Source of the DNA: Myxococcales bacterium
Lineage (GTDB): Bacteria > Myxococcota_A > Polyangia > Palsa-1104 > JAEUJZ01
Direction of reading: 5' to 3'
Length of the DNA: 64,000 nucleotides
NCBI GenBank assembly: GCA_016794505.1
Contig: JAEUJZ010000049.1
Coordinates: 136 to 64,135 of the forward strand
Shown: in pieces, positions 1 to 64,000 of the stretch
Layout: each line of letters opens with the position of its first letter
Position numbering within the stretch: position 1 is the first letter of the stretch
Notes under the pieces: generated by a model
Told to the model about the DNA's origin: nothing
The model's input: only the letters and a program-made list of their open reading frames with translations
Database searches by the model: none
Translations under genes and position numbers: made by a program

Positions 1-421
1 GGCTGCCATGGCCGCCTTCGCCGGGTATCTGGTCATCTTGGTGAAGCAGGTCTTGGACGTGCTGAAAGAGACAGACTCGCAAGGCCGGGCTGCACTGGTC
101 GGTGTGCAGCGGCTGGGCTGGCAGGCGCTGGCCTTGGCGCCTGTTGCAGCGCTGGCCTATGGCGGGGCCTGGCTCTGTGGGCAGCAGCTAGCCAATGCTG
201 CAACGCGCGATCTGCGCAACGACCTCTTGGCGCACTTGGTGCAACTCGACTTGGGCTTTCACCAGCGCATGTCGCGCGGCGATCTGCTGAGCCGCATGAC
301 CGCCGATGTCGAAACCACAGGTGAGCTCTTTGGTCAGATTTTCGGCAAGCTGCTGCAGCGTCCTGCCGAGGCCATCGGGACGGTGTTTTTTCTGTTCTAT
401 GTGTCTTCAAATCAAGGCTAG
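1..421 (+). pseudogene. 5' portion of an MsbA-like ABC exporter gene (transmembrane domain, TM2-TM3 region), truncated by insertion; element-derived tail SNQG-stop
   Basis: ORF 8..421 translation has the ABC-exporter TMD motif RNDLLAHLVQLDLGFHQRMSRGDLLSRMTADVE; the reading frame runs off the window start; it ends FYVS + 4 foreign codons; the continuation of the same protein is at 36950. Confidence 0.6.
392..403. repeat. att-like junction 1 (ctgttctatgtg), left boundary of inserted DNA
   Basis: 12-bp sequence repeated at 6020-6031 and contained in 8371-8400; lies at the point where the ABC reading frame diverges. Confidence 0.55.
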
Positions 422-510
422 CGAGCCCTGCGATTTCGCGGACTTGTGGCGCAGGTACGAAAAGCAAGCGGTGTGCGGCTGGCGATCTCGACGGGCCGCG
501 CAGGCCAGCC

Positions 511-532
511 ATGGGATCAAGATGGGATCAAC
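511..532 (+). promoter_or_regulatory. tandem 11-bp direct repeats atgggatcaa(g/c) upstream of integrase 1
   Basis: two adjacent copies, about 35 bp upstream of the int start; candidate arm-type or regulatory sites. Confidence 0.25.
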
Positions 533-564
533 AAGCGTGATACGATGGCGCGCGGGGGCGGCCT

Positions 565-1647
565 GTGGGCGAAGTACTAAAGCGGGGTGGCGGCTGGAGC
601 CTGCGCTTCTATGAAGGAGGCAAGCGCCGCGTGCTGGCGAGCAAGCAGCGAAGCCATGCTGACGCCAAGCGCATGCTGCTGGAAATCGAAGCGCGGATCG
701 CGCGTGGTGAGCTCGGAATCGCCGAGCGTCGCGCGTCCTGGCCCACGGTTGCTGCGCTCATCGAACAGTTCCTGACAACGTACAGTCGTCCGTCGCTGAA
801 GGATGTCGAGCGATATCGGGCCCGTACCCGAGCCGTGCTGCAAAAAGTGTTGCCGGTCTTGGGATCGCTCTCGGTGAATAGGGTTCAGTCGAGTGACGTC
901 GCCGCGCTGCGCGATCAGCTTGCCCAGATGTCCAAAGCGGGCACGGTTCGCAACACATTGATGTGTCTAAGTGCCGCCTTCTCTTGGGCCGTGCGGCAGG
1001 GACTGGCGCCGCACAATCCCTGCCGGGGCGTCGAGAAGCCTGCGCATCGAGAGAACCTCGACTTTTTCAGCCGCGAAGAAGTCAGCGCGTTGATTCGCTG
1101 CTGTGAAGAGCGGGCAAGGTCTGGTGCGCTGCTTGATCAGCTGCAGCACGCACGCGTGCTGGTGGCGCTGCACACCGGCCTGCGTAAGGGCGAGCTGTGT
1201 GGTCTGCGCTGGCGTGATCTGGATATCCCGACGCGTCGTCTGACGGTGGCTCGCAGCTATGCGAGCACGCCGAAGTCAGGAAAGTCGCGCCATCTGCGCT
1301 TGCCTGAAGTGGTTGTTCCCGTTTTGACGGACTGGGCGCAGCGCTGTCCGCGCACCGATCAAGGGTTGGTCTTTCCACACCGCGGCCGGCAGGGCTGGAC
1401 TCTTTCGACCAACACCAGCGACTTGCTGGATCTGCCGTCGCTCCTGGAAGCTGCTGGCTGCCGACGCGTCAGCCATCCCTGGCACGTCCTGCGTCACACC
1501 TTCGCCAGTCACTTCATCATGTCGGGGGGCAATATTCTCACCCTGCAAAAGATCTTGGGACACAGCGATGTGAAGATCACCCTGATCTATGCGCACCTCG
1601 CTCCCGACTTTTTGGGAGACGAGATGAATCGAGTGAGGTTTGGGTAG
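565..1647 (+). CDS. tyrosine site-specific recombinase (phage-type integrase)
   Basis: C-terminal catalytic region HVLRHTFASHFIMSGG...LGHSDVKITLIYAHL (R..H..R..Y box); GTG start; about 60-85% similar to the second integrase at 7123-8256. Confidence 0.85.
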   Translation: MGEVLKRGGGWSLRFYEGGKRRVLASKQRSHADAKRMLLEIEARIARGELGIAERRASWPTVAALIEQFLTTYSRPSLKDVERYRARTRAVLQKVLPVLGSLSVNRVQSSDVAALRDQLAQMSKAGTVRNTLMCLSAAFSWAVRQGLAPHNPCRGVEKPAHRENLDFFSREEVSALIRCCEERARSGALLDQLQHARVLVALHTGLRKGELCGLRWRDLDIPTRRLTVARSYASTPKSGKSRHLRLPEVVVPVLTDWAQRCPRTDQGLVFPHRGRQGWTLSTNTSDLLDLPSLLEAAGCRRVSHPWHVLRHTFASHFIMSGGNILTLQKILGHSDVKITLIYAHLAPDFLGDEMNRVRFG

Positions 1648-1812
1648 CGCAACTCTCACGTTGCCCGCGCCGAGCGTGTGCCGACGCGCAGGGTGTGACG
1701 CATCCACCATGGCAGGCTGCGCCGTACTGGCTCTGAGCACGCTTCGACGCATGAAAGGTGATTGCATCGGCGCGTCGCGTTATGCGAACCTACTAACATA
1801 GGAGGAATTTTT

Positions 1813-3591
1813 ATGTCGACTCGTATGCATCCACTAAGAAACAACAAGCGCTGGTGTGCGCTGCTGGCTCCGCTGGTTCTCGCCGCTTCGCTCTTTGGCA
1901 GCACTGCGCACGCGCGGACGGATGTCTGCTATCAGGGCGGAGTCAATCTTCCCAACTTCAAGCTGAACGGAACGGCCAAGCTGAACGGCACGACGCTGCT
2001 GGTTACTCCAGATCTGAACAACCAGCTTGGCTCGGCCATGTTTACTCCGACGTTTGCTGCGAACTCAGACATCCACATTCAGCTGCAGCTTCAGATCACA
2101 ACGAGTGCAGGAGGCGGCGGTGGGGCCGATGGCATGGCCTTTGTCATGCATCGCGACCCGCGTGGCGCTGCCGCACTGGGGGATCCCGGTGGAGCGATTG
2201 GGTATGGCGGCGGCACCAAGATTACGCCGAGCGTAGCGGTCGAGATGGATACGTTCACCAACGGTGGGGATCCCAACGCCAACCACATCGGTGTGACGTT
2301 GGACGGGGACACGATGACGCACGTTGCCGCGTACACTCCGCCGTTTGTGATGAAGACCGTTGGCACTCCGTTTTATGTCTGGATCGATTACACGGCGGCA
2401 AACACGCTGCTCGAAGTCTTTGTGTCGCAGAATGCCACCAAGCCAGCGACGGCACAGCTGACGACCAACATCAACATCGCGCAGCGCTTCGGCAATCAGC
2501 CCTTCTACATGGGCTTTACCGGATCGACGGGTGGGGCGAGATCGCAGCACGAGATTCTGAACTTCATCGCGTCCGACACAGCCGCGACCGTCTGCTGTAC
2601 GCAGAACAGTGACTGCGCGGGCAATCCACTGGGCGGAATCTGCGACACCGTGAAGCACGTCTGTGGCCAGTGTACGCCGACCAACTTGAGCGCATGCACC
2701 ATGGCGATGCCGGGCTGTGACATTGGCGGCGCCAGCAACGTCTGCATCGGCGGCTGCATGGGCAATCACATGAGCGGCAACGCGGCAGCCTGCCAGAATG
2801 CATCGGCTCCCTTCTGCATTCCCAGTGGGCCCACGGCTGGCTCATGCGTCGGCTGCAATGGCAACAACGGATCGGGCGCACTCTTCGAGTGCCCGGCTGG
2901 TGCTCCGAGCTGCAATGCGAGCGGCTTCTGCGGTCTGTGCAACAGCAATGCGGACTGCACAGCGACCTGTGACATGACCAGCAAGACCTGTCAGCCCTGC
3001 AATGGCGACAACGGCAGTGCAGCCAGCAATGCCTGCCCCAATTCGGCGTCACCGCTTTGTGATGCGCTGGGCAACTGCCGCAAGTGTACTCGCGACACTG
3101 ACTGCACGACGGGGACGCACGCCGGTCCGTTCTGCAACACCACATCGGGTATTTGCTCGACGAGCTGCTCGAACGATGCACAGTGCGGCGCGGGCATGTG
3201 GTGCAACACGAACAGCGGCGACGGTACGAAGTGTGAAAACGTTCTCACCAATGGCCAGCCTCTACCCGGCACCACCGTATGCACGCCCGAGCTTGCCCTG
3301 CGCGCCTGCGAAAGCCAGGCATGCAACCCGAGCAACAACCAGTGTGTGGAGTGTGCCGTCGATTCAGACTGCGACACTGCGGGCCAGGTCTGCAGCAACT
3401 TCGTCTGCAAAGCGGCGCCGATGCCCCCAGCGGATGTGTTTTCGTTCGCGGGTGGTGGCTTTGGCTGTAGCTGCAACGTCGGAAGCCACACCAGCAGCAG
3501 CGCGTCCACGCTCGCAGTCGCGGCATGCCTGGCACTGCTGGCTGCACGGACGTGGCGCCGCCGACGGCAGGACCGCGTATCCGCTAACTAG
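1813..3591 (+). CDS. secreted L-type (legume-like) lectin domain protein with Cys-rich repeats and C-terminal MYXO-CTERM sorting signal
   Basis: SD aggagg before the ATG at 1813; signal peptide; ConA-like lectin region; many C..C.N.N.DC repeats; C-terminal GGFGCSCN...hydrophobic...RRRRQ tail. Confidence 0.7.
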   Translation: MSTRMHPLRNNKRWCALLAPLVLAASLFGSTAHARTDVCYQGGVNLPNFKLNGTAKLNGTTLLVTPDLNNQLGSAMFTPTFAANSDIHIQLQLQITTSAGGGGGADGMAFVMHRDPRGAAALGDPGGAIGYGGGTKITPSVAVEMDTFTNGGDPNANHIGVTLDGDTMTHVAAYTPPFVMKTVGTPFYVWIDYTAANTLLEVFVSQNATKPATAQLTTNINIAQRFGNQPFYMGFTGSTGGARSQHEILNFIASDTAATVCCTQNSDCAGNPLGGICDTVKHVCGQCTPTNLSACTMAMPGCDIGGASNVCIGGCMGNHMSGNAAACQNASAPFCIPSGPTAGSCVGCNGNNGSGALFECPAGAPSCNASGFCGLCNSNADCTATCDMTSKTCQPCNGDNGSAASNACPNSASPLCDALGNCRKCTRDTDCTTGTHAGPFCNTTSGICSTSCSNDAQCGAGMWCNTNSGDGTKCENVLTNGQPLPGTTVCTPELALRACESQACNPSNNQCVECAVDSDCDTAGQVCSNFVCKAAPMPPADVFSFAGGGFGCSCNVGSHTSSSASTLAVAACLALLAARTWRRRRQDRVSAN

Positions 3592-3635
3592 GGTTTAACC
3601 AGCTCGAACTCGCACTCCGCAAAGGGGGTTCCATC

Positions 3636-5843
3636 GTGCGTCGCCTTGCTTATCTTCGACAGGTATCGGCCATCGCTGCGTTCGTCGGTGGTCTTGGCAG
3701 CGTCGTCTCGACGGCGCAGGCTCAGACTGCGACGCCGGCCAACGGCTTCCAGGTCAATCGCTACGAGCCCACAAGTGCCGGTGAGTGGTCACTCATGGTC
3801 GACCACCCTTGGTACAGCTCGATGCGCTACTTCGCCGCCGGCATTACTCTGAACTATGCACATGCACCGCTGGTCGTCGGCACGCGCGACGCCAACGGGG
3901 TGTTCACGCGAAACGGGGCGGCGATTGCGCATCAGCTCTTGGGGCACGTCGATCTCGCTGGGTCCTTTTTGGATCGCGTGCAGATCTCGGCGACGCTGCC
4001 GATCACGCTGCTGGAACGCGATGATCCGATGGGTATCGCGGCGATGCGTGGTGTATCGCTGGTGTCCTCTGTGGCAGTGGGAGATCCGCGCTTCGGGCTC
4101 AAGGTGCGGCTGTTTGGCCAGCCGTACCGCGGCGCTATCTCGATGAGCTTGGGGGCCGATGTCTGGGTGCCGGTGAATGCGCTCGCCGGCAATCCGTTTC
4201 CGGCGCAGGTCGGCGAAAGTAGCGTGCGTATCCTGCCTAAGCTGATGCTGGGCGGGCTGTCGCACGGTGTGATGTGGTCGCTGAACGCGGGCTTCCTGTA
4301 CCGGCCGTTTGGCACGGTGGCGGGTCAGGCGGCAGCACCGGGCAACACCATGGACTCTGAGCTGCAGATCGGAGCCATGATTGGCTACGCCAGCTATGAG
4401 AAGCGCTTCGCGATCGGACCGGAAGCGCTGCTTAGCACCATGGTGGGGCTGAACCAGCCGGGCACGGCCTTTAAGCAGGACTACACCAGCCTCGAAGTCC
4501 TGCTCGGCATCCACTACAACATCGCCAAGATTCTGCAGCTCAGCATCGGCGGTGGCGTGGGCCTATTGCGTGAACCTGGCACGCCGGACGCTCGCGGGCT
4601 CTTGCGCCTGTCCTATGCGCCGATCCGCGAAGAGAAGCCCAAGGATCGCGACGGCGACAGCATCCCAGATAAGCGCGATGCTTGTCCCGATGAGCCGGGG
4701 GTCGTGACGACGGATCCGATGACCAATGGCTGCCCGCCGCCGCCCAAGGATAGCGATGGCGATGGCATCGTTGATCCGCAGGATCAGTGCCCGACCGAGC
4801 CGCAGGGCAAGCATCCGCACCCAAGTCGCCGAGGCTGCCCGAACACGGACAAAGACGGCGATGGTGTCTTCGACAACGAAGACAAGTGCATCGACGAACC
4901 CGCAGGCAAGGACGCCGATGCCGACCTGCCCGGCTGCCCGCTGCGTGACAAGGATGGCGACGGCTTCTTCGACAAGCAGGATCAGTGTGTCGACACGCCC
5001 GCTGGCGCCAACCCCGATCCAAGCAAGCCCGGTTGCCCAGACAAGGACAGCGACAACGACGGAGTCTATGACGCCAAGGATCAGTGCAAGGACGTGCCGT
5101 CGGGCTTCAATCCTGACCCTGAAAAGCCCGGCTGCCCCTTGCCCGACCGCGACAACGACAAGGTGCCGGACAAGGTCGACGCTTGCCCGGACAAGCCTGG
5201 TGCGCCGAACACCGACCCGAAGAAGAACGGCTGCCCTGGCTTGGTCGAGATGAAGGACGGCCAGATCGTGATCCTCAAGCAGGTGTTCTTCGCGACCAAC
5301 AAAGACGTCGTGCTGAAGAACAGCTTCCCGGTGCTGGATGCGGTGGTTGCGACGCTGAAGATCATGACCCAGGTCAAGAAGGTCGCCGTCGAAGGACACA
5401 CCGACAACAAGGGCCAGGCCGACAAGAACCGCGATCTGTCAAACCGCCGCGCCAAGAGCGTCGTGAAGTACTTGGTCGATCACGGCATCGACGCCGGCCG
5501 CCTTGAGGCCATGGGCTATGGCCCGGATCGCCCGATCGCGGACAACAAGACGGAAAAAGGCCGCGCCAAGAACCGTCGCACGGATTTCCGTATCGTCGAT
5601 CCGCCTTCAGCAAATCCCGCGCAGGCGCCTGCCCCCAGCGCAAGCCCGCCGGCCAACACGCAGTCTGAGGCTCCTGCCAAGCAGCCGTCTGAGGTCAAAA
5701 AGACGGACAAGGCGGACAAGGCCGGCAAGGGCAAGCCCGCTCAGAAGGCGCCGTCGAGCCAACCCGCCAAACAGAAGAATGCTGCAGCGCCCAAGGCGGC
5801 CGCTGCGGCCAAGGCGGGCAAGGCGCCCAAGAAGGCCAAGTAG
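3636..5843 (+). CDS. OmpA-family outer-membrane protein with thrombospondin type-3 (Ca-binding) repeats and Lys/Ala-rich tail
   Basis: GTG start after aaaggggg; signal peptide; repeated D.D.DG..D..D motifs; OmpA_C motif GHTDNKG...NRRAKSV...NRRTDFRIV. Confidence 0.8.
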   Translation: MRRLAYLRQVSAIAAFVGGLGSVVSTAQAQTATPANGFQVNRYEPTSAGEWSLMVDHPWYSSMRYFAAGITLNYAHAPLVVGTRDANGVFTRNGAAIAHQLLGHVDLAGSFLDRVQISATLPITLLERDDPMGIAAMRGVSLVSSVAVGDPRFGLKVRLFGQPYRGAISMSLGADVWVPVNALAGNPFPAQVGESSVRILPKLMLGGLSHGVMWSLNAGFLYRPFGTVAGQAAAPGNTMDSELQIGAMIGYASYEKRFAIGPEALLSTMVGLNQPGTAFKQDYTSLEVLLGIHYNIAKILQLSIGGGVGLLREPGTPDARGLLRLSYAPIREEKPKDRDGDSIPDKRDACPDEPGVVTTDPMTNGCPPPPKDSDGDGIVDPQDQCPTEPQGKHPHPSRRGCPNTDKDGDGVFDNEDKCIDEPAGKDADADLPGCPLRDKDGDGFFDKQDQCVDTPAGANPDPSKPGCPDKDSDNDGVYDAKDQCKDVPSGFNPDPEKPGCPLPDRDNDKVPDKVDACPDKPGAPNTDPKKNGCPGLVEMKDGQIVILKQVFFATNKDVVLKNSFPVLDAVVATLKIMTQVKKVAVEGHTDNKGQADKNRDLSNRRAKSVVKYLVDHGIDAGRLEAMGYGPDRPIADNKTEKGRAKNRRTDFRIVDPPSANPAQAPAPSASPPANTQSEAPAKQPSEVKKTDKADKAGKGKPAQKAPSSQPAKQKNAAAPKAAAAAKAGKAPKKAK

Positions 5844-5901
5844 TCGGTACTTCCTGTATTCTTCCGTTTTCATTCCTTTTTCCCCGAAATGACAACTCGA
5901 T

Positions 5902-5940
5902 GAGCCTGCTTCCATCAGGGGAAGCAGGCTCTGCTTTGCC
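5902..5940 (+). terminator. rho-independent terminator hairpin downstream of the OmpA-TSP3 gene
   Basis: perfect 12-bp stem gagcctgcttcc/ggaagcaggctc with a 6-nt loop, followed by a T-rich tgctttg. Confidence 0.6.
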
Positions 5941-6018
5941 GCAGAGTCTCGCGGGATCAGCACGGGATCGCGTTCACCCGTCTCCGTCGGCGATTGCGTC
6001 GAGGCGCCAGCTTGTGTG

Positions 6019-6036
6019 CCTGTTCTATGTGAACTG
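6019..6036. repeat. att-like junction 2 (cctgttctatgtgaactg) between E1 and E2
   Basis: shares 12 bp with junction 1 and 16 bp (tgttctatgtgaactg) with junction 3. Confidence 0.55.
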
Positions 6037-6431
6037 AAGGCACGAGGCATGCAGCGACGGCTGAGCAGAGCAATTCGGCAGGCGTCGTCCCAGGAGCGTC
6101 CGGTTCCCAACGGCTGCCTGCGAAGTCCGTTTTCCATCCTGGGCATCACCGAAGCTCGGACTGGATCGGCCCGACAGCCGCGGGCTGCAGGTTGAACAAG
6201 GTTGGGCAGAGCGCCGCATGTCCCAGGCGAACCAGGCACGAGGCGCAGGCGACCGCGAAAAGACCCAGGACCATATTGTGCCGCCTAGCGCACTTCGTTA
6301 TGGTGTGCGCCTCACCAAGCCACTCCTATGTCGAGCTGTGCGGTGTCTGACGATCAGCCCCGATGCCGCCTGACCCGAGCGGCAGTCTGAGCCGCTCTTC
6401 CACAAAGCCTGCTAGCCAAGGAGGTCCGTTC

Positions 6432-7043
6432 ATGTGTACACCGACGCTTCGCCGTATTGCCCCCTTCTGTCTTCTCGGACTGTTTGCCGCCTGTGGTCAG
6501 CCCGTCGATGATCCAGCAGCGCAGCAGCCCGAAGAGGCGCTAGAGAACACGCCGCCCGGTCTGATCGTCTTCGATGAAGGCGCACCGCTGCCGGCGGACT
6601 TCGTCATCCAGGCGCTCACCGCCAGCGAGCAGACCACGATGCTTAGCACGGTCAACGCCAAGCGAACCCGCGGCGCCACCTGCGGCACCACGGCCTACTC
6701 GGCTGCACCGGCTCTGGTCACCAATGCCAAGCTGGTACAGGCGGCCGAAGGCCATGCCGCGGACATGGCGGCGCGCAACTACTTCAGCCACTACACCCAG
6801 GGGACCAACGCCAATCCGGGGCAGCGCATCACGGCCACCGGATACAAGTGGTCAACCTACGGCGAAAACATCGCCGCCGGGCAGACCTCGATCGCCGCCG
6901 CCGTCGATAGCTGGTACAAGAGCGCGGGGCACTGCGCGAACTTCATGAACAAGAACTTCACGCAGGCTGGCTTCGGCAAGGGCTACAGCGCTAGCTCGAC
7001 GTACAAGAACTATTGGGTCGCGGTGATGGCGAAGCCGCTCTAG
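6432..7043 (+). CDS. CAP/SCP/PR-1-like domain lipoprotein
   Basis: SD aaggagg before the ATG at 6432; lipobox LFAAC; CAP signature region GHCANFMNKNFTQAGFGKGYS and GENIAAG. Confidence 0.65.
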   Translation: MCTPTLRRIAPFCLLGLFAACGQPVDDPAAQQPEEALENTPPGLIVFDEGAPLPADFVIQALTASEQTTMLSTVNAKRTRGATCGTTAYSAAPALVTNAKLVQAAEGHAADMAARNYFSHYTQGTNANPGQRITATGYKWSTYGENIAAGQTSIAAAVDSWYKSAGHCANFMNKNFTQAGFGKGYSASSTYKNYWVAVMAKPL

Positions 7044-7122
7044 CCCACGTGCAGGTGCCCCTGTGATGTGGGCGCCTGGGTGGCTTTCATCGCGGGGGCT
7101 TTGCGAACGCCAAGACAGCGCT

Positions 7123-8256
7123 CTAGAAGTCGACGCGATTCATCTCGTCCCCAAGAAAGTCGGGGGCCAAGTGGGCGTAGAGTAGCGTGGTCTTGACGTC
7201 GCTGTGCCCGAGGATCTTCTGCAGCGCCAAGAGGTTGCCACCGTTCATGATGTAGTGGCTCGCGAACGTGTGGCGCAGCGCATGCCAGGGATTGGGTAGG
7301 ACGCGAACCCCCGCCGCACGCAGCAGCGCCGGCAAGCCCAAAAGGGCGCTGCTGCGTGATTCCATACCCCAGGTTCCTCGTCGCTGTTTCACTGGAAACA
7401 CCAGCCCCGCATCGGTCTTGGGGCAGCACTGTGCCCAGTCTTGAAGGTGCGAGATCACGGCATCCGGCAGACGCAGGTGGCGCGCCTTGCCGGACTTGGG
7501 TGTACCGCGATAGCTGCGGGCGATGGTCAGACGCTTGCTCGTAACGTCCAGATCGCGCCAGCGCAGGCCCAAGAGCTCGCCTTTGCGGACGCCGGTATGC
7601 AGCGTAAAGAGCACACGCAGATAGAGCAGCTTGGCGTCGACATCGCTCTGCGCTTCCGGGCGAGCAGCGCCAAGCAGCGTGCGAACCTCGTCCTTGCTCC
7701 AAAAGTCCAGAGCGCTGGGTGAGGCTGGCTTTTCGATCCCGCGCGTTGGGTTGCTTGGCACCAGTCCCTGACGCACGGCCCATGAAAAAATCAGGCCCAG
7801 CGTGCTGAGTACGTTGCGCACGGTTCCGGCACCTCGCGTTGCGGCCAAGCGATCTCGCAGCCGAGTGACATCTGTGGCGCGCAGGGCATGCGCGGGTGTG
7901 CTGCCGATCGCTGACAAGGCCGTAGACAGCACGGCGCGCACGCGTGCTCGATAGGCAGCCAGATCCTTGATGCGAGGCCGGCTGTATTCGACAAGAAATC
8001 GCTCGGTCAGCTCGGCCAATGTCAGCTTGGTCTGATGCGCAGGGACGCCCACCTCGCCACGAGCGATGCGCGCCTCGATCTGCACGAGCAGCTTGCGCGC
8101 CTCGGCATACGTTGGCTGCTTGCTCGCGATCTGACGACGCCTGCCCTGTTCATAGAAGCGCAGATAGAAGCCGATGAAGCGACCGCGGCGAACGCACTTG
8201 ATGACTTCGCCCAAGACATCCCCCGTGGCGATCGTAGCACGCGAGCGTCGTCCCAC
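7123..8256 (-). CDS. tyrosine site-specific recombinase (phage-type integrase), paralog of 565-1647
   Basis: WHALRHTFASHYIMNGG...LGHSDVKTTLLYAHLAPDFLGDEMNRVDF; N-terminal LRFYEQGRRRQIASKQ matches int1. Confidence 0.85.
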   Translation of the reverse strand: MGRRSRATIATGDVLGEVIKCVRRGRFIGFYLRFYEQGRRRQIASKQPTYAEARKLLVQIEARIARGEVGVPAHQTKLTLAELTERFLVEYSRPRIKDLAAYRARVRAVLSTALSAIGSTPAHALRATDVTRLRDRLAATRGAGTVRNVLSTLGLIFSWAVRQGLVPSNPTRGIEKPASPSALDFWSKDEVRTLLGAARPEAQSDVDAKLLYLRVLFTLHTGVRKGELLGLRWRDLDVTSKRLTIARSYRGTPKSGKARHLRLPDAVISHLQDWAQCCPKTDAGLVFPVKQRRGTWGMESRSSALLGLPALLRAAGVRVLPNPWHALRHTFASHYIMNGGNLLALQKILGHSDVKTTLLYAHLAPDFLGDEMNRVDF

Positions 8257-8370
8257 CGTCGTCCTCTAGCCAGGTGTATTCTGCGTCGAGAACGAGCGCT
8301 GGAGCCTTGCCGAAGTGGGACCGCAGTGCCGTAACCCCGCGAAACCACAGCGAGCCGCGACCATTCAGTC

Positions 8371-8400
8371 TTGTTCTATGTGAACTGGCAATTTTCTGCC
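8371..8400. repeat. att-like junction 3; contains an intact copy of the inferred target sequence ttctatgtgaactggcaattttctgcc (encodes FYVNWQFSA)
   Basis: left 16 bp match junction 2 and left 11 bp match junction 1; right 19 bp gaactggcaattttctgcc (8382-8400) are repeated at 36946-36964. Confidence 0.6.
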
Positions 8401-8497
8401 GGCGAAGCGCGATGACGACGGTGAGGGGAGGGAGCAGCGAGCCGAGTGCGGCGCTGGGTATCCCGCGGGCCCGGCGATGGATCGTGGATGAGGGGGA

Positions 8498-9409
8498 CTA
8501 CTCTGCGCCCGGCTCGGTGCTGCGCTCGTTTCGTGCAGCCAGCAGGGCATCGCTGGCCGACGGCGACATCATGGCCGCATCGGTGGCGCGCAAGCCGTCG
8601 AAGCCGACGAAGGCTACGGTGCGGTGGGGGCGAAGCTGCGAAAGCTCATAGAGCGTGTTGTACGCAGCAAAGACGGCCGCATTCTGCTTCAGCTCGGAAA
8701 AGACCTCTCCCATGGCCAGCGGATACTGCGACTTGGCATCGGCGACTAGCTTGGCCACCTTGGCGTCGGTCTCGGCATCCAGCATGGCCACAGCCAAGCG
8801 GCCTTCTTCTTCGATGCGCGCCTTCGCTCGCTCTTTGCGCGCCGCGACCGTCTCGAACATCAGGCGAGAGACTTCCGGCAGCAGGCGCACGTGGCGGACA
8901 AAGGCATTGCTGACCAAGAGGCCCCAGCGCTGACACTCGTCGTGCAGATCGCGCTTGAGGCGTTCGCACAGATCGGTGCGGTCGGTGAGGATGTGATTGA
9001 AGTCGAGGTTTGAAAGGATGGCGCGCGTGGCATGGGACGCCACATTGCGCAAGCTGCGATCCCAGTCCTGGACCGCGAACGCAGCCTTGGCTGGATCGAC
9101 AATGCGGAACTCTAACCACAGATCGACGATCAACGTCGTACCGGTGGCGTCGTTGATCTGGATGTTGTCGATCTCGCGAAAGTCCACTTGCTGTGACACG
9201 CGGCGCAGCGAGATCCACGGCAGCAGCAGGCCAGGGAAGATGTGCAGACCCGGCTCGGTCAGCACGCGATCCAGCTTGCCAAAGCGCGTAATCAGCACGG
9301 CCTCCTCGTCGGGTACTGCGACCACCATCATGCGGAAGATGCGCCACAGGATCAGCGCGCCACCGAGCGCGAGAGACAGCCCAAGGATGAATGCAATCTG
9401 CGGGCTCAT
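8498..9409 (-). CDS. SPFH/band-7 (stomatin/HflC-like) membrane protein
   Basis: N-terminal TM helix plus SPFH domain; 4-bp ATGA start/stop overlap with the upstream paralog. Confidence 0.7.
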   Translation of the reverse strand: MSPQIAFILGLSLALGGALILWRIFRMMVVAVPDEEAVLITRFGKLDRVLTEPGLHIFPGLLLPWISLRRVSQQVDFREIDNIQINDATGTTLIVDLWLEFRIVDPAKAAFAVQDWDRSLRNVASHATRAILSNLDFNHILTDRTDLCERLKRDLHDECQRWGLLVSNAFVRHVRLLPEVSRLMFETVAARKERAKARIEEEGRLAVAMLDAETDAKVAKLVADAKSQYPLAMGEVFSELKQNAAVFAAYNTLYELSQLRPHRTVAFVGFDGLRATDAAMMSPSASDALLAARNERSTEPGAE

Positions 9410-10314
9410 GCGGCCTCCTTCGCGGGGACTGTGGCAATGTTTTCTGGCTCGTGAATAAACAGCGAGCGCGCCTCGCCATAGACTTCAGCGCGACGTCGCG
9501 CAATGTACGCATCGAGCACGCCCGCTGCATGCAGTTGGCTTAAGTGAGCGGCCAAGACGCGCGCTTCTTCGGCAGCGGCTTGCGCGTGCGAGTGCGCGAT
9601 GGCGACACCGCGCTCGGCTGCGAGCAGCTTCTGCTGGTTGTCTGCTTCGGCTCGCGCATGCAGGGCATCGGCTTCTGCGTGCGCATTGATGACGGCATTC
9701 AGGGCATCGGCCAGCTCATCTGGGGGCAGGATGTCCGTTAGATCGACGGCGTGGAAGCGCACACCATAGTGTTCGCCGATGCGCTCGCGCACGAAGCGCT
9801 CAATACGGCTGTGCAGGCGCTGACGATCGCGGCGCAAAAGAGCATAGGAGCCAACCTCTGGCGTGGCCTCTTCTCCCTCGGGCCGGAAGTTGGCGATCTC
9901 GTTGCGCAGCAGGCAGGCGAACAAGCCCGTGATGTGCTCCATCGGAGCGCGTAGCTCAAACAAGTAGTCGTACAAGCGCTCGCGCAGCGGCGAAAAACGC
10001 AGGTTCGAGTCGAAGCGCAGCAGCGTCCCGTCCTCGGTCATGGCCGTCAGGCCGCGATGGTCACCGGACAGATCGAGATTCTGTTCCATCATCGACACCA
10101 AGTGGACGTAGTGCCATGGCGCTTTGCGGTTCAAGCCGGGCGAATAGATGCGCAGCGCCCGCTTGTCGGGACCGTCCGCCAGTGCCCGGCCAAAGCTGGA
10201 CAGCACCGCAAGGTGGCCTTCGGGGACGCGAAAGAAGCAGCGCGACAGCAGCACCAGGGCCAGGACACCTAGGCCGCAAAAGAACCCCCAGGTTGCATAG
10301 AGATTGCTCAACAC
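9406..10314 (-). CDS. SPFH/band-7 (HflK-like) membrane protein
   Basis: N-terminal TM plus SPFH domain; forms an operon with 8498-9409. Confidence 0.7.
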   Translation of the reverse strand: MLSNLYATWGFFCGLGVLALVLLSRCFFRVPEGHLAVLSSFGRALADGPDKRALRIYSPGLNRKAPWHYVHLVSMMEQNLDLSGDHRGLTAMTEDGTLLRFDSNLRFSPLRERLYDYLFELRAPMEHITGLFACLLRNEIANFRPEGEEATPEVGSYALLRRDRQRLHSRIERFVRERIGEHYGVRFHAVDLTDILPPDELADALNAVINAHAEADALHARAEADNQQKLLAAERGVAIAHSHAQAAAEEARVLAAHLSQLHAAGVLDAYIARRRAEVYGEARSLFIHEPENIATVPAKEAA

Positions 10315-10341
10315 GATTCGTTCCTTTCTGCGTCTGTGGTT

Positions 10342-12561
10342 CTAGAAGCGGGCGACATGGGCCCTAGACGCCGCCGCGGTATGGGCGCGCACTGGATCAT
10401 CGTCGGTGATCAGGCTGCCACGATGGATGTGGGCGCGATACGCTGCGGCCAGGCCGCGGTTGACTTCGACGACGTCTTCGTTGAACTCGATCTGCTTTTC
10501 GTTGATCAGTGGCAGCGTTTTGACCGCGTCTTGCGTGTCGATGATGCGGCCGTGCGGGACGAAGCGCCCTTCGGGGAGCTCGACGCCAACAACCACCGCG
10601 CCGATGCCGATAAAGCAGCGGCTGCCGATAATTGAGTCATGCACGACGGCCTTGAATCCAACGAACGTCTCGTCACCGATATAGCAGGGGCCATGGACAA
10701 GCGCGTCGTGCGCAATGGACACATTGCGGCCGATGAAGATGGCCCAGCGTTCGTTGCCGACGTAGACGTATTTGTCTTTCAGCGCGTGCAGGACGACGCC
10801 GTCTTGGATGTTGGTGTTGTCACCGATAAAAAACGGCGAGCCTTCATCGGCGCGCACCGACGATCCAGCGGCAAGATGCACATGATCGCCGAGCACGACA
10901 CGTCCAATCAGCACGGCTTGGTGATGCACGAACGCCGATCTCGCCATGATGGCCCGCCCGCGGATGTTCGACAGCCACTTCTGCCGCTCGGGGGGCGACT
11001 CGTAGTGACCGGAGTGCCGAGTGTGCTGCGTTTCTTCACGGTGCAGCGTGGCGCGAATGCCTCCGGCGCGCTGTTTTTCAAGCTGCTCGGCCACGGATTT
11101 TTCTCCGCGATGCAGATAGGCATGCACCGCATGCAGCGCGATGCCACCGATGAGGCCCCACATCAAGTGACCCGTGACTGTGCCCACGGCGGCAGCCAGA
11201 AATGCAAGCGCCTCGATGCGGCTCTCGTGATACAGCTTGACCAGCGTGCCGACCTCGATCAGGCGGCCACCGACGACGCACAGCAGCCCAGCCAAGGCCG
11301 CCAGCGGAATCTGCGCAATGTACTTGCTGCCGTACAGCATCGCGACAAGCAGCGCCAGCGCATGAACCAAGGCAGAAAGCCGACTGCGACCTCCCGACTG
11401 CACGTTGACGCCCGAGCGCACGATGACGCCTGTGACCGGCATGCCAGAAAACAGGCCCGAGCCCAGGTTGGCCAAGCCCTGACCGAAGAGCTCTAGGTTC
11501 GGGTCGTGATGCGAGCCGTCGCCTTTCATGCGATCGATGGCGCTCGCCGATAGCAGCGACTCGACCGAGGCCAACAGAGCCAGAGGTACGGCGCGGACGA
11601 ACAAGTCGAGCCACTTTTCATCCGGTTCGACGGGCAGCTTGGGCATCGGCAGCGACGATGGAATGGCACCGACTCGCTCGATGTTCCAGCCCAGGTATAC
11701 GGCGACGAAGGTCGCGACGATGACGCCGACCAGCGCCGCTGGAAAGCGCTTGAATCGCGACATGCCGATGGTGAACAGCGCCACCATCAGGCCGCAGACG
11801 ACGGCCAGCCAGACCACGTGATGCAGCCACAGAGGCTGATGCATCATCTTGGCCAGCTCAGACACTTTGTAGTCAAAGCCCAGAAGCTCGGGAATTTGCG
11901 TGTCGAGCAGCTTGAGGCCGACTCCGGTCGTGAAGCCCGCGAGTACGGACTCGGGCACTAGCTTGCCGTAACGACCGGCCATGGCGAAGCCCAAGATCAG
12001 CTGCAGAGCACCGATCATCAGAGCGACGGTGGCTACGCCTTCGGCGCCAAAGTCGGCGGTGATTGCGGCCACCATGACTTGCAGCGCCGCGGCCGGGCCG
12101 GTCACTTGCAATGGGGCGCCGCCAAAGATCGACGCCAGTGCGCCACCGATGGCCCCCGCCAAGAGCCCGGCACTCGGCGGTAGACCGCAGGCGACAGCCA
12201 GCGCCACGTTCAGTGGCAGCGCCACCGCCGCGACGGTCAGGCCAGCCAAGATATCCGACGGCAAGCCCTGACCCCGATGCACCGCGGCCCAGCTATTTAG
12301 CCAGTAGCGAGCGGCCGCCCGCACATCGCGGTGCCAGGCCTCGACGTACTCGCGCTGGTCGAAGGGACGGCCTATGCGCGCTGCTTTGCCTGGGGCGCCA
12401 CCTCGCGACGCGCTGGCTTTCGGGGGCGCCCGATACGGAACACCATGCTTTACAGGGGGCGCTGACGACGGGGGCATTGACGAGAGAGGCCGTGAAGATG
12501 CCGGAGCCTGCATGGCGCGCATTGTGCCGAACAAATGACGAAATCGTAATCCTTTCGTCAT
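10342..12561 (-). CDS. SulP-family anion (sulfate/bicarbonate) transporter fused to a C-terminal gamma-class carbonic anhydrase-like (left-handed beta-helix) domain; no STAS domain
   Basis: SulP TMD with LPSDILAGLTVAAVALP start motif; the C-terminal 200 aa match the gamma-CA family (IGDNTNIQDGVVLH, His ligands in VLHAL and SIAHDALVHG); single ORF with no intervening stop; start chosen at MTKGL, so the 112-aa upstream extension is rejected. Confidence 0.6.
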   Translation of the reverse strand: MTKGLRFRHLFGTMRAMQAPASSRPLSSMPPSSAPPVKHGVPYRAPPKASASRGGAPGKAARIGRPFDQREYVEAWHRDVRAAARYWLNSWAAVHRGQGLPSDILAGLTVAAVALPLNVALAVACGLPPSAGLLAGAIGGALASIFGGAPLQVTGPAAALQVMVAAITADFGAEGVATVALMIGALQLILGFAMAGRYGKLVPESVLAGFTTGVGLKLLDTQIPELLGFDYKVSELAKMMHQPLWLHHVVWLAVVCGLMVALFTIGMSRFKRFPAALVGVIVATFVAVYLGWNIERVGAIPSSLPMPKLPVEPDEKWLDLFVRAVPLALLASVESLLSASAIDRMKGDGSHHDPNLELFGQGLANLGSGLFSGMPVTGVIVRSGVNVQSGGRSRLSALVHALALLVAMLYGSKYIAQIPLAALAGLLCVVGGRLIEVGTLVKLYHESRIEALAFLAAAVGTVTGHLMWGLIGGIALHAVHAYLHRGEKSVAEQLEKQRAGGIRATLHREETQHTRHSGHYESPPERQKWLSNIRGRAIMARSAFVHHQAVLIGRVVLGDHVHLAAGSSVRADEGSPFFIGDNTNIQDGVVLHALKDKYVYVGNERWAIFIGRNVSIAHDALVHGPCYIGDETFVGFKAVVHDSIIGSRCFIGIGAVVVGVELPEGRFVPHGRIIDTQDAVKTLPLINEKQIEFNEDVVEVNRGLAAAYRAHIHRGSLITDDDPVRAHTAAASRAHVARF

Positions 12562-12700
12562 GTTGGCCGCGACACGCGCGCTCGGCCACTGCGGTGCGCC
12601 ATGACCGGATTCGTTCTTAGGGACTGCCTTTGATCTCGGCAGAGCAGAAAAAACTTCAAAAAATTTGCTCTGGTGATCCCTGCACGGCAGCATCTCTTGT

Positions 12701-13738
12701 GTGCCGATCTTTGCGCAATCCACCGAGCGCTCTCTGCGGGTATCTAGGCCTGTATTGGCCCCCGCGGCGGTTCCTGCCGATCCGTCGATATTTACCCCCA
12801 AGCTTACGCGGCAATCTTCGACCCGTCGACAGCCGGCTGTAGAGCCCGCGTTTGCCGGTATCGAGGCGCGGCCTTTCCTAAAGTGGGCGGGAGGCAAGCG
12901 ACAGCTCTTGCCGCAGCTTCTGTCGCGCGTGCCGGGGGCTTTCCGCCGCTACCACGAGCCATTTGTCGGTGGCGGGGCGCTGTTCTTCGCGCTACAAGCC
13001 CGGCAGCAGCTGCCGCAGGGGGCGCGGCTTTCGGATATCAACCCCGAGCTGGTGAATGCCTATCAGGTCGTCCGCGATCGCGTCGAGACCTTGATTGTTC
13101 TACTTGGTGCATTTCGCAATGAAGAGGATTTCTATTACGAAATCCGCGCGCAAGATCCCCAGACCTTAGATCCGGTACAGCGAGCCGCTCGTCTGCTTTA
13201 TCTAAACCGGACCTGTTTCAATGGTCTGTTTCGGGAAAACCGCGATGGCCGCTTCAATGTGCCGTTTGGGCGCTATCGCAATCTGCAGATCCTGCGAGAG
13301 AACGATCTGCGCGCCGCCAGCCGGGCCCTGCGCGGCATCTGCATCGAGCAGTCTTCGTTCGACGCGCTGGCCGACTGCGTCGAGCCGGGCGACTTCGTGT
13401 ACTTCGACCCGCCCTATGCGCCGCTGTCGCGTACGGCTTCGTTCACGTCGTACAGTCGAGGCGGCTTCGACGATGAGGCGCAGCGACGCCTGGGGGCGCT
13501 GGTGCGTGCGCTTTCGGCTCGCGGCGTTCACGTGCTTTTGTCGAACTCGTCGGCGCCGCTCATCTTCGACATCTATGACCACCCCGAGCACTTGGTCGAG
13601 CAGGTGCTGGCATCGCGCGCCATCAACAGCCGCGCCGACCGCCGCGGCAAAGTCCACGAAGTGCTGGTCGCCGCCGGCCCCCACGTCGACAGCCTGCGCC
13701 GCCGCCAAGCCTCCCAGCCGCTCTCGCTGTCTGCCTAG
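12701..13738 (+). CDS. Dam-family (D12 class) N6-adenine DNA methyltransferase, orphan
   Basis: RPFLKWAGGKRQLLPQL and DPPY motifs, collinear with E. coli Dam; no adjacent restriction endonuclease; GTG start, so the N-terminal extension is uncertain. Confidence 0.75.
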   Translation: MPIFAQSTERSLRVSRPVLAPAAVPADPSIFTPKLTRQSSTRRQPAVEPAFAGIEARPFLKWAGGKRQLLPQLLSRVPGAFRRYHEPFVGGGALFFALQARQQLPQGARLSDINPELVNAYQVVRDRVETLIVLLGAFRNEEDFYYEIRAQDPQTLDPVQRAARLLYLNRTCFNGLFRENRDGRFNVPFGRYRNLQILRENDLRAASRALRGICIEQSSFDALADCVEPGDFVYFDPPYAPLSRTASFTSYSRGGFDDEAQRRLGALVRALSARGVHVLLSNSSAPLIFDIYDHPEHLVEQVLASRAINSRADRRGKVHEVLVAAGPHVDSLRRRQASQPLSLSA

Positions 13739-14098
13739 CCAGCAGTTGGGCGGTCGCCCGCTGCAGCCTCGTTTCATGCTTTCTGTCACAGCTCCCAACG
13801 GCCATGACTGTCAGCCGAGCAAGGCGTGCGCCACGCAGTGTGGTGTGATAGCGCGCAGACCTTGCTGGCGCTGCGGGTCGGCCAGGCGATGTGCGGCACC
13901 GTCGCAACGGCGAGTCGGAGCAGCTTTCTTTGCGCGATCGCAGTCGATGCATGAGCGGCTGCGCGGGTCGAACGAACGCACTCGTGGGTTGAGCGGCCGC
14001 GTCGGCTTTCCACGGACTCCGACCGCCGGCTCGACGTCGCTCCTTCGTAGACTTGGCTTGCCGAGACGCGAATCCTGCTGCGAAGGTTATCGGAAGCG

Positions 14099-14125
14099 GA
14101 AGGTGTTTAATTTAAAAACACCTTC
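14099..14125. terminator. AT-rich perfect hairpin between the convergent Dam and C39-like genes (candidate bidirectional terminator)
   Basis: 10-bp stem gaaggtgttt/aaacaccttc with the 7-nt loop aatttaa; lies 3' of the minus-strand gene ending at 14167. Confidence 0.4.
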
Positions 14126-14166
14126 TTAGCCAGATCCGACTCATCTACGCTGGAAAATGGACCCAA

Positions 14167-15357
14167 TTATGCAGAATAGCCCTTGCGTGCAATCAGATCC
14201 GCGAGCTGATCAACGCCGAGCCAATATTGCGATTCGAAACCGGGGCGGTAATTGAACTTGGCAGGATCTGCGATAAGTGCAGCTTGCTCACTCTTATCGT
14301 ATCCGATGATACTTACATAGTGATAAATTGTCTCATCATCGGGATAGCCAGGAGGATTGGTATCGCCCGGCGGCGCAACAATATTGGCAACGATCGGATA
14401 GTTGTTATCGATGTCGGTGACGATGTCTTTCCACAAAAGATCGCGCTCTTCATCAGTCGCCGTTGCACCGGGAATGACCTTGTTTTCGTAATAACCAGTG
14501 CCCAGCCGTTCGTTTAGAGCCGACGTAATCAGGCCAATATGGGCTGTACCGACGACGTCGTTGGTGCCCAGCTGGTCGGCTAGCTCGCCCTGCGTCGGTG
14601 GGTTGTCCATCCGGGCCGACAGCGCAATTCGCGTCGAGGCCGGCCCGCACCAGTGACCCCATTCTTGCTGCTGGAAGTCGACATCGAGAATCTTGCGGTC
14701 CTCTTCGGTTGCTTCGGGACCACCGCCTCCCGTCTGCGGCATCGGAGCCCGTGCGGGCGGCGCGCCCCCACCCAGAGCGGGAGCAAAGTGCGAGACCTTG
14801 TGCCCCGCAGAGGCCTCCATTCCCGCCGTCGCAGCCGCCACTTTCTTCAGCAGATCGGCCTTCTTGCCATCGGGAGCCGCCTGGACCGCCGCCGCAAGGT
14901 TTTCCTTCAGAGCCGCTTTCTGTTCGGACGGGGCGTCCGGTCCCGTGGCCTTCGCTGCCCTCTTCGCCGCGATCGCGACTTTCTGGTCGGGAGGTGCCGC
15001 CTTTCCGAGCGTCTTGGCGGCCATCTTGGCGGCGAGCTCGACCTTTTGTGGATCGGGCGCAGTCTTGGACGCAGGTGCCCCACCGGGAGCCGCCCCAGCC
15101 TTCTGGGCGAGTGCTGGTTCCAGCTTGGCCAGCGCCTGAGGAGCCGCCTTGGCTGCACCGCCAGCATCGGTCATATGACCAAACAAGCTGGACAGAGCTT
15201 GGCTCGTCTTGGCCTGGGCCACAGGCTCGGCGACGGGTGCCGGAACGGCTGCGGACACAGGCGCGGCGGCCGATGGCGCAACCGACTTTGGAGCGGCACT
15301 GGACGGTGGGCTGGTCGGATGTACAGCAGCCTTCTTGAGCGCACCATCGAACGACAT
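14167..15357 (-). CDS. protein with Ala/Pro-rich low-complexity N-terminal half and C-terminal papain-fold cysteine peptidase domain (Peptidase_C39-like)
   Basis: Gln...WCGPAS...HYVSIIGYD arrangement (Gln/Cys/His); the C-terminal domain DNA (14167-14700) is clearly lower GC than the N-terminal-half DNA. Confidence 0.55.
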   Translation of the reverse strand: MSFDGALKKAAVHPTSPPSSAAPKSVAPSAAAPVSAAVPAPVAEPVAQAKTSQALSSLFGHMTDAGGAAKAAPQALAKLEPALAQKAGAAPGGAPASKTAPDPQKVELAAKMAAKTLGKAAPPDQKVAIAAKRAAKATGPDAPSEQKAALKENLAAAVQAAPDGKKADLLKKVAAATAGMEASAGHKVSHFAPALGGGAPPARAPMPQTGGGGPEATEEDRKILDVDFQQQEWGHWCGPASTRIALSARMDNPPTQGELADQLGTNDVVGTAHIGLITSALNERLGTGYYENKVIPGATATDEERDLLWKDIVTDIDNNYPIVANIVAPPGDTNPPGYPDDETIYHYVSIIGYDKSEQAALIADPAKFNYRPGFESQYWLGVDQLADLIARKGYSA

Positions 15358-15688
15358 GGAACAGTCCCCCGAAATGCTCGCAGCACAGCGAAATACTAAT
15401 AGTATCGCTGACTCAGCATTTCAGTTGCGCGGCTTTTTTCCGGTGATGTTCCCCCTACAGCGCGGCCCTTATCGCACTGGTTACCTCGATAGTCGTCTAC
15501 TGGTTCAATCCTATGTGCTCGGATATGGAGTCAGCGCCGAGCCCGCTGCACGGGTGACAAGCTACCTGTGCGCCGTGTTTTTCGGCGTGCTTCCGTTTGC
15601 GGCCTGGATGGTGCGATTGCGCGTTAGGCGCAACGCAGCGCTGCTCCGCTTGGCACATGCCGAGCGCGTCAGACCGCGACCGCGTGGG

Positions 15689-16612
15689 TCATGGCTTGGG
15701 GTGGGCCATTAGGAAGTCGTAGATGGAACCGGGCCACTGGGCGTTGAAGGCAGGAATGTGGCCGCCTCCTTCGAGGGTCCACAGCTCGACGGCCCCATCG
15801 CTGGCGCAGCCGGAATAGGACTCGACCTTGGTTTCCGCACCAGCCAGAGTGGACTCGATGTCGAGTCGGACGCCGTTCGTTGTGAGGGGGCCAAGGCAGG
15901 CGTTGCGGTTGGCCCAGATAGCGACGGTCTGGCGTGCCCCCGGTGTGAGCGGAGTGCCGTCATAGGCAACGTTGGTGTCGGCGGTGCCGTGGACTTGCAG
16001 CACCGAGACTTTGCCGACGGGACGACACTTGCTGGAATCAATCCACTGGCCACCGGCCAAGCTCACGATGCCAGCAATTTTCGCACTGCGATCACAGGCC
16101 ATGCGATGCGCCATGTAGCCGCCATTGGAGTGCCCCACGAGGAAGACCCGCTGGGGGTCGACCGTGTACCGGCTGGATAGGTCATCAATGACCGCGGTCA
16201 AGTAAGCAACGTCGTCGACCTTGCTACCAAAGAAATCGCAGCAGCCATCGGTGGCATTCCAAAAGCGCACGCCGACGGGGTCTTTGGTTCCATCCGGGTA
16301 GGCGTAGAGAAACGTGCGGGCATCGGCCAGCGGAGCCAGGTGCAGGACCAGCTCATTGAGCTCACCGCTGGCTGACAGACCGTGCAGCATCACGACAAGC
16401 GGAGTCGGTTTCTTGGCATCATAGCCCTTCGGTACTTTGTGCTTGTACGGGCGTGCCATGATCAGCGCGGCGGCTTCGGGGGACAAAGAAGCCGCTGCGG
16501 GCGGACTGCTGCCGGACGACGCTTGGCCGTCGCAAGCAGACAGACCGACAGCGAGTCCAGCCAACAACAGAGACAGTGGTGCCGCTCGGCGCATGAAGAC
16601 CCCTTTGCTCAA
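15689..16612 (-). CDS. lipoprotein alpha/beta-hydrolase (PHB-depolymerase/esterase family)
   Basis: signal peptide with lipobox LSAC; GHSNGG nucleophile elbow; VMLHG motif. Confidence 0.65.
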   Translation of the reverse strand: MSKGVFMRRAAPLSLLLAGLAVGLSACDGQASSGSSPPAAASLSPEAAALIMARPYKHKVPKGYDAKKPTPLVVMLHGLSASGELNELVLHLAPLADARTFLYAYPDGTKDPVGVRFWNATDGCCDFFGSKVDDVAYLTAVIDDLSSRYTVDPQRVFLVGHSNGGYMAHRMACDRSAKIAGIVSLAGGQWIDSSKCRPVGKVSVLQVHGTADTNVAYDGTPLTPGARQTVAIWANRNACLGPLTTNGVRLDIESTLAGAETKVESYSGCASDGAVELWTLEGGGHIPAFNAQWPGSIYDFLMAHPKP

Positions 16613-16710
16613 GCCATACTACAAAGAAAGCCTGGGCGTCTCGGGCAGTGCTACAAGCGGGTCGTGTTGTCTCTTTTGGCATGCTGCGCCTCTAGAGACA
16701 CTCCATCCGT

Positions 16711-17616
16711 CTAGCGGCTAGGCAGAGCCGGCTCGGTCTGTGCAGCCAATCGAGCGCCGCCGGCCCGCCCGCCTGAGCTGCTCGTCGCCTCGATTACCTG
16801 CACCAGCTTTGCCCACGTGCGGCCGCATGCGTCCAGTCGATCGCCGAAGTCGGCTGGGTTGAGCACGGTGGCCGTGATGAAACCGCAGTCATGCAGCGCA
16901 GCAGCGACGTCCTGCGAAGTTCCAACGTGAATATGCACGCGGCTGCGCACGAAGATCGAAAGCAGCAGCAAAAAGGCGTCCGTCATCGGCCCGTGGTTCG
17001 CGCTGTTTGTGTGGATGTCGGCAAGGTAGAGCCCATGCGGGAAGCCAGCGAGTGCGTGCGCGAAGCGGTCCCACATGCCGAGCACGTCGTCGCGGCCGAA
17101 ATAGTTGAGCAGGCCCTCGGTGACAATCGCAACGCCACGGGACGGATCGAGCGTCTTTACGAGCTCCGCCAGCGAGTCAGGTCCGTGGTCGGCCAAGGCA
17201 TTGACCGTCGTCACCCGGTGGTTGAGCGGTGTCGCGCCGAGCAGCTGGCGCTTGTGCGTGGCCATGCCCTGCAGGTCGGCCTCGATGTACGTGACGCGGT
17301 CACCGTACTTGCGGGTGATGCGCAGGCCACGTGGCGAGAGTCCGGCGGCGATCTCGATCACCTGCGATACCCGGCCAGCCTCAATGGCGTCGGTAAGGCG
17401 CAGGTCGATGAGTTCGTGGCGCGCCAGCAGAAAGTCCTCCAGCGTCGGGCCGCCTACCCACCTTGACACCGCCATGGCCGGGGCCAGCAGGTGCCAGAGG
17501 GCGTTGCCCTGCGGCGTGCTCAGTCGCTCGTCGGACAGACCGTTGCGCAGCCACACCTGCGCTGTGTAGTGAGCGGTTGGGCTGATGGTGGCGCTGTTGC
17601 GCGCGGAATCGCTCAT
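16711..17616 (-). CDS. class I SAM-dependent O-methyltransferase (leucine carboxyl methyltransferase / TcmP-like family)
   Basis: VIEIAAGLSPRG SAM-binding region; overall LCM-family layout. Confidence 0.55.
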   Translation of the reverse strand: MSDSARNSATISPTAHYTAQVWLRNGLSDERLSTPQGNALWHLLAPAMAVSRWVGGPTLEDFLLARHELIDLRLTDAIEAGRVSQVIEIAAGLSPRGLRITRKYGDRVTYIEADLQGMATHKRQLLGATPLNHRVTTVNALADHGPDSLAELVKTLDPSRGVAIVTEGLLNYFGRDDVLGMWDRFAHALAGFPHGLYLADIHTNSANHGPMTDAFLLLLSIFVRSRVHIHVGTSQDVAAALHDCGFITATVLNPADFGDRLDACGRTWAKLVQVIEATSSSGGRAGGARLAAQTEPALPSR

Positions 17617-17890
17617 CGGGGAACTCCGGCATCGCGGAAAGACGGCCACCCATCCTACTCGATGACCGAATCGTGGCCGGCCAAAGCGGTCTCCGGCGCT
17701 GCTGGCCAGTCATGCAGCCAGACCCCAGGATGGAAGTGGCGCCATGAGCCACCGGATCGAGCCTGCTCGGCCTAACGACTGCACCGGCATCCTTTGGGTG
17801 TTGCGCCCAAGCAGTCTTTGCGCCCCCCTCCGAATCCTCCAAATCGGAGGCCCTAGTTTCTCCCTCACCGGAGCTGCGGGGCGTTTGCTG

Positions 17891-18820
17891 CTAGTCGACC
17901 GACGCTGCCCCCCGGCGGCAAAAGCACACCACCAGCGCGGAGTAGAGCAGCAGGAAGGCGAGCGGTATCGTCACGGCCATCCGCAAGCTGTGCGCCTGTC
18001 GCAGCTCGGCTTCGGTCGCGAAGACCTCGACCGTGCGCTTTGCTGCACCTTCCGCAATCGCAATCCCGGCGCTCTGACACTTCGCGATCGCCAAAGCCAG
18101 TCCGGGACCGCACTCGACCGGGCCCGATCCAGTCCATGCCTCACTCGACAGCACCCATGCTCCGTTTTTGCGGGGCGGCGCCTGCATGCTCCGGCAGTGA
18201 AAGCCAACCACCTGCTGCACGGCGGGGTCGAACAGCGGGGTCACGATCATGCGGGTGGTCGAGGCGGACTTGCCCGAGCCGCGCTGCAGGCGGGCCCATC
18301 CCTCCTGATGGCGCAGATGGCGCAGCTCGCCAACGCGCAAGGCGATGATGTCGCTGCGTGGATCCCAGTCCGAAAGAGAGGGCTGTTCGACGATCGCAGC
18401 GTTTGCTGCGACGAGGGCGCGGTGACCTTCCAGCGCCATGCCCAGCGACGCGATGAAGCCGATTAGACCAGCGCCCACGCCCGCACCACCAATGCGCGAC
18501 GCAGCCCACGCACTGCCGCCAAGAAATATACCCAGGGCACCCAGGATCAGGCCAACCCACGGCCTCGATAGCGCTCCGGCGAACCCGACAACCCAGCCCA
18601 GAATCACAAACAGCGCACCGATCGCCAGCGCGCGGCGCACCCAGGCAAACGGTGACAGTGCAGGCTGGCTCACGCGTTCGGCTGAGCTCCCTGCTGTGCG
18701 GGTCGGGCAGCTGGCCACAGCGTGGCCGCAAGATCGCGCGCAAGGAACGACACCCAGGATGCTTGAGACGCGTACGGGCCCACCAAATCCAGAGTGCATG
18801 CAAGGCGCCACTCTGCACAA
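17891..18820 (-). CDS. hypothetical integral membrane protein
   Basis: several predicted TM helices (ALAIGALFVILGWVVGFAGAL, LILGALGIFLGGSAWAA); long ORF, but GC-rich ORF artefacts are possible. Confidence 0.35.
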   Translation of the reverse strand: MCRVAPCMHSGFGGPVRVSSILGVVPCARSCGHAVASCPTRTAGSSAERVSQPALSPFAWVRRALAIGALFVILGWVVGFAGALSRPWVGLILGALGIFLGGSAWAASRIGGAGVGAGLIGFIASLGMALEGHRALVAANAAIVEQPSLSDWDPRSDIIALRVGELRHLRHQEGWARLQRGSGKSASTTRMIVTPLFDPAVQQVVGFHCRSMQAPPRKNGAWVLSSEAWTGSGPVECGPGLALAIAKCQSAGIAIAEGAAKRTVEVFATEAELRQAHSLRMAVTIPLAFLLLYSALVVCFCRRGAASVD

Positions 18821-19230
18821 GCCGCTCGCGCGAACCGTGGGCCAACGCGTCCGCTGGGCGAGTCGGTCCCGTGCGGACCAAGCGCCTCTACGGCAACCCG
18901 TTCTTCGCCACGCAGCTTCTGCGCACGCTTTACGAGGAGAAACAGATCTTCTTCGACGTCGACGCTAGCGCCTGGACGTGGAGCATCGAGAGCTGGAGCA
19001 AGCTGGCGCTCGCCGACAGCGTCGTCGAATTCATGTCGGGCCGGAGCAAGCTCTTGTCCGCGGACGCGCAGGAGGCGCTCAAGCTCGCGTCCTGCAGCGG
19101 ACACTCATTCAGTCAACGCTCGACGGCGGAAGTGTCCCGTTGACCACTCCGCTCCTCCGTCTTGCCGCTTGAGGTCCTGGCTCACGTTGGCAGCCCGCTG
19201 CTCGGACTCTGTCGGCGCAGGGCTGCAGGG

Positions 19231-22125
19231 CTAGGGGACGACGATCGGGAACAGGTTCAGATCGACCGCCAGGAAGGCCCCGACGCGGATCATCGAGAAC
19301 GGATCGCTGTGCTCCATCGGCTGGTTGTCGACATAAAAGTACGTGCGTAGCTGCGGTGCATACGACGCGCCCACGCCGAAGGTAAGCGGCGTCTTGTCGG
19401 CGCCGAACTTGAGGTACAGGCCCGGCGACAGCACACTCAGAAAGCTGACTTCGCTGGCGACGTTGACCCGCGTCTGCGTGTTGGTCATGGTGTTGGCCGG
19501 CTGTCCGTTGTTGCTCACCCGCGCCCAGGCAAGCTGTCCGACGTCCAGCACCGTGGCAAAGAAGCCCCAGGACCAGTTGCGGTTGTGGTGAACGGGGAAC
19601 TGCAGATCCAGGCCCAGCGCCGCCATGGGGCCGAGCGCGAAGCCGCCCGCGAGACCCGGCTGCGAATAGCCGGGCGCCACCACTTCACCGCCGATCTGCA
19701 CGCCGACCACGCCGGTCACGGTGAGGCTGGTGCCCTGTCGCTTGCTGCGCCACGAACCGACTGGCGCCGCCGCCGCGCTGAGCGCCGCCGAGACATCCTT
19801 GGGATCCTTGGCCGCGGCCAGATCCGAAATGAGCGTGATGTATTTCCGTACGCTGTCGGGCAGGCTGGCTGTCTCGCCGACCGCGGCCAGGGCCACCAAG
19901 ACCTGACGAACGCCGTCGGCATAGGCGCCGCGCAGCATGTCTTGGCTGGCGTGCATCAGCGAAAGCAGCGCGTCGAGCTTGGGCGTATCTCGGACCGCGA
20001 CCAGCGTGGCGCCGGACTCGATGAGGTCGGCCACCAGACTCAGCGTCTCGGCGGCAACCTGTGCGGCGGGTGGAGGGCTGCCAGTACGCCACTTTTGAAT
20101 CCGCTGTTCCAGATCAAACACCGCCAGCGCCAGCGCCCGTACTTCGCGATAGCCCTTCTCATTGGAAGGCGTGCTTGAGCACGTTACATTCTGTGTGTTG
20201 GTAAAGAATTCTTTTAGTGGGCTTGGGATCTTGTCTTCGCCACCGAAGAATCGCCCAATAATGATGTGATCCGCTGGCGAAACACCAAGCTGCTTCAGTG
20301 CAGTGCAGACCGTCTCTTCATTCCATGTCAAGGAACCAGAGGCATGCACACTGCTTTGAATCGCGGCCACCAGGCCGCCAAACCGACTGGCGAACACGCT
20401 GGTTGCGGCAATTGCGCAGAAGGCATCCATGCCCTGATCGCTCGCAGCGTCAATCGCATGGGCGCATAGCGACTGTGAATCCAGGGTCGAATAGGCTTTT
20501 CCTAGCGTCGTACCCAACCCTGCCAGCAGCTCAAGAGCGGGTGTTCCCTTGCGCAGCCCAGCGAACACCGAATAGAGCCCCTCGACGGTATATGTGGCAG
20601 CGATGGCCATGCGCAGCTCTCGCGTCGGCACCGTCGCCGGCCAGAGCAGATCGATCGTCACGTGAAACAGGGACGCCGTGTTTTGCATCACCGAGTCAGC
20701 ACTGGGGTTACGGGCTAGCGCATTAATATAGTCATACGTCAATACCAACTCTTCCAGCTCTGGGGGTGTGGCGGGAGAGGCTTCGCACGAGAGGGGAGTC
20801 TCGGGCTTGAGCAGCTTCTGCATTTTTTCGGAGAGATGCGAAAAAACCGTGGGCTTCGTCAGGTCGACGATGTACTGTAGGGTTTTGTCGCGTAGAACGG
20901 TAGTCACAGTCTTGCAAAACTCACCGCGGTTCTTGGGTTTTGACTTCATGACTGTGGTGACTAGTTCCAGCAAACGATGGGCAAGCACCAACTGACATTT
21001 GTGTGTATGCCAAAGGCCATTCGGATTGTCTTTGGTGTCTTCGCATTGCGTTTCAATAGCTTTGGCTGGATTGGGGATCACGTGGGAAACTGCGTCCGCA
21101 ATGCGATGGACATCGCGCTGGCGCAGGGCCTGCAGCAAGTGGCTGATATTCCCACCCAATCCATACAGATATCCAAAGCTGGCAATCGGCATGCCTTCCA
21201 AGTCCGCACGGATCGCCGAAGAAAGCAGCGCACCGTGGCTGGCTGGCGAGTCCTCTGTCGCGCTTAGCAGCGAGCAGGTCTGAGGAAACAGCGCAGACGA
21301 TTCTGCGCACAGCTTCTTTTTAAACGCAGACACGAACCAGAGCACAAGCTCTTGATTGGCGCGATCCACCATAAAATCCGCCAGGCCGGTCACAAGGGTG
21401 CCTTGCCAAGACATGCCACTGGCGCTGCCTGCCGTAGTCGGTGGCGGTGATCCGCCGCGTTCCGCAAGAGTGGCCTTCCCCCACGCATTACATTTGGCTC
21501 TTAGAGCCTTCTCTTCTTGCGTTGAGAGGGGGGCCGCGGGAAGCTTGAGGTATGATTTGAATTCCAGTAACTTGTTGGAAGAGATGTGGTTGACGGCTGC
21601 CAGGAATATTTCGATATATCTGGTCGCTAGAATCACATGAGCTTCACTGAGAGGTTTCTTATCGTACGTCGCAAGGCTATCAGATAATGCCTTGACCTGT
21701 TCGGCGGTAGCATAGAGCTTCTTGCGCTCGATGTCTACTTCCTTGTCTGCTTGGGCCTTTTCGCCATCAAAGTATTGTTGCAGTAAGGAACCCAATTCTT
21801 TCTTGTCACGCTGACTAATTTGCAATATTGTATATAATTTGGTGTCTTTATTAGATCTGTTTTCCGCGACGCGTACCCAAATGCCAATATCATTTCCTCC
21901 TTCGGGAGATTTGTTTAGTTCTTGCTTTGCTGCATGCGCGATAGATTCTATATCTGCGAGCCTTAGAATGGATTCGCACGATGGTATGCTGGTTGGCGGT
22001 GTTGCCAGGGGAATCGGCTGCAACCGCATAGGTGCTGCTTGTGCGGGGTATGAAATAGACAGCAGGACAAAGGCCACGATGTGGCCTAGCGCTGTGCGTA
22101 TAGATGGATATTTCCGGGGCATCAT
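19231..22125 (-). CDS. large (964 aa) secreted protein of unknown function with possible C-terminal beta-strand-rich (barrel-like) region
   Basis: N-terminal signal peptide; alternating hydrophobic pattern in the last 190 aa ending LNLFPIVVP; strong GC gradient (5' coding end about 45% GC, 3' end about 70%). Confidence 0.6.
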   Translation of the reverse strand: MMPRKYPSIRTALGHIVAFVLLSISYPAQAAPMRLQPIPLATPPTSIPSCESILRLADIESIAHAAKQELNKSPEGGNDIGIWVRVAENRSNKDTKLYTILQISQRDKKELGSLLQQYFDGEKAQADKEVDIERKKLYATAEQVKALSDSLATYDKKPLSEAHVILATRYIEIFLAAVNHISSNKLLEFKSYLKLPAAPLSTQEEKALRAKCNAWGKATLAERGGSPPPTTAGSASGMSWQGTLVTGLADFMVDRANQELVLWFVSAFKKKLCAESSALFPQTCSLLSATEDSPASHGALLSSAIRADLEGMPIASFGYLYGLGGNISHLLQALRQRDVHRIADAVSHVIPNPAKAIETQCEDTKDNPNGLWHTHKCQLVLAHRLLELVTTVMKSKPKNRGEFCKTVTTVLRDKTLQYIVDLTKPTVFSHLSEKMQKLLKPETPLSCEASPATPPELEELVLTYDYINALARNPSADSVMQNTASLFHVTIDLLWPATVPTRELRMAIAATYTVEGLYSVFAGLRKGTPALELLAGLGTTLGKAYSTLDSQSLCAHAIDAASDQGMDAFCAIAATSVFASRFGGLVAAIQSSVHASGSLTWNEETVCTALKQLGVSPADHIIIGRFFGGEDKIPSPLKEFFTNTQNVTCSSTPSNEKGYREVRALALAVFDLEQRIQKWRTGSPPPAAQVAAETLSLVADLIESGATLVAVRDTPKLDALLSLMHASQDMLRGAYADGVRQVLVALAAVGETASLPDSVRKYITLISDLAAAKDPKDVSAALSAAAAPVGSWRSKRQGTSLTVTGVVGVQIGGEVVAPGYSQPGLAGGFALGPMAALGLDLQFPVHHNRNWSWGFFATVLDVGQLAWARVSNNGQPANTMTNTQTRVNVASEVSFLSVLSPGLYLKFGADKTPLTFGVGASYAPQLRTYFYVDNQPMEHSDPFSMIRVGAFLAVDLNLFPIVVP

Positions 22126-22140
22126 TTGGACTCTCCTTGT

Positions 22141-23304
22141 TTACCCACGTACTTCTAGGGAAAGGCTGGTAAAGATCGCGCCGTCGACCCGCACGTACAA
22201 AGAGCCGCGTGGCGACTGCAGGTGCCAAAACGGCAGCGTCGGTGAGCAGGACTGCAGGCAGGGCTGCCAGACAAGCTCGGGGCGAAGCAGAGGCAAGTCG
22301 CGCAGCCAGGAACGATACCTGGCTATTGAGGGATCGCGCAACAGGTGTGGCAACAGCTGTACTAGAGAAGGAAGTAGCTGAAGGCGAGGCTCAGTCAGTG
22401 TATGATAACTTAACAATGTGCCATCATGCGCGTCGAATGCGGCGACCCCATGGATCAATCGCTCGGACGTCATGGGAACCAATGCATAGTATTTGTTCCC
22501 TTGATCGAGATAGCGCACAAAGCGTGGAATTCCGACATCCAGCAAGCGATGCACATCATCCAGACGGTGCATCTCTGCAGCCAGCGCGGGATACATGGCG
22601 AGCGTTTTCTGGACGAGAGAGAGTAATTCGTCGGTTTTGAGTCGTCGTCGACGCAATGATGAAGGGATCAGCTTCGGAAAGCGCGGCAATGGAACCGCGG
22701 GCGACTGCGCGCTGCACAGTGCGACATATTGCTCCACGAAGCCAGTGGCGGCACAGGTGATTGGAAATGAATATTGAGTAATCCAAGAATTATATGTGAC
22801 ATATACGCGGCCATAGCCATGAGCAGCGTTGCACTGATCGCTGTCACTGTGATTTCCAATGGATTTATGGAATGGAATATTTAGCCATAAGCCTTGCATG
22901 CCATATCCATATGGATCGTCGGGCGTGTTGTCTAATAGAACGCCTTGCACTACAGACCAGTGGTGATTTTTGTATATGGGAACAACGCAGGGACGGCGAT
23001 GCGTGACGATCGTGTCAATGATATAGTGCAATGAGTCGTATACGGTTTCAAATTGCGAATATGAGTATTTGAATGCATCGTCCCGTGGCAATAACTCGTT
23101 AATGGCCGCGGTGAGCCCTGCTGGATCTGAATGCCAGGTAGAATCCTGTTTGTTGTGTTCGATAATCTCAGCAATTTGCGCTTGATTGACGGTTTGACTG
23201 GGGACGCCCTGCGTCGCTAGCAGCATCATGGCGCTTGCCGGACCACAGTATGTTCGACCGTCTTGATGGTGATACTTACAAGTCACTTCTTGTTGCCAAG
23301 TCAT
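22141..23304 (-). CDS. papain-fold cysteine peptidase-domain protein (Peptidase_C39-like N-terminal domain plus unknown C-terminal domain)
   Basis: HHQDGRTYCGPASAMMLL ... NHHWSVVQGV; low-GC DNA; 15-bp gap to the downstream 964-aa gene (operon). Confidence 0.55.
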   Translation of the reverse strand: MTWQQEVTCKYHHQDGRTYCGPASAMMLLATQGVPSQTVNQAQIAEIIEHNKQDSTWHSDPAGLTAAINELLPRDDAFKYSYSQFETVYDSLHYIIDTIVTHRRPCVVPIYKNHHWSVVQGVLLDNTPDDPYGYGMQGLWLNIPFHKSIGNHSDSDQCNAAHGYGRVYVTYNSWITQYSFPITCAATGFVEQYVALCSAQSPAVPLPRFPKLIPSSLRRRRLKTDELLSLVQKTLAMYPALAAEMHRLDDVHRLLDVGIPRFVRYLDQGNKYYALVPMTSERLIHGVAAFDAHDGTLLSYHTLTEPRLQLLPSLVQLLPHLLRDPSIARYRSWLRDLPLLRPELVWQPCLQSCSPTLPFWHLQSPRGSLYVRVDGAIFTSLSLEVRG

Positions 23305-23544
23305 CGAAGCCTCGTGTGATCAGAGAGAGGGTTTGAGAGTCGGAGTATGCGTGAATCGCGCAGCGAGCTGAGCCGAGGCAGAGCAACCATTGTGCCATTT
23401 TACGCAGGGGAGGACGCGGAGGGATTTGCGCGGGTCTGCGCAAAGACTGCAGGCAAGCTGGCTGCCTGCGAACAAGCTGCGGGCAGGCAGGCGAGGGGCG
23501 ATACCACGAAGCCACGGGAAATGCGGGCTGCTGCGCGATGCCGC

Positions 23545-25092
23545 TTATTCCCACTCGATGGTGCCGGGGGGCTTGCTGGTCAGGTCGTAGACGACGCGGT
23601 TGATGCCGGCGACTTCGTTGACGAGCCGGCTGGCGATGGCTTTGAGGTCCGAAAGAGGAAGCTCGCTGGCCTCGGCGGTCATGGCGTCGACCGAGGACAC
23701 GGCGCGGATGCACAGGGCTGACTCATAGCTGCGGCTGTCGCCCATGACACCGACGCTGCGAACCGGCAAAAGCACGACGAAGGCCTGCCAGGTGCGGTCG
23801 TACAAGCTGCGGGCCAGAAGCTCGTCGTGGAAGATGGCGTCGGCGCGGCGCAGGATCTCGATGCGATCGGGCTCTAGCGGGCCCAGGCAGCGAATGGCCA
23901 GGCCGGGGCCGGGGAAGGGATGCTGGTGCAGGATGTATGGGTCGATGCCGAGCAAGGCGCCGATCTCGCGCACCTCGTCTTTGAAGAAGCGGCGCAGCGG
24001 CTCGATCAGCTGCAGGCGGTTCCACTCGTCGGGAAAGCCACCGACGTTGTGGTGGCTTTTGATGGTGTGGGCGCGGGCCAGCTTGTTGTCGGCGCTTTCG
24101 ATGACGTCGGAATAGATCGTGCCCTGCGCCAGGTGCGAAAACTGGCTGTGGCCGACGTGATCGGCGAAGGTCTCGACGAACAGGCGGCCCATACCGCGGC
24201 GCTTGGTCTCGGGGTCGGCGATGCCGGCCAGCGTCCCCCAGAAGCGATCCTTGGCGTCGATGACTTCCAAGCGAATCGTCGGGTACTGGTCAAAGACGCG
24301 CCGCAGGTTGGTCAGGTCATAGGCGCGCAAAAAGCCGTGATCGACGAACAGCGCACGCACGTGGGTGACCTTGGACAAGAGCACGGCCATCACCGTTGAG
24401 TCGACGCCTCCTGAGACGGCGCAGACGACCTCGGGCACGTGGGCTAGCTCGACGCGAAGCTGGGCCTGCACGTGCTCAAGCTCGCTGCGCAGGTTCCAGT
24501 CGGGCGACAGGCGACAGATGTCGCGGGCGAAGGCCTCAAGCAGCACCTTGCCCTCGGGCGTGTGATAGACCTCGGGGTGGAACTGCAGACCCCACAGGCG
24601 GCGGCCTGGACCCAACGAGGTCTCGACGCGAAAGGCCGATGGCTTGCCGTTTGACTCCAGCAACAAGGTGGCGCCAGCGGGCAGCGCGACGACCGAGTCG
24701 CCGTGGCTCATCCAGACCTGCGTCTTTGGCGACAGCTTGGCCGTCAGAAGATCGCTGCGGCCGGCCGGCGTCTTTTGCACCTGCGCCGCGCCGTACTCGC
24801 GATGCGTGGCGCAGACGACCTGGCCACCGAGCACCTTGGCTAGCCACTGATAACCAAAGCACAGACCCAAGATGGGAATGCCCAGATCCAAGATGGCGGG
24901 ATCGGGATCGTGTCCCTGTCCCACGCTGGCGGGTGAGCCCGACAGAATGATGCCGTCGGGACGCGGCGTGCGCTGGGCCAAGGTGCGGGCGTCGGTCTGA
25001 CCGGATAGCACCTCGGTCGCGAAGCCCTGGCTGCGCAGGCGACGGGCGATGAGCTGGGTGTACTGCGAGCCAAAGTCGAGGACGGCGATCAT
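23545..25092 (-). CDS. guaA: GMP synthase (glutamine-hydrolysing)
   Basis: class-I glutamine amidotransferase N-terminus [20 protein letters not shown] plus ATP-PPase/GMP synthase C-terminal domain ending TIEWE. Confidence 0.9.
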   Translation of the reverse strand: MIAVLDFGSQYTQLIARRLRSQGFATEVLSGQTDARTLAQRTPRPDGIILSGSPASVGQGHDPDPAILDLGIPILGLCFGYQWLAKVLGGQVVCATHREYGAAQVQKTPAGRSDLLTAKLSPKTQVWMSHGDSVVALPAGATLLLESNGKPSAFRVETSLGPGRRLWGLQFHPEVYHTPEGKVLLEAFARDICRLSPDWNLRSELEHVQAQLRVELAHVPEVVCAVSGGVDSTVMAVLLSKVTHVRALFVDHGFLRAYDLTNLRRVFDQYPTIRLEVIDAKDRFWGTLAGIADPETKRRGMGRLFVETFADHVGHSQFSHLAQGTIYSDVIESADNKLARAHTIKSHHNVGGFPDEWNRLQLIEPLRRFFKDEVREIGALLGIDPYILHQHPFPGPGLAIRCLGPLEPDRIEILRRADAIFHDELLARSLYDRTWQAFVVLLPVRSVGVMGDSRSYESALCIRAVSSVDAMTAEASELPLSDLKAIASRLVNEVAGINRVVYDLTSKPPGTIEWE

Positions 25093-26576
25093 GAGCCACT
25101 CTGCCCGGACGCGCCGGAGTAGTTGGGCGCCTCTGCGGTGATGGTGACGTCGTGGACGTGACTTTCACGCAAGCCGCCGGGGGTCAGACGTCGGAAGCGC
25201 GCCTTGCGCTTTAGCTCGTCGAGATCGCGAGCGCCGACGTAGCCCATGCCGGCGCGCAAGCCCCCCATAAGCTGTTCCACGACCTGCTTGAGCGGGCCGC
25301 GATAGGGCACGCGCGCCTCGACGCCTTCGGGCACCAGCTTGCCGGTCTGATCGACGTCTTGCTGACGATAGCGGTCGCGGCTGCCTTTCTTCATCGCGGC
25401 CAGCGAACCCATGCCGCGATACGACTTGTAGCTTCTGCCTTGGTACAGGACGATTTCGCCTGGGCTCTCGTCGGTGCCGGCGAACAGGCTGCCGATCATG
25501 ACGGCATCGGCGCCGGCCGCCAAGGCCTTGGTGATGTCGCCAGAATAGCGGACACCGCCGTCGGCAATGATGCCGATACTCGGCTCGCCTGGCTTGCGGG
25601 GATGGCGCTGGCGCACGGCCTCGGCGACTTCGACGACGGCGCTCCACTGCGCGACGCCGACGCCGGACACGACGCGCGTTGTGCAGATGGATCCAGGGCC
25701 CATGCCGATCTTTACGATCGATGCGCCGGCCTCGACGAGCGCGAGGGCTCCTTCGGCGGTTCCGACGTTGCCACCGATGATCGGCAGCGCGGGATAGCGA
25801 CTGCGCAGCATGCTCAGTGTGCCAAGTACCCCGTCGCTGTGCCCATGTGCTGAGTCAAGCACCAGGCAGTCCACGCCGGCTTCGACCTGCATGGCCGCGC
25901 GGTGCAGGCCTTCATCGCCAACGCCAATGGCGGCGGCAACCATTAGGCTGCCTTGCGAGTCGCGCAGCGAAAACGGGTGCGACTCGGATTCGCGCCAGTC
26001 GCGCGAGGTGATCAGCCCACCCAGCTTGCCCTCCGCATCGACAAGAGGGAGCTTTTCCAGCTTCCACTTGCGAAAGAATGCCTCGGCGTCGGCGCGCGTG
26101 GCCGAGATCGGCAGGCTGTGTACCGGCGTCGACATGATGTCGGCAACCTTGGCCTTGCCATCGGTGACATAGCGAATATCGCGCCCGGTGCAGATACCGA
26201 CCAGCACGCCGCGATCGTCGACAACTGGGAAGCCAGTCACGCCGCTCTCGGCGATCAGCTGATGCACTTCTTCGATCGTCTGGTTGGCCTTGATCGTAAG
26301 CGGGCTGTGGATGACGGCGTGCTGGAACTTCTTTACGCGTCGCACCATGCGCGCTTGCTCTTCCGGTGGGCAGTTGCGGTGAAGGACGCCCAGGCCTCCG
26401 AACAGCGCCATCGCGATCGCGGTCTGTGATTCGGTGACGGTGTCCATGGCGGCGGACAAAAGCGGAATCTTTAGGCGCAGAGTTCCAAGCTGCGTCTCGA
26501 TCTGGCATTCCGACGGCAACACCTGCGAGAAGCCGGGCATCAAGAGTACGTCGTCGAAGGACAGCGACAGCTCCAT
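25089..26576 (-). CDS. guaB: IMP dehydrogenase
   Basis: [15 protein letters not shown] start; CBS pair; catalytic loop [11 protein letters not shown]; overlaps the guaA start by 4 bp. Confidence 0.9.
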
Positions 26577-26789
26577 GGCTTCCCCGGCGAAGCTGGGCGG
26601 CGGCGGCGTCCCCTGCGAGGCGTGCGGCCCAAGCGGGCTGAGCGCTGCATTCGACGACGTAGAACTGTGACGAACGTGTGACGGAAATGGCGGCTCAGAA
26701 GAGGGCGGGTTCGGCATGGCCCGCTCGTATACACAAAGCCTCGGCCATAGTCATTGAGCATTTGACAGCGTCGCGGTACGTTAAGAACG

Positions 26790-28442
<1,653 letters not shown>

Positions 28443-28557
28443 GCTCTGTTTTCGCGGGGGGAAGACTCGCTGCGGTTGGCTATCGACCGATGAGGAGACT
28501 CGCTGCAGCCGTCTGCTTTCCCGACCCAGAAACCCGATTCACCGGTTCAGGAGTGCC

Positions 28558-29022
28558 ATGTCTGCCAAGAATTCGCCGATTTCCAAAGAGGCCTTTTCGA
28601 GCTATCTGCGCAGTCGCTTCACGCCCGCTGGCTTCGATGTCAGCGAGTCCGGCGACGCCCCGTACAAAGAGCTGGTCAGGCACCTGCCCGAGGGCTTTTC
28701 ATTCGGCATGACCATCGCGCGCAATGACGCTGGGGCAGGGGACAAGGCCCGCTTAGGGGTGTGGTTCCGACCGGCTGGCAAGGGTGGGATCCAGGATCTT
28801 GCGGCGCTGCGTACGCACTATCAGGTGAAGTTGCAGCAGCAGGGACGGGGCTGCCGGATACACAGCTGTGCGCCACCCGTGGGCAGCTTCTTTCTGTTCT
28901 GGGAAACCACCGCGCCACTGCCCGAGGGGGTTGTCTCGGGCTGGGTCGAGATGGTAGAGGAGCTGTCTGCTCTGTGCTTCGATACCGACGCACTCGACGC
29001 ATTCCTAAGCGAACAAGCCTAA
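28558..29022 (+). CDS. hypothetical protein
   Basis: ORF with plausible start; no recognisable motifs. Confidence 0.35.
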   Translation: MSAKNSPISKEAFSSYLRSRFTPAGFDVSESGDAPYKELVRHLPEGFSFGMTIARNDAGAGDKARLGVWFRPAGKGGIQDLAALRTHYQVKLQQQGRGCRIHSCAPPVGSFFLFWETTAPLPEGVVSGWVEMVEELSALCFDTDALDAFLSEQA

Positions 29023-29034
29023 CGGAGCCTTGCC

Positions 29035-29985
29035 ATGAAGCCGTGTGCCCGTCCCGGAAACCTGCCCTCGTGGGCCCACTCGTCGAGAGAGCATCGCTTG
29101 GACGCGCCGCAAAGCAAGGCGACAAGGGGCGGGCAGCATCGGCGTTGTGCGAGGATCGAGACCCGCTTGCTGTCCGCGCTGTCCTCCCTTTTGCTGTGCG
29201 GCGTGGGCTGTGATCCCGGCGGGAACAACGGCTCGATGGACATGGCGCCGCCTGCCGATCCGCAGGTGCGCTTTGCTCACTTCTTGGTCGATATTCCTGC
29301 GTTCGACATCTGCCTGAAGGCCCCCGGCGAGACTGACTTCACGGGGCCGCTCATCCGCACCATGCTGCAGCGCTCAGGCGGCGTGCCCTATGGCTATGAG
29401 ACGGCGTACGTGACGCTGAAGCCGGTATCGTATCAAGCGCACGTCGTGTCGGGGCTGGCTACGTCATGCACCGGGCCGTCGCTGGGAGGGGTGCCGGACG
29501 TGAACTTGAACCAGCTCAGCGCGGGACGGCAGTACACCATCGCTGCGATTGGCAATCCGCTGAAGACATTCAAGCTGCCGGTGGTGTCGCTTCTTGAAGA
29601 CGATATGACGGTGACGGCAGGCCAGGCCCGACTGCGCTTCGTTCACGCCGCCGATGGGCAGGGCGGACTGGAGCTCGGCAGCGGCAGCAGCGGCACGTAC
29701 AGCAAGCTGTTTACCGCCAACGACTATGGCAAGGCTGGCAGCACAGGCAGTGGCGCCTATGCGACGGTGCCGCCCATCGCCAACGGCACGTACAGCCTGC
29801 GCTCTGCCGGAGCCGGAGGGGACCTGCTTGCCCTGATGAACAAGGTGACCTTGGTGGCTGGATCGGTGTACACCGCGACGGTGATGGGGGAAGCGGGTGG
29901 TGGAACGTCGCCTCTTGCGATCTCGCTGTGCAATGACTCTGCTGCGGCGATGAGCGGCCTTGCCCCGTGCAGCGAGCTGCGCTGA
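29035..29985 (+). CDS. secreted/lipoprotein of unknown function (DUF4397-like beta-sandwich repeat); start uncertain
   Basis: LLLCGVGC lipobox-like region; Gly/Ser/Thr-rich repeats. Confidence 0.4.
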   Translation: MKPCARPGNLPSWAHSSREHRLDAPQSKATRGGQHRRCARIETRLLSALSSLLLCGVGCDPGGNNGSMDMAPPADPQVRFAHFLVDIPAFDICLKAPGETDFTGPLIRTMLQRSGGVPYGYETAYVTLKPVSYQAHVVSGLATSCTGPSLGGVPDVNLNQLSAGRQYTIAAIGNPLKTFKLPVVSLLEDDMTVTAGQARLRFVHAADGQGGLELGSGSSGTYSKLFTANDYGKAGSTGSGAYATVPPIANGTYSLRSAGAGGDLLALMNKVTLVAGSVYTATVMGEAGGGTSPLAISLCNDSAAAMSGLAPCSELR

Positions 29986-30001
29986 GCCCAAGCCCGCGCG
30001 A

Positions 30002-30652
30002 CTACAGCCGCTCGTCCGCTTCGAACTCGGCCGTGTACTTTTCGAGATCGATGCCTTGATCTTGAAGCGGCTTGCGCACGCGATAGCGTGTGACTTTCGC
30101 GCTCGACAGGATGAAGGAACGAATTACTTCCTCGCGCCCGACGATACGAGTCGATTCGGCCAGGTATTCGGCGTTCTTTGAAACGCGCCAGCGCACCAGT
30201 GCGCGGAACAGCGCCGGCACGCTCTTGAGCAGCACTTTGAGCAGCTCTTCTGCCTCGGGACGCCACGACAGCTCTTTTGGCAGCTCGGGCGTATAGCCGT
30301 ACTCGTCTTCGCTGAGCTCGCGCCACAGAACCAGGCTATTCCCGTCGCTGTCTGCGACCTGAGAAAACAGCTCGTGTTCTTCGGTGCGCATCGGCTCATA
30401 GCGCACGCGCAGCCCTAGATCGACCAGTTTCTGGGTCGTTTCCTCGACGTTGTTGACCTGGATGCGCAGCGTAACCGGGTGTTCCACGTGGCGCGTCTTG
30501 AGCAGCCGCAAGATGCAGGTTCCGGTGTCGACATCGACATACCCTTCGCCGCGGCGCTTGACCCAAAACGGCAAGTGCTGCGTGAACAGCTGTTCGCTGT
30601 GTTCCAAGCTGGTCACCGGCACATCAATGTGGCTTAACCCGAGGATTCCCAT
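30002..30652 (-). CDS. VOC/glyoxalase-family domain protein with C-terminal extension
   Basis: N-terminal glyoxalase-like beta-alpha-beta-beta-beta module. Confidence 0.45.
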   Translation of the reverse strand: MGILGLSHIDVPVTSLEHSEQLFTQHLPFWVKRRGEGYVDVDTGTCILRLLKTRHVEHPVTLRIQVNNVEETTQKLVDLGLRVRYEPMRTEEHELFSQVADSDGNSLVLWRELSEDEYGYTPELPKELSWRPEAEELLKVLLKSVPALFRALVRWRVSKNAEYLAESTRIVGREEVIRSFILSSAKVTRYRVRKPLQDQGIDLEKYTAEFEADERL

Positions 30653-30756
30653 GGCGATCTCTTGGCAGGCGAGATCAGCGTATCAACATTTCCAAGCGTC
30701 CGGGCTTTTGTCTGCGCTGTCCTCGGAAGGGATGCGAAAACGAGGCGCCTTTGCGG

Positions 30757-31848
30757 CTAGCGCAGCTTGAGAGCGGTGGCTTCTTGTTCGGCGCTGAGTC
30801 CAGCGCGCAGCTTGGCTTGACGCTCGGCAGGCAGCGTCTGCCACCACGCTAGCGTGTCGGCGATCGTCGTCGCGAGCGGCCGAAACGTCAGCCCGGTCTT
30901 GATGGCGCGTGCATGACTGACCTGGGCCATTCCGATGTCACTGGGCGGGACCCAGATCGGCACATGGTCGAGGACCCCTGCTTGCTTGAGCTTGTCGGCT
31001 GAGATCCACACGAAGCGCGCATCGGACTTGGTGACGCGCTTACACGTCTCAAGCAGCTCGCCCATGCTCAGTTTTTTTTCTGGGCCGACCAAGTTGAACA
31101 CGCCGCTTTGACCTGCGATCGCTTGCGTCACCATCCAGTCGCCCAGATCGCGCACATCGATGATCTGCACAGGGTCGCTGGCGGTGCCGGGCGCCAGCAT
31201 CTCTCCACCGCGGCGTACACGCAGAGGCCACGATGTGAAGCGATCCGTGGGGTCGCGTGGGCCGACGATGTAACCGGGTCGGACGATCAGTGCAGCCCCT
31301 GGGAAGGCGGCCTGCGCGGCTTGCTCACAGAGCACTTTCAATCCGCCGTACGTGCCCTCGGTGATCTTTTCCACTGTCGGATCGCTGAGCGTCGCAAGCT
31401 CAGAGTCTTCCGCGAGCGGCTTGGTCATGTCTTTGTACGCCGAGACCGACGAGACAAAGACATAGGACTTCGCGCGCCCCTTGAGCGCCGCAGCCATGTT
31501 GCGAATCTGTCGCGGGTAATAGCCTGAGGTATCGATGACCGCATCGAAGCTGCGGCCCGCAAACAAGCTGGTCAGCGTAGCGACATCGGCGTTGCGGTCG
31601 CCGTGAATCTTTTCCAGTTCGGGAAACAGGCCGGGGTTGGTTTTACCGCGATTGAACAGCGTGATCTTGGCGCCGCGGCGCTTGGCTTCCTCGACGAATG
31701 CTGGGCCGACAAAGCTCGTGCCACCAATCATCAAGAAGTGCTTGCCGGCACCCGATGCGGCGGCTGCAGCGTCGCTGTGCGCGGGCCAAAAGGGCAGCGA
31801 GAGCGCTGCGCCAGCCGAGGACAAAAGAAAAGTTCGACGAGACTGCAT
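30757..31848 (-). CDS. NAD-dependent epimerase/dehydratase (SDR family) with twin-arginine signal
   Basis: SRRTFLL Tat motif; GGTSFVG Rossmann motif. Confidence 0.7.
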   Translation of the reverse strand: MQSRRTFLLSSAGAALSLPFWPAHSDAAAAASGAGKHFLMIGGTSFVGPAFVEEAKRRGAKITLFNRGKTNPGLFPELEKIHGDRNADVATLTSLFAGRSFDAVIDTSGYYPRQIRNMAAALKGRAKSYVFVSSVSAYKDMTKPLAEDSELATLSDPTVEKITEGTYGGLKVLCEQAAQAAFPGAALIVRPGYIVGPRDPTDRFTSWPLRVRRGGEMLAPGTASDPVQIIDVRDLGDWMVTQAIAGQSGVFNLVGPEKKLSMGELLETCKRVTKSDARFVWISADKLKQAGVLDHVPIWVPPSDIGMAQVSHARAIKTGLTFRPLATTIADTLAWWQTLPAERQAKLRAGLSAEQEATALKLR

Positions 31849-31913
31849 GGGGGCTCCTTTTTTTCAGCAGACAAGACGGGGACGCAGGCATCCCGGAAGC
31901 GGGCCGCGAGTAC

Positions 31914-33335
31914 TCAGCGCAGGGCCAAGCGCAGCACGTGGGCTGCCGCGCGCAGCGGCGCATCAAGGCGCAGTCGTTCCTGCACATCGCTTGTGTGCAG
32001 AACGCGCGAGAGCTGCCGCTCGTACGTCCGTCCGTCGGGCACGCTCAACGCCACTTCGACATCCGGCACCAGCCCCTGACCTTCGATGACGTCACCGCGC
32101 GGCAACAGAAAGTGGCTGGCCGTGAACTTGTAAGCATAGCCATTCGGCAGCTCTTCCAAGCGCTGCACCGTGCCTTTGCCATAGGTTCGCGCACCGACGA
32201 GATGAGCACCGGCTCCATCATGCAGCGCTCCGGCCAAGAGCTCGGCACTCGACGCCGTCTCGCGATCGACCAAGAGCGCAAGCGGCCACTTCACCTTGTC
32301 TCCACTTTTCTGCGCGGCGATGGTCTCGATCTGACCGCCGCGGTGGCGCAGCTTGGTGACCGGCGTGCCCTTGGGCAGGAACAGCTCGGCAGTCGCGATG
32401 GCTTTTTCAAAAAGCCCTCCTTGGTTGCCGCGCAGATCGACCACCAGCGCCCGCGTCTGTTTCTGTGCCAGCTCGCGCAGCGCTTGCTCGATCGCGGCCG
32501 GCGTTCCTTCGGTGAACTGACGGATAAACAGATAGCCAATTCCGTCGGGAAAAACGATCGGCTGCACCAGATCGTAGGCAACGCGCTCGCGGCGAATGGA
32601 AAGCGTCAGCACGTCCGCGCCACGCAGGGCCGTCAAGCTCACCACTTCCCCTGGCTTGCCGCGCAGGTCGCCCACGACATCGCGCAGGCTCTTGCCCTTG
32701 TACAGCTTGCCGCCGACGGTGAGGATCTTGTCGCCATCGCGCATGCCCGCTCGCTCGGCCGGCGATCCCGGAATGACTGCCAGAACATCCGAGATCCCGC
32801 TGTCTGCATCAAAGCGGATTTCGACGCCGATGCCGACGATGCTGCCCTGCATATCGGCCTGTAACTCGCGCAGCTCCTCTGGCGACATCAGCTTGTTCCA
32901 TGCGGCAAGCTGCGGTTCCAGAAGCTGCAACATGCCGGCGGTGGCAGCGCGGTACAGCTCTTCTTCTGTGAGGCCCGCGCGATAGTATTTGCTGCGCAGC
33001 GTGTCTTTGACAGCGCGGAACGCCTGCTCACCGCCGAGGAAAGGCACGCTAGACAGCGTCGCCAGATCGGTCGGCGACGGGGGCCCTGCGCTGCCTGTCG
33101 AAGCCAAAGACGAAGAGCCCGGTGCGCTGCTCGCAGGGTCGCTGGCCTGCTGTGCGCTGGGCGGTGGGGCGCTGGCTTTTGGCGCCTTGGCAGGCAGTCG
33201 CTGGCAGCCACTGCCGAAAAACAGCGCGCAGGATCCCAACAAGGCCGACAGCCAGCCAAGCGCGCTCGGCCGAGCTGGTTTGGTTCGCTGTATCCGTCGC
33301 TGCAGCGTCTGTGATCGAGGCGTTGAACGGTGCAT
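31914..33335 (-). CDS. carboxyl-terminal processing protease (S41 family, PDZ-containing)
   Basis: GNQGGL and TASSAELLAGAL...GTVQ motifs. Confidence 0.8.
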   Translation of the reverse strand: MHRSTPRSQTLQRRIQRTKPARPSALGWLSALLGSCALFFGSGCQRLPAKAPKASAPPPSAQQASDPASSAPGSSSLASTGSAGPPSPTDLATLSSVPFLGGEQAFRAVKDTLRSKYYRAGLTEEELYRAATAGMLQLLEPQLAAWNKLMSPEELRELQADMQGSIVGIGVEIRFDADSGISDVLAVIPGSPAERAGMRDGDKILTVGGKLYKGKSLRDVVGDLRGKPGEVVSLTALRGADVLTLSIRRERVAYDLVQPIVFPDGIGYLFIRQFTEGTPAAIEQALRELAQKQTRALVVDLRGNQGGLFEKAIATAELFLPKGTPVTKLRHRGGQIETIAAQKSGDKVKWPLALLVDRETASSAELLAGALHDGAGAHLVGARTYGKGTVQRLEELPNGYAYKFTASHFLLPRGDVIEGQGLVPDVEVALSVPDGRTYERQLSRVLHTSDVQERLRLDAPLRAAAHVLRLALR

Positions 33336-33349
33336 GATGTCCCCCTGGT

Positions 33350-33877
33350 TTAGTAGTAGGTGATGCTGATGGCTTGCATGCGGGCGCTGTCGAACTCGCA
33401 GCCGAGCGGTGTGCCGTCGGGCACGAGACGCACAGGCGTCGGCTCGGACGGCGCTGTGAACGTGGGCTCAGGCTGCGAGTGCTGCGTCTGGCCTTGTACC
33501 TGCAAAAGGACCAGGCTGCTGACCGCCGTGATCGCGATCGCACCGACGGCAGCGCGATACCGCGGCAGCGGCTGCGAGAGCCACGTCGAAAACGACTGCA
33601 CGATGTGGTGCATGCGAGATGCGCGTGGCTCGGGCAACTTGGCTGGCTCAGGTGGCAGCAGCCAGGCCTGGACATCCCGTCGCAGTCGAGCGTGGCAGCG
33701 CGCTGACGGCTGCTCGGCCATGGCCTCTGCGCTGTCGATATCCAGCTTGAGGTCGAAGTACGCCTGTGCGCACGCTCCGCAGCTTCGCAGGTGTTCGCGC
33801 AGCGCCTCTCGCGCGCCCTGAGTGCAGCTTGCAAAGTGAAATGACACCAGTTCGTCTTGAACGTCCGCGCACTGCAT
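33350..33877 (-). CDS. putative zinc-finger anti-sigma factor
   Basis: HxxxCxxC motif (HLRSCGAC); single TM; immediately downstream of the ECF sigma gene. Confidence 0.55.
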   Translation of the reverse strand: MQCADVQDELVSFHFASCTQGAREALREHLRSCGACAQAYFDLKLDIDSAEAMAEQPSARCHARLRRDVQAWLLPPEPAKLPEPRASRMHHIVQSFSTWLSQPLPRYRAAVGAIAITAVSSLVLLQVQGQTQHSQPEPTFTAPSEPTPVRLVPDGTPLGCEFDSARMQAISITYY

Positions 33878-33883
33878 GCGCAG

Positions 33884-34486
33884 CTACTCCTTCTTGGTTG
33901 TGTCGTCGCTGAGCTGCGCTTGCAGCCGCGACGTCATTTGGTTCATTCGCGACTTCACCGTGCCGAGCGGAAGCCCCAGCCGCGCGGCCATCTCTTCGTA
34001 CGAAAGACCTGCCGTGCGCAGGCGATAGATCTCGGAAAGCGGCGCTGGCAGAGCATCGACGGCGCGGCCTAGCTGTGCGGCTGTCTCGCTCTGGCTCAGG
34101 GCTTCGTCTGCGATGGCATGGTCGGACGCCGACAGCGATTCGGACGAAGCATGCGCCGCGCTGCGTCGGCGCTGGGTGCGCAAATGATTCAGCGCCGCGT
34201 TGCGTGCGATGCGGTACAGCCACGTCGCAAAGCTCGCGCGGTCCAGCGTGACCTGTCGGCTGCGCAGCACGCTCAGGAACGCTTCATGGAACAGATCTTC
34301 CGCATCGTGGTGGTTGTGAACCATGCGCACTAGAAAGCCGAAAAGCCGCAGCTCGTACCGACGATACAGAGCATCAAAGGCACGCAGATCGCCGGCCCAG
34401 ATGCGTTGGTACAGCACCTCGTCCGCTACATCGAAAGAAGGCTCATCTGCGGGGGCCGGCACGGCAGGTCTTGTGTGTACCAACAC
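33884..34486 (-). CDS. ECF (sigma-70 family) RNA polymerase sigma factor
   Basis: region 2 (DLFHEAFLSVL...YRIARNAALN) and region 4 HTH (LSYEEMAARLGLPLGTVKSRM). Confidence 0.85.
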   Translation of the reverse strand: MLVHTRPAVPAPADEPSFDVADEVLYQRIWAGDLRAFDALYRRYELRLFGFLVRMVHNHHDAEDLFHEAFLSVLRSRQVTLDRASFATWLYRIARNAALNHLRTQRRRSAAHASSESLSASDHAIADEALSQSETAAQLGRAVDALPAPLSEIYRLRTAGLSYEEMAARLGLPLGTVKSRMNQMTSRLQAQLSDDTTKKE

Positions 34487-34680
34487 CGCGGCCGGGGTTT
34501 TGTTCAGAAAAAATGCAGCTCACGCGTGGGCACCATCCGCAGTGACGAAACGCGGCGCTGTTACGCGACGAGCGCGCTGCGCCGATGGGTCACGATCCCC
34601 TAAAGAACGCGAGGCCGCGAGGCCGAGAGGCGAGTTTGCGGTGGAATGGGGTCGGAAATTTTGATGTAATTCAAATTACT

Positions 34681-36246
34681 ATGAAATTTCTTGCAAATAG
34701 CGCTGGCGGAGTGGCTCTGCTCCTTTGCATGAGTGCCGCGCTGGCTCCGGCTGCGCAGGCGCAGGTGCCCGCTGCGGCCCGAGGGCACTTTCAGCGGGGC
34801 AGCGAGCACTATCGCAAAGGTCAGTTCGACCAAGCTGTGCGTGAGTTTTCGGCTGCGTACGAGACGTATCCGTCGGCGCGTCTGATCTATGACGTGGCTC
34901 AGGCCGAGCGCAAGCAGGGCTTGCTGGCAGACGCGGCGCGTCACTATGAGCAGTTTCTGAAGCAAGAAAAAGCCATCACGCCTCTGACGCGCGGCGTGGT
35001 TCAAAGCTATCTGCAGCGACTGCGAGGCACTGCCGCGGGTCGTAAGCCTCCGGTTCCACCGCGCAACATGCCTGAGCTGTTTGATCCAGCGCTCGGTGCG
35101 CCGCTGGGTTCAGGGGCTGGCTCACCGTCGGCACAGCCTGCTTCTGCGCCAGCCAGTCCGCCTGTCGCGCCCCCGGCGATGCCGGCTGTGGCAGCAACCC
35201 CAAGTGGGCAGCCAGCTTCTTCTGCGGCGCCCGCACGCGTCGAGCAGAAGCCCGCGGTCGCAGCGGCAGCCCCCCCGCCAGCAGCACCTGCGTCCGCGGT
35301 TGCTTCTGCAGCTTCTGCAGCTTCTGCGTCCCCGGCTGCGCCGGCCGGGCCGACCCCGAGCTATGGCATTGTCAGGCTGCAGCAAGGCGCCCCTGCAGCG
35401 ACGGTAGCAGCACCCAGCAAGCCGATCAGTGGGCGCTGGCTGCCGGTGCCGGTCAATCCGTCATTCACTCTGCGTGATGTCGTTGTTCAAGGGGATGCTC
35501 TGTTTGCGGTGGGCGACGGAGGCGTCTTTTTTGTCGCGCTGCAGGATGGGATCTTTCGAGCGGTGCGCAGCGGCGTGAACAACTGGCTGTCGGGCGTGTG
35601 GGGCGTCGGCAACGAGCTCTTCATGACGGGCGACAGCGGCACCATTCTGCGTCGCTTTGGCGGTCGCATGAAGCCAGTGGTCAGCGGCACGACCAAGACT
35701 CTATTTGCCATCGGTGGCACGGCCAACGAATGGTTTGCCGTTGGCGAGGCGGGTGTGGCAGTGCGCTGGAATGGCAGCGGTTTTTCACCCGTGCCCACGG
35801 GAACGCGGCAGCCCCTTTTCGCCGTGCAGGCCCTCGACGGCGAAGTCTTTGCGAGCGGCGGTGGCGGTCTGATCCTGCGCTGGAACGGCGCCGCCTTTGT
35901 GCCGATGGAGAGCGGCACGTCAAGCTGGCTGCATGCGATGTGGGGGACTTCGCGCAGCGACGTCTTTGCGGTGGGCGCGCGTGGCACGATCCTGCACTTC
36001 GATGGGCGCGCATGGACCCAGCAGGCCAGCGGCACGAACGAGACGCTCTTGGCCATCTGGGGAACGGCAGCCGATCGCGTGGTAGCCGTCGGATCGCGCG
36101 GCACGATCCTGCACTATCACGGCGGCAGCTGGCGACCGGCCAAGAGCGGCACGCAGGCCAGCCTGTTTGGGGTCGTGGGTCGCGATGTGGACACGATCTA
36201 TGCCGTGGGCGACGCGGGCACGGTGCTGCGCCTGCAGCCCGAATAG
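34681..36246 (+). CDS. secreted Ycf48-like/BNR-type beta-propeller repeat protein with Ala/Pro-rich linker
   Basis: signal peptide; repeated W..G....V.AVG..GTIL..DG..W blades. Confidence 0.65.
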   Translation: MKFLANSAGGVALLLCMSAALAPAAQAQVPAAARGHFQRGSEHYRKGQFDQAVREFSAAYETYPSARLIYDVAQAERKQGLLADAARHYEQFLKQEKAITPLTRGVVQSYLQRLRGTAAGRKPPVPPRNMPELFDPALGAPLGSGAGSPSAQPASAPASPPVAPPAMPAVAATPSGQPASSAAPARVEQKPAVAAAAPPPAAPASAVASAASAASASPAAPAGPTPSYGIVRLQQGAPAATVAAPSKPISGRWLPVPVNPSFTLRDVVVQGDALFAVGDGGVFFVALQDGIFRAVRSGVNNWLSGVWGVGNELFMTGDSGTILRRFGGRMKPVVSGTTKTLFAIGGTANEWFAVGEAGVAVRWNGSGFSPVPTGTRQPLFAVQALDGEVFASGGGGLILRWNGAAFVPMESGTSSWLHAMWGTSRSDVFAVGARGTILHFDGRAWTQQASGTNETLLAIWGTAADRVVAVGSRGTILHYHGGSWRPAKSGTQASLFGVVGRDVDTIYAVGDAGTVLRLQPE

Positions 36247-36453
36247 GATCCGGTGCAGCCCGCGCATGGTCTCGTCTTGTGGCGTGCGTGCGCTGCGATT
36301 CAGGCGTGTTTCCTGCTTGCGTGTCTGTCGCTGACGACGTAGCTATAGGCCACGAAACGGTATGGACGGCCACTTCGTGAACGATCCGCTGGCTGCTTTG
36401 CTGCGGCGAGTGGGCTGCGACATGGCTGGCCAGCCCTCTTACAAGGACGCCTC

Positions 36454-36744
36454 ATGGAGCCGCTGGAACGAGAAGAAGACATCACCGCCAGGCAGTGCTT
36501 GGCGGCGCGTACGCTGTTGGGCTGGTCGCAGGCTCGACTCGCTGAGCTAGCCGGGGTGCCGCTGCGCAGCGTGCGCGCGTTTGAAGACTTGGTCGCGCAG
36601 CCTCTTGAGAAAGAAATCGTCGCCCTTCGATTGGCTCTTGAAGCAGGTGGCATCGTATTCAGCGCGGGTCCGCAAGGCAGCGAAGGAGCGCGCCTGCGAC
36701 GCTCAGACGAGCCGGCTCGGCCGCCCCATGTCACCTTGCACTAG
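36454..36744 (+). CDS. small HTH (XRE-like) DNA-binding protein
   Basis: ARTLLGWSQARLAELAGVPLRSVRAFE helix-turn-helix. Confidence 0.4.
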   Translation: MEPLEREEDITARQCLAARTLLGWSQARLAELAGVPLRSVRAFEDLVAQPLEKEIVALRLALEAGGIVFSAGPQGSEGARLRRSDEPARPPHVTLH

Positions 36745-36945
36745 GCGCGTTCATCCTGGGCAAGGGATGCTGGAATCGGTCGCGTAACGCCAGCCAGCTA
36801 TAGGTCGCCGACTTCCTTATCATCCCGTGGTTATCCCTCGATCATCGCGCGGCGCTCGTCTGGGACATTTGTCGATGGAGCCGCTGGCTGATCTCGTCTT
36901 TTGCCAACCCCGCGAACACAGAGCCCTTTTCCGCCCAGCCACATA

Positions 36946-36964
36946 GAACTGGCAATTTTCTGCC
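36946..36964. repeat. att-like junction 4 (gaactggcaattttctgcc), 19-bp direct repeat of 8382-8400; right boundary of inserted DNA
   Basis: exact 19/19 match; the ABC reading frame resumes immediately (NWQFSAVIF...). Confidence 0.6.
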
Positions 36965-38218
36965 GTCATCTTTTTGGCGCTGCTGCCGGCGGCGTTTGGG
37001 CTGAGCATGCTGCTGCGCAAGGTGAGCCGGCGGTCGCGTCGGGCTCGGCGGCGCCAAGCTGAAAACTTCACGGCGCTGGAACAGATCGCGAGCGGCATCA
37101 AGGTGATCAAAGCCATGGGCTCGGCCGCGGCCGAGCGGGCGCGTTATGAGCGGACCAACAGCGCTCTTTACGCCGCCAAGATGAAGATCGCGCTCGCCCG
37201 TGCCGAGAGTGATGCGCTGATTGGAGGCCTGTCGTTTGCTCTGATCGGCGTTGTGGTGCTGGGCAGCGCGGCAGCGATTGCACATGCGCGGATGGATAGC
37301 TCTAGCGTGCTCACGTTCATCACCGCGCTGATTCGTCTGACGACGTTGATGAAGACCGGCACCAAGGCCTATGGCGAGATCCAGGAAAATCTGCCAGCGG
37401 CCGCGCGCTTGTTCGCCGTGCTGAACCAAGAGAGCCGCATCACCGATCGCGCCGGAGCCCCTCCATGTCCGCGACCCCAGCAGGCGATCCAACTTCACAA
37501 CGTGCGCTTCGGCTATGGCGTCGGTGCGGAAGTCCTGCGTGGGGTCAACTTGACGCTGCCGGTGGGCAAGATCGTGGCTCTGGTGGGCGAGTCGGGATCG
37601 GGAAAGTCCACGCTCATCGATCTGATCTTGCGCTTTCGTGATGTCACAGGCGGCTGTATCAGCGTCGACGGTGTCGACATTCGCAGCGTGCAACAGGCCA
37701 GCTTGGTGCAGCACTGTGCCTTGGTCTCGCAGGACCTGTTTCTGTTCAACGACACGATCGAAAACAACATCCGCTATGGCCGGCCGGATGCGACAGCCGC
37801 CGAAGTCGAGGAAGCAGCACGACGCGCCCACATCCACGACACCATCTTGAAGCTGCCCGGCGGGCAGGGATATCAGACAGTGGTCGGGGATCGCGGCGAT
37901 CGCCTGTCAGGAGGCCAGCGGCAGCGCATCGCGATTGCCCGTGCCCTATTGCGCAATGCTCCGGTGCTGCTGCTCGATGAGCCGACGAGTGCGCTAGATG
38001 CCGAGAGCGAACATCATGTGCAAGCCGCGCTGCGCGAGCTTATGCGCGGGCGTACCTGCTTGGTGATTGCGCATCGCCTGAGCACGGTGCAGCACGCCGA
38101 CTGCATCTGCGTCCTGAGCCGCGAGACGGGAAACGTCGTCGAGACTGGCACCCATCAAGAGCTGCTCTCACGCGGCGGTGAGTACGCGCGCTTGGTCCAG
38201 ATGCAGCAGCTTGGCTGA
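36950..38218 (+). pseudogene. 3' portion of the same MsbA-like ABC exporter (TM4-TM6 plus nucleotide-binding domain)
   Basis: an in-frame stop at 36944-36946 precedes NWQFSAVIFLALLPAAFG; Walker A GESGSGKST, signature LSGGQRQR, Walker B LLLDEPTSALD; with 1-421 it forms a continuous ABC protein. Confidence 0.7.
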
Positions 38219-38723
38219 TGTATGCAGCGAGCCGGTGCATGTGTGCAGCCGACGTCCTTCACCCGTGCGACCACTATTTGCTTGACGCTGCCGCAGCCGA
38301 CCGCGCAATATCTCAGTCTCTGAGTGGTTGAAGGCTGCGATTCTCGTCGTTGAGTTCGCTTGATTCAGGTTCTTGTTTTCCTGCCGATGGCATAGCGAAC
38401 ACGCCCCAGAATGACTGCCGGAAGTACGAAACGCGACCGCCTAGATGACCGATTCCTGACCGACTTCTGACCGATAGAGAGCCGAGATACGTGCGGCTCC
38501 AAGCTGTGGCAAAACGACGCAGACGCGATGCTTGTTCAACTGTCCTTTTCGGAGCTGACTTTGGCTCCGCCCTCTTGCTGCCCTGGGTTCGCGACGATCA
38601 CGGCGACCCGCATCGGCAGCGTATGCCTGACGAAGCTCTGCCGACCGAACTCGCTCTTTGGCAGAGTGGCCACGCACCGGCACCGCCGTTCGACTGCCGG
38701 TCCCTGCAACTGAGGAACGTACG

Positions 38724-39131
38724 ATGACCATGAAGCTGTATGTTGGCAACCTGCCCTATTCAACCACCAGCCCCGATCTGGAACGCCTCTTCACTCCCTA
38801 TGGCGCGGTGACTAGCGCTCAGGTGATCGAGGATCGCCTAACTGGCAAGAGCAAGGGCTTTGGCTTTGTCGAGATGACCGCATCGGAAGATGGCCAGAAG
38901 GCGATTGCGGCGCTCAATGGCAAGCAGTTCGAGGGCCGTACGCTGACGGTCAATGAGGCACGTCCTCGCGAAGATCGCGGCGGTGGCGGCGGTGGCGGTG
39001 GCCGTGGTTTTGGCGGCGGTGATCGTGACTTCGGCGGTGGCGGCGGCCGTGGTGGCCGTGGTGGCCGCGGTGGTGGCGGTGGCGGTCGCGGTGGCTTCGG
39101 CGGCGGTGGCCGCGGCGGCGATCGCTACTAG
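38724..39131 (+). CDS. RRM-type RNA-binding protein with Gly/Arg-rich C-terminal tail
   Basis: RNP2 LYVGNL and RNP1 KGFGFVEM; GGGRGG repeats; about 500-nt upstream leader. Confidence 0.85.
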   Translation: MTMKLYVGNLPYSTTSPDLERLFTPYGAVTSAQVIEDRLTGKSKGFGFVEMTASEDGQKAIAALNGKQFEGRTLTVNEARPREDRGGGGGGGGRGFGGGDRDFGGGGGRGGRGGRGGGGGGRGGFGGGGRGGDRY

Positions 39132-39222
39132 TTCTGCGGCCCGCTCTACACAGCGAATAAGAGCACCGCTGGATCGATCTCTCGGTCCACGGCTGCTCTT
39201 TTTTTTTGTCTGCCTGGCGACC

Positions 39223-40488
39223 CTACTTCCCGCGTCCTTCCACGATAAAGCAGACACTGGTGCTGGCGCTGCCGCCGATGTTGAGCGTTGCGACGCGGCG
39301 TGCGTGTGCAACTTGCAGCTCGCCGGCTTGCCCGCGCACTTGCCGCACAGCGTCGAGCACCATGCGCACGCCGGTTGCACCGACGGGATGGCCACCACCC
39401 AGCAGGCCTCCGCTGGGGTTCACGGGCGTCCGTCCGCCAAAGAACACGCGCCCGTCTTCGATGGCCTGCATCGGCCAGCCCGGCGGTCCAAAGCCGAAGT
39501 GATCGAGGATCATGTACTCCATCACCGTGAAGCAGTCGTGACACTCGATTGCGTCGAGCTCTTCCACGCCACGCAAGCCGGCGCGAGCAAACGCATCCGT
39601 GATCGTGCCCCGCACGTGCGGGAACATGTACGGCTCGTTGGCGCTGTCGTGCAGCTTGCTGGTCAGGCGCATGCGCGCCGTGCGATGACCAAAGCCACTG
39701 ATGCGGGGCAGTGCATCCAGCGGAACACCGCGCTTGCGCGCAAACGGAGCGGCAAAGGGCGCAGTCGCCAAGACCAGCGCCACCGCTCCGTCGGTCACGG
39801 GGCAGCAGTCATAGCGTCGCAACCGTCCGTGGATCACTGGGTTTAGCTGATCGTCGAACGAAAAATGGCGGTCATCTAGCTTCCAGCCGCGGCCTTGGGC
39901 GCGGGGGTTTTTGCGGGCGCAGGCAAAGTTGTTGCGGGCGATGGCGCGCAGGTGCAGCGGATCCAGGCCGTAGCGTCGCGCATATTCATCCCCGACATCG
40001 GACAAGAGCTTGGGCCAGTGATAGGTGATCCCGGTTGTCTCTTCGGGAACCAAGGCCGCGCAGCCCAGAAGCGCTTGAGCTTCGACGGCGTTCTTGTTGC
40101 GCATGATCTCTAGACCAAGCACCAAGGCGACGTCATAGCGGCCGCTCTGCAGATCCGCCATCGCCGCCAAGGTGGCCACACTGCCCGAGGCACAAGCCGC
40201 CTCATGTCGGCTGGTCGGCAGGCCAGAAAAGCGCGGCTCGGCTTCTAGCAGCAAGGCGCCCAAGTGCCCTTGCTGGCAGGCTAGCTCTCCGACGAAGTTG
40301 GCGACGTGTGCGACTTGGATATCGCTGGGTTCTAGCTGCGCATCGGTCAGCGCACCTTGCGAGGCTTCTTGCAGAAGATCCGTAAGCCCCTTGCCTTCGC
40401 GCGTAATGTGGCGGGCGAAGTCCGATTGATACCCCCCCAAGACATAGACCGGAGGCAGCGACTGCAGACTTTGCATGATGACGCTCAC
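39223..40488 (-). CDS. thiolase-like protein (acetyl-CoA acetyltransferase / SCP-x thiolase family)
   Basis: thiolase fold with active-site Cys region EAACASGS and C-terminal GGGHPVGATG. Confidence 0.65.
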   Translation of the reverse strand: MSVIMQSLQSLPPVYVLGGYQSDFARHITREGKGLTDLLQEASQGALTDAQLEPSDIQVAHVANFVGELACQQGHLGALLLEAEPRFSGLPTSRHEAACASGSVATLAAMADLQSGRYDVALVLGLEIMRNKNAVEAQALLGCAALVPEETTGITYHWPKLLSDVGDEYARRYGLDPLHLRAIARNNFACARKNPRAQGRGWKLDDRHFSFDDQLNPVIHGRLRRYDCCPVTDGAVALVLATAPFAAPFARKRGVPLDALPRISGFGHRTARMRLTSKLHDSANEPYMFPHVRGTITDAFARAGLRGVEELDAIECHDCFTVMEYMILDHFGFGPPGWPMQAIEDGRVFFGGRTPVNPSGGLLGGGHPVGATGVRMVLDAVRQVRGQAGELQVAHARRVATLNIGGSASTSVCFIVEGRGK

Positions 40489-40522
40489 TCTAAGCCAAGG
40501 ACCTCCATGATACGATGAAAGA

Positions 40523-41311
40523 ATGCAGAACTCTGATATTGCGACCCTTAGTTCTCCACGTGATCCTCTTCACTCTTCCTCTCGGCCGCAGGCTTGGTCT
40601 TCGCGTATTCGTCGCTGGGCTTGTGGGCTTATGCTTTCGCTGGGTCTAGTCGGATCGAGTGGCTGCGGCACCCTGGGCACGACGGAAATGAACATCAACT
40701 TGGCCGAGCAGACCATCAACTACGACTTGATGAACAGCTTCCCGCTGACGATTCCGCCGATCCAGTGCCCCAATGACGCGCCCTGCATCGATCTAGTGCG
40801 CAACACGCTGCGCATCATCGATGGCCGCGTCACGCCGAAGTGCGACTTGACCAAGATGCAGTGCGTTGCCGATGTCTTCGTCGGTGTAGTCGTCATCATC
40901 GACTTCTCGCAAGACATGGCATTTACCTCCGGCCTCGCGCAGAGCTCTGCCGATGCCGTGCGCGATATGACGCTTAACTACGCGTTCACCAACAACACCA
41001 ACTTCCAGATCGACAAGCTCGATATCTATGTCGGGCCGGATCGCCTCGTGAACTCACGCGATCCGCGTGCGGTGTATCTCGACTGGATTGGCCCTATCCC
41101 CAAGGGCGCAGTCTATACACAAGAGCAGAAGCCGCTGGTCATTGTCGATCAGACTCCGCCGCATGCCGTCATGGTTGAAGCCATTCGCAACCCCGCGGTG
41201 CCGCTCAACTTCCTGGTGCAGTCGTACGTGCATTTGAAGGCTGGAGATCAGCTACCCGCGGGGGGCTTCTCACTCAAGCTGACGCCGCAGGTGCGTTTTC
41301 TGAAGCGCTAG
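40523..41311 (+). CDS. hypothetical secreted protein/lipoprotein
   Basis: hydrophobic signal region ending SGCG. Confidence 0.4.
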   Translation: MQNSDIATLSSPRDPLHSSSRPQAWSSRIRRWACGLMLSLGLVGSSGCGTLGTTEMNINLAEQTINYDLMNSFPLTIPPIQCPNDAPCIDLVRNTLRIIDGRVTPKCDLTKMQCVADVFVGVVVIIDFSQDMAFTSGLAQSSADAVRDMTLNYAFTNNTNFQIDKLDIYVGPDRLVNSRDPRAVYLDWIGPIPKGAVYTQEQKPLVIVDQTPPHAVMVEAIRNPAVPLNFLVQSYVHLKAGDQLPAGGFSLKLTPQVRFLKR

Positions 41312-41800
41312 GTGCCGCCCATGCCTTCTCTGCTCGATGTCGCTGAGCGCTTCTTTGTCGACGAGAACTGGGAATGCAGCCGCCTGGATGCCCGCGGCAT
41401 CTTGCGCATGGGTTTTACTGGCGACCAGGGTAACTGGATGTGCTTCGTGCAGGCTCGCGAGGCGCAGCGTCAGATCGCGTTTTATTCCGTCTGTCCGCTG
41501 CGTGTGCCCGCCGCCAAGCGGCCGTTGGTGGCGGAGTTTTTGACGCGCGCCAACTATGGCTTGGTGATCGGCAACTTCGAGCAGGACTGGGATGATGGCG
41601 AGGTGCGCTACAAGACCAGCCTAGATGTCGAAGACTGCGAGCTAAGCGCGATGCTGTTTGCGCACATCGTCTTTGCCAACGTCACCGCGATGGATCGCTA
41701 TCTGCCCGGCCTCGTCGCGGTCATCGCGGGAAGCCAGACCCCCAGCGAAGCCGTGGCTGCCGTCGAAGCGTCGCGCGAGCCAGACCTAAGCAAGTCGTAG
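41312..41800 (+). CDS. YbjN-like (putative sensory transduction regulator / T3SS-chaperone-like) protein
   Basis: size and overall pattern of YbjN-domain proteins; adjacent to the preceding gene. Confidence 0.4.
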   Translation: MPPMPSLLDVAERFFVDENWECSRLDARGILRMGFTGDQGNWMCFVQAREAQRQIAFYSVCPLRVPAAKRPLVAEFLTRANYGLVIGNFEQDWDDGEVRYKTSLDVEDCELSAMLFAHIVFANVTAMDRYLPGLVAVIAGSQTPSEAVAAVEASREPDLSKS

Positions 41801-41855
41801 TGATGCCCAACACTGCCTGCGCGCTTGCGCTCGCGATCCGCTTCATCTTCGCTGG

Positions 41856-43475
41856 CTAGGCTCGCCGGTTCCCTGGCCGTGTCGCGGGCCTACCCTCTGC
41901 ATCACGTGCTTCCTCGCGGGGGTCTTCGGGCAGGTAAAGCGTCACGCAGCAGCCGCGCTCAGGCTGGTTGCTCGCTCCTTCTTCGTGCGCTGCGGTGACC
42001 GATATATGACCGCCGTGCGCCTCGGCGACGCGGCGAGCCAGAGTCAAGCCCAAGCCAAAGCCCTGCTTGTCACCGCGATGCGCGCCACTGGGGCTGGGCG
42101 TATGCGCTTTGTCGGCGCGATAAAACGGCTCTAGCACTCGCTCGCGCTCGCTTTCGGGGATGCCTTCGCCTTCGTCCATGACTGCAATCTCAACGAACCC
42201 AGCCGCGCGACGGGCGGATACGACGATGGGTGGGGCACCATACTTGCCCGCGTTTTCGATCAGGTTAAGAACGGCGCGCTTGAGCAGGTTGGCATCGGCA
42301 AACAGCGTCAGATCAGCATCCTGATCGGCCAGCTTCAGACGAACGTCTTTGCCCGCGGTGTGCGGATGACTGCGGGCGCGCTCGATCACCTGGGCCAGCA
42401 AGGGACGCAGCGCGATCGACGCAGGATGCGTCGGCAGCCCGGTCGCCTGCAAGCGCGAGGTGATCAGCACGTCTTCGATCAAGCGATCCAGCTCGCCTAG
42501 ATCCGCTTCGATCTCGCCGATGCGCGCTTCCGAAGCGGCGTCACGTGGCAAGAGCTCAAGCGCCAATCGCACACGAGCCAGTGGCGAGCGCAGCTCATGC
42601 GAGACATTGGCCAAGAGCTCGCGCTGTCCCAAGAGCAAGCGCTCGATGTGGTCTGCCATGTCGTTCCACGCTTGCATGAGCTGAAACAGCTCGTCGCGGT
42701 GGTGGTGATGCAGCGGGGATGATCCCCACCGCGGGGTGTGACGGCAGAATGGGCCACCGGGCGGCATGGGCGGCAGCGGGCGGCTCTGCGGCGAGGCTTT
42801 TCCGACGCTGCGCGGCGTGTGCCAGGGCGGCGGCGCGTGGGCACACTCTGCCGGCAGTGGAATGCGATAGCTCAGCTCTCCTTGGCCCAGGCGACGCGAG
42901 GCTTCGGTCAAAAGATCGATGGGCCGCGTGATGCGGCGGGCCAGCGGGCGACTGGCCACTGCAACCAGCAGCAACACCAGCGCCACGCCAAGAAAGGGTC
43001 GCCAGAGCCAGGTGACGCCACTCGTCGACAAGCGTCGCGGCGGTGACATCTGCAAGATGGCGATCAGTGTTCCCGTCGCTGGTTCACGAATCGGGGCGGC
43101 AGCGGCGGCGGCACGTCGCTGATAGATATCCTGGCCCCGCTGCAGCGCGAGCAGCTCGTCATCGGCTGGCGGTGGCAGGGGGCGTCCTGCGCTGGCCAGC
43201 GGGACTCCTTGCAGATCACAGACCGAAAGATCGATCTCGAAGTTGTGGTGAAGTTGAGTGATGACGTGTCGCAGGCGTGCGCGCTCGGCGTCGCCACTTT
43301 TGGTCAGAAGCGGTCGATCGCCCAGCTCGCTGGCCAGGTATCGCGCCAGGCGCTGCGTCACTTCGCGCAGGACCAAGCCGCGCTGGCCCAAAGAAAACAC
43401 CAAGCTGGTCGCCAACCCAACGACGAGCAGCACAGCCAACATGTGCAGATAGATTCGCGAGTGCAGGCGGGTCAT
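41856..43475 (-). CDS. sensor histidine kinase (HAMP-HisKA-HATPase)
   Basis: LANVSHELRSPL H-box; GFGLGLTLARRV G2 box; 4-bp overlap with the response regulator. Confidence 0.85.
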   Translation of the reverse strand: MTRLHSRIYLHMLAVLLVVGLATSLVFSLGQRGLVLREVTQRLARYLASELGDRPLLTKSGDAERARLRHVITQLHHNFEIDLSVCDLQGVPLASAGRPLPPPADDELLALQRGQDIYQRRAAAAAAPIREPATGTLIAILQMSPPRRLSTSGVTWLWRPFLGVALVLLLVAVASRPLARRITRPIDLLTEASRRLGQGELSYRIPLPAECAHAPPPWHTPRSVGKASPQSRPLPPMPPGGPFCRHTPRWGSSPLHHHHRDELFQLMQAWNDMADHIERLLLGQRELLANVSHELRSPLARVRLALELLPRDAASEARIGEIEADLGELDRLIEDVLITSRLQATGLPTHPASIALRPLLAQVIERARSHPHTAGKDVRLKLADQDADLTLFADANLLKRAVLNLIENAGKYGAPPIVVSARRAAGFVEIAVMDEGEGIPESERERVLEPFYRADKAHTPSPSGAHRGDKQGFGLGLTLARRVAEAHGGHISVTAAHEEGASNQPERGCCVTLYLPEDPREEARDAEGRPATRPGNRRA

Positions 43476-44185
43476 GAGCTGCCCCCATCGCGCGACAAGA
43501 CATAGCCGACGCCGCGCACGGTCTTTATGTAGCGCGGCTCGCGCGGGTTCGGCTCGATCTTGCCGCGCAGCTTCGAGACATGAACATCGATCGAGCGATC
43601 GAACGACTCGTACTCTTCGCCTTTCAGATCGTCGAGAAGCTGCTCGCGCGAGAGCACACGCCCCGCGGCCTTGGCCAGTGTCACCAGCAGCTGATATTCA
43701 TAGCTGGTCAGCGCGATGGGCTTGCCATCCAGAAATGCGCTGCGCGCGTCATAGTCGATCTCAAGCGCGCCACTTTTGAAGCGCGGACGACTGCTCTGCG
43801 GCGCTGCCCCGCGTCGCAAAACAGCGCGGATGCGGGCCAGAAGCTCACGCGGGTTGAAGGGCTTGGGCAGGTAGTCGTCTGCGCCGAGTTCGAGCCCGAC
43901 AATGCGATCGACGTCATCGCCCTTGGCCGTGAGCATCAGCACCGCAGTCTGGGCTAGATCGGGCGTGGCGCGAATGCGGCGACACACTTCCAGGCCATCA
44001 AGCCCCGGCAACATCAGATCCAAAAGCACGACATCAAACGCGCTGCGCCGCAGGACAGACAGCCCCCGCTCGCCGTCTTCGACGTGCTGCACGTCGATCT
44101 CTTGCTTGCCCAGATATTCCTTGAGCAACGCAGCCAAGCGGACGTCGTCATCGATCAGCAGGGCGGTGATGCGAACTGCGGGCAT
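43472..44185 (-). CDS. OmpR-family response regulator
   Basis: receiver domain (LLIDDD...DLMLPGLDG) plus winged-helix YIKTVRGVGYVL. Confidence 0.9.
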   Translation of the reverse strand: MPAVRITALLIDDDVRLAALLKEYLGKQEIDVQHVEDGERGLSVLRRSAFDVVLLDLMLPGLDGLEVCRRIRATPDLAQTAVLMLTAKGDDVDRIVGLELGADDYLPKPFNPRELLARIRAVLRRGAAPQSSRPRFKSGALEIDYDARSAFLDGKPIALTSYEYQLLVTLAKAAGRVLSREQLLDDLKGEEYESFDRSIDVHVSKLRGKIEPNPREPRYIKTVRGVGYVLSRDGGSS

Positions 44186-44233
44186 GGGGACAAGATATCG
44201 CAGGCGGAAATGGGCGGGTGGCGCAGCGGTCGA

Positions 44234-44698
44234 CTATTCGCTGTGCGAGCGCTTGAACTGGCGGATGTGATCGGTCACGACGCGGCGCTGCTGCGGCGAC
44301 AGCGTGTCGTGAGCCTCGACCAGAGCCTGCGTCACGACATCGGCAAGTGCCTTGCGCTCGACTTCGTGTGCGCCGCGCAGCGCGCTGATCTGGTTGGCAT
44401 CGACCTGATCGGATTCGAACAACGTCAGCGCTTGTTCCAGTGAGCCACCTGTCTTCTTCCGGTGATCTTCAAAGGCGGCGAACACGCGATCGCGGGCGGC
44501 ATGGATGCGCTGGCGCTGCCCGTCGTTGACCTTGGCATCGTCGAGAACCTCGTCGATGTGAGCGCTGACGATGCGCTTCATGATGGCGGCCTTGCGACCG
44601 TGGCCGAAGCCGGCGTGCGCGCTCTTGTACGCGACGCCTCCAACCAGAAGGGCCATGGCCAGGGCGATGAAGCTGATCTTGATGCGGCGGCGTGTCAT
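44234..44698 (-). CDS. CpxP/Spy-like periplasmic stress protein
   Basis: signal peptide; helical LTxxQ-like repeats; upstream of the two-component pair. Confidence 0.5.
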   Translation of the reverse strand: MTRRRIKISFIALAMALLVGGVAYKSAHAGFGHGRKAAIMKRIVSAHIDEVLDDAKVNDGQRQRIHAARDRVFAAFEDHRKKTGGSLEQALTLFESDQVDANQISALRGAHEVERKALADVVTQALVEAHDTLSPQQRRVVTDHIRQFKRSHSE

Positions 44699-44891
44699 GG
44701 GGCGACTCCTTTTTTCGTCTGTGGGCTTCGGCTCTCGCAGTGGCGAGCGCCACATCCACAAGCATGATCGGCGCCTGTAAACGCCGCCTGTCGCGCACGT
44801 AAATTTTTGTAAAGACACACCGCGGTAGCGGTTTGAGGAAGGTCAAAGCCAAGCCGAGCAATCGTCGGCAGCGTCGCTGAAAAACGTCTGC

Positions 44892-45404
44892 CTAGCCATC
44901 CTGCGGGGGACGAGACTTGCTTTTGATGCGCGAAACCAAGCGCTGGTTGGTGAGGATCGACCACTGCAGACGCACCGCGAGATCCACGGCTTCCACGAGC
45001 TTTTGAATGCTGTCGCCCTTGGTGATGTATGCGAAGGGGCGGAAGTCATTGATGATGCGATAGGGATCCTTGCTGTCCTGATATGCGGAATAAAAGATGA
45101 CCGGCAGGTTGGGGTGGCTTGCGCGGATCTTTTCACAGACGGAAAAGCCATCCATTCCCGCCATGCGCACATCCAAGATGACGGCGCAGATTTCGTCGCT
45201 TAGTACAGCGAGCGCATCCGGCCCGTTTTGGCACAAGTGCAAGTTGTACCGCTTGCCAAACAGCCCCTCGATGCCGCGCAGGATGTCGCGATCGTCGTCG
45301 ACGGCAATGATCGTGGGTAGCTCTGCGCTGCTCTTGGCGGCGCCTTGCTTGCTGGGCTTGTTGCCAGAGGCTCCGAGGAGCTCGTCGAGTTCGGTGAAGG
45401 CCAT
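44892..45404 (-). CDS. single-domain response regulator (CheY-like receiver)
   Basis: IIAVDDD...LDVRMAGMDG...FYSAY. Confidence 0.75.
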   Translation of the reverse strand: MAFTELDELLGASGNKPSKQGAAKSSAELPTIIAVDDDRDILRGIEGLFGKRYNLHLCQNGPDALAVLSDEICAVILDVRMAGMDGFSVCEKIRASHPNLPVIFYSAYQDSKDPYRIINDFRPFAYITKGDSIQKLVEAVDLAVRLQWSILTNQRLVSRIKSKSRPPQDG

Positions 45405-45419
45405 GTGCGCCTTATTACA

Positions 45420-47837
45420 CTAGGGCGAAGCGCGCAGAATGGCACGCCCGCTGCCCACTGCGATGGCTGTGCCGGAATAGGCTGCGACGCCAAACAGTGT
45501 CTGGGTCGAAAGCCCGCTATCGAGGCGCGAGAATGTGGAGCCATCACTGCTGCGCAGCATGGTTCCCCCCGTTCCAACGGCCCAGATTGCGCCGTTTCCC
45601 AAGTTGGCGACGGCACGAAGCACAGGATACATCGACAAGTCGACCTGACGATCGTACGAGCCCGATGTGAACTTAAGAAGGGTGCCGCGGGTCATGGCGT
45701 TGTCATAGCCGACGAAGGTCACGTCGTTCGGCGAGGCAGCCGAGACGCCATACAGCGTGGCATTGGGCAAGGGACGAACGACGGTGGCGTTGCCGGCGCC
45801 ATTGTATTTGAGCACGCAGGCGATGGTCGCCGTCATGTTCATGGGGTCGGCAATGGCGGTGCCGCCGGCCCAGACATCGTTGGGGCTGGTGGCTGTCACG
45901 GCCAGCAGGTTCGACGAAACGGCCGTGCCGATGGACACAAATGCGCTGCCATTCCAGCGCAAGAGCGTGCCGGCGTTGCCGACGGCATAGACGACTCCGG
46001 GACCGGCGCCGCCGATCGCGTTTAGGCGCTGCGAAACGGGCAGGTTCTCGGGATTGAAGGCGCTGCCGTTCCAGCGCAGCACGATCGGCAGGCCGGCGCT
46101 GTTGTTGTAGCCGGTGACCCAAACCTCAGTCGCACTGGCCGCGAAGACGCCCGTGTAATCGACGCTCGCGGGCTGGCCGGTGACGACGGGCAGCCAGCCT
46201 TGCCCGGTGTTGCGAACGACCGAGTTGCTATTTCCCACCACCCACAGATCTTTGGGACCGGTGCCCGAGATGGCCCCGAAGGCGCTGACGCCGGGATCAG
46301 CGGGGCGGCCGTACGCAGTCCAGGATGTGCCGTCATAGTGCAAGAGCGTGCCGCGCGAGCCGACGGCCCAGACATCGCTTTCGGTGACGGCGTAGACGCC
46401 GTTTAGATAACTGGTGCTGGGCACGGGATGGCGGATCAGTGTGTCTCCGTCGAAGTGCAGCACCGAACCGTCGATGCCGACCAGCCACGCATCACGCGAT
46501 GCACGGAAGTGGACGCCGTGAAGCGCGCTGGCGCTGGGATAGGCGGGCAGGGCGCGGTAGTTCTGCCCATCAAACAGTCCGATGGCCCCAGAGTCGCCTG
46601 AGAACAAGACGTTGGTCGCCGACAGTCCGCTGATGCCATAGAGCGGCCCTCCCATCGTCGGAGTGCTGACAAACATGCTGCCGTTCCAGCGCATGGCCTG
46701 GCCCAGTACCGAGGTGATAAACGCGGTGCCATCCGGCGCGACATACAGGCCAATCAAGTTGCCGCCAGGGCCGCCGGCCTGCGTGGCCCACTGCGTGCCG
46801 TTGAAGCGGTACAGAGTCGCAGCGTTGCCGATGGCCCAGACATCGCTGGCGCTGCTGCCGCGCACTGCCGTCAGGTTGGTGGTGCTGCCGCCGGGGGCGG
46901 GGACTTGGCTCCATGCCGTGCCGTCGAAGTGCAGGATGGTTCCCTGATCGCCGACGGCCCAGATGTCACTCGCAGAAGAGCCCCAGACCGACTGCAGGTT
47001 GCGCGTCACGCCCGAGGGCTGCAGGCTCCATGTCGTGCCATCGAAGTGCAGGATCTGACCACCATCACCGACGGCCCAGAGGTTGTCCGTGGCGAAGCCC
47101 CAGATCGCGTTCATCGTCACGTCCAAGGGCAGAGGACTTTCCCAGCAGACCTTGCCTGCGGTGCAGATCTGCTGCGCAAAGCGGGCCTGTGCCGACAGCG
47201 GTCGCGTCACGACCAAGTCGCAGAGGCCGCTGCCAGCGCAGGCGCCGCTCCAGCCAGCAAAGTACGACTTGGCACCGGGGCTGACGCTGAGCGTGATGCG
47301 GCTGCCTGCCGGCGCATCCAAGCGGCACTGCATGCCGCAGGAAAGTCCGGTCGGGTTCGACGTGATGATGCCGTCTCCGCTGGTCGAGACCTCGACGCTG
47401 CACAAGGGCGGTGTGTGCGCTTGCAGCGCGACGGTGACGAGCTGTCTGCCGCCCGCGACGCTGACCTCGCCGCGGCCGCTGGCTTGGGCGCAGCCATCGG
47501 CTGCGATGGCTCGCACATCGACGACAAAGGTGCCGCTGCTGCCGCTGGGCAGGGGATACTGCGCTTGCCGCACGTCGCTCGGCAGGTTTTCGGCGGCGCG
47601 CACCGGCTGGCCAGCGAGCGTCGCGCTGTAGCGCAGGGCCACGGTCTTTTCCGGGACTCCGCTCACCTCAACGACGACGGTGGGGGGAACGCTGCCGCAG
47701 CTTGCCAGATACGCGATCAGCAGACCAAAAAGCAGTTGGACGGCTCGAATGCTTGTCCAGCGCGCACTTGGCTGCGAGCGTGGTTCTGATCGAGCCCGCG
47801 AACGCGAGACAAGCGGCGAGTTCGTAGTGCGCTGCAT
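45420..47837 (-). CDS. large Ycf48-like/BNR-type beta-propeller repeat lipoprotein, paralog of 34681-36246
   Basis: lipobox LASCG; many GTILHFDG..W blades. Confidence 0.65.
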   Translation of the reverse strand: MQRTTNSPLVSRSRARSEPRSQPSARWTSIRAVQLLFGLLIAYLASCGSVPPTVVVEVSGVPEKTVALRYSATLAGQPVRAAENLPSDVRQAQYPLPSGSSGTFVVDVRAIAADGCAQASGRGEVSVAGGRQLVTVALQAHTPPLCSVEVSTSGDGIITSNPTGLSCGMQCRLDAPAGSRITLSVSPGAKSYFAGWSGACAGSGLCDLVVTRPLSAQARFAQQICTAGKVCWESPLPLDVTMNAIWGFATDNLWAVGDGGQILHFDGTTWSLQPSGVTRNLQSVWGSSASDIWAVGDQGTILHFDGTAWSQVPAPGGSTTNLTAVRGSSASDVWAIGNAATLYRFNGTQWATQAGGPGGNLIGLYVAPDGTAFITSVLGQAMRWNGSMFVSTPTMGGPLYGISGLSATNVLFSGDSGAIGLFDGQNYRALPAYPSASALHGVHFRASRDAWLVGIDGSVLHFDGDTLIRHPVPSTSYLNGVYAVTESDVWAVGSRGTLLHYDGTSWTAYGRPADPGVSAFGAISGTGPKDLWVVGNSNSVVRNTGQGWLPVVTGQPASVDYTGVFAASATEVWVTGYNNSAGLPIVLRWNGSAFNPENLPVSQRLNAIGGAGPGVVYAVGNAGTLLRWNGSAFVSIGTAVSSNLLAVTATSPNDVWAGGTAIADPMNMTATIACVLKYNGAGNATVVRPLPNATLYGVSAASPNDVTFVGYDNAMTRGTLLKFTSGSYDRQVDLSMYPVLRAVANLGNGAIWAVGTGGTMLRSSDGSTFSRLDSGLSTQTLFGVAAYSGTAIAVGSGRAILRASP

Positions 47838-48062
47838 GATGCCCCCCTGATCGTGCGCGGTCCGGTGGTTGCGCCCCGGCGAGTCTGCTGACAGCCCCGC
47901 TTTTCCGCGTGCTGAGGCGCCGCCGTTCGTCGGACAGACACGTCCGATCATCTTAGCGTGGTTGCGTCGAGTGCAGCGAGAGGAATTGTGGCGCGCTTGC
48001 GGCTTCCTGTGCCCCGCAGTCTGGGTGCTGCACCCGCGACGCGGTGGCCGGCGAAGCGACGA

Positions 48063-49013
48063 CTATGGGGCGTCTTCTTCGCGCTCGTCGTACGTGCGTG
48101 CCAACAGATGAAAGCGACTGCCCGCGATGCGCAGCTCGTTGAGCGGGCAGAGGGTCTTTTTGCCGCACAGCTCGGATAGCTCGGACAGGCGCTCGCGATC
48201 GTGCGCGTACACGTTCCAGTCGCCTTCTTTGGGCTCGACGATGTCGAACAGCCAGTCAACCCGATGGCCTTGTCCTTGGGCTGCACAGTCGCTGCGCTCG
48301 GCGTCGCTGCGCTCGCTGCCGCACACGCCATGGGCAGCGTCCGAGGGCGCGTGGCTGTCGGCGAATTCGATCACCGCGTGCCGCATGTATTCGAGATCCG
48401 TCTCGGACAGCACGCCTTGCGTGACGTCGCCTTCGGGGTGTGTGTGATAGGTGCCGATGAAGAACTCGCCTGCGCCCAGCGGGCCCAGATCGGCGGCCGC
48501 AAAGGTCAGCGTGGCATCGCCAAAGCGAAACGGCGGCACGACAATCCGCGAGACATCGACGTCGACGATGTGTTGGTCTCCAACGCGCGGCACCGCGATG
48601 CGACGCCCCAGAACAAACGCTGCGACCTCGGCGACACCGCGCGGGCCGAAGCCGGGCTGTGCCACTGAGATCTCTTTCAGTCGGCGAAGCTGACAGACCG
48701 AGCGAGCACCGAAGCGCACCCGCGACAAGCGCCCCTGAAGCTGCACCGCGAAGCTGCGTGCGGGCGCCTGGCAGCTTCGGCCTGCACGTGGGAAGTCAGG
48801 ATGCGGCACGTCCGCGAGCAGCGCGTTCAGCAGCGCGGCATTGGCCATCGCGTCATTTCCGTCGAGACGCGGAATATCCGGGGCGACTTCACCGCGCAGG
48901 CGAGCGCGTTCCAAGGAATGCACGGCGGGCCGCGGTCGTTCCGTGCGCAGGAAATACCCCGCGCAAAGAGCCACGATGCCAAGCCCATATGCAAGAAGCG
49001 CCCAGAGCCGCAT
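48063..49013 (-). CDS. hypothetical membrane-anchored protein with JAMM/MPN-like H.H...S..D motif
   Basis: N-terminal TM helix; GTYHTHPEGDVTQGVLSETD resembles a metal-binding JAMM motif, but the spacing is atypical. Confidence 0.3.
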   Translation of the reverse strand: MRLWALLAYGLGIVALCAGYFLRTERPRPAVHSLERARLRGEVAPDIPRLDGNDAMANAALLNALLADVPHPDFPRAGRSCQAPARSFAVQLQGRLSRVRFGARSVCQLRRLKEISVAQPGFGPRGVAEVAAFVLGRRIAVPRVGDQHIVDVDVSRIVVPPFRFGDATLTFAAADLGPLGAGEFFIGTYHTHPEGDVTQGVLSETDLEYMRHAVIEFADSHAPSDAAHGVCGSERSDAERSDCAAQGQGHRVDWLFDIVEPKEGDWNVYAHDRERLSELSELCGKKTLCPLNELRIAGSRFHLLARTYDEREEDAP

Positions 49014-49167
49014 GCCCCCCGTCCAGGCCAGCGCACGGGCCGCGAGCGGGCGCTGGATTGCCTAAATATGACTGATGTTTTTGTAATTCAGAATCCAAAA
49101 AATCTAGAAAATCATCGCTCTACGCGCCGAACGGGGCACAATGATCTCATCTTCAAATGGAGAAGCC

Positions 49168-51390
49168 ATGTCGCGAACGCTAGCCGCTCTCTCGCTGACC
49201 ACCTTGCTTGGGGCCGTGTCACTGCCCTGCGGCCAGGCCCACGCCGAGGAGGGTATGTGGACCCTGACCGACCTGCCGCGCGGCAGCCTGCGCCAGCGCT
49301 ACGGCTTTGAGCCCAGCGACGACTGGCTGCTGCACGTGCAGCGAGCGGCGGTGCGCCTGGGCAACGGCTGCTCGGGCAGCTTTGTCTCGCCGCAGGGCCT
49401 GGTCATGACGAACCATCACTGCGCCGTGTCCTGCATTACGGAACATTCATCGGCCGGTCAGGACCTGATGAAGAACGGCTTCTATGCCCAGAGCCGCGAG
49501 CAAGAAAAGCGCTGCACCGGGCTGGAAGTAAACCAGCTTGTCGAGGTCGACGACGTCACGCAGTACGTCCATGGCGCGACACAGGGCCTAAGCGGCGAGC
49601 AGTTCGGCAAGGCACAGCGCGCCGAGATGAGCCGCATCGAGAAGCTGTGTGGCGAAGCGACCGGCCTGCGCTGCGACGTCGTCAGCCTGTACCACGGCGG
49701 CAAGTACCACTTGTACAAGTACCGTCGCTATTCTGACGTGCGACTGGTCTTTGCACCCGAATCGGGGGCGGCCTCCTTCGGCGGCGATCCCGACAACTTC
49801 AACTATCCCCGCTATGCGCTCGACGTGACGTATCTGCGCGCGTACGGCCCGAACAACCAGCCGATCTCGCCCGAGCGCTTCCTGGCGTACAACCCTCAGG
49901 GGGCCCGCAGCGAGGGAGATCTGGTCATGGCGGTCGGGCATCCCGGCTCGACGCAGCGCCTGTTGACCGTGGCGCAGCTTGAGTTTCTGCGCGATGTCGT
50001 GCTGCCCGAAAAGCTTCTTTACATGGCGGAACAGCGCGGCCGCCTGATCGAGTTCGGCAAGCGCGGTATCGAACAAAAGCGCCAGGCTGCCGAGCCGCTG
50101 CAGTATCTGGAGAACAGCTACAAGGCCAACTATGGCCAGCTGCAGACGCTGCTCGATCGCAACTTCATGAACGCCAAGGCCACGGCCGAGCAGGCGATGC
50201 GGGCGCGTGTGGCGCGCGATCCGGCGCTGCAAGCGCAGTACGGCGCGGCCTGGGATGGCCTGAGCAAAGCGCAGGAACAAGCGCGCCGCCTGTACAAGCT
50301 GTTCGTGTTTTTGGAGGCCGGGCGGGCGTTCGATTCGACGCTGTTCCGCTATGCGCGGACACTGGTGCGCGCCGCCGATGAGCGTCTGAAAGAAAACGGC
50401 GACCGCCTGCGCGAGTATCGCGAGTCGGCTCTGCCGTCGCTGAGCATGCGGCTCTTGAGCAAGCGTCCGATCTATTCGCAGGTCGAAGAGCTGAGCTTGA
50501 GCTATTCGCTGACCAAGCTGCGCGAAGCACTGGGCCCGGATCATCCGGTGGTGCGCCAGGTGTTGGGCGTCGAGTCGCCGGAAGAGCTCGCCCGCCGCGT
50601 CGTGCAGGGCAGCAAGCTTGGGGACAGCGCCCTGCGCAAGCAGCTGTATGAAGGCGGCCTGCGCTTGGTGTCGACGTCGTCCGATCCGATGATCCAGTTG
50701 GCGCGGGCCATCGACGGCGAAGCGCGGCAGATCCGTAAGCAGTGGGAAGACGAAGTCGATGCGCTGGAAGACAAAAACGGCGAGCTGGTGGCGCGGGCGA
50801 TGTTCGCGGTGCTGGGCACCAGCATCTATCCCGATGCGACGTTTACGCTGCGTCTGACGTACGGCACGGTGAAGGGCTACAACGATGGCTCGCGTGTCAT
50901 CGCTCCGTTCACCTATTTCGGTGGCGCATTCGAGCGTCACACGGGCCGCGATCCCTTCGTGCTGCCGCAGACCTGGCTGGGTAAAAAAGCGGCGCTCAAG
51001 CTCGACACGCCGTACGACTTTGTCAGCACGCTCGACATCATCGGCGGCAACTCAGGCAGCCCGGTGATCAGCCGCGATGCGCACATCGTCGGGCTGGCAT
51101 TCGACGGCAACTTGCAGTCACTGGGGGGCGCATACCACTTCGATGAAGCGGTGAATCGCTGCGTTTCGCTGCATGCAGCAGGCCTGATCGAAGCGCTGCG
51201 CGTGGTCTATCGCACCGAGCGCATCCTCAAAGAGATCATCGTCCTTGGACCCGACGGTCGACCGATGACGATGAGCGTCCCGCCAGCGCCCACTGCGCCG
51301 GCCGCGGCTCCTGCTACAAACCCTGGGGCTGCGGTCGCTAAGCCAGCCGCCCCAGGCGCTCCGGCGGCTGCTCCGGCGGGCCCGCGCTAG
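49168..51390 (+). CDS. S46-family dipeptidyl-peptidase (DPP7/DPP11-like)
   Basis: signal peptide; GMW...GCSGSFVSPQGLVMTNHHC N-terminal hallmark; C-terminal GGNSGSPV. Confidence 0.85.
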   Translation: MSRTLAALSLTTLLGAVSLPCGQAHAEEGMWTLTDLPRGSLRQRYGFEPSDDWLLHVQRAAVRLGNGCSGSFVSPQGLVMTNHHCAVSCITEHSSAGQDLMKNGFYAQSREQEKRCTGLEVNQLVEVDDVTQYVHGATQGLSGEQFGKAQRAEMSRIEKLCGEATGLRCDVVSLYHGGKYHLYKYRRYSDVRLVFAPESGAASFGGDPDNFNYPRYALDVTYLRAYGPNNQPISPERFLAYNPQGARSEGDLVMAVGHPGSTQRLLTVAQLEFLRDVVLPEKLLYMAEQRGRLIEFGKRGIEQKRQAAEPLQYLENSYKANYGQLQTLLDRNFMNAKATAEQAMRARVARDPALQAQYGAAWDGLSKAQEQARRLYKLFVFLEAGRAFDSTLFRYARTLVRAADERLKENGDRLREYRESALPSLSMRLLSKRPIYSQVEELSLSYSLTKLREALGPDHPVVRQVLGVESPEELARRVVQGSKLGDSALRKQLYEGGLRLVSTSSDPMIQLARAIDGEARQIRKQWEDEVDALEDKNGELVARAMFAVLGTSIYPDATFTLRLTYGTVKGYNDGSRVIAPFTYFGGAFERHTGRDPFVLPQTWLGKKAALKLDTPYDFVSTLDIIGGNSGSPVISRDAHIVGLAFDGNLQSLGGAYHFDEAVNRCVSLHAAGLIEALRVVYRTERILKEIIVLGPDGRPMTMSVPPAPTAPAAAPATNPGAAVAKPAAPGAPAAAPAGPR

Positions 51391-51510
51391 TCCGCTGCCC
51401 TCGCGCCGCCTTCGTGCGGGCTTTCCGCTTTTTTCCGGCCGTCCAGCCTCCAGCGAAATCGGTAGTGCTCAAGTTTGGTTGTCGGACCAAGCTAGACCGC
51501 TCTTGCATCC

Positions 51511-51864
51511 ATGACCCCCGCGTGTCACCTTCGCCGCATGCCTAGACGGAAGAAGGAAGAGGACTTCAACACGCAGATCCATGCGCTGTACGAGCGCATA
51601 GCCGGCGGCGAGTCATCGCACGACGACGAACCCCCGGCGGAACCCGCGCCCACTCCAGAGAAGACGGAGAAGCCCAAGAAGGCCGACAAGGTCTTTGACC
51701 CTACCGTGAGCCCGGCTCAATGGCTAGGACAGCGCGGCGGCAAGAAGGGTGGCAAAGCGCGCACGGATGCCATGACGGCAGAGCAGCGCAAGGAACTTGC
51801 CCAGAAGGCCGCCGCCGCTCGCTGGGCCACCGCCAAGACCGGCGATCGCAAGGGCAACGGCTAG
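51511..51864 (+). CDS. hypothetical Lys/Glu-rich protein
   Basis: ORF only. Confidence 0.3.
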   Translation: MTPACHLRRMPRRKKEEDFNTQIHALYERIAGGESSHDDEPPAEPAPTPEKTEKPKKADKVFDPTVSPAQWLGQRGGKKGGKARTDAMTAEQRKELAQKAAAARWATAKTGDRKGNG

Positions 51865-52106
51865 CCCTTCAATTTCTCCCCCCACCCTTTCGGCGCTTTC
51901 CCGTCGCCGTAAGCCAGCCAGCATCGTTCCACCTTCAGCGCAGTAGCCAACCTCTCCACCGTGTCAGTGCGCGGCGTGCGGCTGTCTAGTTCCACGTCAG
52001 TGATGGAGCTGGGCGCGATGCCGGCTCGCTGCGCCAACTCGCGCACGGTCCAGTCCGCTTTTTCGCGTGCCCACTTCAGACGTTCTCCGATGGTGCTGCT
52101 GCTCAC
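51861..52106 (-). CDS. XRE/Cro-C1-type HTH transcriptional repressor
   Basis: LKWAREKADWTVRELAQRAGIAPSSITDVE; divergent from a rightward operon, with operators in between. Confidence 0.75.
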   Translation of the reverse strand: MSSSTIGERLKWAREKADWTVRELAQRAGIAPSSITDVELDSRTPRTDTVERLATALKVERCWLAYGDGKAPKGWGEKLKG

Positions 52107-52129
52107 GGCGGTTTCTTAGTACTGCCGCC

Positions 52130-52175
52130 GTTCCCTTTGGGGAACAGAAATTTGCTCTTGTTCCTTTCAGGGAAC
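52130..52175. promoter_or_regulatory. two GTTCC-N6-GGAAC palindromic operator-like sites in the divergent promoter region
   Basis: gttccctttggggaac (52130-52145) and gttcctttcagggaac (52160-52175); centres 30 bp apart; between the XRE gene and the rightward operon. Confidence 0.55.
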
Positions 52176-52209
52176 ATTCTGGCGTCCTCATCCATGAGGG
52201 AGGTCACCA

Positions 52210-52568
52210 TGAACCGCGTCGCCAGCAAGCCCCATCCCCGCAGCAAGACCCCACGCATCGTCGCCACGTTAGACTTGGCAAGCGAAGACCAGCGACGACT
52301 TCACGATCTGCTACACCGCTTCCACTCTGGCCGCTGGCCGCTGTTTCGGTGCCTGGGAATGCGACAGATCAACGGCGTGCTCTGTGAAGCCGTGGAGTGG
52401 CTACGGGTGGCCAAGCCCAGTTTTGGCGTGGTGACGTGGCGATCGGACGGGCTCGGGCTGTCGTGGCGCGATGCAGGGAGCGCCCAGGAGGCCAAGGTCA
52501 ATCTCATGCGCAGCGCGGCGAAGGCAGCCTCAGCGACGGTCGGAATAAAAAATGGAATAAAAGTATAG
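52210..52568 (+). CDS. hypothetical protein (first gene of rightward operon)
   Basis: SD gagggagg, 6 nt, then ATG at 52210; no recognisable motifs. Confidence 0.4.
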
Positions 52569-52636
52569 CCAGTAGGTAAACCTCGTGGTACTGACTCCTC
52601 AGTTTTCCTGGTTCACAGGTTACGCGAGGAGTATCG

Positions 52637-53257
52637 ATGCTTTATACCAAGGACCAAGTCGCCGAAATTGTCGCCCCCCATGTCCATAATCTCAGGGAGT
52701 GCGTCAATGGCGGCTGGTGTCAGTACCGCCGTGACTATTCAGCAGAACTCAGAAAAGTTCACTCAGCGCGGGCCAGGGCATCCGTCGTCCATGATCACAT
52801 TGTCCAGACTGCCGTGCGGAATCTGGAGGGCGTGCCTGGTATCAGAGTCCCTCTCTATCATTCTGGGCGTCCACTGCTGATTGAGATCGACAAAAAACTG
52901 ACGGTGCGATTTAAGAAACTCGACAACGAACGCCGTCCGCGAAACATCATGACCAGGCAGCAGCGCGGGCTCCTTGCCCAAGCCACCCTGCCACACATAG
53001 AAGGCACCATGCATCTTGTGGTCGGCTATGAGCTGGACCAGTTGCAACAGAATATCGCGCATATTTCGTTGCTCTGCCCTCATCCCACTAGGCTCTCTCC
53101 GCTATGGGATTTGCCACTCGATGACCGACTGAATGGCTTTGATAGCATGCCGCTGTTTACACACGCTACCCAAGCCCAGGATAACCCGGCGAATCTTATT
53201 ACCATTCGTCCTGATGCTGCTCGGAAGGAGGGGCGCGAACGCAATGGAAACAAATAG
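52637..53257 (+). CDS. hypothetical protein (206 aa), lower-GC DNA
   Basis: ORF overlaps the downstream gene start by 14 bp; no recognisable motifs. Confidence 0.45.
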   Translation: MLYTKDQVAEIVAPHVHNLRECVNGGWCQYRRDYSAELRKVHSARARASVVHDHIVQTAVRNLEGVPGIRVPLYHSGRPLLIEIDKKLTVRFKKLDNERRPRNIMTRQQRGLLAQATLPHIEGTMHLVVGYELDQLQQNIAHISLLCPHPTRLSPLWDLPLDDRLNGFDSMPLFTHATQAQDNPANLITIRPDAARKEGRERNGNK

Positions 53258-54314
53258 CGTCAACTACAAGATGGTCACACTTGCGCGTCAATCACGCGGA
53301 TTGACACAGAGCGAAATGGCAGAGCGTCTCGGTGTTACTCAAAGCAAGTTATCCAAGATTGAAGGGGGTCTTCTGAGTGTTTCCGGTGACATGCTGACTG
53401 GATTCAGCAAACTTCTGGACTATCCGGTCAGCTTCTTTATGCGACAAGATGAAATCTATGGCATTGGCTCAAGCCTGTTGTTTCATCGGAAACGGGAGAA
53501 TGTACCAGCCAAAACTCTCGATTGCATGCATGCGATGATCAACATTCGACGAATTGAGATATCGCGAATGTTGCTCTCGCTGAATCCTCCGCCATGCAAG
53601 GTTAAAAGGCTTCTAATTGATGAGTTCGACGGTAACGTCGAACGCATCGCCGCGATTGTGCGCGACGCATGGATGCTACCCAGGGGCCCTGTGGATAATT
53701 TAACGCGGCGCATTGAGTCTGCCGGTGGGATAATAATCAAATGCAATTTGGGAACCAGGCAGATTGACGCAATAGGACATTGGCCGCCGGCCATGCCGCC
53801 CATGATATTTGTTAATCAGGATATTCCAGCAGATCGTTATCGCTTCACTGTCGCTCATGAGCTTGGGCATCTTGTGATGCACGATTCACCAAACCCAGAC
53901 ATGGAGGCTCAGGCAGATCGGTTTGCGGCCGAGTTCCTGATGCCGACTGAGCAAATACTACCTGATTTGTATAATATCACTCTGCCGAAGTTGGCGGAGT
54001 TGAAGGCGTACTGGAAAGTGGCCATGAGTTCGCTATTAAGAAAGGCGCGCGATTGTAATCGCATTTCCCAAAACCAGTACAAATACCTTACGATCCAGAT
54101 GTCCAAAATGGGTTATCGGACAAGCGAGCCTGTTATTTTGCCATCCGAGGAACCCACCGTGCTGGATGGTCTTACCCAATTACATTTAACATCATTGGGC
54201 TACTCCATTGATGAATTGACGCGGATAATGGATCTTAATAAGGAGGAATGCACATCTATTTATGTCCGACCGACTCAGCCGCGCCAAGGAACAGGTCATT
54301 TGCGGCTGGTTTGA
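53244..54314 (+). CDS. XRE-HTH fused to an ImmA/IrrE-family (COG2856, DUF955) zinc metallopeptidase
   Basis: N-terminal HTH LARQSRGLTQSEMAERLGVTQSKLSKIE; HEXXH motif TVAHELGHLVMH; SD ggaaggagggg before the ATG. Confidence 0.8.
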   Translation: METNSVNYKMVTLARQSRGLTQSEMAERLGVTQSKLSKIEGGLLSVSGDMLTGFSKLLDYPVSFFMRQDEIYGIGSSLLFHRKRENVPAKTLDCMHAMINIRRIEISRMLLSLNPPPCKVKRLLIDEFDGNVERIAAIVRDAWMLPRGPVDNLTRRIESAGGIIIKCNLGTRQIDAIGHWPPAMPPMIFVNQDIPADRYRFTVAHELGHLVMHDSPNPDMEAQADRFAAEFLMPTEQILPDLYNITLPKLAELKAYWKVAMSSLLRKARDCNRISQNQYKYLTIQMSKMGYRTSEPVILPSEEPTVLDGLTQLHLTSLGYSIDELTRIMDLNKEECTSIYVRPTQPRQGTGHLRLV

Positions 54315-54323
54315 CGAGGCATT

Positions 54324-55281
54324 GGCCCGACCAGTGAACTCTAACATTAGAGGTTGACATGCTAGAGCGGTCTGGTATGTTTCTCGGCATGAACAAGCTC
54401 GATTCCGCCAAGCGCTGCCAAGTTTTGAAGGCTCTCGTCGAGGGCTGCTCAGTGAACTCGACGGCGCGGCTGACGGATGTGTCGGTGCCGACGATTCTGA
54501 AGCTGCTTGTCGATGCTGGCGAGGCTTGCGCCGAGACGCACGATTACATGGTGCGTGATGTGAAGTCCCGTCGCGTGCAGGCTGACGAGATTTGGTCGTT
54601 CGTCGGGAAGAAGGCCAAGAACACCGACGAGACCGATCGCGCTTGCGGTATGGGCGATGCGTGGGTCTGGACGGGGATGGATGCGGACAGCAAGTTGATC
54701 GTCTCGTACCTCGTCGGCGGTCGCGATGCCGAGTGCGCCAAAGAGTTCATCATCGACCTGGCCTCGCGCCTCAAGAGCCGCGTGCAACTCACGACGGACG
54801 GCCTCAAGGTCTACGTGGATGCAGTCGAGTACGCTTTCGGCGCCGACGTGGACTACGCGCAGCTTGTGAAGTCGTACACCTCGGTTATCGAAGGCCAGAA
54901 GCGCTACAGCCCGGCGCAGTGCTGCGGAGCAGTCAAAAGCACCGTGACCGGCAGCCCTGACCATGCGCACGTCAACACGTCGTACAGCGAGCGCTTGAAC
55001 CTGACGATCCGCATGCAGGACCGTCGCTTCACCCGCCTAACCAACGCGTTCTCGAAGAAGCTCGCGAACCACGTCGCCTCGGTTCACCTGCACAACTTCT
55101 TCTACAACTTCTGCCGCATCCACAAGACGCTGCGCACCACTCCCGCCATGGCCGCTGGCATCACCGATCGCGTGTGGGGCGTAGAAGACATCATCGCGAT
55201 CATGGAGAAGCGGGAAGCCCCGGTCGCGAAGCCAAGCGGCCTAGTTCCTGTCCGTCGGAAGTCGGCCTAATTGGTCGGACA
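54324..55281 (+). mobile_element. compact IS element (single DDE transposase ORF 54359-55270, IS1/IS1595-like) with short imperfect terminal inverted repeats
   Basis: 303-aa transposase-like ORF (DEIWSFVGKK...TDG...YSERLNLTIRMQDRRFTRLTNAFSKK); 7-bp inverted repeat ccgacca/tggtcgg at 54327-54333 and 55272-55278. Confidence 0.55.
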
Positions 55282-55306
55282 AGGAAAGTTGAGCACTACC
55301 GCGAAA

Positions 55307-56782
55307 TCAGGTGCCACAGAACGTTCGATACGCGCCGAAGCTCGACGGTGGAGGCTCGGCATACTCGGCGTGCATCGGCTGGTCCGCGTAGGGGGCGGAA
55401 AGCACCTGAGCCAAGCGCTCAAATGCACGGAGATCGCCGTTTCGCACCGCTTGTTCAAGCGCATGCTCGACGCGGTGGTTGCGCGGAATAAAGGCCGGAT
55501 TGACAGCACGCATGGCCTGCGCTCGCTCGGCCGGTGAGCCTGCTTCGTGCGCACAGCGCGCCTGCCAGCGCTGCAGCCACTTGCTAAAGCGCGCGGGGTC
55601 ATGGAACTGGCAGCGTAGATCCTCTGCATCCGCCCCGCCTGCGACGGCTGCGAGGCGACGAAAGGTGCAGGTGAAGTCCGCTGCGCTGCGGTGCATGTGG
55701 TCGAGCAGATCCTGCACCAGCGCATCATCGCCGGGCTGCTCGCTTGTCAGCCCCAGCTTCGTGCGCATCCCGGAAAGCCAGCGCGCTGCAAACCGCGTTT
55801 CAAACTGGCCTAGGTGTTCGGTGGCGAGGGCGATGGCGCGGCTGCGATCGGGATCGAAAAGCGGCAGCAGCGTCTCGGCCAAGCGCGCAAGATTCCACAG
55901 CGCAATCGGCGCCTGGTTGGCATAGGCATAGCGCCCGCCTTCATCGATCGAGCTGAACACCGTGCCCGGATCGTAGGCATCCATGAAGGCACACGGGCCA
56001 AAGTCGATCGTCTCGCCCGAGATCGCCATGTTGTCGGTGTTCATGACGCCATGGATGAAGCCAACCAGCAGCCAGCGCGCGACCAGATCGATCTGCCGAT
56101 CCATAACCGCATCGAGCAGCGCCAGATACGGCTGCTCGGCAGAAACCAGCGCGGGATCGTGGCGCAGAAGCACATAGTCGGCGAGCCGCTTGACGTCGGC
56201 GGGCTCGGCGTGACGCGCGAAGAACTGAAACGTTCCGACGCGAATGTGGCTCTGCGCAACGCGGGTGAACACCGCTCCCGGTAAGACAGACTCGCGATAG
56301 ACCGGCTCGCCCGTCGCGACGGCGGCTAGAGCGCGCGTCGTGGGAATGCCCAGGGCGTGCATCGCTTCGCTGATCAGGTACTCGCGCAGGACGGGACCCA
56401 GCGCGGCTCGCCCGTCGCCGCGGCGTGAAAACGGCGTCTGCCCCGCGCCTTTTAGCTGGATGTCACGACGCTGCCCGGCACGATCGCGGACCTCACCGAG
56501 TAGGATGGCGCGCCCGTCGCCAAGCTGCGGCACAAAGTGGCCGAACTGATGCCCGGCATAGGCGAGCGCAATCGGCTCGGCATCGCTGGGCAGCGCGCAG
56601 CCAGAAAAGATCGCGGCTCCGTGCGTGGCTTGCAGCGCGCGTGCATCCAGACCTAGCTCGTCGCACAGCGCATGGTTGAGCTTGAGCAGCGTGGGCGCTC
56701 GCACGCGGCTGGGCGCGACCTTGGCATAGAAGCCGGGCAGCGCCCGCGCATAGCTGTGTTCAAAACCAAACGAGATGCTCAT
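55307..56782 (-). CDS. selO: protein adenylyltransferase SelO (YdiU/UPF0061)
   Basis: GHQFG...QLGDGRA..LGE...QLKGAGQTPFSRRGDGRAALGPVLREYLISEAMHALGIPTTRAL hallmark. Confidence 0.9.
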   Translation of the reverse strand: MSISFGFEHSYARALPGFYAKVAPSRVRAPTLLKLNHALCDELGLDARALQATHGAAIFSGCALPSDAEPIALAYAGHQFGHFVPQLGDGRAILLGEVRDRAGQRRDIQLKGAGQTPFSRRGDGRAALGPVLREYLISEAMHALGIPTTRALAAVATGEPVYRESVLPGAVFTRVAQSHIRVGTFQFFARHAEPADVKRLADYVLLRHDPALVSAEQPYLALLDAVMDRQIDLVARWLLVGFIHGVMNTDNMAISGETIDFGPCAFMDAYDPGTVFSSIDEGGRYAYANQAPIALWNLARLAETLLPLFDPDRSRAIALATEHLGQFETRFAARWLSGMRTKLGLTSEQPGDDALVQDLLDHMHRSAADFTCTFRRLAAVAGGADAEDLRCQFHDPARFSKWLQRWQARCAHEAGSPAERAQAMRAVNPAFIPRNHRVEHALEQAVRNGDLRAFERLAQVLSAPYADQPMHAEYAEPPPSSFGAYRTFCGT

Positions 56783-56822
56783 TGTGACCTAGATCCCTGA
56801 TGCTGCTGTGCGCTCTGCGGCG

Positions 56823-58106
56823 TCATAAGGGCCTGGCAGATCGCAACAGTGGATGGATGGGCGTGGCAGCCTGACCTGAAAGCGCCGCAGCCAGCTGCGC
56901 CAGGCTTTCCAGGTTGTGAACGGGGCGGAATTCGTCGACGTGCGGCAGCATCGCGACGATGCCTTGAGCGCGCGGGGCAAAGCCGGCAAAGCCAAGCAGT
57001 GGATTCAGCCACACCAAGCGCCGGCAGGATCGCCGCAAGCGCGCTGTCTCGGCGGCCAGATCAACGGTGTTTTCGGGCTCGGGCTCGCGTTCTAGACCGT
57101 CGGTGATCAGCAGCACGATGGCCCCCTGCGACAGCACGCGACGCGACCAGGATTGGTTGAATTCGCGCAGGCATGCCCCCAGCCGCGTGCCGCCACCCCA
57201 GTCCTTCACGTTCTGGCCGCAGCGGGCCAGCGAGCGCTCGATGTCGCGACCGCGCAGCCAGCGCGTGGCATTGGAAAGCCGCGTGCCCAACAGAAAACAC
57301 TGCACGCGGCGACGCGCTTGCATCAGCGTGTGGACAAAGCGCAGCAGCATTTCGGTGTACCGGTTCATCGATCCGCTGATATCGCAGAGCACGACCAGCG
57401 GCGGTGGCTGCGTGACCGGGCCGGCAAAGCACAGCGGCAGCGACTGGCCGAACGTGCGTAGGCTCTGCCGCAGAGTCTGTCGCAGATCCAGCCGCGTTCC
57501 CGTTCCGCGATGCCGCACGGGCCGCATGCGTCGCGTCGGCAGCGCATCCAGGGCAAAGCGCAGTCGCGAAAGCAGCAGGCGTGCTTCGGCAAGCTCGGCA
57601 GCAGACATGTCGGCGAAGTCGCGCTGGCGCAAGATCTCTAGGCTCGATGCGGTCTCGCTGGCGTCGAGCTCGACTTGATCCTCAGGGGATGCGGCCGGGC
57701 GCTTTTTCGGCGGCATGCGCGCAGGCGGGCTCGGCATGGCTTCGGCCACGCGGCGCGCGATCGGATCGGCGCGGTCCTGCGGAAACGGGCTCTGCGGCAG
57801 CAGCATGGACAGCGCAGCGCGCAGATCGTCATGGCCTTGGAAAAACAGCTGAAACGCCTGATCGAACAGGGCCAGATCTTCCTGCCGGCGCACAAACAGC
57901 GATCGCAGGCAGGCGCGCACGTCGTGCCGCAGCGACAGATCAATGAGCGGCAGCGCCTGCAGCGCAGCGACGACACTGGCTGGCCCAATGACCAGGCCCG
58001 CGGCCCGCAGCGTTCGCGCGAACAGCACGATGTTTTCGGCCAAGCAGCCGGTGTCCGCGGCGAGCGCGGGCGGGGCCGGCGAAAACGACGCGCGATCAGC
58101 GACCAT
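56823..58106 (-). CDS. VWA-domain protein (CoxE-like)
   Basis: MIDAS-like DISGSM plus TDG; start placed at MVADRASF. Confidence 0.65.
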   Translation of the reverse strand: MVADRASFSPAPPALAADTGCLAENIVLFARTLRAAGLVIGPASVVAALQALPLIDLSLRHDVRACLRSLFVRRQEDLALFDQAFQLFFQGHDDLRAALSMLLPQSPFPQDRADPIARRVAEAMPSPPARMPPKKRPAASPEDQVELDASETASSLEILRQRDFADMSAAELAEARLLLSRLRFALDALPTRRMRPVRHRGTGTRLDLRQTLRQSLRTFGQSLPLCFAGPVTQPPPLVVLCDISGSMNRYTEMLLRFVHTLMQARRRVQCFLLGTRLSNATRWLRGRDIERSLARCGQNVKDWGGGTRLGACLREFNQSWSRRVLSQGAIVLLITDGLEREPEPENTVDLAAETARLRRSCRRLVWLNPLLGFAGFAPRAQGIVAMLPHVDEFRPVHNLESLAQLAAALSGQAATPIHPLLRSARPL

Positions 58107-58222
58107 GGCTTTCACAATACAGGACCGTGACCAGGTGGTCTGTACGCGGTGCAGTGCGTGGGCTTGATCTTCGCTGCGCATGATTCGCTGCGAGCGAACT
58201 ACTCTGTGACTACGGTGTCGGG

Positions 58223-60472
58223 TTGCAGTCCTTCGGTCCGAACATAGACGCCCTGCTTTCGGCAGGCGATCTGCGCGGCGCTGCAGTCGCGCTGGCCGCG
58301 CAAGGCGAGCTAACGCGTGCGCGCGAGCTGTTCGAGCGCATCGGTGACTGGTCACGCGCCCGCGAGATCGCAAACACCCAAGGGGACCGGCTGAGCGAGC
58401 TGCGGATCGCGCTGCGCTCCGACGATCCGCAACGCGCAAGCGAGCTAGTCGCGGCGCTGCACACGGCCGAGCGTACCCTGAAAGAGCAAGCGGCTGAGCT
58501 GTGCGAGCGAGAGCGAGCCTGGTCGCAGGCTGCGACGCTGCGCTTGGCGCTCCACGACATCGATGCGGCCCTGCGTCTGTTGCAGCGCGCAGGCGATCAC
58601 CTGGCCATCGCTCGAATCAACGAGCAACAAGGGAAGCTGCAGGCCGCCGTGCAGTCCTATCGCGCCTTCTTGGCGGAGCGAGCCGCTGTCGAGCCAGTGG
58701 CAGGGCAGAGCAGCGACGAGTACCTGGCCGCTCTGCGCGGCTGTGCGCGGCTGCTTCTGCGTTCGGGGCAGGCTGAATCGGCGATTCCTCTTCTGCAAGC
58801 CGCCAGGCGATTGCTTCTTTCGGGCGATCGGGATGCGTGGCGAGACGCGCGGCGAGGCGCGCTGAGCGGTGTCGAGTCCGATCTGATGGAGTGCTTTTTC
58901 TCCATCGATGAGCCAGGGCTTGCCGAGCGCGTATTCGCCCAGCACATGCGCTGGCAGACCGACGCACAGCCTGCCGGATCAGCGATCGAGTACCTGCGTC
59001 GCCGGGTGCAGGTGTCCGGGGCAGCGCTGGCCGCGTCGAGAGAACGCCCCCTGTTGCTCGGCCGCTATCGTCTGGGGCGCTTGCTTGGCGCGGGCAGCGT
59101 CGGGCGCGTCTATGAAGCAGAGGATCTGTGCAGCGGTCGTCGTGTGGCGCTCAAGCTCTTGGTCTTGGCGGGATCGAGCTCGGCGCGAGCCAGCGCGCTG
59201 TACGATCGCTTCTGTCGCGAGGCCAAGACGCTGTCGGCGCTGCGTCACCCCAAGCTGGTGCAGATCGAGGCCTTCTTCCCCGCGGCCGGCGTGCTGGCCC
59301 TCGAATACATGGCGGGTGGCGCGGTCCATGACGCGGCACTGCCGCTTTCGCTGGGGCGCGTGCGTCGCCTGCTGCTCGACGTCCTCGACGCGCTTTCCGG
59401 GATGCACGCAGCCTCGGTTCTGCATCGTGACATCAAGCCGCACAACCTGTTCTTCGATGCGCTAGGTGGCGTCAAGCTGGGGGACTTTGGCATCGCTTCG
59501 CTGAAAGACCTGGGCGTCACACAGACCGAAGGGCTCGTCGGCACGCTGGCCTACATGGCTCCCGAGCAGATTCGTGGCGGCGTGCTGACGACGGCCACCG
59601 ATGTCTATGGCTTGGGGGTCACGGCGTATCAGCTAGCGACGGGACGTCTGCCGTTTGCTGGGCCCGATTTTCTGACGCAGCATCTGCACAGCCCTCCGCC
59701 CGATGCGCGAAGTGTCCTGCCCGATCTACCTCAGCCGTGGGCGCTTCTGCTTTTGCGCATGCTGCACAAAGATCCGCACGAGCGCTGCCAGCGGCTCGAC
59801 GCGCTGCGCAGCGAAGTGGCCAAGCTGCCCGTGCCCGAGGGGTTGACGCGGTCGGGTCCTGAGCCGATTCCACCGGCCACGCCAGAGCGACCGGCACCCG
59901 ATGTCACCACCGCGCTGGCTGCGCCGACTGACACCGAGCGCGCCGAGCCCGGCGTGCGCATCGCAGGCACGGCCCACAGCGAAGTGTTTGTCGGCACCGA
60001 CGCGCTGGCTGGCCGAACCGTGCTGCGCGAGCGCTTTGCGTCCGCCCGTTTGCACAGTGATCTGGGGGCAGCTCAGCTGACTTGGCTGCGGCAGCTGGCG
60101 GCGCTGTCCGGGCCTGGGCTGCAGCGCATCTATTCCATTCAGCCGACGGTCGCAGCGCCGAATGGCGAGCGATCTTCAGCTTTGCCAAGCGAGCCAGCGT
60201 TCACCGAGGTCGAGTTCCAGTACATCGATCCGGCAGCGTCTGTGTCCCTGGCCGAGCTATTGCCCCACGAGCGGGCGCAGCTTGGCCGCGTCCTTGCGCG
60301 TCTGCGCCATGCTGGAGTGACGCACGGCAGCGTGCAACGCGCGCTGGCCCGAACCTCTGGCCATATCACGCTGCTTTTGCACGCCTGCGGGCCCCTGTCC
60401 TGGCCTGGCCCCGTCGAGGATCCCGACCTGCTAGAGCCATCTACGATTCCTGAAAAGCCACATAAAGAGTGA
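58223..60472 (+). CDS. Ser/Thr protein kinase with N-terminal TPR-like helical region
   Basis: LGAGSVGRVYEA, HRDIKPHN, DFGIAS, YMAPE. Confidence 0.8.
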   Translation: MQSFGPNIDALLSAGDLRGAAVALAAQGELTRARELFERIGDWSRAREIANTQGDRLSELRIALRSDDPQRASELVAALHTAERTLKEQAAELCERERAWSQAATLRLALHDIDAALRLLQRAGDHLAIARINEQQGKLQAAVQSYRAFLAERAAVEPVAGQSSDEYLAALRGCARLLLRSGQAESAIPLLQAARRLLLSGDRDAWRDARRGALSGVESDLMECFFSIDEPGLAERVFAQHMRWQTDAQPAGSAIEYLRRRVQVSGAALAASRERPLLLGRYRLGRLLGAGSVGRVYEAEDLCSGRRVALKLLVLAGSSSARASALYDRFCREAKTLSALRHPKLVQIEAFFPAAGVLALEYMAGGAVHDAALPLSLGRVRRLLLDVLDALSGMHAASVLHRDIKPHNLFFDALGGVKLGDFGIASLKDLGVTQTEGLVGTLAYMAPEQIRGGVLTTATDVYGLGVTAYQLATGRLPFAGPDFLTQHLHSPPPDARSVLPDLPQPWALLLLRMLHKDPHERCQRLDALRSEVAKLPVPEGLTRSGPEPIPPATPERPAPDVTTALAAPTDTERAEPGVRIAGTAHSEVFVGTDALAGRTVLRERFASARLHSDLGAAQLTWLRQLAALSGPGLQRIYSIQPTVAAPNGERSSALPSEPAFTEVEFQYIDPAASVSLAELLPHERAQLGRVLARLRHAGVTHGSVQRALARTSGHITLLLHACGPLSWPGPVEDPDLLEPSTIPEKPHKE

Positions 60473-60550
60473 TCTCTGTCATGTGATTTTATTTTTATAA
60501 ATCAATATAAATCTAAATTATAGATATAATAAATTATCGAGACTTCGTGC

Positions 60551-62389
60551 TTAGCGCACGGGGCGAATGCGCAGCTTGGGCGTACGCGGGGGCGGTGCCT
60601 TGACCAGCTTGCCGGCCTTGTTTTCGAGGATGTCGAAGGTCTTGCAGACTGAAAGCAGCTCGCGACGGGCTTCTGCGGTGTCGCGGCGCGGATCGGGCAG
60701 CTTGGCTAGGGCTTGGTTGGCGATGCTCAGACGGTCCTTGCGGCAGGCCAGCTGACCGAGCGCGCTCCACAGCTGGGGGTGCGGGTGCTGCGCCAGGGCG
60801 CGGCGCAGCGCTTTGATCGCGTCGTTGGTATCGCCGGCTCGCAGCAGCGCGTCGCTTTGCAGGATGGCTTTGCTGACCTTCGGCGGCAGGGGCGGCGCAG
60901 CAGGCGGCGGCACAGGCTGCGCAGCGACGGGCGGTACAGGTGCAGGGGGAACGGGCGCCGGGCTCGCTGGCACCTGCAGGCGTGGCGGATCGGCTTTGAC
61001 TGGCTCGCGCTTGACGCTCGATCGCCCCAGAAAAAACGGTCCCAGAACACCGCCGACAATCAGGCCCAGCAGCGCTACGGCCGAGACGATGCGGCGCTTC
61101 TTGCCGCGCCGGATCATGAGCGACCACAGCTCTTCGCCGATCTCGCGCTGACGGGTAAACGAGCGCCGCCCTGCCTCGCGCAGCCGTCCCAGCACGCGCT
61201 CTCCCAAGCTGGGTGAGCTGTTGGACGACTGCGAGCTGGGCGATTCCGTGGCGGGCGCGGCGCGGGCCTGGCGCTCGGCGTCCGCGACCTGCGTGTCGGC
61301 GCGCACCGATACCGGCGGCTCCTCGGGGCGCGGCACCACGGCTGCTTCCAGCGTGGCCGCCGTCGCTGCCGCCATGTCCGATGGCGAAGGGGCCGGGGCG
61401 TTCCGCGGCGCGGCCTTGCGCAGATCCAGCTCGAACGACCCTTGATCGGCGATCGATCCCGACAGATCGCGCAGCACGCGCACGACCGCGCTCATGGCGG
61501 GCCGGCGCTCTGGGGTCTTGTCGAGCATGGAATCCACCAGCGTCTGCAGCGACGGACTGCTGCTGGGCACCAGGCTTCCGAGTGGCGGCGCTGGCTCGTA
61601 CATATGCAGCACGATGTACTCGCCGGGATCCTTGGCCAGAAACGGCAGCCGCCCGGCCAGAAGCTCGAACAAGATCGTCCCCAGCGCATAGACATCCGAG
61701 CGATCGGTGGTGTTGCGACTGCTGCGGCACTGCTCGGGCGACATGTACATCGGCGTGCCCATCAGCATGTTGCTGCCGGTGCGCACGCTGTCCATGGCCG
61801 CCTGCAGCTTGGCCAGCCCGAAGTCCAGCACCTTGACGCGCTCGCCTCCCGGCGCCTCGGGCTCAGGAACGATCAAGATGTTTTCCGGCTTGAGGTCGCG
61901 ATGGATGACGCCCTTTTGGTGGGCGGCGGCGAGGGCGGCGGCGATCTGGCGTCCCAGGCGGATGGTATCGGCGCTGCTGAGCTGCTTCTGGCGCTTGAGG
62001 CGCTTGTACAGCGTCTCGCCTTCCAGAAATTCCATGGCCAAAAAGATGGTCCCGTCGGGCTCGCGACCATAGTCGAAGATGCGGACGATGCCGGCGTGCT
62101 CGATGCGGTTGGCGGCGCGGGCTTCGTTGAGAAAGCGCGCCGCGATCTCGTGGTTGGCGGCGTACTCGGGTCGCAGGATCTTCAGGGCCGCGCGACTGCC
62201 GATGTCTTCGCGCGTGGCTTCGTACACGACGGCCATGCCGCCACGGCCGACCTCGCGAACGATCCGATAGTTGCGTATGCGCTGACCCAGCATGAGTGGC
62301 AGACTGCGACCCGTCGACGTTCCCAGGCGCGGCTCCGCGATGGCCGGTGCTCTGCGCGTATCCGTCGAGTAACGGGTTGGGGAGTCCAT
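60551..62389 (-). CDS. Ser/Thr protein kinase with TM segment and C-terminal TPR region; start uncertain (62389 or 62293)
   Basis: VGRGGMAVVYEA, HRDLKPEN, DFGLAK, SPEQ. Confidence 0.8.
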   Translation of the reverse strand: MDSPTRYSTDTRRAPAIAEPRLGTSTGRSLPLMLGQRIRNYRIVREVGRGGMAVVYEATREDIGSRAALKILRPEYAANHEIAARFLNEARAANRIEHAGIVRIFDYGREPDGTIFLAMEFLEGETLYKRLKRQKQLSSADTIRLGRQIAAALAAAHQKGVIHRDLKPENILIVPEPEAPGGERVKVLDFGLAKLQAAMDSVRTGSNMLMGTPMYMSPEQCRSSRNTTDRSDVYALGTILFELLAGRLPFLAKDPGEYIVLHMYEPAPPLGSLVPSSSPSLQTLVDSMLDKTPERRPAMSAVVRVLRDLSGSIADQGSFELDLRKAAPRNAPAPSPSDMAAATAATLEAAVVPRPEEPPVSVRADTQVADAERQARAAPATESPSSQSSNSSPSLGERVLGRLREAGRRSFTRQREIGEELWSLMIRRGKKRRIVSAVALLGLIVGGVLGPFFLGRSSVKREPVKADPPRLQVPASPAPVPPAPVPPVAAQPVPPPAAPPLPPKVSKAILQSDALLRAGDTNDAIKALRRALAQHPHPQLWSALGQLACRKDRLSIANQALAKLPDPRRDTAEARRELLSVCKTFDILENKAGKLVKAPPPRTPKLRIRPVR

Positions 62390-62927
62390 CTTCAAATGTA
62401 CATGGGCTGCGCGCTGAGCATTCAACAGTTCCGCACGGAACCATGGCTTCGAGGCTGCGGTCGAAGCTGCGCGTGTCCCGTCCCGCTCGCTCACCCAGGC
62501 ACACACCGCCGCCGCGGCACGAAGCCGGCACAGTAAATATTGATTAATAAACTGATGGCTGTCTTTTGTGTTGGGGGCCTGAGGAAGCTCAATTATCAAT
62601 TATAAAGAGAGGTGCGTAAAACCTTGCCAGCGCCGGACGTGGCGAGCGTTGTTTTATGATGAAAAGGATGCCGAGAGGCGGAGGCTCGTCACTGCTGAAG
62701 GTTAAGGGGGGCCCCTCGCTAGGGGGACGACGGCGTGGGGCGCTGCGCGAGCGGAGTCGCAAGCATCCTCGCCGAAATGAATGGGGCCGCGCGGCGCGGG
62801 AAAAAAGGAATCATTATAGGGACTTAGGACTGCGCACAGAGCGTCTGCGCAGCAAGTGTGTTGTCGAATCTAAGCGGCCATTGCTACTTACATGATTGGA
62901 ACGTAAAATAGTCTGCTCAGTACACAT

Positions 62928-64000
62928 ATGACCGGCCAGGTGATTGGAAAGTACCGCTTAGGTCGCAAGCTCGGCGAGGGCGGCATGGGGATGGTCTTTG
63001 AGGCGGTGCGTGAAGACATCGGAGGCCGTGCCGCAGTCAAGCTGTTGCACGCCGAGCTCGCGCGGAACGTCGAGATCTCGATGCGCTTCTTCAATGAAGC
63101 GCGGGCCGCCAACCTGCTTGAGCACCCGACGATCGTGCGGGTCTTCGACTACGGCAATCTGCCCGATGGCCGCGCCTATCTGGCGATGGAGTATCTAGAG
63201 GGCGAGTCGCTGGCCAGCCGCATCAAGCGCAGCGGTCGCCTGGCGATTCCCGATGTGCTGCGCCTGAGCCGTCAGATCGCCGCCGGACTTTCGGCCGCGC
63301 ACGCCAAGAAGGTGATCCACCGCGACCTGAAGCCAGCCAATGTCATGGTCGTCCCCGAGAGCGAGATGGCGGGCGGCGAGCGGGTGAAGATCCTCGACTT
63401 CGGTATCGCCAAGCTCAGCGAGTCAGAAGCGGGAAAGAACCTGCACACCAAGACCGGCGCGCTCATGGGAACCCCGATCTATATGTCGCCCGAGCAGTGC
63501 CGCGGCGCCGGACGCGTTGACGAGAAGACCGATGTCTACTCGCTGGGCATCATGCTGTTCGAGATGCTGGCCGGTGGCCCGCCGTTCTCGGCAGAGGGGC
63601 AGGGCGAAGTGATCGCGCTGCACATGTTTCAGCCGCCGCCGCCGCTTCAGCACTACGTCCCCGAGGCGCCGCCCGAGCTGGCGTCGCTGGTGTCGACGAT
63701 GCTGGCCAAGGACGCGACGGTGCGTCCGACGATGCAGCAGGTCGCGGCGACGCTTCAGTCGCTGGCGGCGCAGGGCGGACAGACGTCGATTCCACCGACG
63801 AGCGCAACGGCGCCCGTCGGCAGCTCGCCGCTCGCCAGCACGCTGCCGCCGAGCAGCATTCGCGGCAGCTTGCACAGCAACACGCGCAGCGGAGGCGGCA
63901 CGCGCATCGCCCTGCTCATCGCGAGTTGCGTCCTCATCCTTGGCGCGGGCGCGGCGCTGTTCCTCGTGCGCGATCCGTCGCCTGAGCCCGATGCGACGCG
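62928..64000 (+). CDS. Ser/Thr protein kinase, 3'-partial (runs off window)
   Basis: MTGQVIGKYRLGRKLGEGGMGMVFEA, HRDLKPAN, DFGIAK, SPEQ; no stop before the window end. Confidence 0.8.
   Translation, partial: MTGQVIGKYRLGRKLGEGGMGMVFEAVREDIGGRAAVKLLHAELARNVEISMRFFNEARAANLLEHPTIVRVFDYGNLPDGRAYLAMEYLEGESLASRIKRSGRLAIPDVLRLSRQIAAGLSAAHAKKVIHRDLKPANVMVVPESEMAGGERVKILDFGIAKLSESEAGKNLHTKTGALMGTPIYMSPEQCRGAGRVDEKTDVYSLGIMLFEMLAGGPPFSAEGQGEVIALHMFQPPPPLQHYVPEAPPELASLVSTMLAKDATVRPTMQQVAATLQSLAAQGGQTSIPPTSATAPVGSSPLASTLPPSSIRGSLHSNTRSGGGTRIALLIASCVLILGAGAALFLVRDPSPEPDAT

What the first reader, a model, noticed from the sequence alone, without database searches (positions are those of the whole stretch)
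6020..8387. E2: about 2.4-kb minimal integrative element (integrase plus CAP-domain lipoprotein) in mirror orientation to E1
The segment is bounded by 16-bp identity tgttctatgtgaactg (6021-6036 and 8372-8387). Its integrase (7123-8256, minus strand) is a close paralog of int1, about 85% identical over the catalytic C-terminus. It sits with its start about 120 bp from junction 3, mirroring int1 with its start 160 bp from junction 1. The only cargo is a secreted CAP/PR-1-like lipoprotein. Two related integrases target overlapping but offset crossover segments of one attB, which is unusual and suggests diversification of att specificity.
Basis: partly seen in the sequence, partly recalled or inferred. 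Interest (0 to 1): 0.55.

Follow-up and report, generated by a model that had tools for sequence, protein, structure and literature searches.

The report
Tiny integrase-plus-one-gene mobile element
A 2.35-kb stretch carrying only an integrase gene and one secreted-lipoprotein gene is a real, probably still active, site-specific mobile element; it is one of three related elements stacked at a single spot inside a broken ABC-transporter gene of an uncultured myxobacterium.

Summary
TGTTCTATGTGAACTG occurs only at 6021-6036 and 8372-8387. It brackets a convergent CAP-lipoprotein gene and a tyrosine-integrase gene.

Independent metagenome assemblies treat E2 as a discrete unit:
- A 2367-nt contig found in four samples equals 6021-8387 exactly.
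- One contig shows the site with neither E1 nor E2.
- Contig ends fit co-existing attP-type junctions.

The int+CAP module recurs at 92% and 72% nucleotide identity under purifying selection, with the same core.

E1 and E2 both have lambda-like attP sites: two pairs of 8-mers 11 bp apart, 169 nt from pair to pair. The arm sequences differ (GGGATCA in E1, GGGACGAC in E2). The central TATGT is flipped relative to int and arms, which explains the mirror orientation.

The truly offset site belongs to a third, integrase-less 28.6-kb segment (8402-36945). It has 20-bp repeats and splits the ABC gene, whose 3' part resumes at 36947.

Verdict: a new family member of a known kind (arm-dependent integrative element in tandem accretion). 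Moderately interesting.

The parts
6021..6036 (+). Left copy of the E2 core (attL2). With C6020 it is also the right core of E1 (attR1). The near-palindrome is CTGTTC-TATGT-GAACTG.
   Evidence: Contig L002 starts exactly at 6021, and contigs L026/L028 end exactly at 6031.
8372..8387 (+). Right copy of the E2 core (attR2).
   Evidence: L002 and L019 end exactly at 8387, and L008 ends at 8372.
6037..8371 (.). E2 body. The unit is 2351 bp including one core.
   Evidence: L002 (2367 nt, seen in 4 samples) is 100% identical to 6021-8387. Three further int2 variants also sit on 2367-nt contigs.
6432..7043 (+). The only cargo: a CAP/YkwD-like putative lipoprotein of 203 aa, with AAGGAGG 7 nt upstream of the ATG.
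   Evidence: PF00188. TIGR02909 YkwD family, below its cutoff. dN/dS is 0.05-0.11 against the L019 and L038 copies.
7123..8214 (-). int2, a tyrosine integrase of 363 aa starting at TTG 8214. The open frame runs on to GTG 8256.
   Evidence: PF00589 plus PF22022. phrog_1 integrase at 5e-65. Alignment to XerD/XerA/HP1 keeps TGVRKGEL, HALRHTF, LGHSD and LLYAH. Start placed by homology. dN/dS is 0.13-0.16.
8247..8265 (-). int-proximal pair of arm-type sites, AGGACGAC-GGT-GGGACGAC. It is followed by a conserved TACGAT (-10-like, 8230-8235) just upstream of int2.
   Evidence: The same pair sits at the same place in L019, L038 and L035.
6084..6102 (-). int-distal pair of arm-type sites, CGGACGCT-CCT-GGGACGAC, 47 nt from the core.
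   Evidence: The L035 equivalent, AGGACGACCACGGGACGAC, lies about 50 nt from its core.
392..403 (+). Context: E1 left core (attL1), inside codons LFYV of the ABC gene.
565..1647 (+). Context: int1 of E1, 58% identical to int2.
513..531 (+). Context: E1 int-proximal arm pair, GGGATCAAGATGGGATCAA.
5953..5971 (+). Context: E1 int-distal arm pair, GGGATCAGCACGGGATCGC, 48 nt from the core.
   Evidence: L035 has GGGATCACCACGGGATCAG at the same position.
2..403 (+). Context: 5' part of the MsbA-like ABC exporter gene, which is the target gene.
   Evidence: PF00664 profile positions 23-140 of 274.
36947..38218 (+). Context: 3' part of the same ABC gene. It begins NWQFSAVIFL and includes the ATPase domain.
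   Evidence: The joined protein matches full-length MsbA-like proteins at 75% identity over 100% of its length.
8382..8401 (+). Context: left copy of the 20-bp repeat GAACTGGCAATTTTCTGCCG that flanks segment S.
   Evidence: 0 expected by chance.
36946..36965 (+). Context: right copy of the 20-bp repeat flanking segment S.
36819..36837 (-). Context: third-type arm pair, GGGATAACCACGGGATGAT, 108 nt from the repeat, with no integrase gene behind it.
   Evidence: The same site type and spacing sit upstream of the integrase in L013.

Best explanation
E2 is a self-contained integrative element of 2351 bp. It is one member of a family of lambda-like, arm-site-dependent tyrosine-integrase elements of uncultured Myxococcales.

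Its attP consists of:
- a near-palindromic core, CAGTTC-ACATA-GAACA when read on the int strand;
- a pair of GGGACGAC-type arm sites 106 nt away on the int side, overlapping the int promoter region;
- a second pair 47 nt away on the other side.

Int2 is inferred to bind core and arm sites, to exchange strands within the central TATGT region, and so to insert and excise the circle. No excision helper gene was found.

The target core lies in codons LFYVNW of an MsbA-like ABC exporter gene that was already split in this lineage. E2 therefore sits in a harmless hybrid site, next to E1. E1 is a sister element with the same geometry and core but different arm sites (GGGATCA).

The core half-sites are inverted repeats, so only the asymmetric centre fixes orientation. 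In E2 that centre is flipped relative to int and arms compared with E1, so the two elements enter the same site in opposite orientations.

Shown: the repeats, genes, arm motifs, empty site, conserved module and purifying selection.
Inferred: binding, the crossover position, current activity and autoregulation.
For: Occupancy:
- L003 joins ABC5' directly to 8388 and onward through ...ttttttCTGTTCTATGTGAACTGgcaatt..., exactly the predicted unoccupied site.
- L001 reproduces E1-E2 at 100% identity.

Discreteness:
- L002 equals 6021-8387 in 4 samples.
- Three more int2 variants lie on 2367-nt contigs.
- With k=31 graphs, a contig starting at 6021 and ending at 8387 needs a second left context with a base other than C at position -1, and a second right context with a base other than G at position +1. 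The P2-core-P2' junction (circle or tandem) supplies both.
- L026 and L028 end at 6031, which is the analogous signature for E1.
- L008 ends at 8372, indicating E2 present and absent in one sample.

Conservation:
- The int+CAP module recurs with the same core upstream of int in L019 (92% nt) and in L038/L039 (72% nt; int 73% aa, CAP 78% aa).
- dN/dS is 0.05-0.16.
- L035 has an E1-like element followed by a mirrored E2-like element with different cargo. It is flanked by GTTCTATGTGAA(C/T).

attP architecture:
- The strict tandem 8-mer motif occurs only 3 times in 64 kb, each time next to an att core.
- The distance from arm pair to arm pair through attP is 169 nt in both E1 and E2.
- Type-specific arm sequences and positions are conserved in L035.

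Enzyme:
- int2 keeps the conserved Arg, His-x-x-Arg, His and Tyr motif blocks in alignment with XerD/XerA/HP1.
Against: - No read-level or contig-level sequence of the attP2 junction was obtained. Its presence is inferred from contig ends only.
- No contig shows E2 without E1, or E1 without E2, with both flanks visible. The empty site lacks both, so joint movement is not excluded.
- No excisionase (RDF) candidate was found in E2.
- E2 has no transfer function, so spread between cells is unexplained.
- The near-identical and 92%-identical copies could largely reflect vertical inheritance.
- The left boundary of the L038 copy was not found.
Confidence: 0.8

Rival explanations
1. E1 and E2 are not independent. 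Together they form one 8-kb composite island with an integrase gene at each end reading inward. It moves only as a whole, and the internal core at 6020-6036 is a relic of an old accretion.
For: - The only empty site seen lacks both elements (L003).
- The same E1-like plus mirrored E2-like pairing recurs in a relative (L035).
- No single-occupancy contig with both flanks was recovered.
Against: - The internal core is a perfect 17-nt copy.
- Contigs break exactly at 6021, 6031, 8372 and 8387, as expected for separate units.
- E2-type modules with their own core occur on their own short contigs in several lineages.
- Each element has a complete two-armed attP with its own arm-site type.
- Cargo differs between E2-type copies while E1-type cargo is kept.
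Confidence: 0.1
2. E2 is a fixed, immobile fossil of a once larger element. The repeats are leftovers, and int2 and CAP persist as ordinary chromosomal genes.
For: - There is no excisionase and no transfer gene.
- G+C content is the same as the surroundings.
- The copies at 92% and 100% identity could be vertical descent.
Against: - Presence/absence polymorphism occurs within near-identical strains (99.7-100% identity).
- Contig-end signatures point to alternative junctions.
- The integrase is under strong purifying selection and keeps its catalytic motifs.
- Arm sites are conserved across relatives.
Confidence: 0.07
3. int2 is a host-recruited recombinase. Its real job is to rearrange the neighbouring 28.6-kb segment S, or to switch the ABC gene, rather than to move E2.
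For: - S is flanked by att-like repeats and lacks its own integrase.
- Alternative S junctions are seen in metagenomes.
- E2 abuts S.
Against: - The arm sites of S are of a third type (GGGATAAC), matched to a different integrase clade only 50% identical to int2.
- The identity block of S excludes the TATGT centre used by E2.
- S junctions also occur where E1 and E2 are absent (L003).
Confidence: 0.03

Closest known systems
Lambda-type, arm-site-dependent tyrosine integrase systems (lambda Int, HP1, P2; general knowledge)
   Same: - Tyrosine recombinase with the catalytic motifs. The C-terminus aligns best with HP1- and P2-like integrases and with Xer proteins.
- attP has a core of inverted half-sites around a short asymmetric centre, plus repeated arm-type sites on both sides.
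- The int gene lies next to attP.
   Different: - At most 27% identity to any sequenced phage integrase, and no NCBIfam model reached its cutoff.
- The element has no phage genes and no recognisable Xis.
- The target is inside a protein-coding gene, not a tRNA.
- Arm binding was not tested.
Tandem accretion of integrative elements, and cis-mobilizable elements (CIMEs), as described for ICESt1-related elements and IMEs (review PMC5704250)
   Same: - Several elements with related integrases of similar site specificity are stacked at one att site.
- One unit (S) has kept att sites but lost its integrase, which is the definition of a CIME quoted.
- Complex excision patterns are expected.
   Different: - No conjugation or mobilisation genes are present anywhere in E1, E2 or S.
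- Neighbouring elements are in opposite orientation.
- The integrase-less unit carries housekeeping genes (guaA, guaB).
- The host is Myxococcota.
Relaxase-less genomic islands that keep only an integrase, att sites and possibly an oriT ('iOriTs', bioRxiv 10.64898/2026.01.13.699239)
   Same: An att-delimited island with an integrase and cargo but no relaxase or mating-pore genes. How it transfers is unknown.
   Different: - E2 is far smaller (2.35 kb, one cargo gene).
- No oriT was looked for or could be recognised.
- No helper element was identified.
Cre/loxP and FLP/FRT sites (general knowledge: the asymmetric spacer sets site orientation)
   Same: Inverted half-sites flank an asymmetric centre. 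The reverse-complemented centre in E2 versus E1 (relative to int and arms) goes with opposite insertion orientation.
   Different: Cre and FLP need no arm sites. Here the principle is inferred from sequence only.

Membership tests
Tyrosine recombinase / phage-integrase superfamily | Catalytic domain with the conserved Arg, His-x-x-Arg, His/Trp and Tyr residues | tested here: met
   PF00589 matched over profile positions 4-169 of 172. Alignment with XerD and XerA keeps TGVRKGEL, HALRHTF, LGHSD and LLYAH.
Tyrosine recombinase / phage-integrase superfamily | Core-binding (SAM-like) central domain | tested here: met
   PF22022 Phage_int_M at 26.5 bits for int2, just under the 27-bit cutoff, and 32.1 bits for int1.
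Lambda-like arm-dependent integrative element | Repeated arm-type sites on both sides of the attP core, conserved among relatives | tested here: met
   The pairs are at 8247-8265 and 6084-6102. The same type and spacing occur in L019, L038 and L035. The strict motif occurs only 3 times in 64 kb, each time beside an att core. Protein binding was not tested.
Lambda-like arm-dependent integrative element | Excisionase / recombination directionality factor | tested here: not met
   No small ORF in 6037-6431 has any Pfam match at E<=1. That region is not conserved in L038.
Site-specific integrative element (any) | Direct repeats of the core at both ends, plus an unoccupied site in a related genome | tested here: met
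   The 16-bp repeat. L003 is the unoccupied site, but it lacks E1 and E2 together.
Site-specific integrative element (any) | Excised circular form (attP junction) | tested here: inconclusive
   Only indirect evidence: the ends of L002 at 6021 and 8387 require alternative contexts that the attP2 junction would supply. No junction sequence was retrieved.
Integrative and mobilizable element (IME) | Relaxase and/or oriT for conjugative mobilisation | tested here: not met
   E2 encodes only int2 and the CAP protein. oriT is not testable with these tools.
Cis-mobilizable element (CIME), applied to segment S | attL and attR retained, with integration and transfer genes lost | tested here: met
   The 20-bp repeats. 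A type-3 arm pair without an integrase gene. No integrase-like sequence in S by tblastn or Pfam.
CAP / SCP / PR-1 superfamily (the cargo) | CAP domain | tested here: met
   PF00188 at 64 bits against a cutoff of 21.1. The YkwD and DalA NCBIfam models are below their cutoffs.

The most novel reading that the evidence does not exclude
The site is a natural recombination hub built by one integrase family that has split into three mutually orthogonal specificities. These are arm codes GGGATCA, GGGACGAC and GGGATAAC, with a flipped or shifted crossover region.

This would let several elements live side by side in one gene without cross-excision.

One of these att pairs now flanks 28.6 kb of apparently core chromosome (guaA, guaB, an ECF sigma factor, a kinase). 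In wild populations that segment would be excised or tandemly duplicated by an integrase supplied in trans, which would reversibly rejoin or split the MsbA-like gene.
Probability: 0.3. Interest if true: 0.7.

Novelty: new member of a known kind. Interest (0 to 1): 0.42.

Why it matters
- It gives a cleanly delimited example of about the smallest workable integrative element: one integrase, one cargo gene and a complete two-armed attP in 2.35 kb.
- Mobile elements in Myxococcota are hardly described.
- Two sister elements share a core but differ in arm sequences and in the orientation of the central bases. They form a ready-made natural experiment on how integrases become orthogonal and how insertion orientation is set.
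- Such pairs could also serve as genetic tools for myxobacteria.
- The neighbouring integrase-less segment with housekeeping genes suggests that these att sites can also drive rearrangement of ordinary chromosome.

Tried and rejected
- Chance repeat: rejected.
- tRNA, tmRNA or other RNA target: none found.
- Compositional island: no G+C contrast, so this is uninformative.
- Intact ABC gene in close relatives: not found. The hits at 94% and 88% identity are 3' fragments only.
- Pattern scan of JGI metagenomes for core plus flank: 4 hits, all unrelated. One is another organism's ABC gene with the same 16-mer.
- Scan of GTDB genomes with int2: only one close relative, L019.
- Exact look-up of int1 (GTG start): not on record.
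- Sigma-70 promoter scan of E2: nothing.
- Xis search: nothing.
- Phage collection: best integrases only 24-27% identical.
- Models of segment S as a single inversion, or as a spacer-mismatch inversion: none reproduces both observed junctions and the 14 extra duplicated bases. I could not decide between a circle and a tandem duplication for the S-end-to-S-start junction.
- Recurrent contig break at 16094-16115 as a further recombination site: no core-like sequence there, only a 9-mer GCAATTTTC nearby. Left unexplained.
Full report
**Observation**

TGTTCTATGTGAACTG is present exactly twice in the window, at 6021-6036 and 8372-8387. No further copy appears even with three mismatches, and 0.16 are expected by chance. 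Its first 11-12 bases recur at 392-403.

Between the two copies lie two convergent genes:
- 6432-7043 (+) encodes a 203-aa CAP-domain protein with a lipoprotein-like N-terminus.
- 7123-8256 (-) is an open frame for a tyrosine recombinase.

int2 is 58% identical to int1 (565-1647, +) overall and 80% identical over the last 60 residues. Alignment of the upstream regions and tblastn with four relatives place the true int2 start at the TTG at 8214, giving 363 aa. The start is therefore 157 nt from the core, matching the 161 nt for int1. No tRNA or Rfam RNA lies at the site, and G+C content does not differ from the surroundings.

The window comes from a 386-kb contig of a MAG named 'Myxococcales bacterium' (int2 = MBL9004669.1).

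**E2 as a discrete unit in other assemblies**

Exact-protein look-ups gave these independent contigs:
- L001 (14.5 kb) reproduces E1-E2 and the right flank at 100% identity.
- L002 is 2367 nt, was found in four samples, and equals 6021-8387 base for base. It begins and ends with the 16-mer.
- Three further int2 variants (at least 90% identical) also lie on contigs of exactly 2367 nt.
- L003 joins the ABC 5' fragment directly to 8388 and onward through ttttttCTGTTCTATGTGAACTGgcaattttc. This is the site with neither E1 nor E2.
- L008 stops at 8372, and L026 and L028 stop at 6031, the end of E1's 12-bp block.

In a k=31 de Bruijn graph, simple presence/absence of E2 would give a contig spanning about 6007-8401. 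A contig that starts at 6021 and ends at 8387 needs a second left context with a base other than C before TGTTC. It also needs a second right context with a base other than G after AACTG. E2's own ends (…cagtct and aaggca…) satisfy both, which means an attP2-type junction (circle or tandem). The stop at 6031 is the same signature for E1. This is inference from contig ends; I could not retrieve a junction sequence.

**A conserved family**

- L019, from another Myxococcales MAG, is 92% identical to 6326-8387 and ends exactly at …cagtctTGTTCTATGTGAACTG.
- L038 and L039 carry the same int+CAP pair (int 73% aa, CAP 78% aa, 72% nt), with GTTCTATGTGAAC at a similar position upstream of int.
- Both genes are under purifying selection: dN/dS is 0.13-0.16 for int and 0.05-0.11 for CAP, at dS up to 1.2.
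- L035 has an E1-like element (int1-like, lectin, OmpA-TSP3) followed by a mirrored E2-like element. The E2-like integrase is 70% identical to int2, but the cargo is a cupin plus three unknown proteins. A core lies between the two elements (ctGTTCTATGTGAACag) and another at the outer end (caGTTCTATGTGAATca).
- The wider integrase family has hundreds of members at 50-73% identity, many on very short contigs. The few that carry a source name come from Haliangium sp., Polyangia and 'Pseudomonadota' MAGs.
- The family is remote from sequenced phage integrases (at most 27% identity), and no NCBIfam model reached its cutoff.

**attP architecture and the mirror orientation**

Upstream of every integrase of the family lies a tandem pair of 8-mers 11 bp apart, followed by a conserved TACGAT-like hexamer.

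| Element | int-proximal pair | int-distal pair |
|---|---|---|
| E2 | AGGACGACGGTGGGACGAC, 8247-8265 (-) | CGGACGCTCCTGGGACGAC, 6084-6102 (-) |
| E1 | GGGATCAAGATGGGATCAA, 513-531 (+) | GGGATCAGCACGGGATCGC, 5953-5971 (+) |

- The proximal pair lies 106-109 nt from the core and the distal pair 47-48 nt. Pair-to-pair distance through attP is 169 nt in both elements.
- The same type-specific sequences occupy the same positions in L035.
- The strict motif occurs only three times in 64 kb, each time beside an att core.
- The core is a near-palindrome, CTGTTC-TATGT-GAACTG.
- Read on the int strand, E1's attP is CTGTTC-TATGT-G… and E2's is CAGTTC-ACATA-GAACA. The half-sites are equivalent and only the centre is reverse-complemented.
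- That accounts for insertion of the two elements into one site in opposite orientations.
- E1's 12-bp block and E2's 16-bp block are nested and both contain TATGT, so there is no evidence for offset crossovers between them.
- What has diverged is the arm code. I infer that this keeps the two neighbours from excising each other.

**The target**

The core lies in codons LFYVNW of an MsbA-like ABC exporter, covering profile positions 23-140 of the membrane domain. After 8387 the frame stops within 10 codons. The gene resumes at 36947 (NWQFSAVIFL…, then the ATPase domain). The joined protein matches full-length homologues at 75% identity over its whole length.

The two halves are separated by E1, E2 and a 28.6-kb segment S (8402-36945). 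S is flanked by a perfect 20-bp repeat, GAACTGGCAATTTTCTGCCG (8382-8401 and 36946-36965; 0 expected by chance).

S has no integrase. It carries guaA, guaB, a Ser/Thr kinase, an ECF sigma factor, an S41 peptidase, a Dam-type methylase, SulP and two SPFH genes.

Near the right end of S lies a third-type arm pair, GGGATAACCACGGGATGAT (36819-36837, -), 108 nt from the repeat. In relative L013 the same site type, at the same spacing, precedes an integrase that is 50% identical to int2 and 47% to int1. That integrase abuts the ABC 3' part directly. S therefore has the att ends of a third family member whose integrase is gone, which makes it CIME-like (definition).

The identity block of S excludes TATGT. 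The bases to its left are CACATA in S and GATTTG in L013. So this third type, not E2, is the one with an offset crossover region.

The closest relatives found (94% and 88% identity) have only the 3' ABC fragment, so the split is old. E1 and E2 sit in the hybrid site between ABC5' and the left end of S.

**Segment S is also polymorphic**

- L005 and L010 (100% identical; parent contig 20.9 kb) join 36965 to 8382, that is, the end of S to its start. L006 and L009 reach only 10 nt into the S end across the same junction.
- L011 ends in a way that implies a junction without S in the sample that also yielded L001.
- I cannot tell a circle from a tandem duplication.
- In a more distant relative with an intact ABC gene, SulP and the two SPFH genes lie just downstream of ABC in the opposite orientation. 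The left part of S may therefore be native DNA. Simple inversion models did not reproduce the junctions.

**Mechanism**

Shown:
- a complete integrase;
- a two-armed attP;
- direct repeats of the core;
- an unoccupied site;
- conservation and selection.

Inferred:
- Int2 binds GGGACGAC arm sites with its N-terminal part and the C(A/T)GTTC half-sites with its core-binding domain.
- It exchanges strands in or at the TATGT centre, inserting and excising the 2351-bp circle.
- Arm-site occupancy next to TACGAT autoregulates int.
- Excision needs either no Xis or a host or neighbour factor.
- Spread between cells depends on an unknown helper, or on transformation.

**Comparison and verdict**

E2 works like a lambda-type integrative element and sits in a tandem accretion like those described for ICE/IME/CIME arrays. 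It resembles relaxase-less islands but is much smaller. It is not an IME, because it has no relaxase, and it is not phage-derived in any recognisable way.

It is a new member of a known kind. The orthogonal arm codes, the flipped centre and the att-flanked housekeeping segment are the interesting extras.

Confidence that E2 is a discrete integrative element is about 0.8. That it is active today is likely but unproven.

Noticed in passing
window 8402-36945 (repeats at 8382-8401 and 36946-36965): A 28.6-kb segment S splits the ABC gene. It carries guaA, guaB, a kinase, an ECF sigma factor, a Dam methylase, SulP and two SPFH genes. It has a perfect 20-bp direct repeat at each end, third-type arm sites (GGGATAAC) and no integrase. 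Metagenome contigs join its end to its start (L005, L010, L006, L009). One contig end (L011) implies a junction lacking S.
   Followed up: partly
L013:1-1115 (GCA_041908565.1, JAYRFD010000368.1): In a relative whose ABC 3' part is 94% identical, a third-clade integrase (50% to int2) sits mirrored directly against ...gatttgGAACTGGCAGTTTTCTGCGgtgatc. Its arm sites are GGGATAACAGAAGGATAAC. The same gene position is thus occupied by different elements in different lineages.
   Followed up: partly
L015-L018 (relative with intact ABC, 70% identity): SulP-carbonic-anhydrase and two Band_7 genes lie 1.5 kb downstream of the intact ABC gene on the same strand. In the window the same three genes abut the ABC 5' half on the opposite strand. 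This hints at a local rearrangement rather than foreign origin for that part of S.
   Followed up: partly
window 16094-16115: Four contigs from three independent assemblies (L001, L004, L029, L030) break here, inside an esterase gene, with a 22-nt overlap (CATGGCGCATCGCATGGCCTGT). A 9-mer, GCAATTTTC, shared with the 20-bp repeat lies about 15 nt away. The cause is unknown.
   Followed up: partly
L031:2396-2419 (JGI Ga0070671_100047887): An unrelated organism's intact ABC exporter gene contains the exact 16-mer within codons MFYVNWKLALL. The core therefore coincides with a widely conserved ABC membrane-domain motif, which could make many ABC genes potential targets.
   Followed up: no
window 1813-3591 and 3636-5843 (E1 cargo): E1 carries a legume-lectin-domain protein with long Cys-rich repeats. 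Its C-terminal GGGFGCSC...hydrophobic...RRRR tail looks like a myxobacterial sorting signal (not tested). It also carries an OmpA protein with thrombospondin type-3 repeats. The same two genes are kept in the E1-like element of L035.
   Followed up: no
window 8230-8235 (-), 536-541 (+): A conserved TACGAT/TACAAT hexamer follows the int-proximal arm pair in all five family members aligned. This suggests that the integrase promoter overlaps its own arm sites.
   Followed up: no
one search hit list: Very many homologues of int2 (50-73% identity) lie on contigs of only 1.2-3 kb. This would be expected if small elements of this family are commonly repeated or polymorphic in Myxococcota metagenomes.
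   Followed up: no

Follow-up and report, generated by a model that had tools for sequence, protein, structure and literature searches.

E3, an att-bounded segment carrying guaBA in a split ABC exporter gene of an uncultured Polyangia bacterium, is probably an integrative element without its integrase

The 64-kb stretch of DNA analysed here (the window) belongs to an uncultured Polyangia (Myxococcota) bacterium and contains three tandem elements, designated E1, E2, and E3, that split an msbA-like ABC exporter gene. We consider it probable that E3 (8382-36965), the third member of the E1-E2-E3 array, is a genuine site-specific integrative element of the CIME (cis-mobilizable element) type that has lost its integrase, with sites that still recombine and a native cargo.

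Core repeat of E3 and the split exporter gene

The original prediction described E3 as flanked by a perfect 19-bp direct repeat. The pair is indeed exact: GAACTGGCAATTTTCTGCC was found in exactly two copies in the 64-kb window, both on the + strand (8382-8400 and 36946-36964), with no further copies there when up to three mismatches were allowed, and 0 of 100 shuffles yielded two matches. The length, however, is 20 bp. The full repeat, GAACTGGCAATTTTCTGCCG, extends one base further (8382-8401 and 36946-36965), and only ~0.002 exact 20-mer pairs are expected by chance in 64 kb. This repeat forms the core that attL and attR of the integrative element E3 share, with an exact 20-bp copy at either end and the target gene rebuilt in frame. 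Viral contigs scanned for the 20-mer gave zero matches.

At the left copy (site 3, attL core of E3, 8382..8401, + strand, exact string match), ABC-derived sequence spans 8373-8401. This junction recurs in another metagenome-assembled genome (MAG; contig L013), and in contig L060 it is fused directly to the ABC 5′ part. At the right copy (site 4, attR core of E3, 36946..36965, + strand, exact string match), L011 and L012 become homologous to the window exactly at 36946; the attR junction is also present in L058 and, based on 13 bases, may be common to the 82%-identical lineage L003. The sequence CACATAGAAC at 36940 was considered as a chance palindrome of GTTCTATGTG, which was rejected: it equals the E1 core in the integrase-to-core reading (CACATAGAACAG) and was therefore taken as a family-typical attP sequence and not as proof of inversion. 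It is not kept in L003, which has CCACTAGAAC.

The 5′ part of the exporter gene, the integration target, occupies 2..403 (+ strand; Pfam ABC_membrane, profile positions 45-140). It extends past the left window edge, its ORF continues into E1 up to a stop at 421, and it shares 66.7-68.9% identity with the intact homologues of L004 and L005. The 3′ part (36947..38218, + strand) comprises the end of the TM domain and the ABC ATPase domain (Pfam ABC_membrane 158-268, ABC_tran), with protein identities of 94% to L003 and L011 and 87% to L012. As had been noted from the sequence, the ABC frame resumes at the second repeat copy, which encodes N-W-Q-F-S-A of the transporter from 36947. Joining 2-403 to 36947-38218 in silico gave an uninterrupted ORF, and the rebuilt junction (..GTVFFLFYVNWQFSAVIFLALLPAAFG..) aligned gap-free with that of the intact homologue P0001 (..GTVGFLFYLNWRFAAVVFLALVPAAFG..); the intact target ORF after precise excision, with 403 joined to 36947, is an in silico product.

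The 3′ half of the gene showed dN/dS of 0.04-0.07 at dS 0.84-1.2; thiolase, a housekeeping gene nearby, is under equally strong purifying selection. Truncated 5′ fragments formed nine clusters (68-99% identical) that all end in FLFYVN(W) and differ in their tails, and the 5′ halves of all nine stay in frame up to the junction, down to 68% identity. Both halves appear to be kept functional by selection, a pattern that frequent reversible integration would also produce. Intact ABC genes were found only at ≤75% identity (P0001, P0002, P0005), and closer relatives were all interrupted at the same codon. A search of 5.8 billion proteins yielded no full-length ABC protein with more than 75% identity, and no empty attB was seen. 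In L011 and L012, a third integrase type and its arm abut the same position of the gene. Judging from these alignments, the ABC gene is an integration hot spot, interrupted at one codon across the clade in every close relative sampled.

The E1-E2-E3 array and the recombinase of E3

Four att-like sites with nested 12-, 16-, and 20-bp cores partition the three segments, which lie in the order E1-E2-E3 with own core repeats of 12, 16, and 20 bp, respectively, E3 being innermost. E1 (404..6019, + strand; Pfam, arm sites) is an integrative element of 5.6 kb whose orientation is opposite to that of E2 and E3. Its attL core (site 1, CTGTTCTATGTG, 12 bp, 392..403, + strand) is an exact string repeated at 6020-6031. 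By Pfam, it encodes int1 (565-1647, + strand), a legume-lectin-domain protein (1762-3591), and an OmpA/TSP3 protein (3636-5843), and its arm-type sites read GGGATCA, two of them lying 11 bp apart (514, 525) and the third at 5954. A variant without E1 exists (L060).

E2 (6037..8371, − strand; Pfam, arm sites) is a minimal 2.35-kb integrative element with a CAP-domain protein (6363-7043, + strand; Pfam), a full-length int2 (7123-8256, − strand), and arm-type sites CGTCGTCC at 8247, 8258, and 6084. Its attL core (site 2, TGTTCTATGTGAACTG, 16 bp, 6021..6036, + strand) overlaps the E1 attR core and is repeated at 8372-8387. The Logan contig L072 (2367 bp, 4 samples) is exactly E2 with the 16-mer at either end. 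With catalytic R..K..HxxR..H..Y residues in int1 and catalytic residues present in int2, both are intact tyrosine integrases of 58% mutual identity; the R-K-H-R-H-Y set of an integrase was found in E1 and E2 and not in E3. No conjugation or mobilisation module was detected in the array members, and no transfer module in the family relatives E1, E2, L011, and L012.

In agreement with the original prediction, no integrase, relaxase, or phage structural gene was found among the main ORFs of E3 by Pfam. Tblastn with int1 and int2 detected no integrase remnant between 8402 and 36945, and Pfam, NCBIfam, and PHROGs detected no relaxase, T4SS, or coupling-protein family in E3, three of whose proteins (309, 964, and 154 aa) had no match in any of them. 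An integrase pseudogene at the right end was also rejected, with none found by tblastn and the arm homology stopping just left of the arm repeats.

The left arm of E3 (8402..8497, + strand) is of the integrase-distal, P′ type and ends at the SPFH2 stop. It has one arm-type site, GGTATCC at 8459, in the position and orientation of the distal sites of E1 and E2, which is weak alone at a motif frequency of 0.77 per kb. The right arm (36815..36945, + strand), of the integrase-proximal, P type and without an integrase gene, aligns with the int-proximal arms of E2, E1, L011, and L012. It contains the arm-type repeats TATCATCC at 36819 and GTTATCC at 36832, and AACCCCGCGAA at 36906, 40 bp ahead of the core. 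The layout is common to E1, E2, and E3: on the integrase side, two sites lie ~115-125 bp from the core, and on the opposite side one lies ~50-65 bp from it. Having kept the integrase-proximal arm while the integrase gene is gone, E3 fits the CIME definition. The survival of this arm indicates integrase loss, and the ancestor of E3 was probably a plain integrative element.

The suggestion that int2 mobilises E3 found no support in the arms, as the E3 repeats (TATC(A)TCC / GTTATCC) are unlike those of int2 (GTCGTCC) or int1 (TGATCC). They resemble those of the third integrase type, which adjoins the ABC 3′ part in L011 and L012; no integrase of the matching type is encoded in the 64-kb window. 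The recombinase for E3 would act in trans, and the best candidate, going by the arm repeats, would be this third type beside the ABC 3′ part in relatives, with int2 and int1 as alternatives. HTH96, a small HTH protein at 36454-36744 (+ strand), was considered as an excisionase and rejected. It has a weak HTH_3/antitoxin-like match and adjoins SPFH2 also in a relative without an att site, and so is probably an ordinary regulator.

Cargo, its origin, and junction forms in public assemblies

Pfam confirmed the gene content of the segment as first described. The cargo (8498..36744; Pfam, NCBIfam, PHROGs) starts with SPFH2, SPFH1, and SulP-LbH, a SulP fused to a hexapeptide-repeat domain (all − strand), followed by Dam (+ strand). 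Next comes a 9.8-kb nested block (13740-23545) of C39_2/endolysin-like, abhydrolase, LCM methyltransferase, two unknown, and C39-like genes; by Pfam, two genes of E3 are Peptidase_C39_2-like. After guaA (23545-25092, − strand) and guaB (25089-26717, − strand) lie, in order, genes for a Ser/Thr kinase (STK), the unknown 154-aa protein, DUF4397, glyoxalase, epimerase, CtpA (S41), an anti-sigma candidate with a weak zf-HC2/RsrA-like match, ECF sigma, and a TPR protein, and then HTH96. The low-GC stretch pointed out earlier was located at ~20-23.3 kb. Rfam gave nothing on the whole window or on the conserved Dam upstream region, and neither a replication initiator nor partition genes of a plasmid or episome were found in E3 with Pfam, NCBIfam, or PHROGs. 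Housekeeping cargo without mobility, replication, or transfer genes is atypical and counts against E3 as mobile.

The E3 cargo appears to be the lineage's own chromosomal DNA and not foreign, since cargo and flank diverge from a sister MAG to overlapping extents and have the same codon usage, and since the cargo genes stand in a permuted order in that MAG. Codon usage of E3 and flank correlates with an RSCU r=0.986 (GC3 0.76 vs 0.77), and dS ranged over 0.64-1.14 in three E3 genes, against 0.84-1.15 in three comparisons for the flank, made with relatives of similar distance. The identities of GuaB homologues (99/93/91/83/78%) fall off in parallel with those of the ABC and SulP homologues, and STK-guaB-guaA synteny is kept in relatives. 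GuaB thus looks like a vertical orthologue and guaBA like the native copy; the earlier speculation about a second, resistance-related copy found no support. STK-guaB-guaA lies in ordinary chromosomal context in L067, as does guaB-guaA in L069/L070, adjoining Obg, Pth, and ribosomal protein genes.

The sister MAG GCA_041908565.1 holds the same genes in circularly permuted order and without att sites, on contigs L016 (SulP-SPFH1-SPFH2-HTH96-TPR-ECF) and L068 (STK-guaB-guaA-Dam-HK). Its HTH96-SPFH2 spacer contains no core, arm, or any att sequence. The complete attP-type module of E3 lies between these two genes, plain neighbours in the sister MAG. The original prediction had named a single-copy guaBA, with the block contiguous and syntenic in repeat-less relatives, as a sign that the repeat arose otherwise; the order was found to differ, and the E3 ends are adjacent in L016, as predicted by integration of a circle. 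The homology of L068 ends at junction x (12650..12655; blastn, alignment), where the Dam upstream region meets the SulP upstream region; in L068, Dam is followed there by a histidine kinase and a response regulator. An att scar at junction x was rejected, with only a 7-base, non-significant match to the core. A metagenome scan with the TPR protein returned only distant relatives (≤47% identity), useless for synteny.

The junction of joined E3 ends (HTH96-P arm-core-P′ arm-SPFH2) was found in four independent assemblies from two assemblers at 99.7-100% identity. Contig L062 (ENA ERZ27258465) aligns to the predicted junction over 3212 bp with 99.66% identity, and attP-specific k-mers were present in L057 (SRR12425357), L063 (DRR438498), and L066 (SRR9852186). 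Accretion differs between strains: L060 (ERZ27258503) passes from ABC5′ through the core directly into E3, without E1/E2, whereas L059 has the arrangement of the window. Many contigs end exactly at the core, among them L061, which is continuous through the Dam|SulP junction. The end of L058, exactly k-1 bases into ABC 3′, was rejected as evidence of an empty site, since L059, assembled from that sample too, is unbroken through site 3. These junctions suggest that the E3 sites still recombine, the joined-ends contigs standing for a circle or a tandem alike. With the joined ends in four assemblies, E3 behaves as an island needing recombination in trans. Of the two origins originally offered, an island mobilised in trans by int2 or a capture of chromosomal DNA, both hold some truth, given the joined ends and the native cargo; int2 as the agent found no support.

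Proposed history, alternatives, and relation to known systems

We propose that E3, as a circle bearing attP (P arm-core-P′ arm), would have recombined with the ABC gene, and the existing strain with ABC5′-core-E3 and neither E1 nor E2 fits this step. E2 would then have entered the E3 attL via the 16-bp core, and E1 the E2 attL via the 12-bp core in the opposite orientation, using the other half of the quasi-palindrome CTGTTC-TATGT-GAACTG. Because the cargo order is a circular permutation of the sister genome order, a chromosomal segment would once have become the element body, after which it would have moved through a circle opened at attP; the event may also have run the other way. With guaBA on board, E3 would be costly to lose for good, which would help explain its persistence.

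Single- and double-inversion models with breakpoints at the ABC site and HTH96/SPFH2 had been suggested by the layout of L005, in which SulP-SPFH-SPFH is preceded, 1.5 kb upstream, by an intact ABC gene. These models were rejected, as they reproduce the junction types but not the spacing or the ABC 3′ orientation; double inversion also requires a new ABC3′-RRM-thiolase adjacency, and L003 and L011 share that adjacency. Compared with the inversion models, only integration of a circle fits. It is unlikely, though worth weighing, that the joined ends come from chromosomal tandem duplication only (E3-core-E3), with E3 a fixed, amplifiable, non-excising segment. A tandem array predicts the same junction sequence, no intact ABC gene marking an empty site appeared among the 5.8 billion proteins, and guaBA would make excision and loss costly. 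However, a tandem formed via a 20-bp repeat needs a site-specific recombinase, whether by a circle entering a resident copy or by attL x attR between sister chromosomes, so the att sites would be active either way.

We regard it as improbable that the joined-ends contigs stem only from another strain in the samples, one with the block chromosomal in the relative's order and a relic att within it (..TPR-HTH96 | SPFH2-SPFH1-SulP..), and with no circle or recombination today. Metagenomes do hold strain mixtures, and L016 of GCA_041908565.1 has just this adjacency as ordinary chromosome; its spacer, however, lacks core and arm, whereas the joined-ends contigs carry the full P arm-core-P′ arm at 99.7-100% identity. 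Such a strain must also break Dam|SulP, which L059, L060, and L061 cross unbranched, while the assemblies branch exactly at the core. Little probability falls to E3 as a small plasmid-like replicon or 'chromid', mostly circular and co-integrating via a borrowed att site. The joined-ends form was assembled in several samples, the relative's order, known from short contigs, would also fit a closed circle with HK-RR placed between Dam and SulP, and the 309-aa, 964-aa, and 154-aa unknown proteins could hide replication functions. Against this stand the lack of Rep, Par, or relaxase families (Pfam, NCBIfam, PHROGs), the ordinary chromosomal context of guaBA in L067 and L069/L070, and a codon usage identical to that of the chromosome. 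The probability is negligible that the repeat arose by chance or through misassembly in ordinary contiguous chromosome: the cargo looks entirely chromosomal, but the chance expectation is ~0.002, the break in the ABC gene coincides exactly with the repeat, and both junctions were reproduced in independent assemblies from two different assemblers. The 20-bp repeat is also shorter than every k used, which makes chimeric k-mers from it impossible.

The definitions of CIMEs and accretion used here are those of PMC5704250 and PMC6323972, which cite Pavlovic 2004 and Bellanger 2011; one example is CIME-ICESt3 of Streptococcus thermophilus. Like CIMEs, E3 retains attL and attR without an integrase or transfer gene, stands in tandem with functional relatives that entered its att site, and has neighbouring integrases with the same target that are only distantly related (47-58% identity). 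Unlike CIMEs, no E1-E2-E3 member has a conjugation or mobilisation module, so ICE/IME descent is without support here; E3 targets a protein-coding gene in its middle and does not repair it; the cargo consists of housekeeping DNA of the host lineage (guaBA, sigma/anti-sigma, kinase) and not accessory; and the host is an uncultured myxobacterium. In PMC9376610, an integrase encoded by a neighbouring island, GIsul2, is proposed to mobilise the integrase-less CR2-sul2 unit in trans. E3 resembles it, as described there, as a recombinase-less segment with a circle proposed via an integrase encoded elsewhere, but the E3 arm-type sites argue against its two adjoining integrases. 'Gene capture' after accretion appears in a passage of PMC5704250 that cites Bellanger 2011. 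In aberrant excision of the lambda gal/bio type, as in E3, native chromosomal genes form the body of an att-bounded segment. That process, however, takes DNA adjoining the integration site and leaves a hybrid att, whereas the E3 block comes from elsewhere, is circularly permuted, and has a complete attP-type module between genes plainly adjacent in the relative.

The skin element in sigK and the nifD/fdxN elements of Anabaena are gene-interrupting switches. SPbeta in spsM of Bacillus likewise interrupts a gene and acts as a switch (PMC5499854), and the comK prophage of Listeria represents 'active lysogeny' (PMC7397523). Like these elements, E3 lies inside a protein-coding gene whose frame precise excision would restore, and the gene is under strong purifying selection (ABC, dN/dS ~0.04). 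Unlike E3, they encode their own recombinase; moreover, three elements must leave to restore the ABC gene in this strain, and the restored gene was not observed.

Tandem accretion and att-bounded elements lacking an integrase have been described mainly in Firmicutes and actinomycetes, where they carry accessory genes. Here, the CIME/accretion logic is seen in uncultured myxobacteria, with two unusual features, a housekeeping body and a mid-gene ABC target. An E3 body with apparently native guaBA would be a natural case of core genes turned excisable, and it suggests a route for an element to become impossible to lose. An ABC gene interrupted in a clade yet under purifying selection calls for very frequent reversible integration or functional interruption. 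Speculatively, and with a rather low probability, the array might be a domesticated reversible rearrangement switch, in which the exporter is split across a Polyangia clade and programmed excision would reassemble it in some cells, guaBA letting the integrase-less E3 excise transiently and never be lost. The host group is known for multicellular development, and if this switch reading were true, the array would resemble sigK/skin or the 'active lysogeny' of comK in a developmental bacterium.

The split ABC exporter gene and its insert

The window opens within an msbA-like ABC exporter gene, whose 5' part (2-403) corresponds to positions 45-140 of the Pfam ABC_membrane profile and whose 3' part (36947-38218), which includes the ATPase domain, picks up at profile position 158. 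Joining 403 to 36947 in silico gave an unbroken ORF, and the rebuilt junction (..GTVFFLFYVNWQFSAVIFLALLPAAFG..) aligned without gaps with the matching stretch of an intact homologue (P0001). Since the two parts rejoin in frame, 36.5 kb has been inserted in the gene. Four related sites mark off three segments in the insert. At site 1 (392-403) the ABC 5' part ends in CTGTTCTATGTG and E1 begins; C-TGTTCTATGTGAACTG stands between E1 and E2 at site 2 (6020-6036), and TGTTCTATGT-GAACTGGCAATTTTCTGCCG between E2 and E3 at site 3 (8372-8401); at site 4 (36946-36965) E3 is followed by GAACTGGCAATTTTCTGCCG and then by TCATC.. of the ABC 3' part.

E1 (404-6019, 12-bp flanking repeat) encodes the integrase int1, a lectin-domain protein and an OmpA/TSP3 protein. 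The minimal E2 (6037-8371, 2.35 kb, 16-bp repeat) encodes a CAP-domain protein and a second integrase, int2, and E3 (8382-36965) has a 20-bp repeat. Both int1 and int2 encode full-length tyrosine integrases in which no catalytic residue is missing, and the two share 58% identity. E1 is oriented opposite to E2: its core, read from integrase to core, is CACATAGAACAG, and of the quasi-palindrome CTGTTC-TATGT-GAACTG it uses the half on the bottom strand, the top-strand GAACTG being used by E2, E3 and the elements of relatives. E3 would have entered the ABC gene first, E2 would then have integrated into the left attachment site (attL) of E3, and E1 into attL of E2. The order of the sites, with ABC-derived sequence extending to 8401 at site 3, is the one expected from such a succession.

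The original prediction had E3 flanked by perfect 19-bp direct repeats. The repeat is indeed exact and present twice, at 8382 and 36946, with identity running one base further to give a 20-bp core (GAACTGGCAATTTTCTGCCG, 8382-8401 and 36946-36965). The window holds no further copy of the 19-mer at up to three mismatches, none of 100 shuffles contained two 19-mer matches, and only about 0.002 exact 20-bp pairs are expected by chance. Pfam searches confirmed the predicted gene list for E3, as well as the lack of any integrase, relaxase or phage structural gene between the repeat copies, and tblastn with the neighbouring int1 and int2 found no integrase remnant inside E3. The junctions read ..TTCTATGT-core-GCGAAG.. 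at the left end (attL), ..CCACATA-core-TCATCT.. at the right end (attR) and ..CCACATA-core-GCGAAG.. when the ends of E3 are joined (attP); the predicted empty ABC site (attB) is ..TTCTATGT-core-TCATCT...

Junction variants in other assemblies

Contigs collected by exact-protein look-up for HTH96 and SPFH2, encoded at the right and left ends of E3, were 99.7-100% identical to the window, yet had differing junctions. One of them (L062; ENA ERZ27258465, MEGAHIT) reads TPR-HTH96-P arm-core-P' arm-SPFH2-SPFH1 and matches the predicted ends-joined sequence of E3 at 99.66% over 3212 bp. The joined-ends type was also found in L057 (Logan SRR12425357, 20.9 kb), which stops 10 bases beyond the 20-bp core in the E3 left arm, and in L063 (DRR438498) and L066 (SRR9852186), both opening with 10 P-arm bases, the core and the E3 left arm. 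L060 (ERZ27258503) passes from the ABC 5' part through the core directly into E3, without E1 and E2. Logan contigs from SRR12144679 represent attR (L058) and the window arrangement, SPFH2-int2-CAP-OmpA-lectin (L059); two further Logan contigs (L061, L064) start precisely at the core, and L061 crosses the Dam-SulP junction unbroken. As all k values of these assemblers exceed the 20-bp length of the repeat, the joined-ends k-mers must stem from reads. We conclude that the E3 att sites recombine in present-day populations, yielding either a free circle or a copy in tandem. E3 has real att bounds and no integrase, belongs to a strain-variable tandem array and exists in an ends-joined form. No empty site was found, and full-length ABC proteins in the protein collection reached at most 75% identity. 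A further contig, L072, seen in four samples, is exactly E2 with the 16-mer at each end; in a k=31 graph this means alternative junctions for E2 too, and it suggests that E2 also circularises.

The ABC gene is interrupted in relatives as well, its insertion site being a hot spot across a clade. In L011 (the sister MAG GCA_041908565.1, Polyangia) and L012, a third type of integrase and its arm directly precede the ABC 3' part (94% and 87% protein identity, respectively), and similarity to the window starts exactly at 36946. L003, whose ABC 3' protein is 94% identical, extends 13 bases leftward beyond the core, into sequence resembling the E3 arm. The end of L013, which belongs to another MAG (93% nucleotide identity), is formed by TGTTCTATGT, the core and the E3 left arm. 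ABC 5' fragments were found in nine clusters at 68-99% identity to that of the window, and in all nine the ABC sequence breaks off directly behind FLFYVN(W) and is followed by differing tails, which means that different elements are attached. The intact ABC genes encountered all had 70-75% identity. The ABC 3' half shows dN/dS of 0.04-0.07 at dS of 0.84-1.2, the same dN/dS as the neighbouring thiolase gene.

Every contig with one of the 5' fragments (P0241-P0249) is short, which fits assemblies breaking at a variable site; one fragment, 99% identical, reads FLFYVN-RRAIA* and represents a fourth type of junction. The Logan contigs L005-L010 have an intact ABC gene (70% identical) that is co-oriented with SulP-SPFH-SPFH and located 1.5 kb upstream of it. 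These four genes are also linked in the window, in another geometry; the linkage may be a coincidence or the trace of an older rearrangement at the ABC site. Elsewhere in the window, a trio of histidine kinase, OmpR-type response regulator and CpxP/LTXXQ-like protein (41856-44818) is missing from the otherwise syntenic L003. A low-GC patch (52600-55300) with an HTH_3 + Peptidase_M78 (ImmA/IrrE-like) protein (53133-54314) and an IS1-like DDE transposase fragment (54359-55270) is probably another small mobile-element remnant.

Attachment arms and the candidate integrase

The region left of site 4 was aligned with the arms on the integrase side of the core in E2, E1 and two relatives. The E3 right arm contains two tandem arm-type repeats, TATCATCC at 36819 and GTTATCC at 36832, some 115-125 bp away from the core; the motif AACCCCGCGAA lies 40 bp before the core, compared to 39 bp in E2, and arm similarity ends at the expected position of the integrase start codon. 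On the far side of the core, at a distance of 50-65 bp, the repeat of each element occurs once more: GGGATCA at 5954 in E1, GCGTCGTCC at 6084 in E2 and GGTATCC at 8459 in E3, the last being weak evidence taken alone. The E3 repeats are similar to those that accompany the integrase type of the relatives (GTTATCCnnnnGTTATCC in L011 and L012), an integrase sharing just 47-51% identity with int1 and int2, and are unlike the repeats of int2 (GTCGTCC) and int1 (TGATCC). We infer that E3 is recombined in trans by an integrase of this family. Judged by the arm repeats, the best candidate would be the L011/L012 type, which is absent from the window, followed by int2 and int1. Mobilisation in trans had been proposed with int2 as the mobiliser; the existence of the ends-joined form agrees with the former, and the dissimilarity of the E3 repeats to GTCGTCC speaks against the latter.

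Origin of the cargo and relation to known systems

Codon usage in the conserved part of E3 matches that of the right flank (r=0.986), as does GC3 (0.76 versus 0.77). Identity of GuaB homologues declines gradually (99, 93, 91, 83, 78%), and that of ABC and SulP homologues similarly. Three E3 genes gave dS of 0.64-1.14 against the sister MAG, and three flank comparisons with similarly distant relatives 0.84-1.15. Comparison of guaBA synteny showed the order STK-guaB-guaA kept in L067 and L068, and guaBA among Obg, Pth and ribosomal protein genes in the more distant L069/L070.

In the sister MAG, the gene order is SulP-SPFH1-SPFH2-(328-bp spacer)-HTH96-TPR-ECF-anti-sigma on L016, with neither core nor arm in the spacer, and STK-guaB-guaA-Dam-HK-RR on L068. 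The two ends of E3 are therefore plain neighbours there, and the Dam-SulP junction of the window (about 12650-12655) is absent; together these make the window order a circular permutation of the relative's order. The permutation is opened at the HTH96/SPFH2 spacer, the present place of the attP module. Models explaining the permuted order by inversion failed. The body of E3 thus appears to be chromosomal DNA turned element cargo, and the presence of guaBA on it should penalise loss of E3.

A 9.8-kb block (13740-23545) has no counterpart between guaA and Dam in L068 and has a lower GC3 (0.68), with a low-GC core at 20-23.3 kb. It encodes a C39_2/endolysin-like protein, an abhydrolase, an LCM methyltransferase, a second C39-like protein, and 309-aa and 964-aa proteins without any family match, and is a nested insertion or deletion. 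Upstream of Dam, a 70-bp non-coding stretch (12655-12725, TTCAAAAAATTTGCTCTGGTGATCC..GCAATCCAC) is identical at 69/71 positions in L068, compared to only about 73-85% identity for coding DNA of the two genomes; it had no Rfam match and may function as a regulatory site or encode a small RNA. Beside this stretch in L068 (about 5440-5470) lie two TGTCGACTTG repeats 11 bp apart, and the HTH96-SPFH2 spacer of L016 (3786-4112) holds 3-4 tandem GCGACGTCTGACCGC repeats with a 13-bp period. Both sets of repeats may serve as arm-type sites for a different integrase, or may be regulator boxes.

The skin element of sigK is defined by an element-encoded recombinase and programmed excision. The same features define SPbeta/spsM (PMC5499854) and the 'active lysogeny' of comK (PMC7397523). 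E3 resembles all three in that a gene under selection is persistently split, and differs in having no recombinase of its own. Cis-mobilizable elements (CIMEs) keep attL and attR and have lost integration and transfer genes (PMC5704250, PMC6323972); E3 fits this definition, with both att sites retained and neither kind of gene present. Like CIMEs in accretion, E3 stands in tandem with functional relatives; unlike them, it belongs to an element family in which every member lacks a transfer module, its target is the middle of a protein gene, left unrepaired, its cargo is housekeeping genes and its host is a myxococcotan. Literature searches aimed at a comparable description in Myxococcota returned none. 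The observation behind the original prediction is real and its reading largely right; its interest rests on the housekeeping cargo, the direct evidence for joined ends and a gene that is interrupted clade-wide and still under selection.

Follow-up and report, generated by a model that had tools for sequence, protein, structure and literature searches.

The name "C39-like" follows a Pfam convention and does not stand for a common function. Family PF13529 has been listed with the enzymatically active domains of the lysins of Gram-positive phages (PMC8223927), and the N5 domain was defined as a cysteine-protease domain of the phage lysin LysA (Payne & Hatfull, 2012; PMC3314691). N5 has been predicted, but not shown, to cut gamma-D-Glu-mDAP (PMC3314691), and our literature search for a demonstrated activity of C39-type lysin domains, N5 included, gave predictions only. 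Here, we describe a gene with a domain of this type in an uncultured member of the Myxococcales; related contigs come from activated sludge. The gene lies in a contig stretch of 64,000 nucleotides, called the window below, in which the following features were recognized.

14167..15357, minus strand: peptidase gene, a complete ORF of 396 aa in the ORF list, stop codon at 14167-14169
14698..15357, minus strand: N-terminal region (aa 1-220), Ala/Pro/Lys-rich, basic, predicted to be disordered, clade-specific
14815..15057, minus strand: four tandem Lys/Ala-rich repeats (aa 101-181) of ~20 aa each, P-x-x-Q-K-V/A-x-x-A-A-K-x-A-A-K...
14170..14697, minus strand: catalytic domain (aa 221-396), predicted papain-fold cysteine peptidase, PF13529
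14665..14667, minus strand: Gln231, predicted oxyanion-hole residue, 6 residues ahead of the Cys as in papain
14647..14649, minus strand: Cys237, predicted catalytic nucleophile, motif W-C-G-P-A
14320..14322, minus strand: His346, predicted catalytic base, motif I-Y-H-Y
14266..14268, minus strand: Asp364, predicted third member of the triad, motif I-A-D-P-A
14170..14550, minus strand: GC3 trough (codons ~270-396) from change-point analysis, common to the ortholog clade
14099..14125, no strand: hairpin (inverted repeat I5) with a perfect 10-bp stem and a 7-nt loop
15358..15446, minus strand: 5' leader/promoter region, conserved in an alignment of four loci
15623..15673, minus strand: remnant of a T6SS_VgrG3-like_C gene, its last ~17 codons, from tblastn and blastn
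15689..16612, minus strand: lipoprotein esterase, from Pfam and NCBIfam matches

An identical protein (P0001, 100%) and 16 full-length orthologs were found. With dN/dS values of 0.06-0.41 across all its segments, the gene is under strong purifying selection. The architecture originally proposed, a disordered N-terminal region followed by a catalytic C-terminal cysteine-peptidase domain without a signal peptide, agrees with AF2 pLDDT and hydropathy. The 396-aa protein has neither a signal peptide nor a transmembrane segment, and no known secretion motif was found in it; Pfam recognized no second catalytic domain and no cell-wall-binding domain.

The catalytic domain matches the complete PF13529 (Peptidase_C39_2) model (positions 1-143 of 143) at aa 224-366, with 70.5 bits against a gathering cut-off of 24 and E = 3e-19. 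In the AF2 model aa 221-396 have a pLDDT of at least 90, and the top Foldseek matches in the PDB are all clan CA (papain-clan) enzymes. The residues Q231, C237, H346, and D364 are invariant in an alignment of 117 sequences and align with the same residues of gp11 from Mycobacterium phage Bxz2; the oxyanion-hole role of Gln231 is one that we take from established knowledge of clan CA peptidases. The domain is confidently modelled as a papain-fold peptidase with a predicted Cys-His-Asp triad and an intact residue set, and its dN/dS is as low as 0.06-0.08. Its similarity to phage lysins extends over its full length. The PHROG "endolysin" families phrog_6007, phrog_1519, and phrog_16428 match it with E values of 7.9e-43, 2.4e-34, and 5e-17, 571 actinophage Lysin A records match at least 92% of it, and the N5 archetype, Bxz2 gp11 (aa 9-186), aligns end to end at 35% identity (E = 3e-25). 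Among viral structures, the top match in BFVD is the endolysin of Gordonia phage OneUp (E = 1.6e-15, TM (target) 0.81, rmsd 1.2 A, 178 columns), followed by mycobacteriophage LysA proteins. The domain belongs within PF13529 to the actinophage Lysin A "N5 / protease C39" subfamily.

Relatives of the domain are restricted to actinomycetes and actinophages, apart from a separate myxobacterial protein, P0018, which carries two copies behind a lipoprotein signal. In the Myxococcota the family was seen only in the ~17-member clade of the present gene and in P0018. In the domain tree the myxobacterial clade groups with cellular and not with phage proteins, as a sister of the actinomycete clade and not nested inside it, so that the tree does not show a transfer from actinomycetes to Myxococcales. 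The suggestion that the domain had been acquired holds insofar as its distribution suggests that it moved from one phylum to another at some time, but the low GC that was taken as the mark of a cassette does not support it. A Rosetta-stone link from P0018 to the VgrG3-like domain was also considered and dropped, as the N-terminal region of P0018 showed neither similarity to that domain nor a PDB or PHROG match; a motif in this region may hint at a lysozyme-like domain.

The N-terminal half is Ala/Pro-rich as predicted (31% Ala, 13% Pro). It lacks a hydrophobic signal-like segment, the top Kyte-Doolittle 19-aa window reaching 1.18, and aa 1-180 have a computed net charge of +10 and a pI of ~9.8. 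AF2 gives a pLDDT below 50 over most of aa 1-220 and places low-confidence helices at aa 103-116, 123-136, 144-159, and 166-177, which correspond to the four repeats. With hydrophobic moments of 0.65-1.13, the Lys/Ala repeats are predicted to form amphipathic helices; their coding region carries the DNA direct repeats D4 and D5, and the repeats are kept across the orthologs. A dN/dS of 0.12-0.41 indicates that the N-terminal region is coding and constrained. With the N-terminal 215 aa as query, a search by word index gave P0013 alone and not even the identical protein; it was uninformative and was replaced by an exhaustive profile search against 1.84 billion representatives. All its matches to the N-terminal region were orthologs or fragments of orthologs, so that the region is confined to ~17 orthologs, all from uncultured Myxococcales. 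This part of the protein had been read as a delivery or linker region, but it is not a delivery module shared with other proteins.

The original prediction also held that a low-GC cassette at 14167-14700 had been joined by recombination to the GC-rich N-terminal half. The drop in GC is real, from 0.63-0.71 (14500-15300) to 0.47-0.50 (14100-14500) in a windowed analysis, but the low-GC stretch is found at ~14130-14550 and not at 14167-14700. Codons 221-280, which encode the part with the catalytic Cys, have a GC of 0.63 and a GC3 of 0.75, as high as in the N-terminal half. The change point of GC3, from 0.71 to 0.50, falls after codon 269 (nt ~14550; the same score in 7 of 2000 permutations), inside the domain and not at the junction of linker and domain (codon ~220). 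The GC predicted from the amino acids for codons 1-220, 221-280, and 281-396 is 0.711, 0.639, and 0.574, and the observed GC is 0.677, 0.633, and 0.497; amino-acid composition thus predicts most of the fall and explains about three quarters of it. In codons ~270-396 there is in addition a GC3 of ~0.50 compared to the 0.74 expected from genome codon usage. This dip recurs in the orthologous loci L001, L004, and L006, and in a weaker form in L005. It is present in orthologs down to 61% identity with dS up to ~1.4, and since all orthologs share it, the trough must be old. An A or T third base in all five orthologs is seen at 17 of the 88 invariant codons in the trough and at 1 of 111 upstream (Fisher p = 4e-6). 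A search for a recombination breakpoint by synonymous divergence found the divergence at four-fold sites to be uniform along the gene, and the nearest homologs, those of actinomycetes, cannot be a low-GC donor, as their GC3 is 0.90-0.96 without a dip. A recombined cassette is contradicted by the position of the shift in mid-domain, its presence in the orthologs and the uniform synonymous divergence. In the 3' third, the low GC results mostly from amino-acid composition, to which an old, clade-wide GC3 trough is added, and it is not the signature of a recent cassette insertion.

A second copy of the same domain had been seen at 22141-23304, and the two genes together had been taken for one island. 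The pairwise alignment of the two proteins gave no significant similarity (BLASTP E = 0.056 over 63 aa; hhalign probability 10% over 59 columns). The protein at 22141-23304 scores 24.6 bits with PF13529, for which the cut-off is 24, has no match among the PHROG endolysins, and belongs to an orphan family with two non-self homologs only and a conserved partner gene of its own (789-964 aa). Its relation to the present protein goes no further than the superfamily. Between the two low-GC patches lie ~5 kb of genes with normal GC, and the patches therefore do not form a single island.

The surroundings of the gene were compared between the window and the loci of related genomes. On the upstream side, the ATG is preceded at a distance of 7 nt by a GGGGGA Shine-Dalgarno sequence, and nucleotide similarity of the leader to L001, L004, and L005 reaches 15439-15446. 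The ancestral order in the relatives is a lipoprotein esterase gene, a VgrG3-C-type lysozyme-like gene and then the peptidase gene. The lysozyme-like gene is intact in L001-L003, where its product matches PF21277 at 6.8e-58 and also matches large phage proteins. Remnants of it persist in the window (tblastn, 76% identity over 17 aa; blastn, 85% over 48 nt, E = 7e-9) and, independently, in L004; its loss in at least two lineages that kept the peptidase shows that the two are not obligatorily coupled. The esterase is the only neighbor kept beside the peptidase gene in all related genomes (synteny with L001, L004, and L005), and what lies on either side of the esterase-peptidase unit changes from genome to genome. 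The esterase belongs to the PHB-depolymerase / feruloyl-esterase family and has a lipobox (L-S-A-C) in its translation; in the PDB it is related to a feruloyl esterase (6e-15) and to an esterase of the PHB-depolymerase family. As these are its structural relatives and it has no similarity to the LysB of phage ZoeJ, an analogy to Lysin B was discarded. The idea of an esterase-peptidase cassette common to actinomycetes and myxobacteria was likewise abandoned, because the esterases of the two groups lack homology (E = 8 and 1.5).

On the downstream side, the peptidase gene is convergent with a Dam gene (12701-13738, plus strand; PF02086, 3.3e-57), and the perfect hairpin at 14099-14125 lies between the two, both as originally described. 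The hairpin begins 42 nt past the stop codon, where synteny with the locus of the closest ortholog ends. It has no second copy in the window and no counterpart downstream of the orthologs. The 91-nt 3' region folds as RNA with -28.7 kcal/mol (z = -3.5). The hairpin has no U-tract and is not called by a canonical terminator scan; it is probably a transcript-end hairpin. No small immunity-like ORF was found: the 360-nt gap at 13739-14098 shows no sign of coding, and the window, L001, L004, L005, and L006 each have different downstream genes. An antisense ORF at 14227-14517 gives no evidence of a gene, since it stays open throughout the orthologs in the codon-complement frame alone, which is to be expected. 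Among the window genes scanned there were no genes for VgrG, PAAR, Hcp, Rhs or the T6SS core, and none for holin, LysB, capsid, tail or terminase proteins; Rfam and tRNA scans of the window gave no matches. Two tyrosine integrase genes are located at 565-1647 and 7123-8256, and the closest gene for an ABC transporter lies at 36974-38218, at a distance of ~22 kb. A T6SS link through L005 was rejected, since the TssG-like match ~1 kb downstream in that locus is partial and isolated and its neighbors are not T6SS genes.

The combination of an N-terminal half known only from one clade and a peptidase domain of the actinophage-lysin type indicates that the gene most likely encodes a bacteriolytic enzyme and not a recently acquired foreign toxin cassette, and we favor, with moderate confidence, a bacteriolytic-type peptidoglycan peptidase. 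By homology, the domain would cut the peptide part of peptidoglycan, which we infer to be its substrate. In an ancestor of this small clade, whose members are all uncultured Myxococcales, the Sec signal peptide of the actinomycete relatives would have been replaced by the basic, disordered extension of 220 aa with its four repeats. The gene was then part of a three-gene set for envelope degradation, consisting of the lipoprotein esterase, the VgrG3-C-type lysozyme-like enzyme and the peptidase, from which the lysozyme-like gene was later deleted in the genome of the window. The enzyme might act outside its producer on other bacteria, in predation or competition, with the basic N-terminal region serving in export or in binding to anionic cell surfaces. 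Several points speak against this explanation: PF13529 and the structural neighbors include enzymes that act on other substrates (Alr0975, AvrRpt2, GtgE), the protein has no signal peptide, transmembrane segment, secretion motif or recognized cell-wall-binding domain, the literature gave only predictions for the activity of N5 itself and no paper on the closest solved structure (22oc), and the lysozyme-like partner was lost in at least two lineages that kept the peptidase. A more elaborate version joins these elements, namely that a probably predatory Myxococcales clade of activated sludge captured a Lysin-A-type peptidase from the actinobacterial/phage gene pool for an anti-prey envelope kit made up of the peptidase, the exported esterase and, ancestrally, the lysozyme-like enzyme. 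The N-terminal region would replace the signal peptide by an undescribed Sec-independent export or by docking to anionic prey surfaces, and the cluster of A/T-ending codons in the His/Asp half would be a segment of slow translation selected for folding or export instead of a leftover of foreign DNA. Taken as a whole, this version has only a small chance of being right.

That the gene is a contact-dependent modular toxin, made by the recent recombination of a low-GC foreign cassette onto a delivery or linker region and present as one of two copies in an island, is very unlikely and can be regarded as largely refuted. The two-part architecture without a signal peptide, the GC3 trough in the 3' third, the domain named after T6SS VgrG3 in a neighbor of the relatives, the partial TssG-like ORF in L005 and the genome-dependent flanks of the esterase-peptidase unit would all suit such a toxin. 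However, the GC3 shift lies within the domain in all orthologs at uniform synonymous divergence, the N-terminal region occurs on no other protein among the 1.84 billion representatives, a conserved adjacent immunity gene is absent, no VgrG, PAAR, Hcp, Rhs or T6SS core gene was among the window genes scanned, the TssG match is partial and isolated, and the presumed second copy is a member of an unrelated orphan family. The chance that the gene is the relic endolysin of a decayed prophage is close to negligible. The endolysin-type domain and the two integrases in the same window would be in line with this origin, but the integrases are more than 5.9 kb away, past housekeeping-type genes, no holin, LysB, capsid, tail or terminase gene was found nearby, the esterase-peptidase pair is kept in at least four genomes with a dN/dS of 0.06-0.08, and the domain groups with cellular proteins in the tree.

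Two further functions are improbable, though they deserve more weight than an origin as toxin cassette or prophage relic. The enzyme could be a protease with protein or peptide substrates, which either matures enzymes secreted along with it, a role reported for some members of PF13529, or cuts proteins of prey or host. PF13529 is a generic "C39-like" papain-clan family, the structural neighbors include AvrRpt2, GtgE, C1 cathepsins and the C39 leader peptidase LahT, and no cell-wall-binding module was recognized. However, the closest relatives with a functional context are by far the endolysin catalytic domains, in sequence as well as in structure, while the protein-cleaving papain-like enzymes match at the fold level only (10-16% identity), and the ancestral neighbor is a lysozyme-like enzyme. 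Alternatively, and with a similarly limited probability, the gene product could remodel or recycle the wall of its own producer, either as an autolysin in growth, division or spore morphogenesis or as a cytoplasmic murein-peptide peptidase, and would not be a weapon at all. The missing signal peptide fits a cytoplasmic location, the gene has a conserved promoter/leader of its own and is under strong purifying selection, and the missing immunity gene is no problem for an activity that is otherwise regulated. However, nearly all other Myxococcota lack the family, and its restriction in the search to the ~17-member clade and P0018 is unlike a housekeeping function; moreover, its relatives are secreted proteins or phage lysins, and its ancestral partners are enzymes of the exported or lytic type.

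As it stands, the gene is a plausible but ordinary gene for a lytic enzyme, and the main value of the analysis lies in the correction of its reading as a foreign cassette with a duplicated domain in an island. If a peptidoglycan peptidase were confirmed, a module with which actinophages burst their hosts would also circulate in the cellular genomes of two phyla, and a myxobacterial lineage would have re-tooled this Lysin-A-type module with a new N-terminal region. The protein would then be a tractable standalone enzyme to define the bond cut by the widespread N5/"C39" domain of Lysin A, and would hint at an export or targeting function of the basic disordered region in predatory bacteria.

The known systems resemble the present gene to different degrees. 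The C39 peptidases that process bacteriocins (PF03412, at the N-terminus of PCAT ABC transporters; LahT, PDB 6mpz) have the same papain-clan fold and Cys/His/Asp triad, with a TM (target) of 0.69 for LahT. However, the identity to LahT is ~14%, the present gene has no fused or adjacent ABC transporter and no double-glycine leader context, and the 396-aa protein gave no PF03412 match at E <= 0.1. The best matches among solved structures are PDB 22oc, the "P210 CD lyase" (released 2026-03-18), and the phytochelatin-synthase-like Alr0975 (PDB 2bu3, 6tjl), with Foldseek E values of 3e-6 and 4e-5 but an identity to the domain of only 13-14%. PDB 22oc is the only PDB entry that matches at the sequence level and shares a Q-x5-C...G-T-x-x-G-T-D-H motif; our literature search found no paper on it. 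The substrate of Alr0975 is glutathione and not peptidoglycan.

Effectors of the T6SS (Tae/Tge) and Vibrio cholerae VgrG3 are similar in concept, being peptidoglycan-degrading enzymes without Sec signals that are directed against other bacteria, and the C-terminal lysozyme-like domain of VgrG3 (PF21277) is also found in the ancestral neighbor of the peptidase gene. The Tae effectors are of the NlpC/P60 or CHAP type and thus of another peptidase family, and the present gene has no adjacent immunity gene, VgrG/PAAR/Hcp or T6SS core genes and no known targeting motif.

The N5 domain of Lysin A in Bxz2 (gp11), ZoeJ (gp28), and the Gordonia phages Bantam (gp31) and Skog (gp3) is homologous from end to end, with an identity of 35-40%. 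In phages, N5 is N-terminal and usually fused to a glycosidase or amidase and a cell-wall-binding domain (PMC3314691), or it is split off as a gene of its own, next to a holin gene and another lysin gene. In the myxobacterial protein, by contrast, the domain is C-terminal, and it is encoded by a cellular gene between esterase and Dam genes without holin, LysB or any phage context. As there is neither a phage lysis cassette nor a second catalytic or wall-binding domain, the protein is best described as carrying a homolog of the N5 domain and not as an endolysin. Still closer are the small secreted "C39 family peptidases" of Streptomyces, Kribbella, and Actinomadura (~220-250 aa; P0019, P0042, P0051, and P0062), which have the same full-length domain at 55-62% identity, share the Q/C/H/D residues and the C-terminal K-G-Y-[SA]-A end, and form the sister clade in the tree. 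Their genes, with the high GC3 of 0.90-0.96 and no 3' dip, lie in non-homologous neighborhoods. In place of the basic disordered region of 220 aa they have a Sec-type signal peptide and a short linker, and the signal peptides indicate that these homologs are extracellular enzymes.

The gene examined here, from an uncultured Myxococcales bacterium, encodes a two-part protein of 396 aa, in which a clade-specific, basic and disordered N-terminal region (aa 1-220) precedes a papain-fold peptidase domain (aa 221-396) that is strongly constrained and keeps its catalytic residues intact; the catalytic family is a known one, while the architecture and the phylum are new for it. Its closest genomic relatives are Myxococcales MAGs, and on the same strand upstream of it lie an esterase, an LCM-type methyltransferase and a 309-aa ORF without annotation. 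The features discussed are the following:

12701-13738, plus strand: Dam methylase (PF02086, 3.3e-57), convergent with the peptidase gene
14099-14125: hairpin with a perfect 10-bp stem and a 7-nt loop, 42 nt past the peptidase stop codon
14167-15357, minus strand: peptidase gene
15358-15446, minus strand: conserved 5' region, about 90 nt before the ATG kept in four genomes
15623-15670 (48 nt), minus strand: remnant of the 3' end of a VgrG3-like_C gene (85% identity, E = 7e-9)
15689-16612, minus strand: esterase gene, upstream of the peptidase gene
19231-22125, minus strand: gene for a 964-aa protein whose start resembles a signal peptide and which matches no family, partner of the next
22141-23304, minus strand: gene for a 387-aa protein

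The single Pfam domain of the protein is PF13529 Peptidase_C39_2 (aa 224-366, 3e-19, 70.5 bits with a cut-off of 24). With neither a PF03412 match nor an ABC transporter, the protein is not a true C39 peptidase. It belongs to the endolysin N5 / PF13529 family. Three PHROGs endolysin families match the domain (7.9e-43, 2.4e-34, and 5e-17), and tblastn against 50,697 phage genomes found it in 571 records, all actinophages (hosts: Mycobacterium, 387; Gordonia, 164; Corynebacterium, 18; Rhodococcus, 2). Among the phage matches listed, all fall within lysin A or endolysin genes, some annotated 'protease C39 domain', except one deposited Phlei copy labeled 'hypothetical'. Residues 9-186 of Bxz2 gp11 align with the domain end to end (35% identity, E = 3e-25), and this phage protein serves as archetype for the Lysin A domain of mycobacteriophages that Payne and Hatfull (2012; PMC3314691) defined as 'N5 cysteine protease' and for which they predicted, without an assay, cleavage of the gamma-D-Glu-mDAP bond. 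The Gordonia phages Bantam and Skog have a Lysin A split between two genes; there the C39/N5 domain forms a standalone protein of about 215 aa, encoded beside the second lysin gene and the holin, so the domain can work as a separate polypeptide.

The AlphaFold2 model (117 sequences) has pLDDT >= 90 over aa 221-396. Its best match among viral models is the endolysin of Gordonia phage OneUp (E = 1.6e-15, TM 0.81, rmsd 1.2 A), with mycobacteriophage Lysin A proteins also among the best, and the matching solved structures are papain-clan enzymes (22oc 'P210 CD lyase', Alr0975, AvrRpt2, Der p 1, GtgE, and LahT). Gln231, Cys237, His346, and Asp364 are invariant across the 117 sequences and the domain has a dN/dS of 0.06-0.08, which argues that the enzyme is almost certainly active. 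The closest solved structure and sole sequence-level PDB match, 22oc (released 2026-03-18), has the motif Q-x5-C...G-T-x-x-G-T-D-H in common with this family; a literature search found no paper on it.

The original prediction of a disordered N-terminal part joined to a catalytic C-terminal domain, with no signal peptide, holds. Residues 1-220 are predicted to be disordered save for four low-confidence helices (103-116, 123-136, 144-159, and 166-177), which match four Lys/Ala-rich repeats of about 20 aa, and no stretch of this region has the hydrophobicity that a signal peptide or membrane helix needs. The two parts differ in charge, residues 1-180 being basic (net +10, pI ~9.8) and the catalytic domain acidic (net -13, pI 4.4). 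With a dN/dS of 0.12-0.41 and indels that stay in frame, the N-terminal region is truly coding and under purifying selection. A profile built from nine orthologous regions, used in an exhaustive search of 1.84 billion representative proteins, matched the ortholog cluster, two fragments thereof and two spurious repeat proteins, and nothing else. The region is an invention of this clade, and the proposal that it is a delivery module common to toxins was rejected on the same result.

The protein had also been read as a recent low-GC catalytic cassette, one of two copies of a foreign domain in an island, and as a modular toxin, a reading that for the most part finds no support. A low-GC 3' part does exist, GC being 0.63-0.71 at 14500-15300 vs 0.47-0.50 at 14100-14500, but it does not coincide with the domain: GC3 is 0.68 in the N-terminal half, 0.75 in codons 221-280, which include the catalytic Cys, and 0.51 in codons 281-396. 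The maximum-likelihood change point (0.71 to 0.50; score equaled in 7 of 2000 permutations) falls after codon 269 (nt ~14550), about 50 codons within the domain and away from the linker/domain junction. Much of the drop is compositional, as the sequence passes from Ala/Pro/Gly-rich to Asn/Asp/Ile/Tyr/Lys-rich: for codons 1-220, 221-280, and 281-396, amino acids alone predict a GC of 0.711, 0.639, and 0.574 (using the codon usage of 17 confident window genes), with 0.677, 0.633, and 0.497 observed, so that composition accounts for about three quarters of the overall fall. The residual GC3 deficit is genuine (0.51 vs 0.74 expected). It recurs in the orthologs of four other genomes, most weakly in that of locus L005, and among codons whose amino acid is invariant across the five genes the third base is A or T in all five at 17 of 88 in codons 281-396 vs 1 of 111 upstream (Fisher p = 4e-6). 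Divergence at four-fold sites is even along the gene (e.g., 0.39, 0.32, and 0.34 between the window and its closest ortholog locus, L004), with dS reaching about 1.4 for the most distant pair. The ortholog-wide dip and uniform divergence argue against recent recombination: from the ancestor of the clade onward, the 3' segment and the remainder of the gene have had one common history. Behind the trough lies either an ancient event whose trace is ameliorating slowly or selection that maintains it; the nearest homologs, from actinomycetes, with a GC3 of 0.90-0.96 and no dip, are excluded as a low-GC donor.

Nor is the 387-aa protein a paralog. Its PF13529 match is marginal (24.6 bits, cut-off 24), pairwise alignment with the peptidase takes in some 60 residues near the Cys (BLASTP E = 0.056; hhalign probability 10%), and PHROGs gives no endolysin match, though the protein bears the conserved papain-like Q-x5-C...H-W signature. 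It is 100% identical to the NCBI MAG protein JNJ46_10555 and has two non-self homologs among 5.8 billion proteins, one of which (39% identity), on the MAG contig L016, adjoins a protein 57% identical to the 964-aa partner. The pair is a separate orphan two-gene module (19231-23304, minus strand) in its own low-GC patch (GC 0.42-0.58), and the supposed single island is interrupted by about 5 kb of normal-GC genes between this patch and the peptidase gene.

Synteny with related loci is limited to the esterase and peptidase genes. In three of them (L001-L003) a 299-aa gene lies between the two, encoding a lysozyme-like T6SS_VgrG3-like_C domain (PF21277, 6.8e-58), which matches large phage proteins too, behind its own N-terminal extension of about 95 aa rich in Pro, Gly, and Ala, with no obvious signal peptide. 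The window retains the last ~17 codons of this gene (15623-15673, minus strand), and L004 has a different, frameshifted piece:

L004:9751-9845: remnant of the VgrG3-like_C gene, aa 129-163

The three-gene set is therefore ancestral, the lysozyme-like gene having been lost independently at least two times, and the ancestral linkage of the peptidase to a lysozyme-like enzyme and to an esterase that is exported is established. A member of the PHB-depolymerase / feruloyl-esterase family, the esterase bears a lipoprotein signal (L-S-A-C); relationships to phage Lysin B and to the esterase adjoining the Actinomadura homolog were both rejected on comparison. About 1 kb downstream of the L005 ortholog, an ORF (12173-13126, minus strand) partially matches T6SS TssG (34.7 bits, aa 60-137); next to it are no T6SS genes but an AMP-binding enzyme and a 486-aa ORF without annotation.

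The conserved 5' region (core ...GCAAC-N-G-N-AATGCTGAGT-NN-GCGATACT...TTTCG...GGGGGAC...ATG), which includes a GGGGGA ribosome-binding site and has no Rfam match, may be a promoter or leader, and its conservation suggests that the gene probably has its own promoter. At the other end, the perfect hairpin predicted between the peptidase and Dam genes is present, inside a larger stable fold (-28.7 kcal/mol, z = -3.5); it has no U-tract and a terminator scan made no call. It is peculiar to this genome, occurs once in the window, is missing downstream of the orthologs and marks the exact end of nucleotide similarity to L004, the simplest reading being a transcript-end hairpin at a rearrangement junction. 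The search for a downstream immunity-like ORF found none, the 360 nt between hairpin and Dam having no coding signature in any frame. Beyond Dam, a SulP sulfate-permease-family protein with a fused C-terminal hexapeptide-repeat (LbH) domain is encoded at 10342-12897 (minus strand); its longest ORF and that of Dam share about 200 nt at their 5' ends (12701-12897), which means that one or both of the true start codons must lie further in.

Elsewhere in the window, which contains no detectable tRNA genes, two tyrosine (phage-type) integrase genes (565-1647, plus; 7123-8256, minus) enclose genes whose products have a legume-lectin domain (1762-3591), OmpA/thrombospondin repeats (3636-5843) or a CAP domain (6363-7043), a segment that may be an integrated element. 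A third low-GC patch (52000-55300, GC 0.50-0.58) contains, apart from small ORFs that match no family, an HTH + Peptidase_M78 (ImmA/IrrE-like) gene (53133-54314, GC3 0.54) and a gene for an IS1-like transposase (54359-55270).

In a neighbor-joining tree the myxobacterial clade (100/100 bootstraps) is sister to the actinomycete clade (97/100), with the phage domains outside. The patchy distribution implies transfer of the domain between phyla at some time, in one direction or the other. A second myxobacterial protein with this type of domain, P0018 (L015 1109-2863), combines a lipoprotein signal, a region of about 200 aa without detectable homolog and two tandem N5-like copies; its contig has 69% GC, its gene a GC3 of 0.91 without a dip, and the product of an adjoining gene consists of Cys-rich repeats and ends in a MYXO-CTERM-like tail. 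In Streptomyces armeniacus (L007:3971-6714) and Actinomadura livida (L009:3771-6711) an HTH_20-type regulator (~330 aa) is encoded ahead of the peptidase homolog, with a 232-aa protein without assigned function or a Tat-signal PF00756 esterase, respectively, in between; this regulator-small protein-peptidase arrangement could represent a locus conserved among actinomycetes.

Among the window genes scanned there are no immunity, secretion-system or phage genes, and the sequence of the peptidase has no feature accounting for exit from the cytoplasm. By homology, its substrate would be the peptide moiety of peptidoglycan, and it may act on other bacteria. A database search yielded 16 further full-length orthologs (61-85% identity), all from uncultured samples, followed by hundreds of 'C39 family peptidase' proteins of about 235 aa from Streptomyces, Kribbella, and Actinomadura, with 55-62% identity over the whole domain. 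These actinomycete proteins carry signal peptides, whereas the myxobacterial peptidase does not, and its N-terminal region may stand in for them in export or surface binding.
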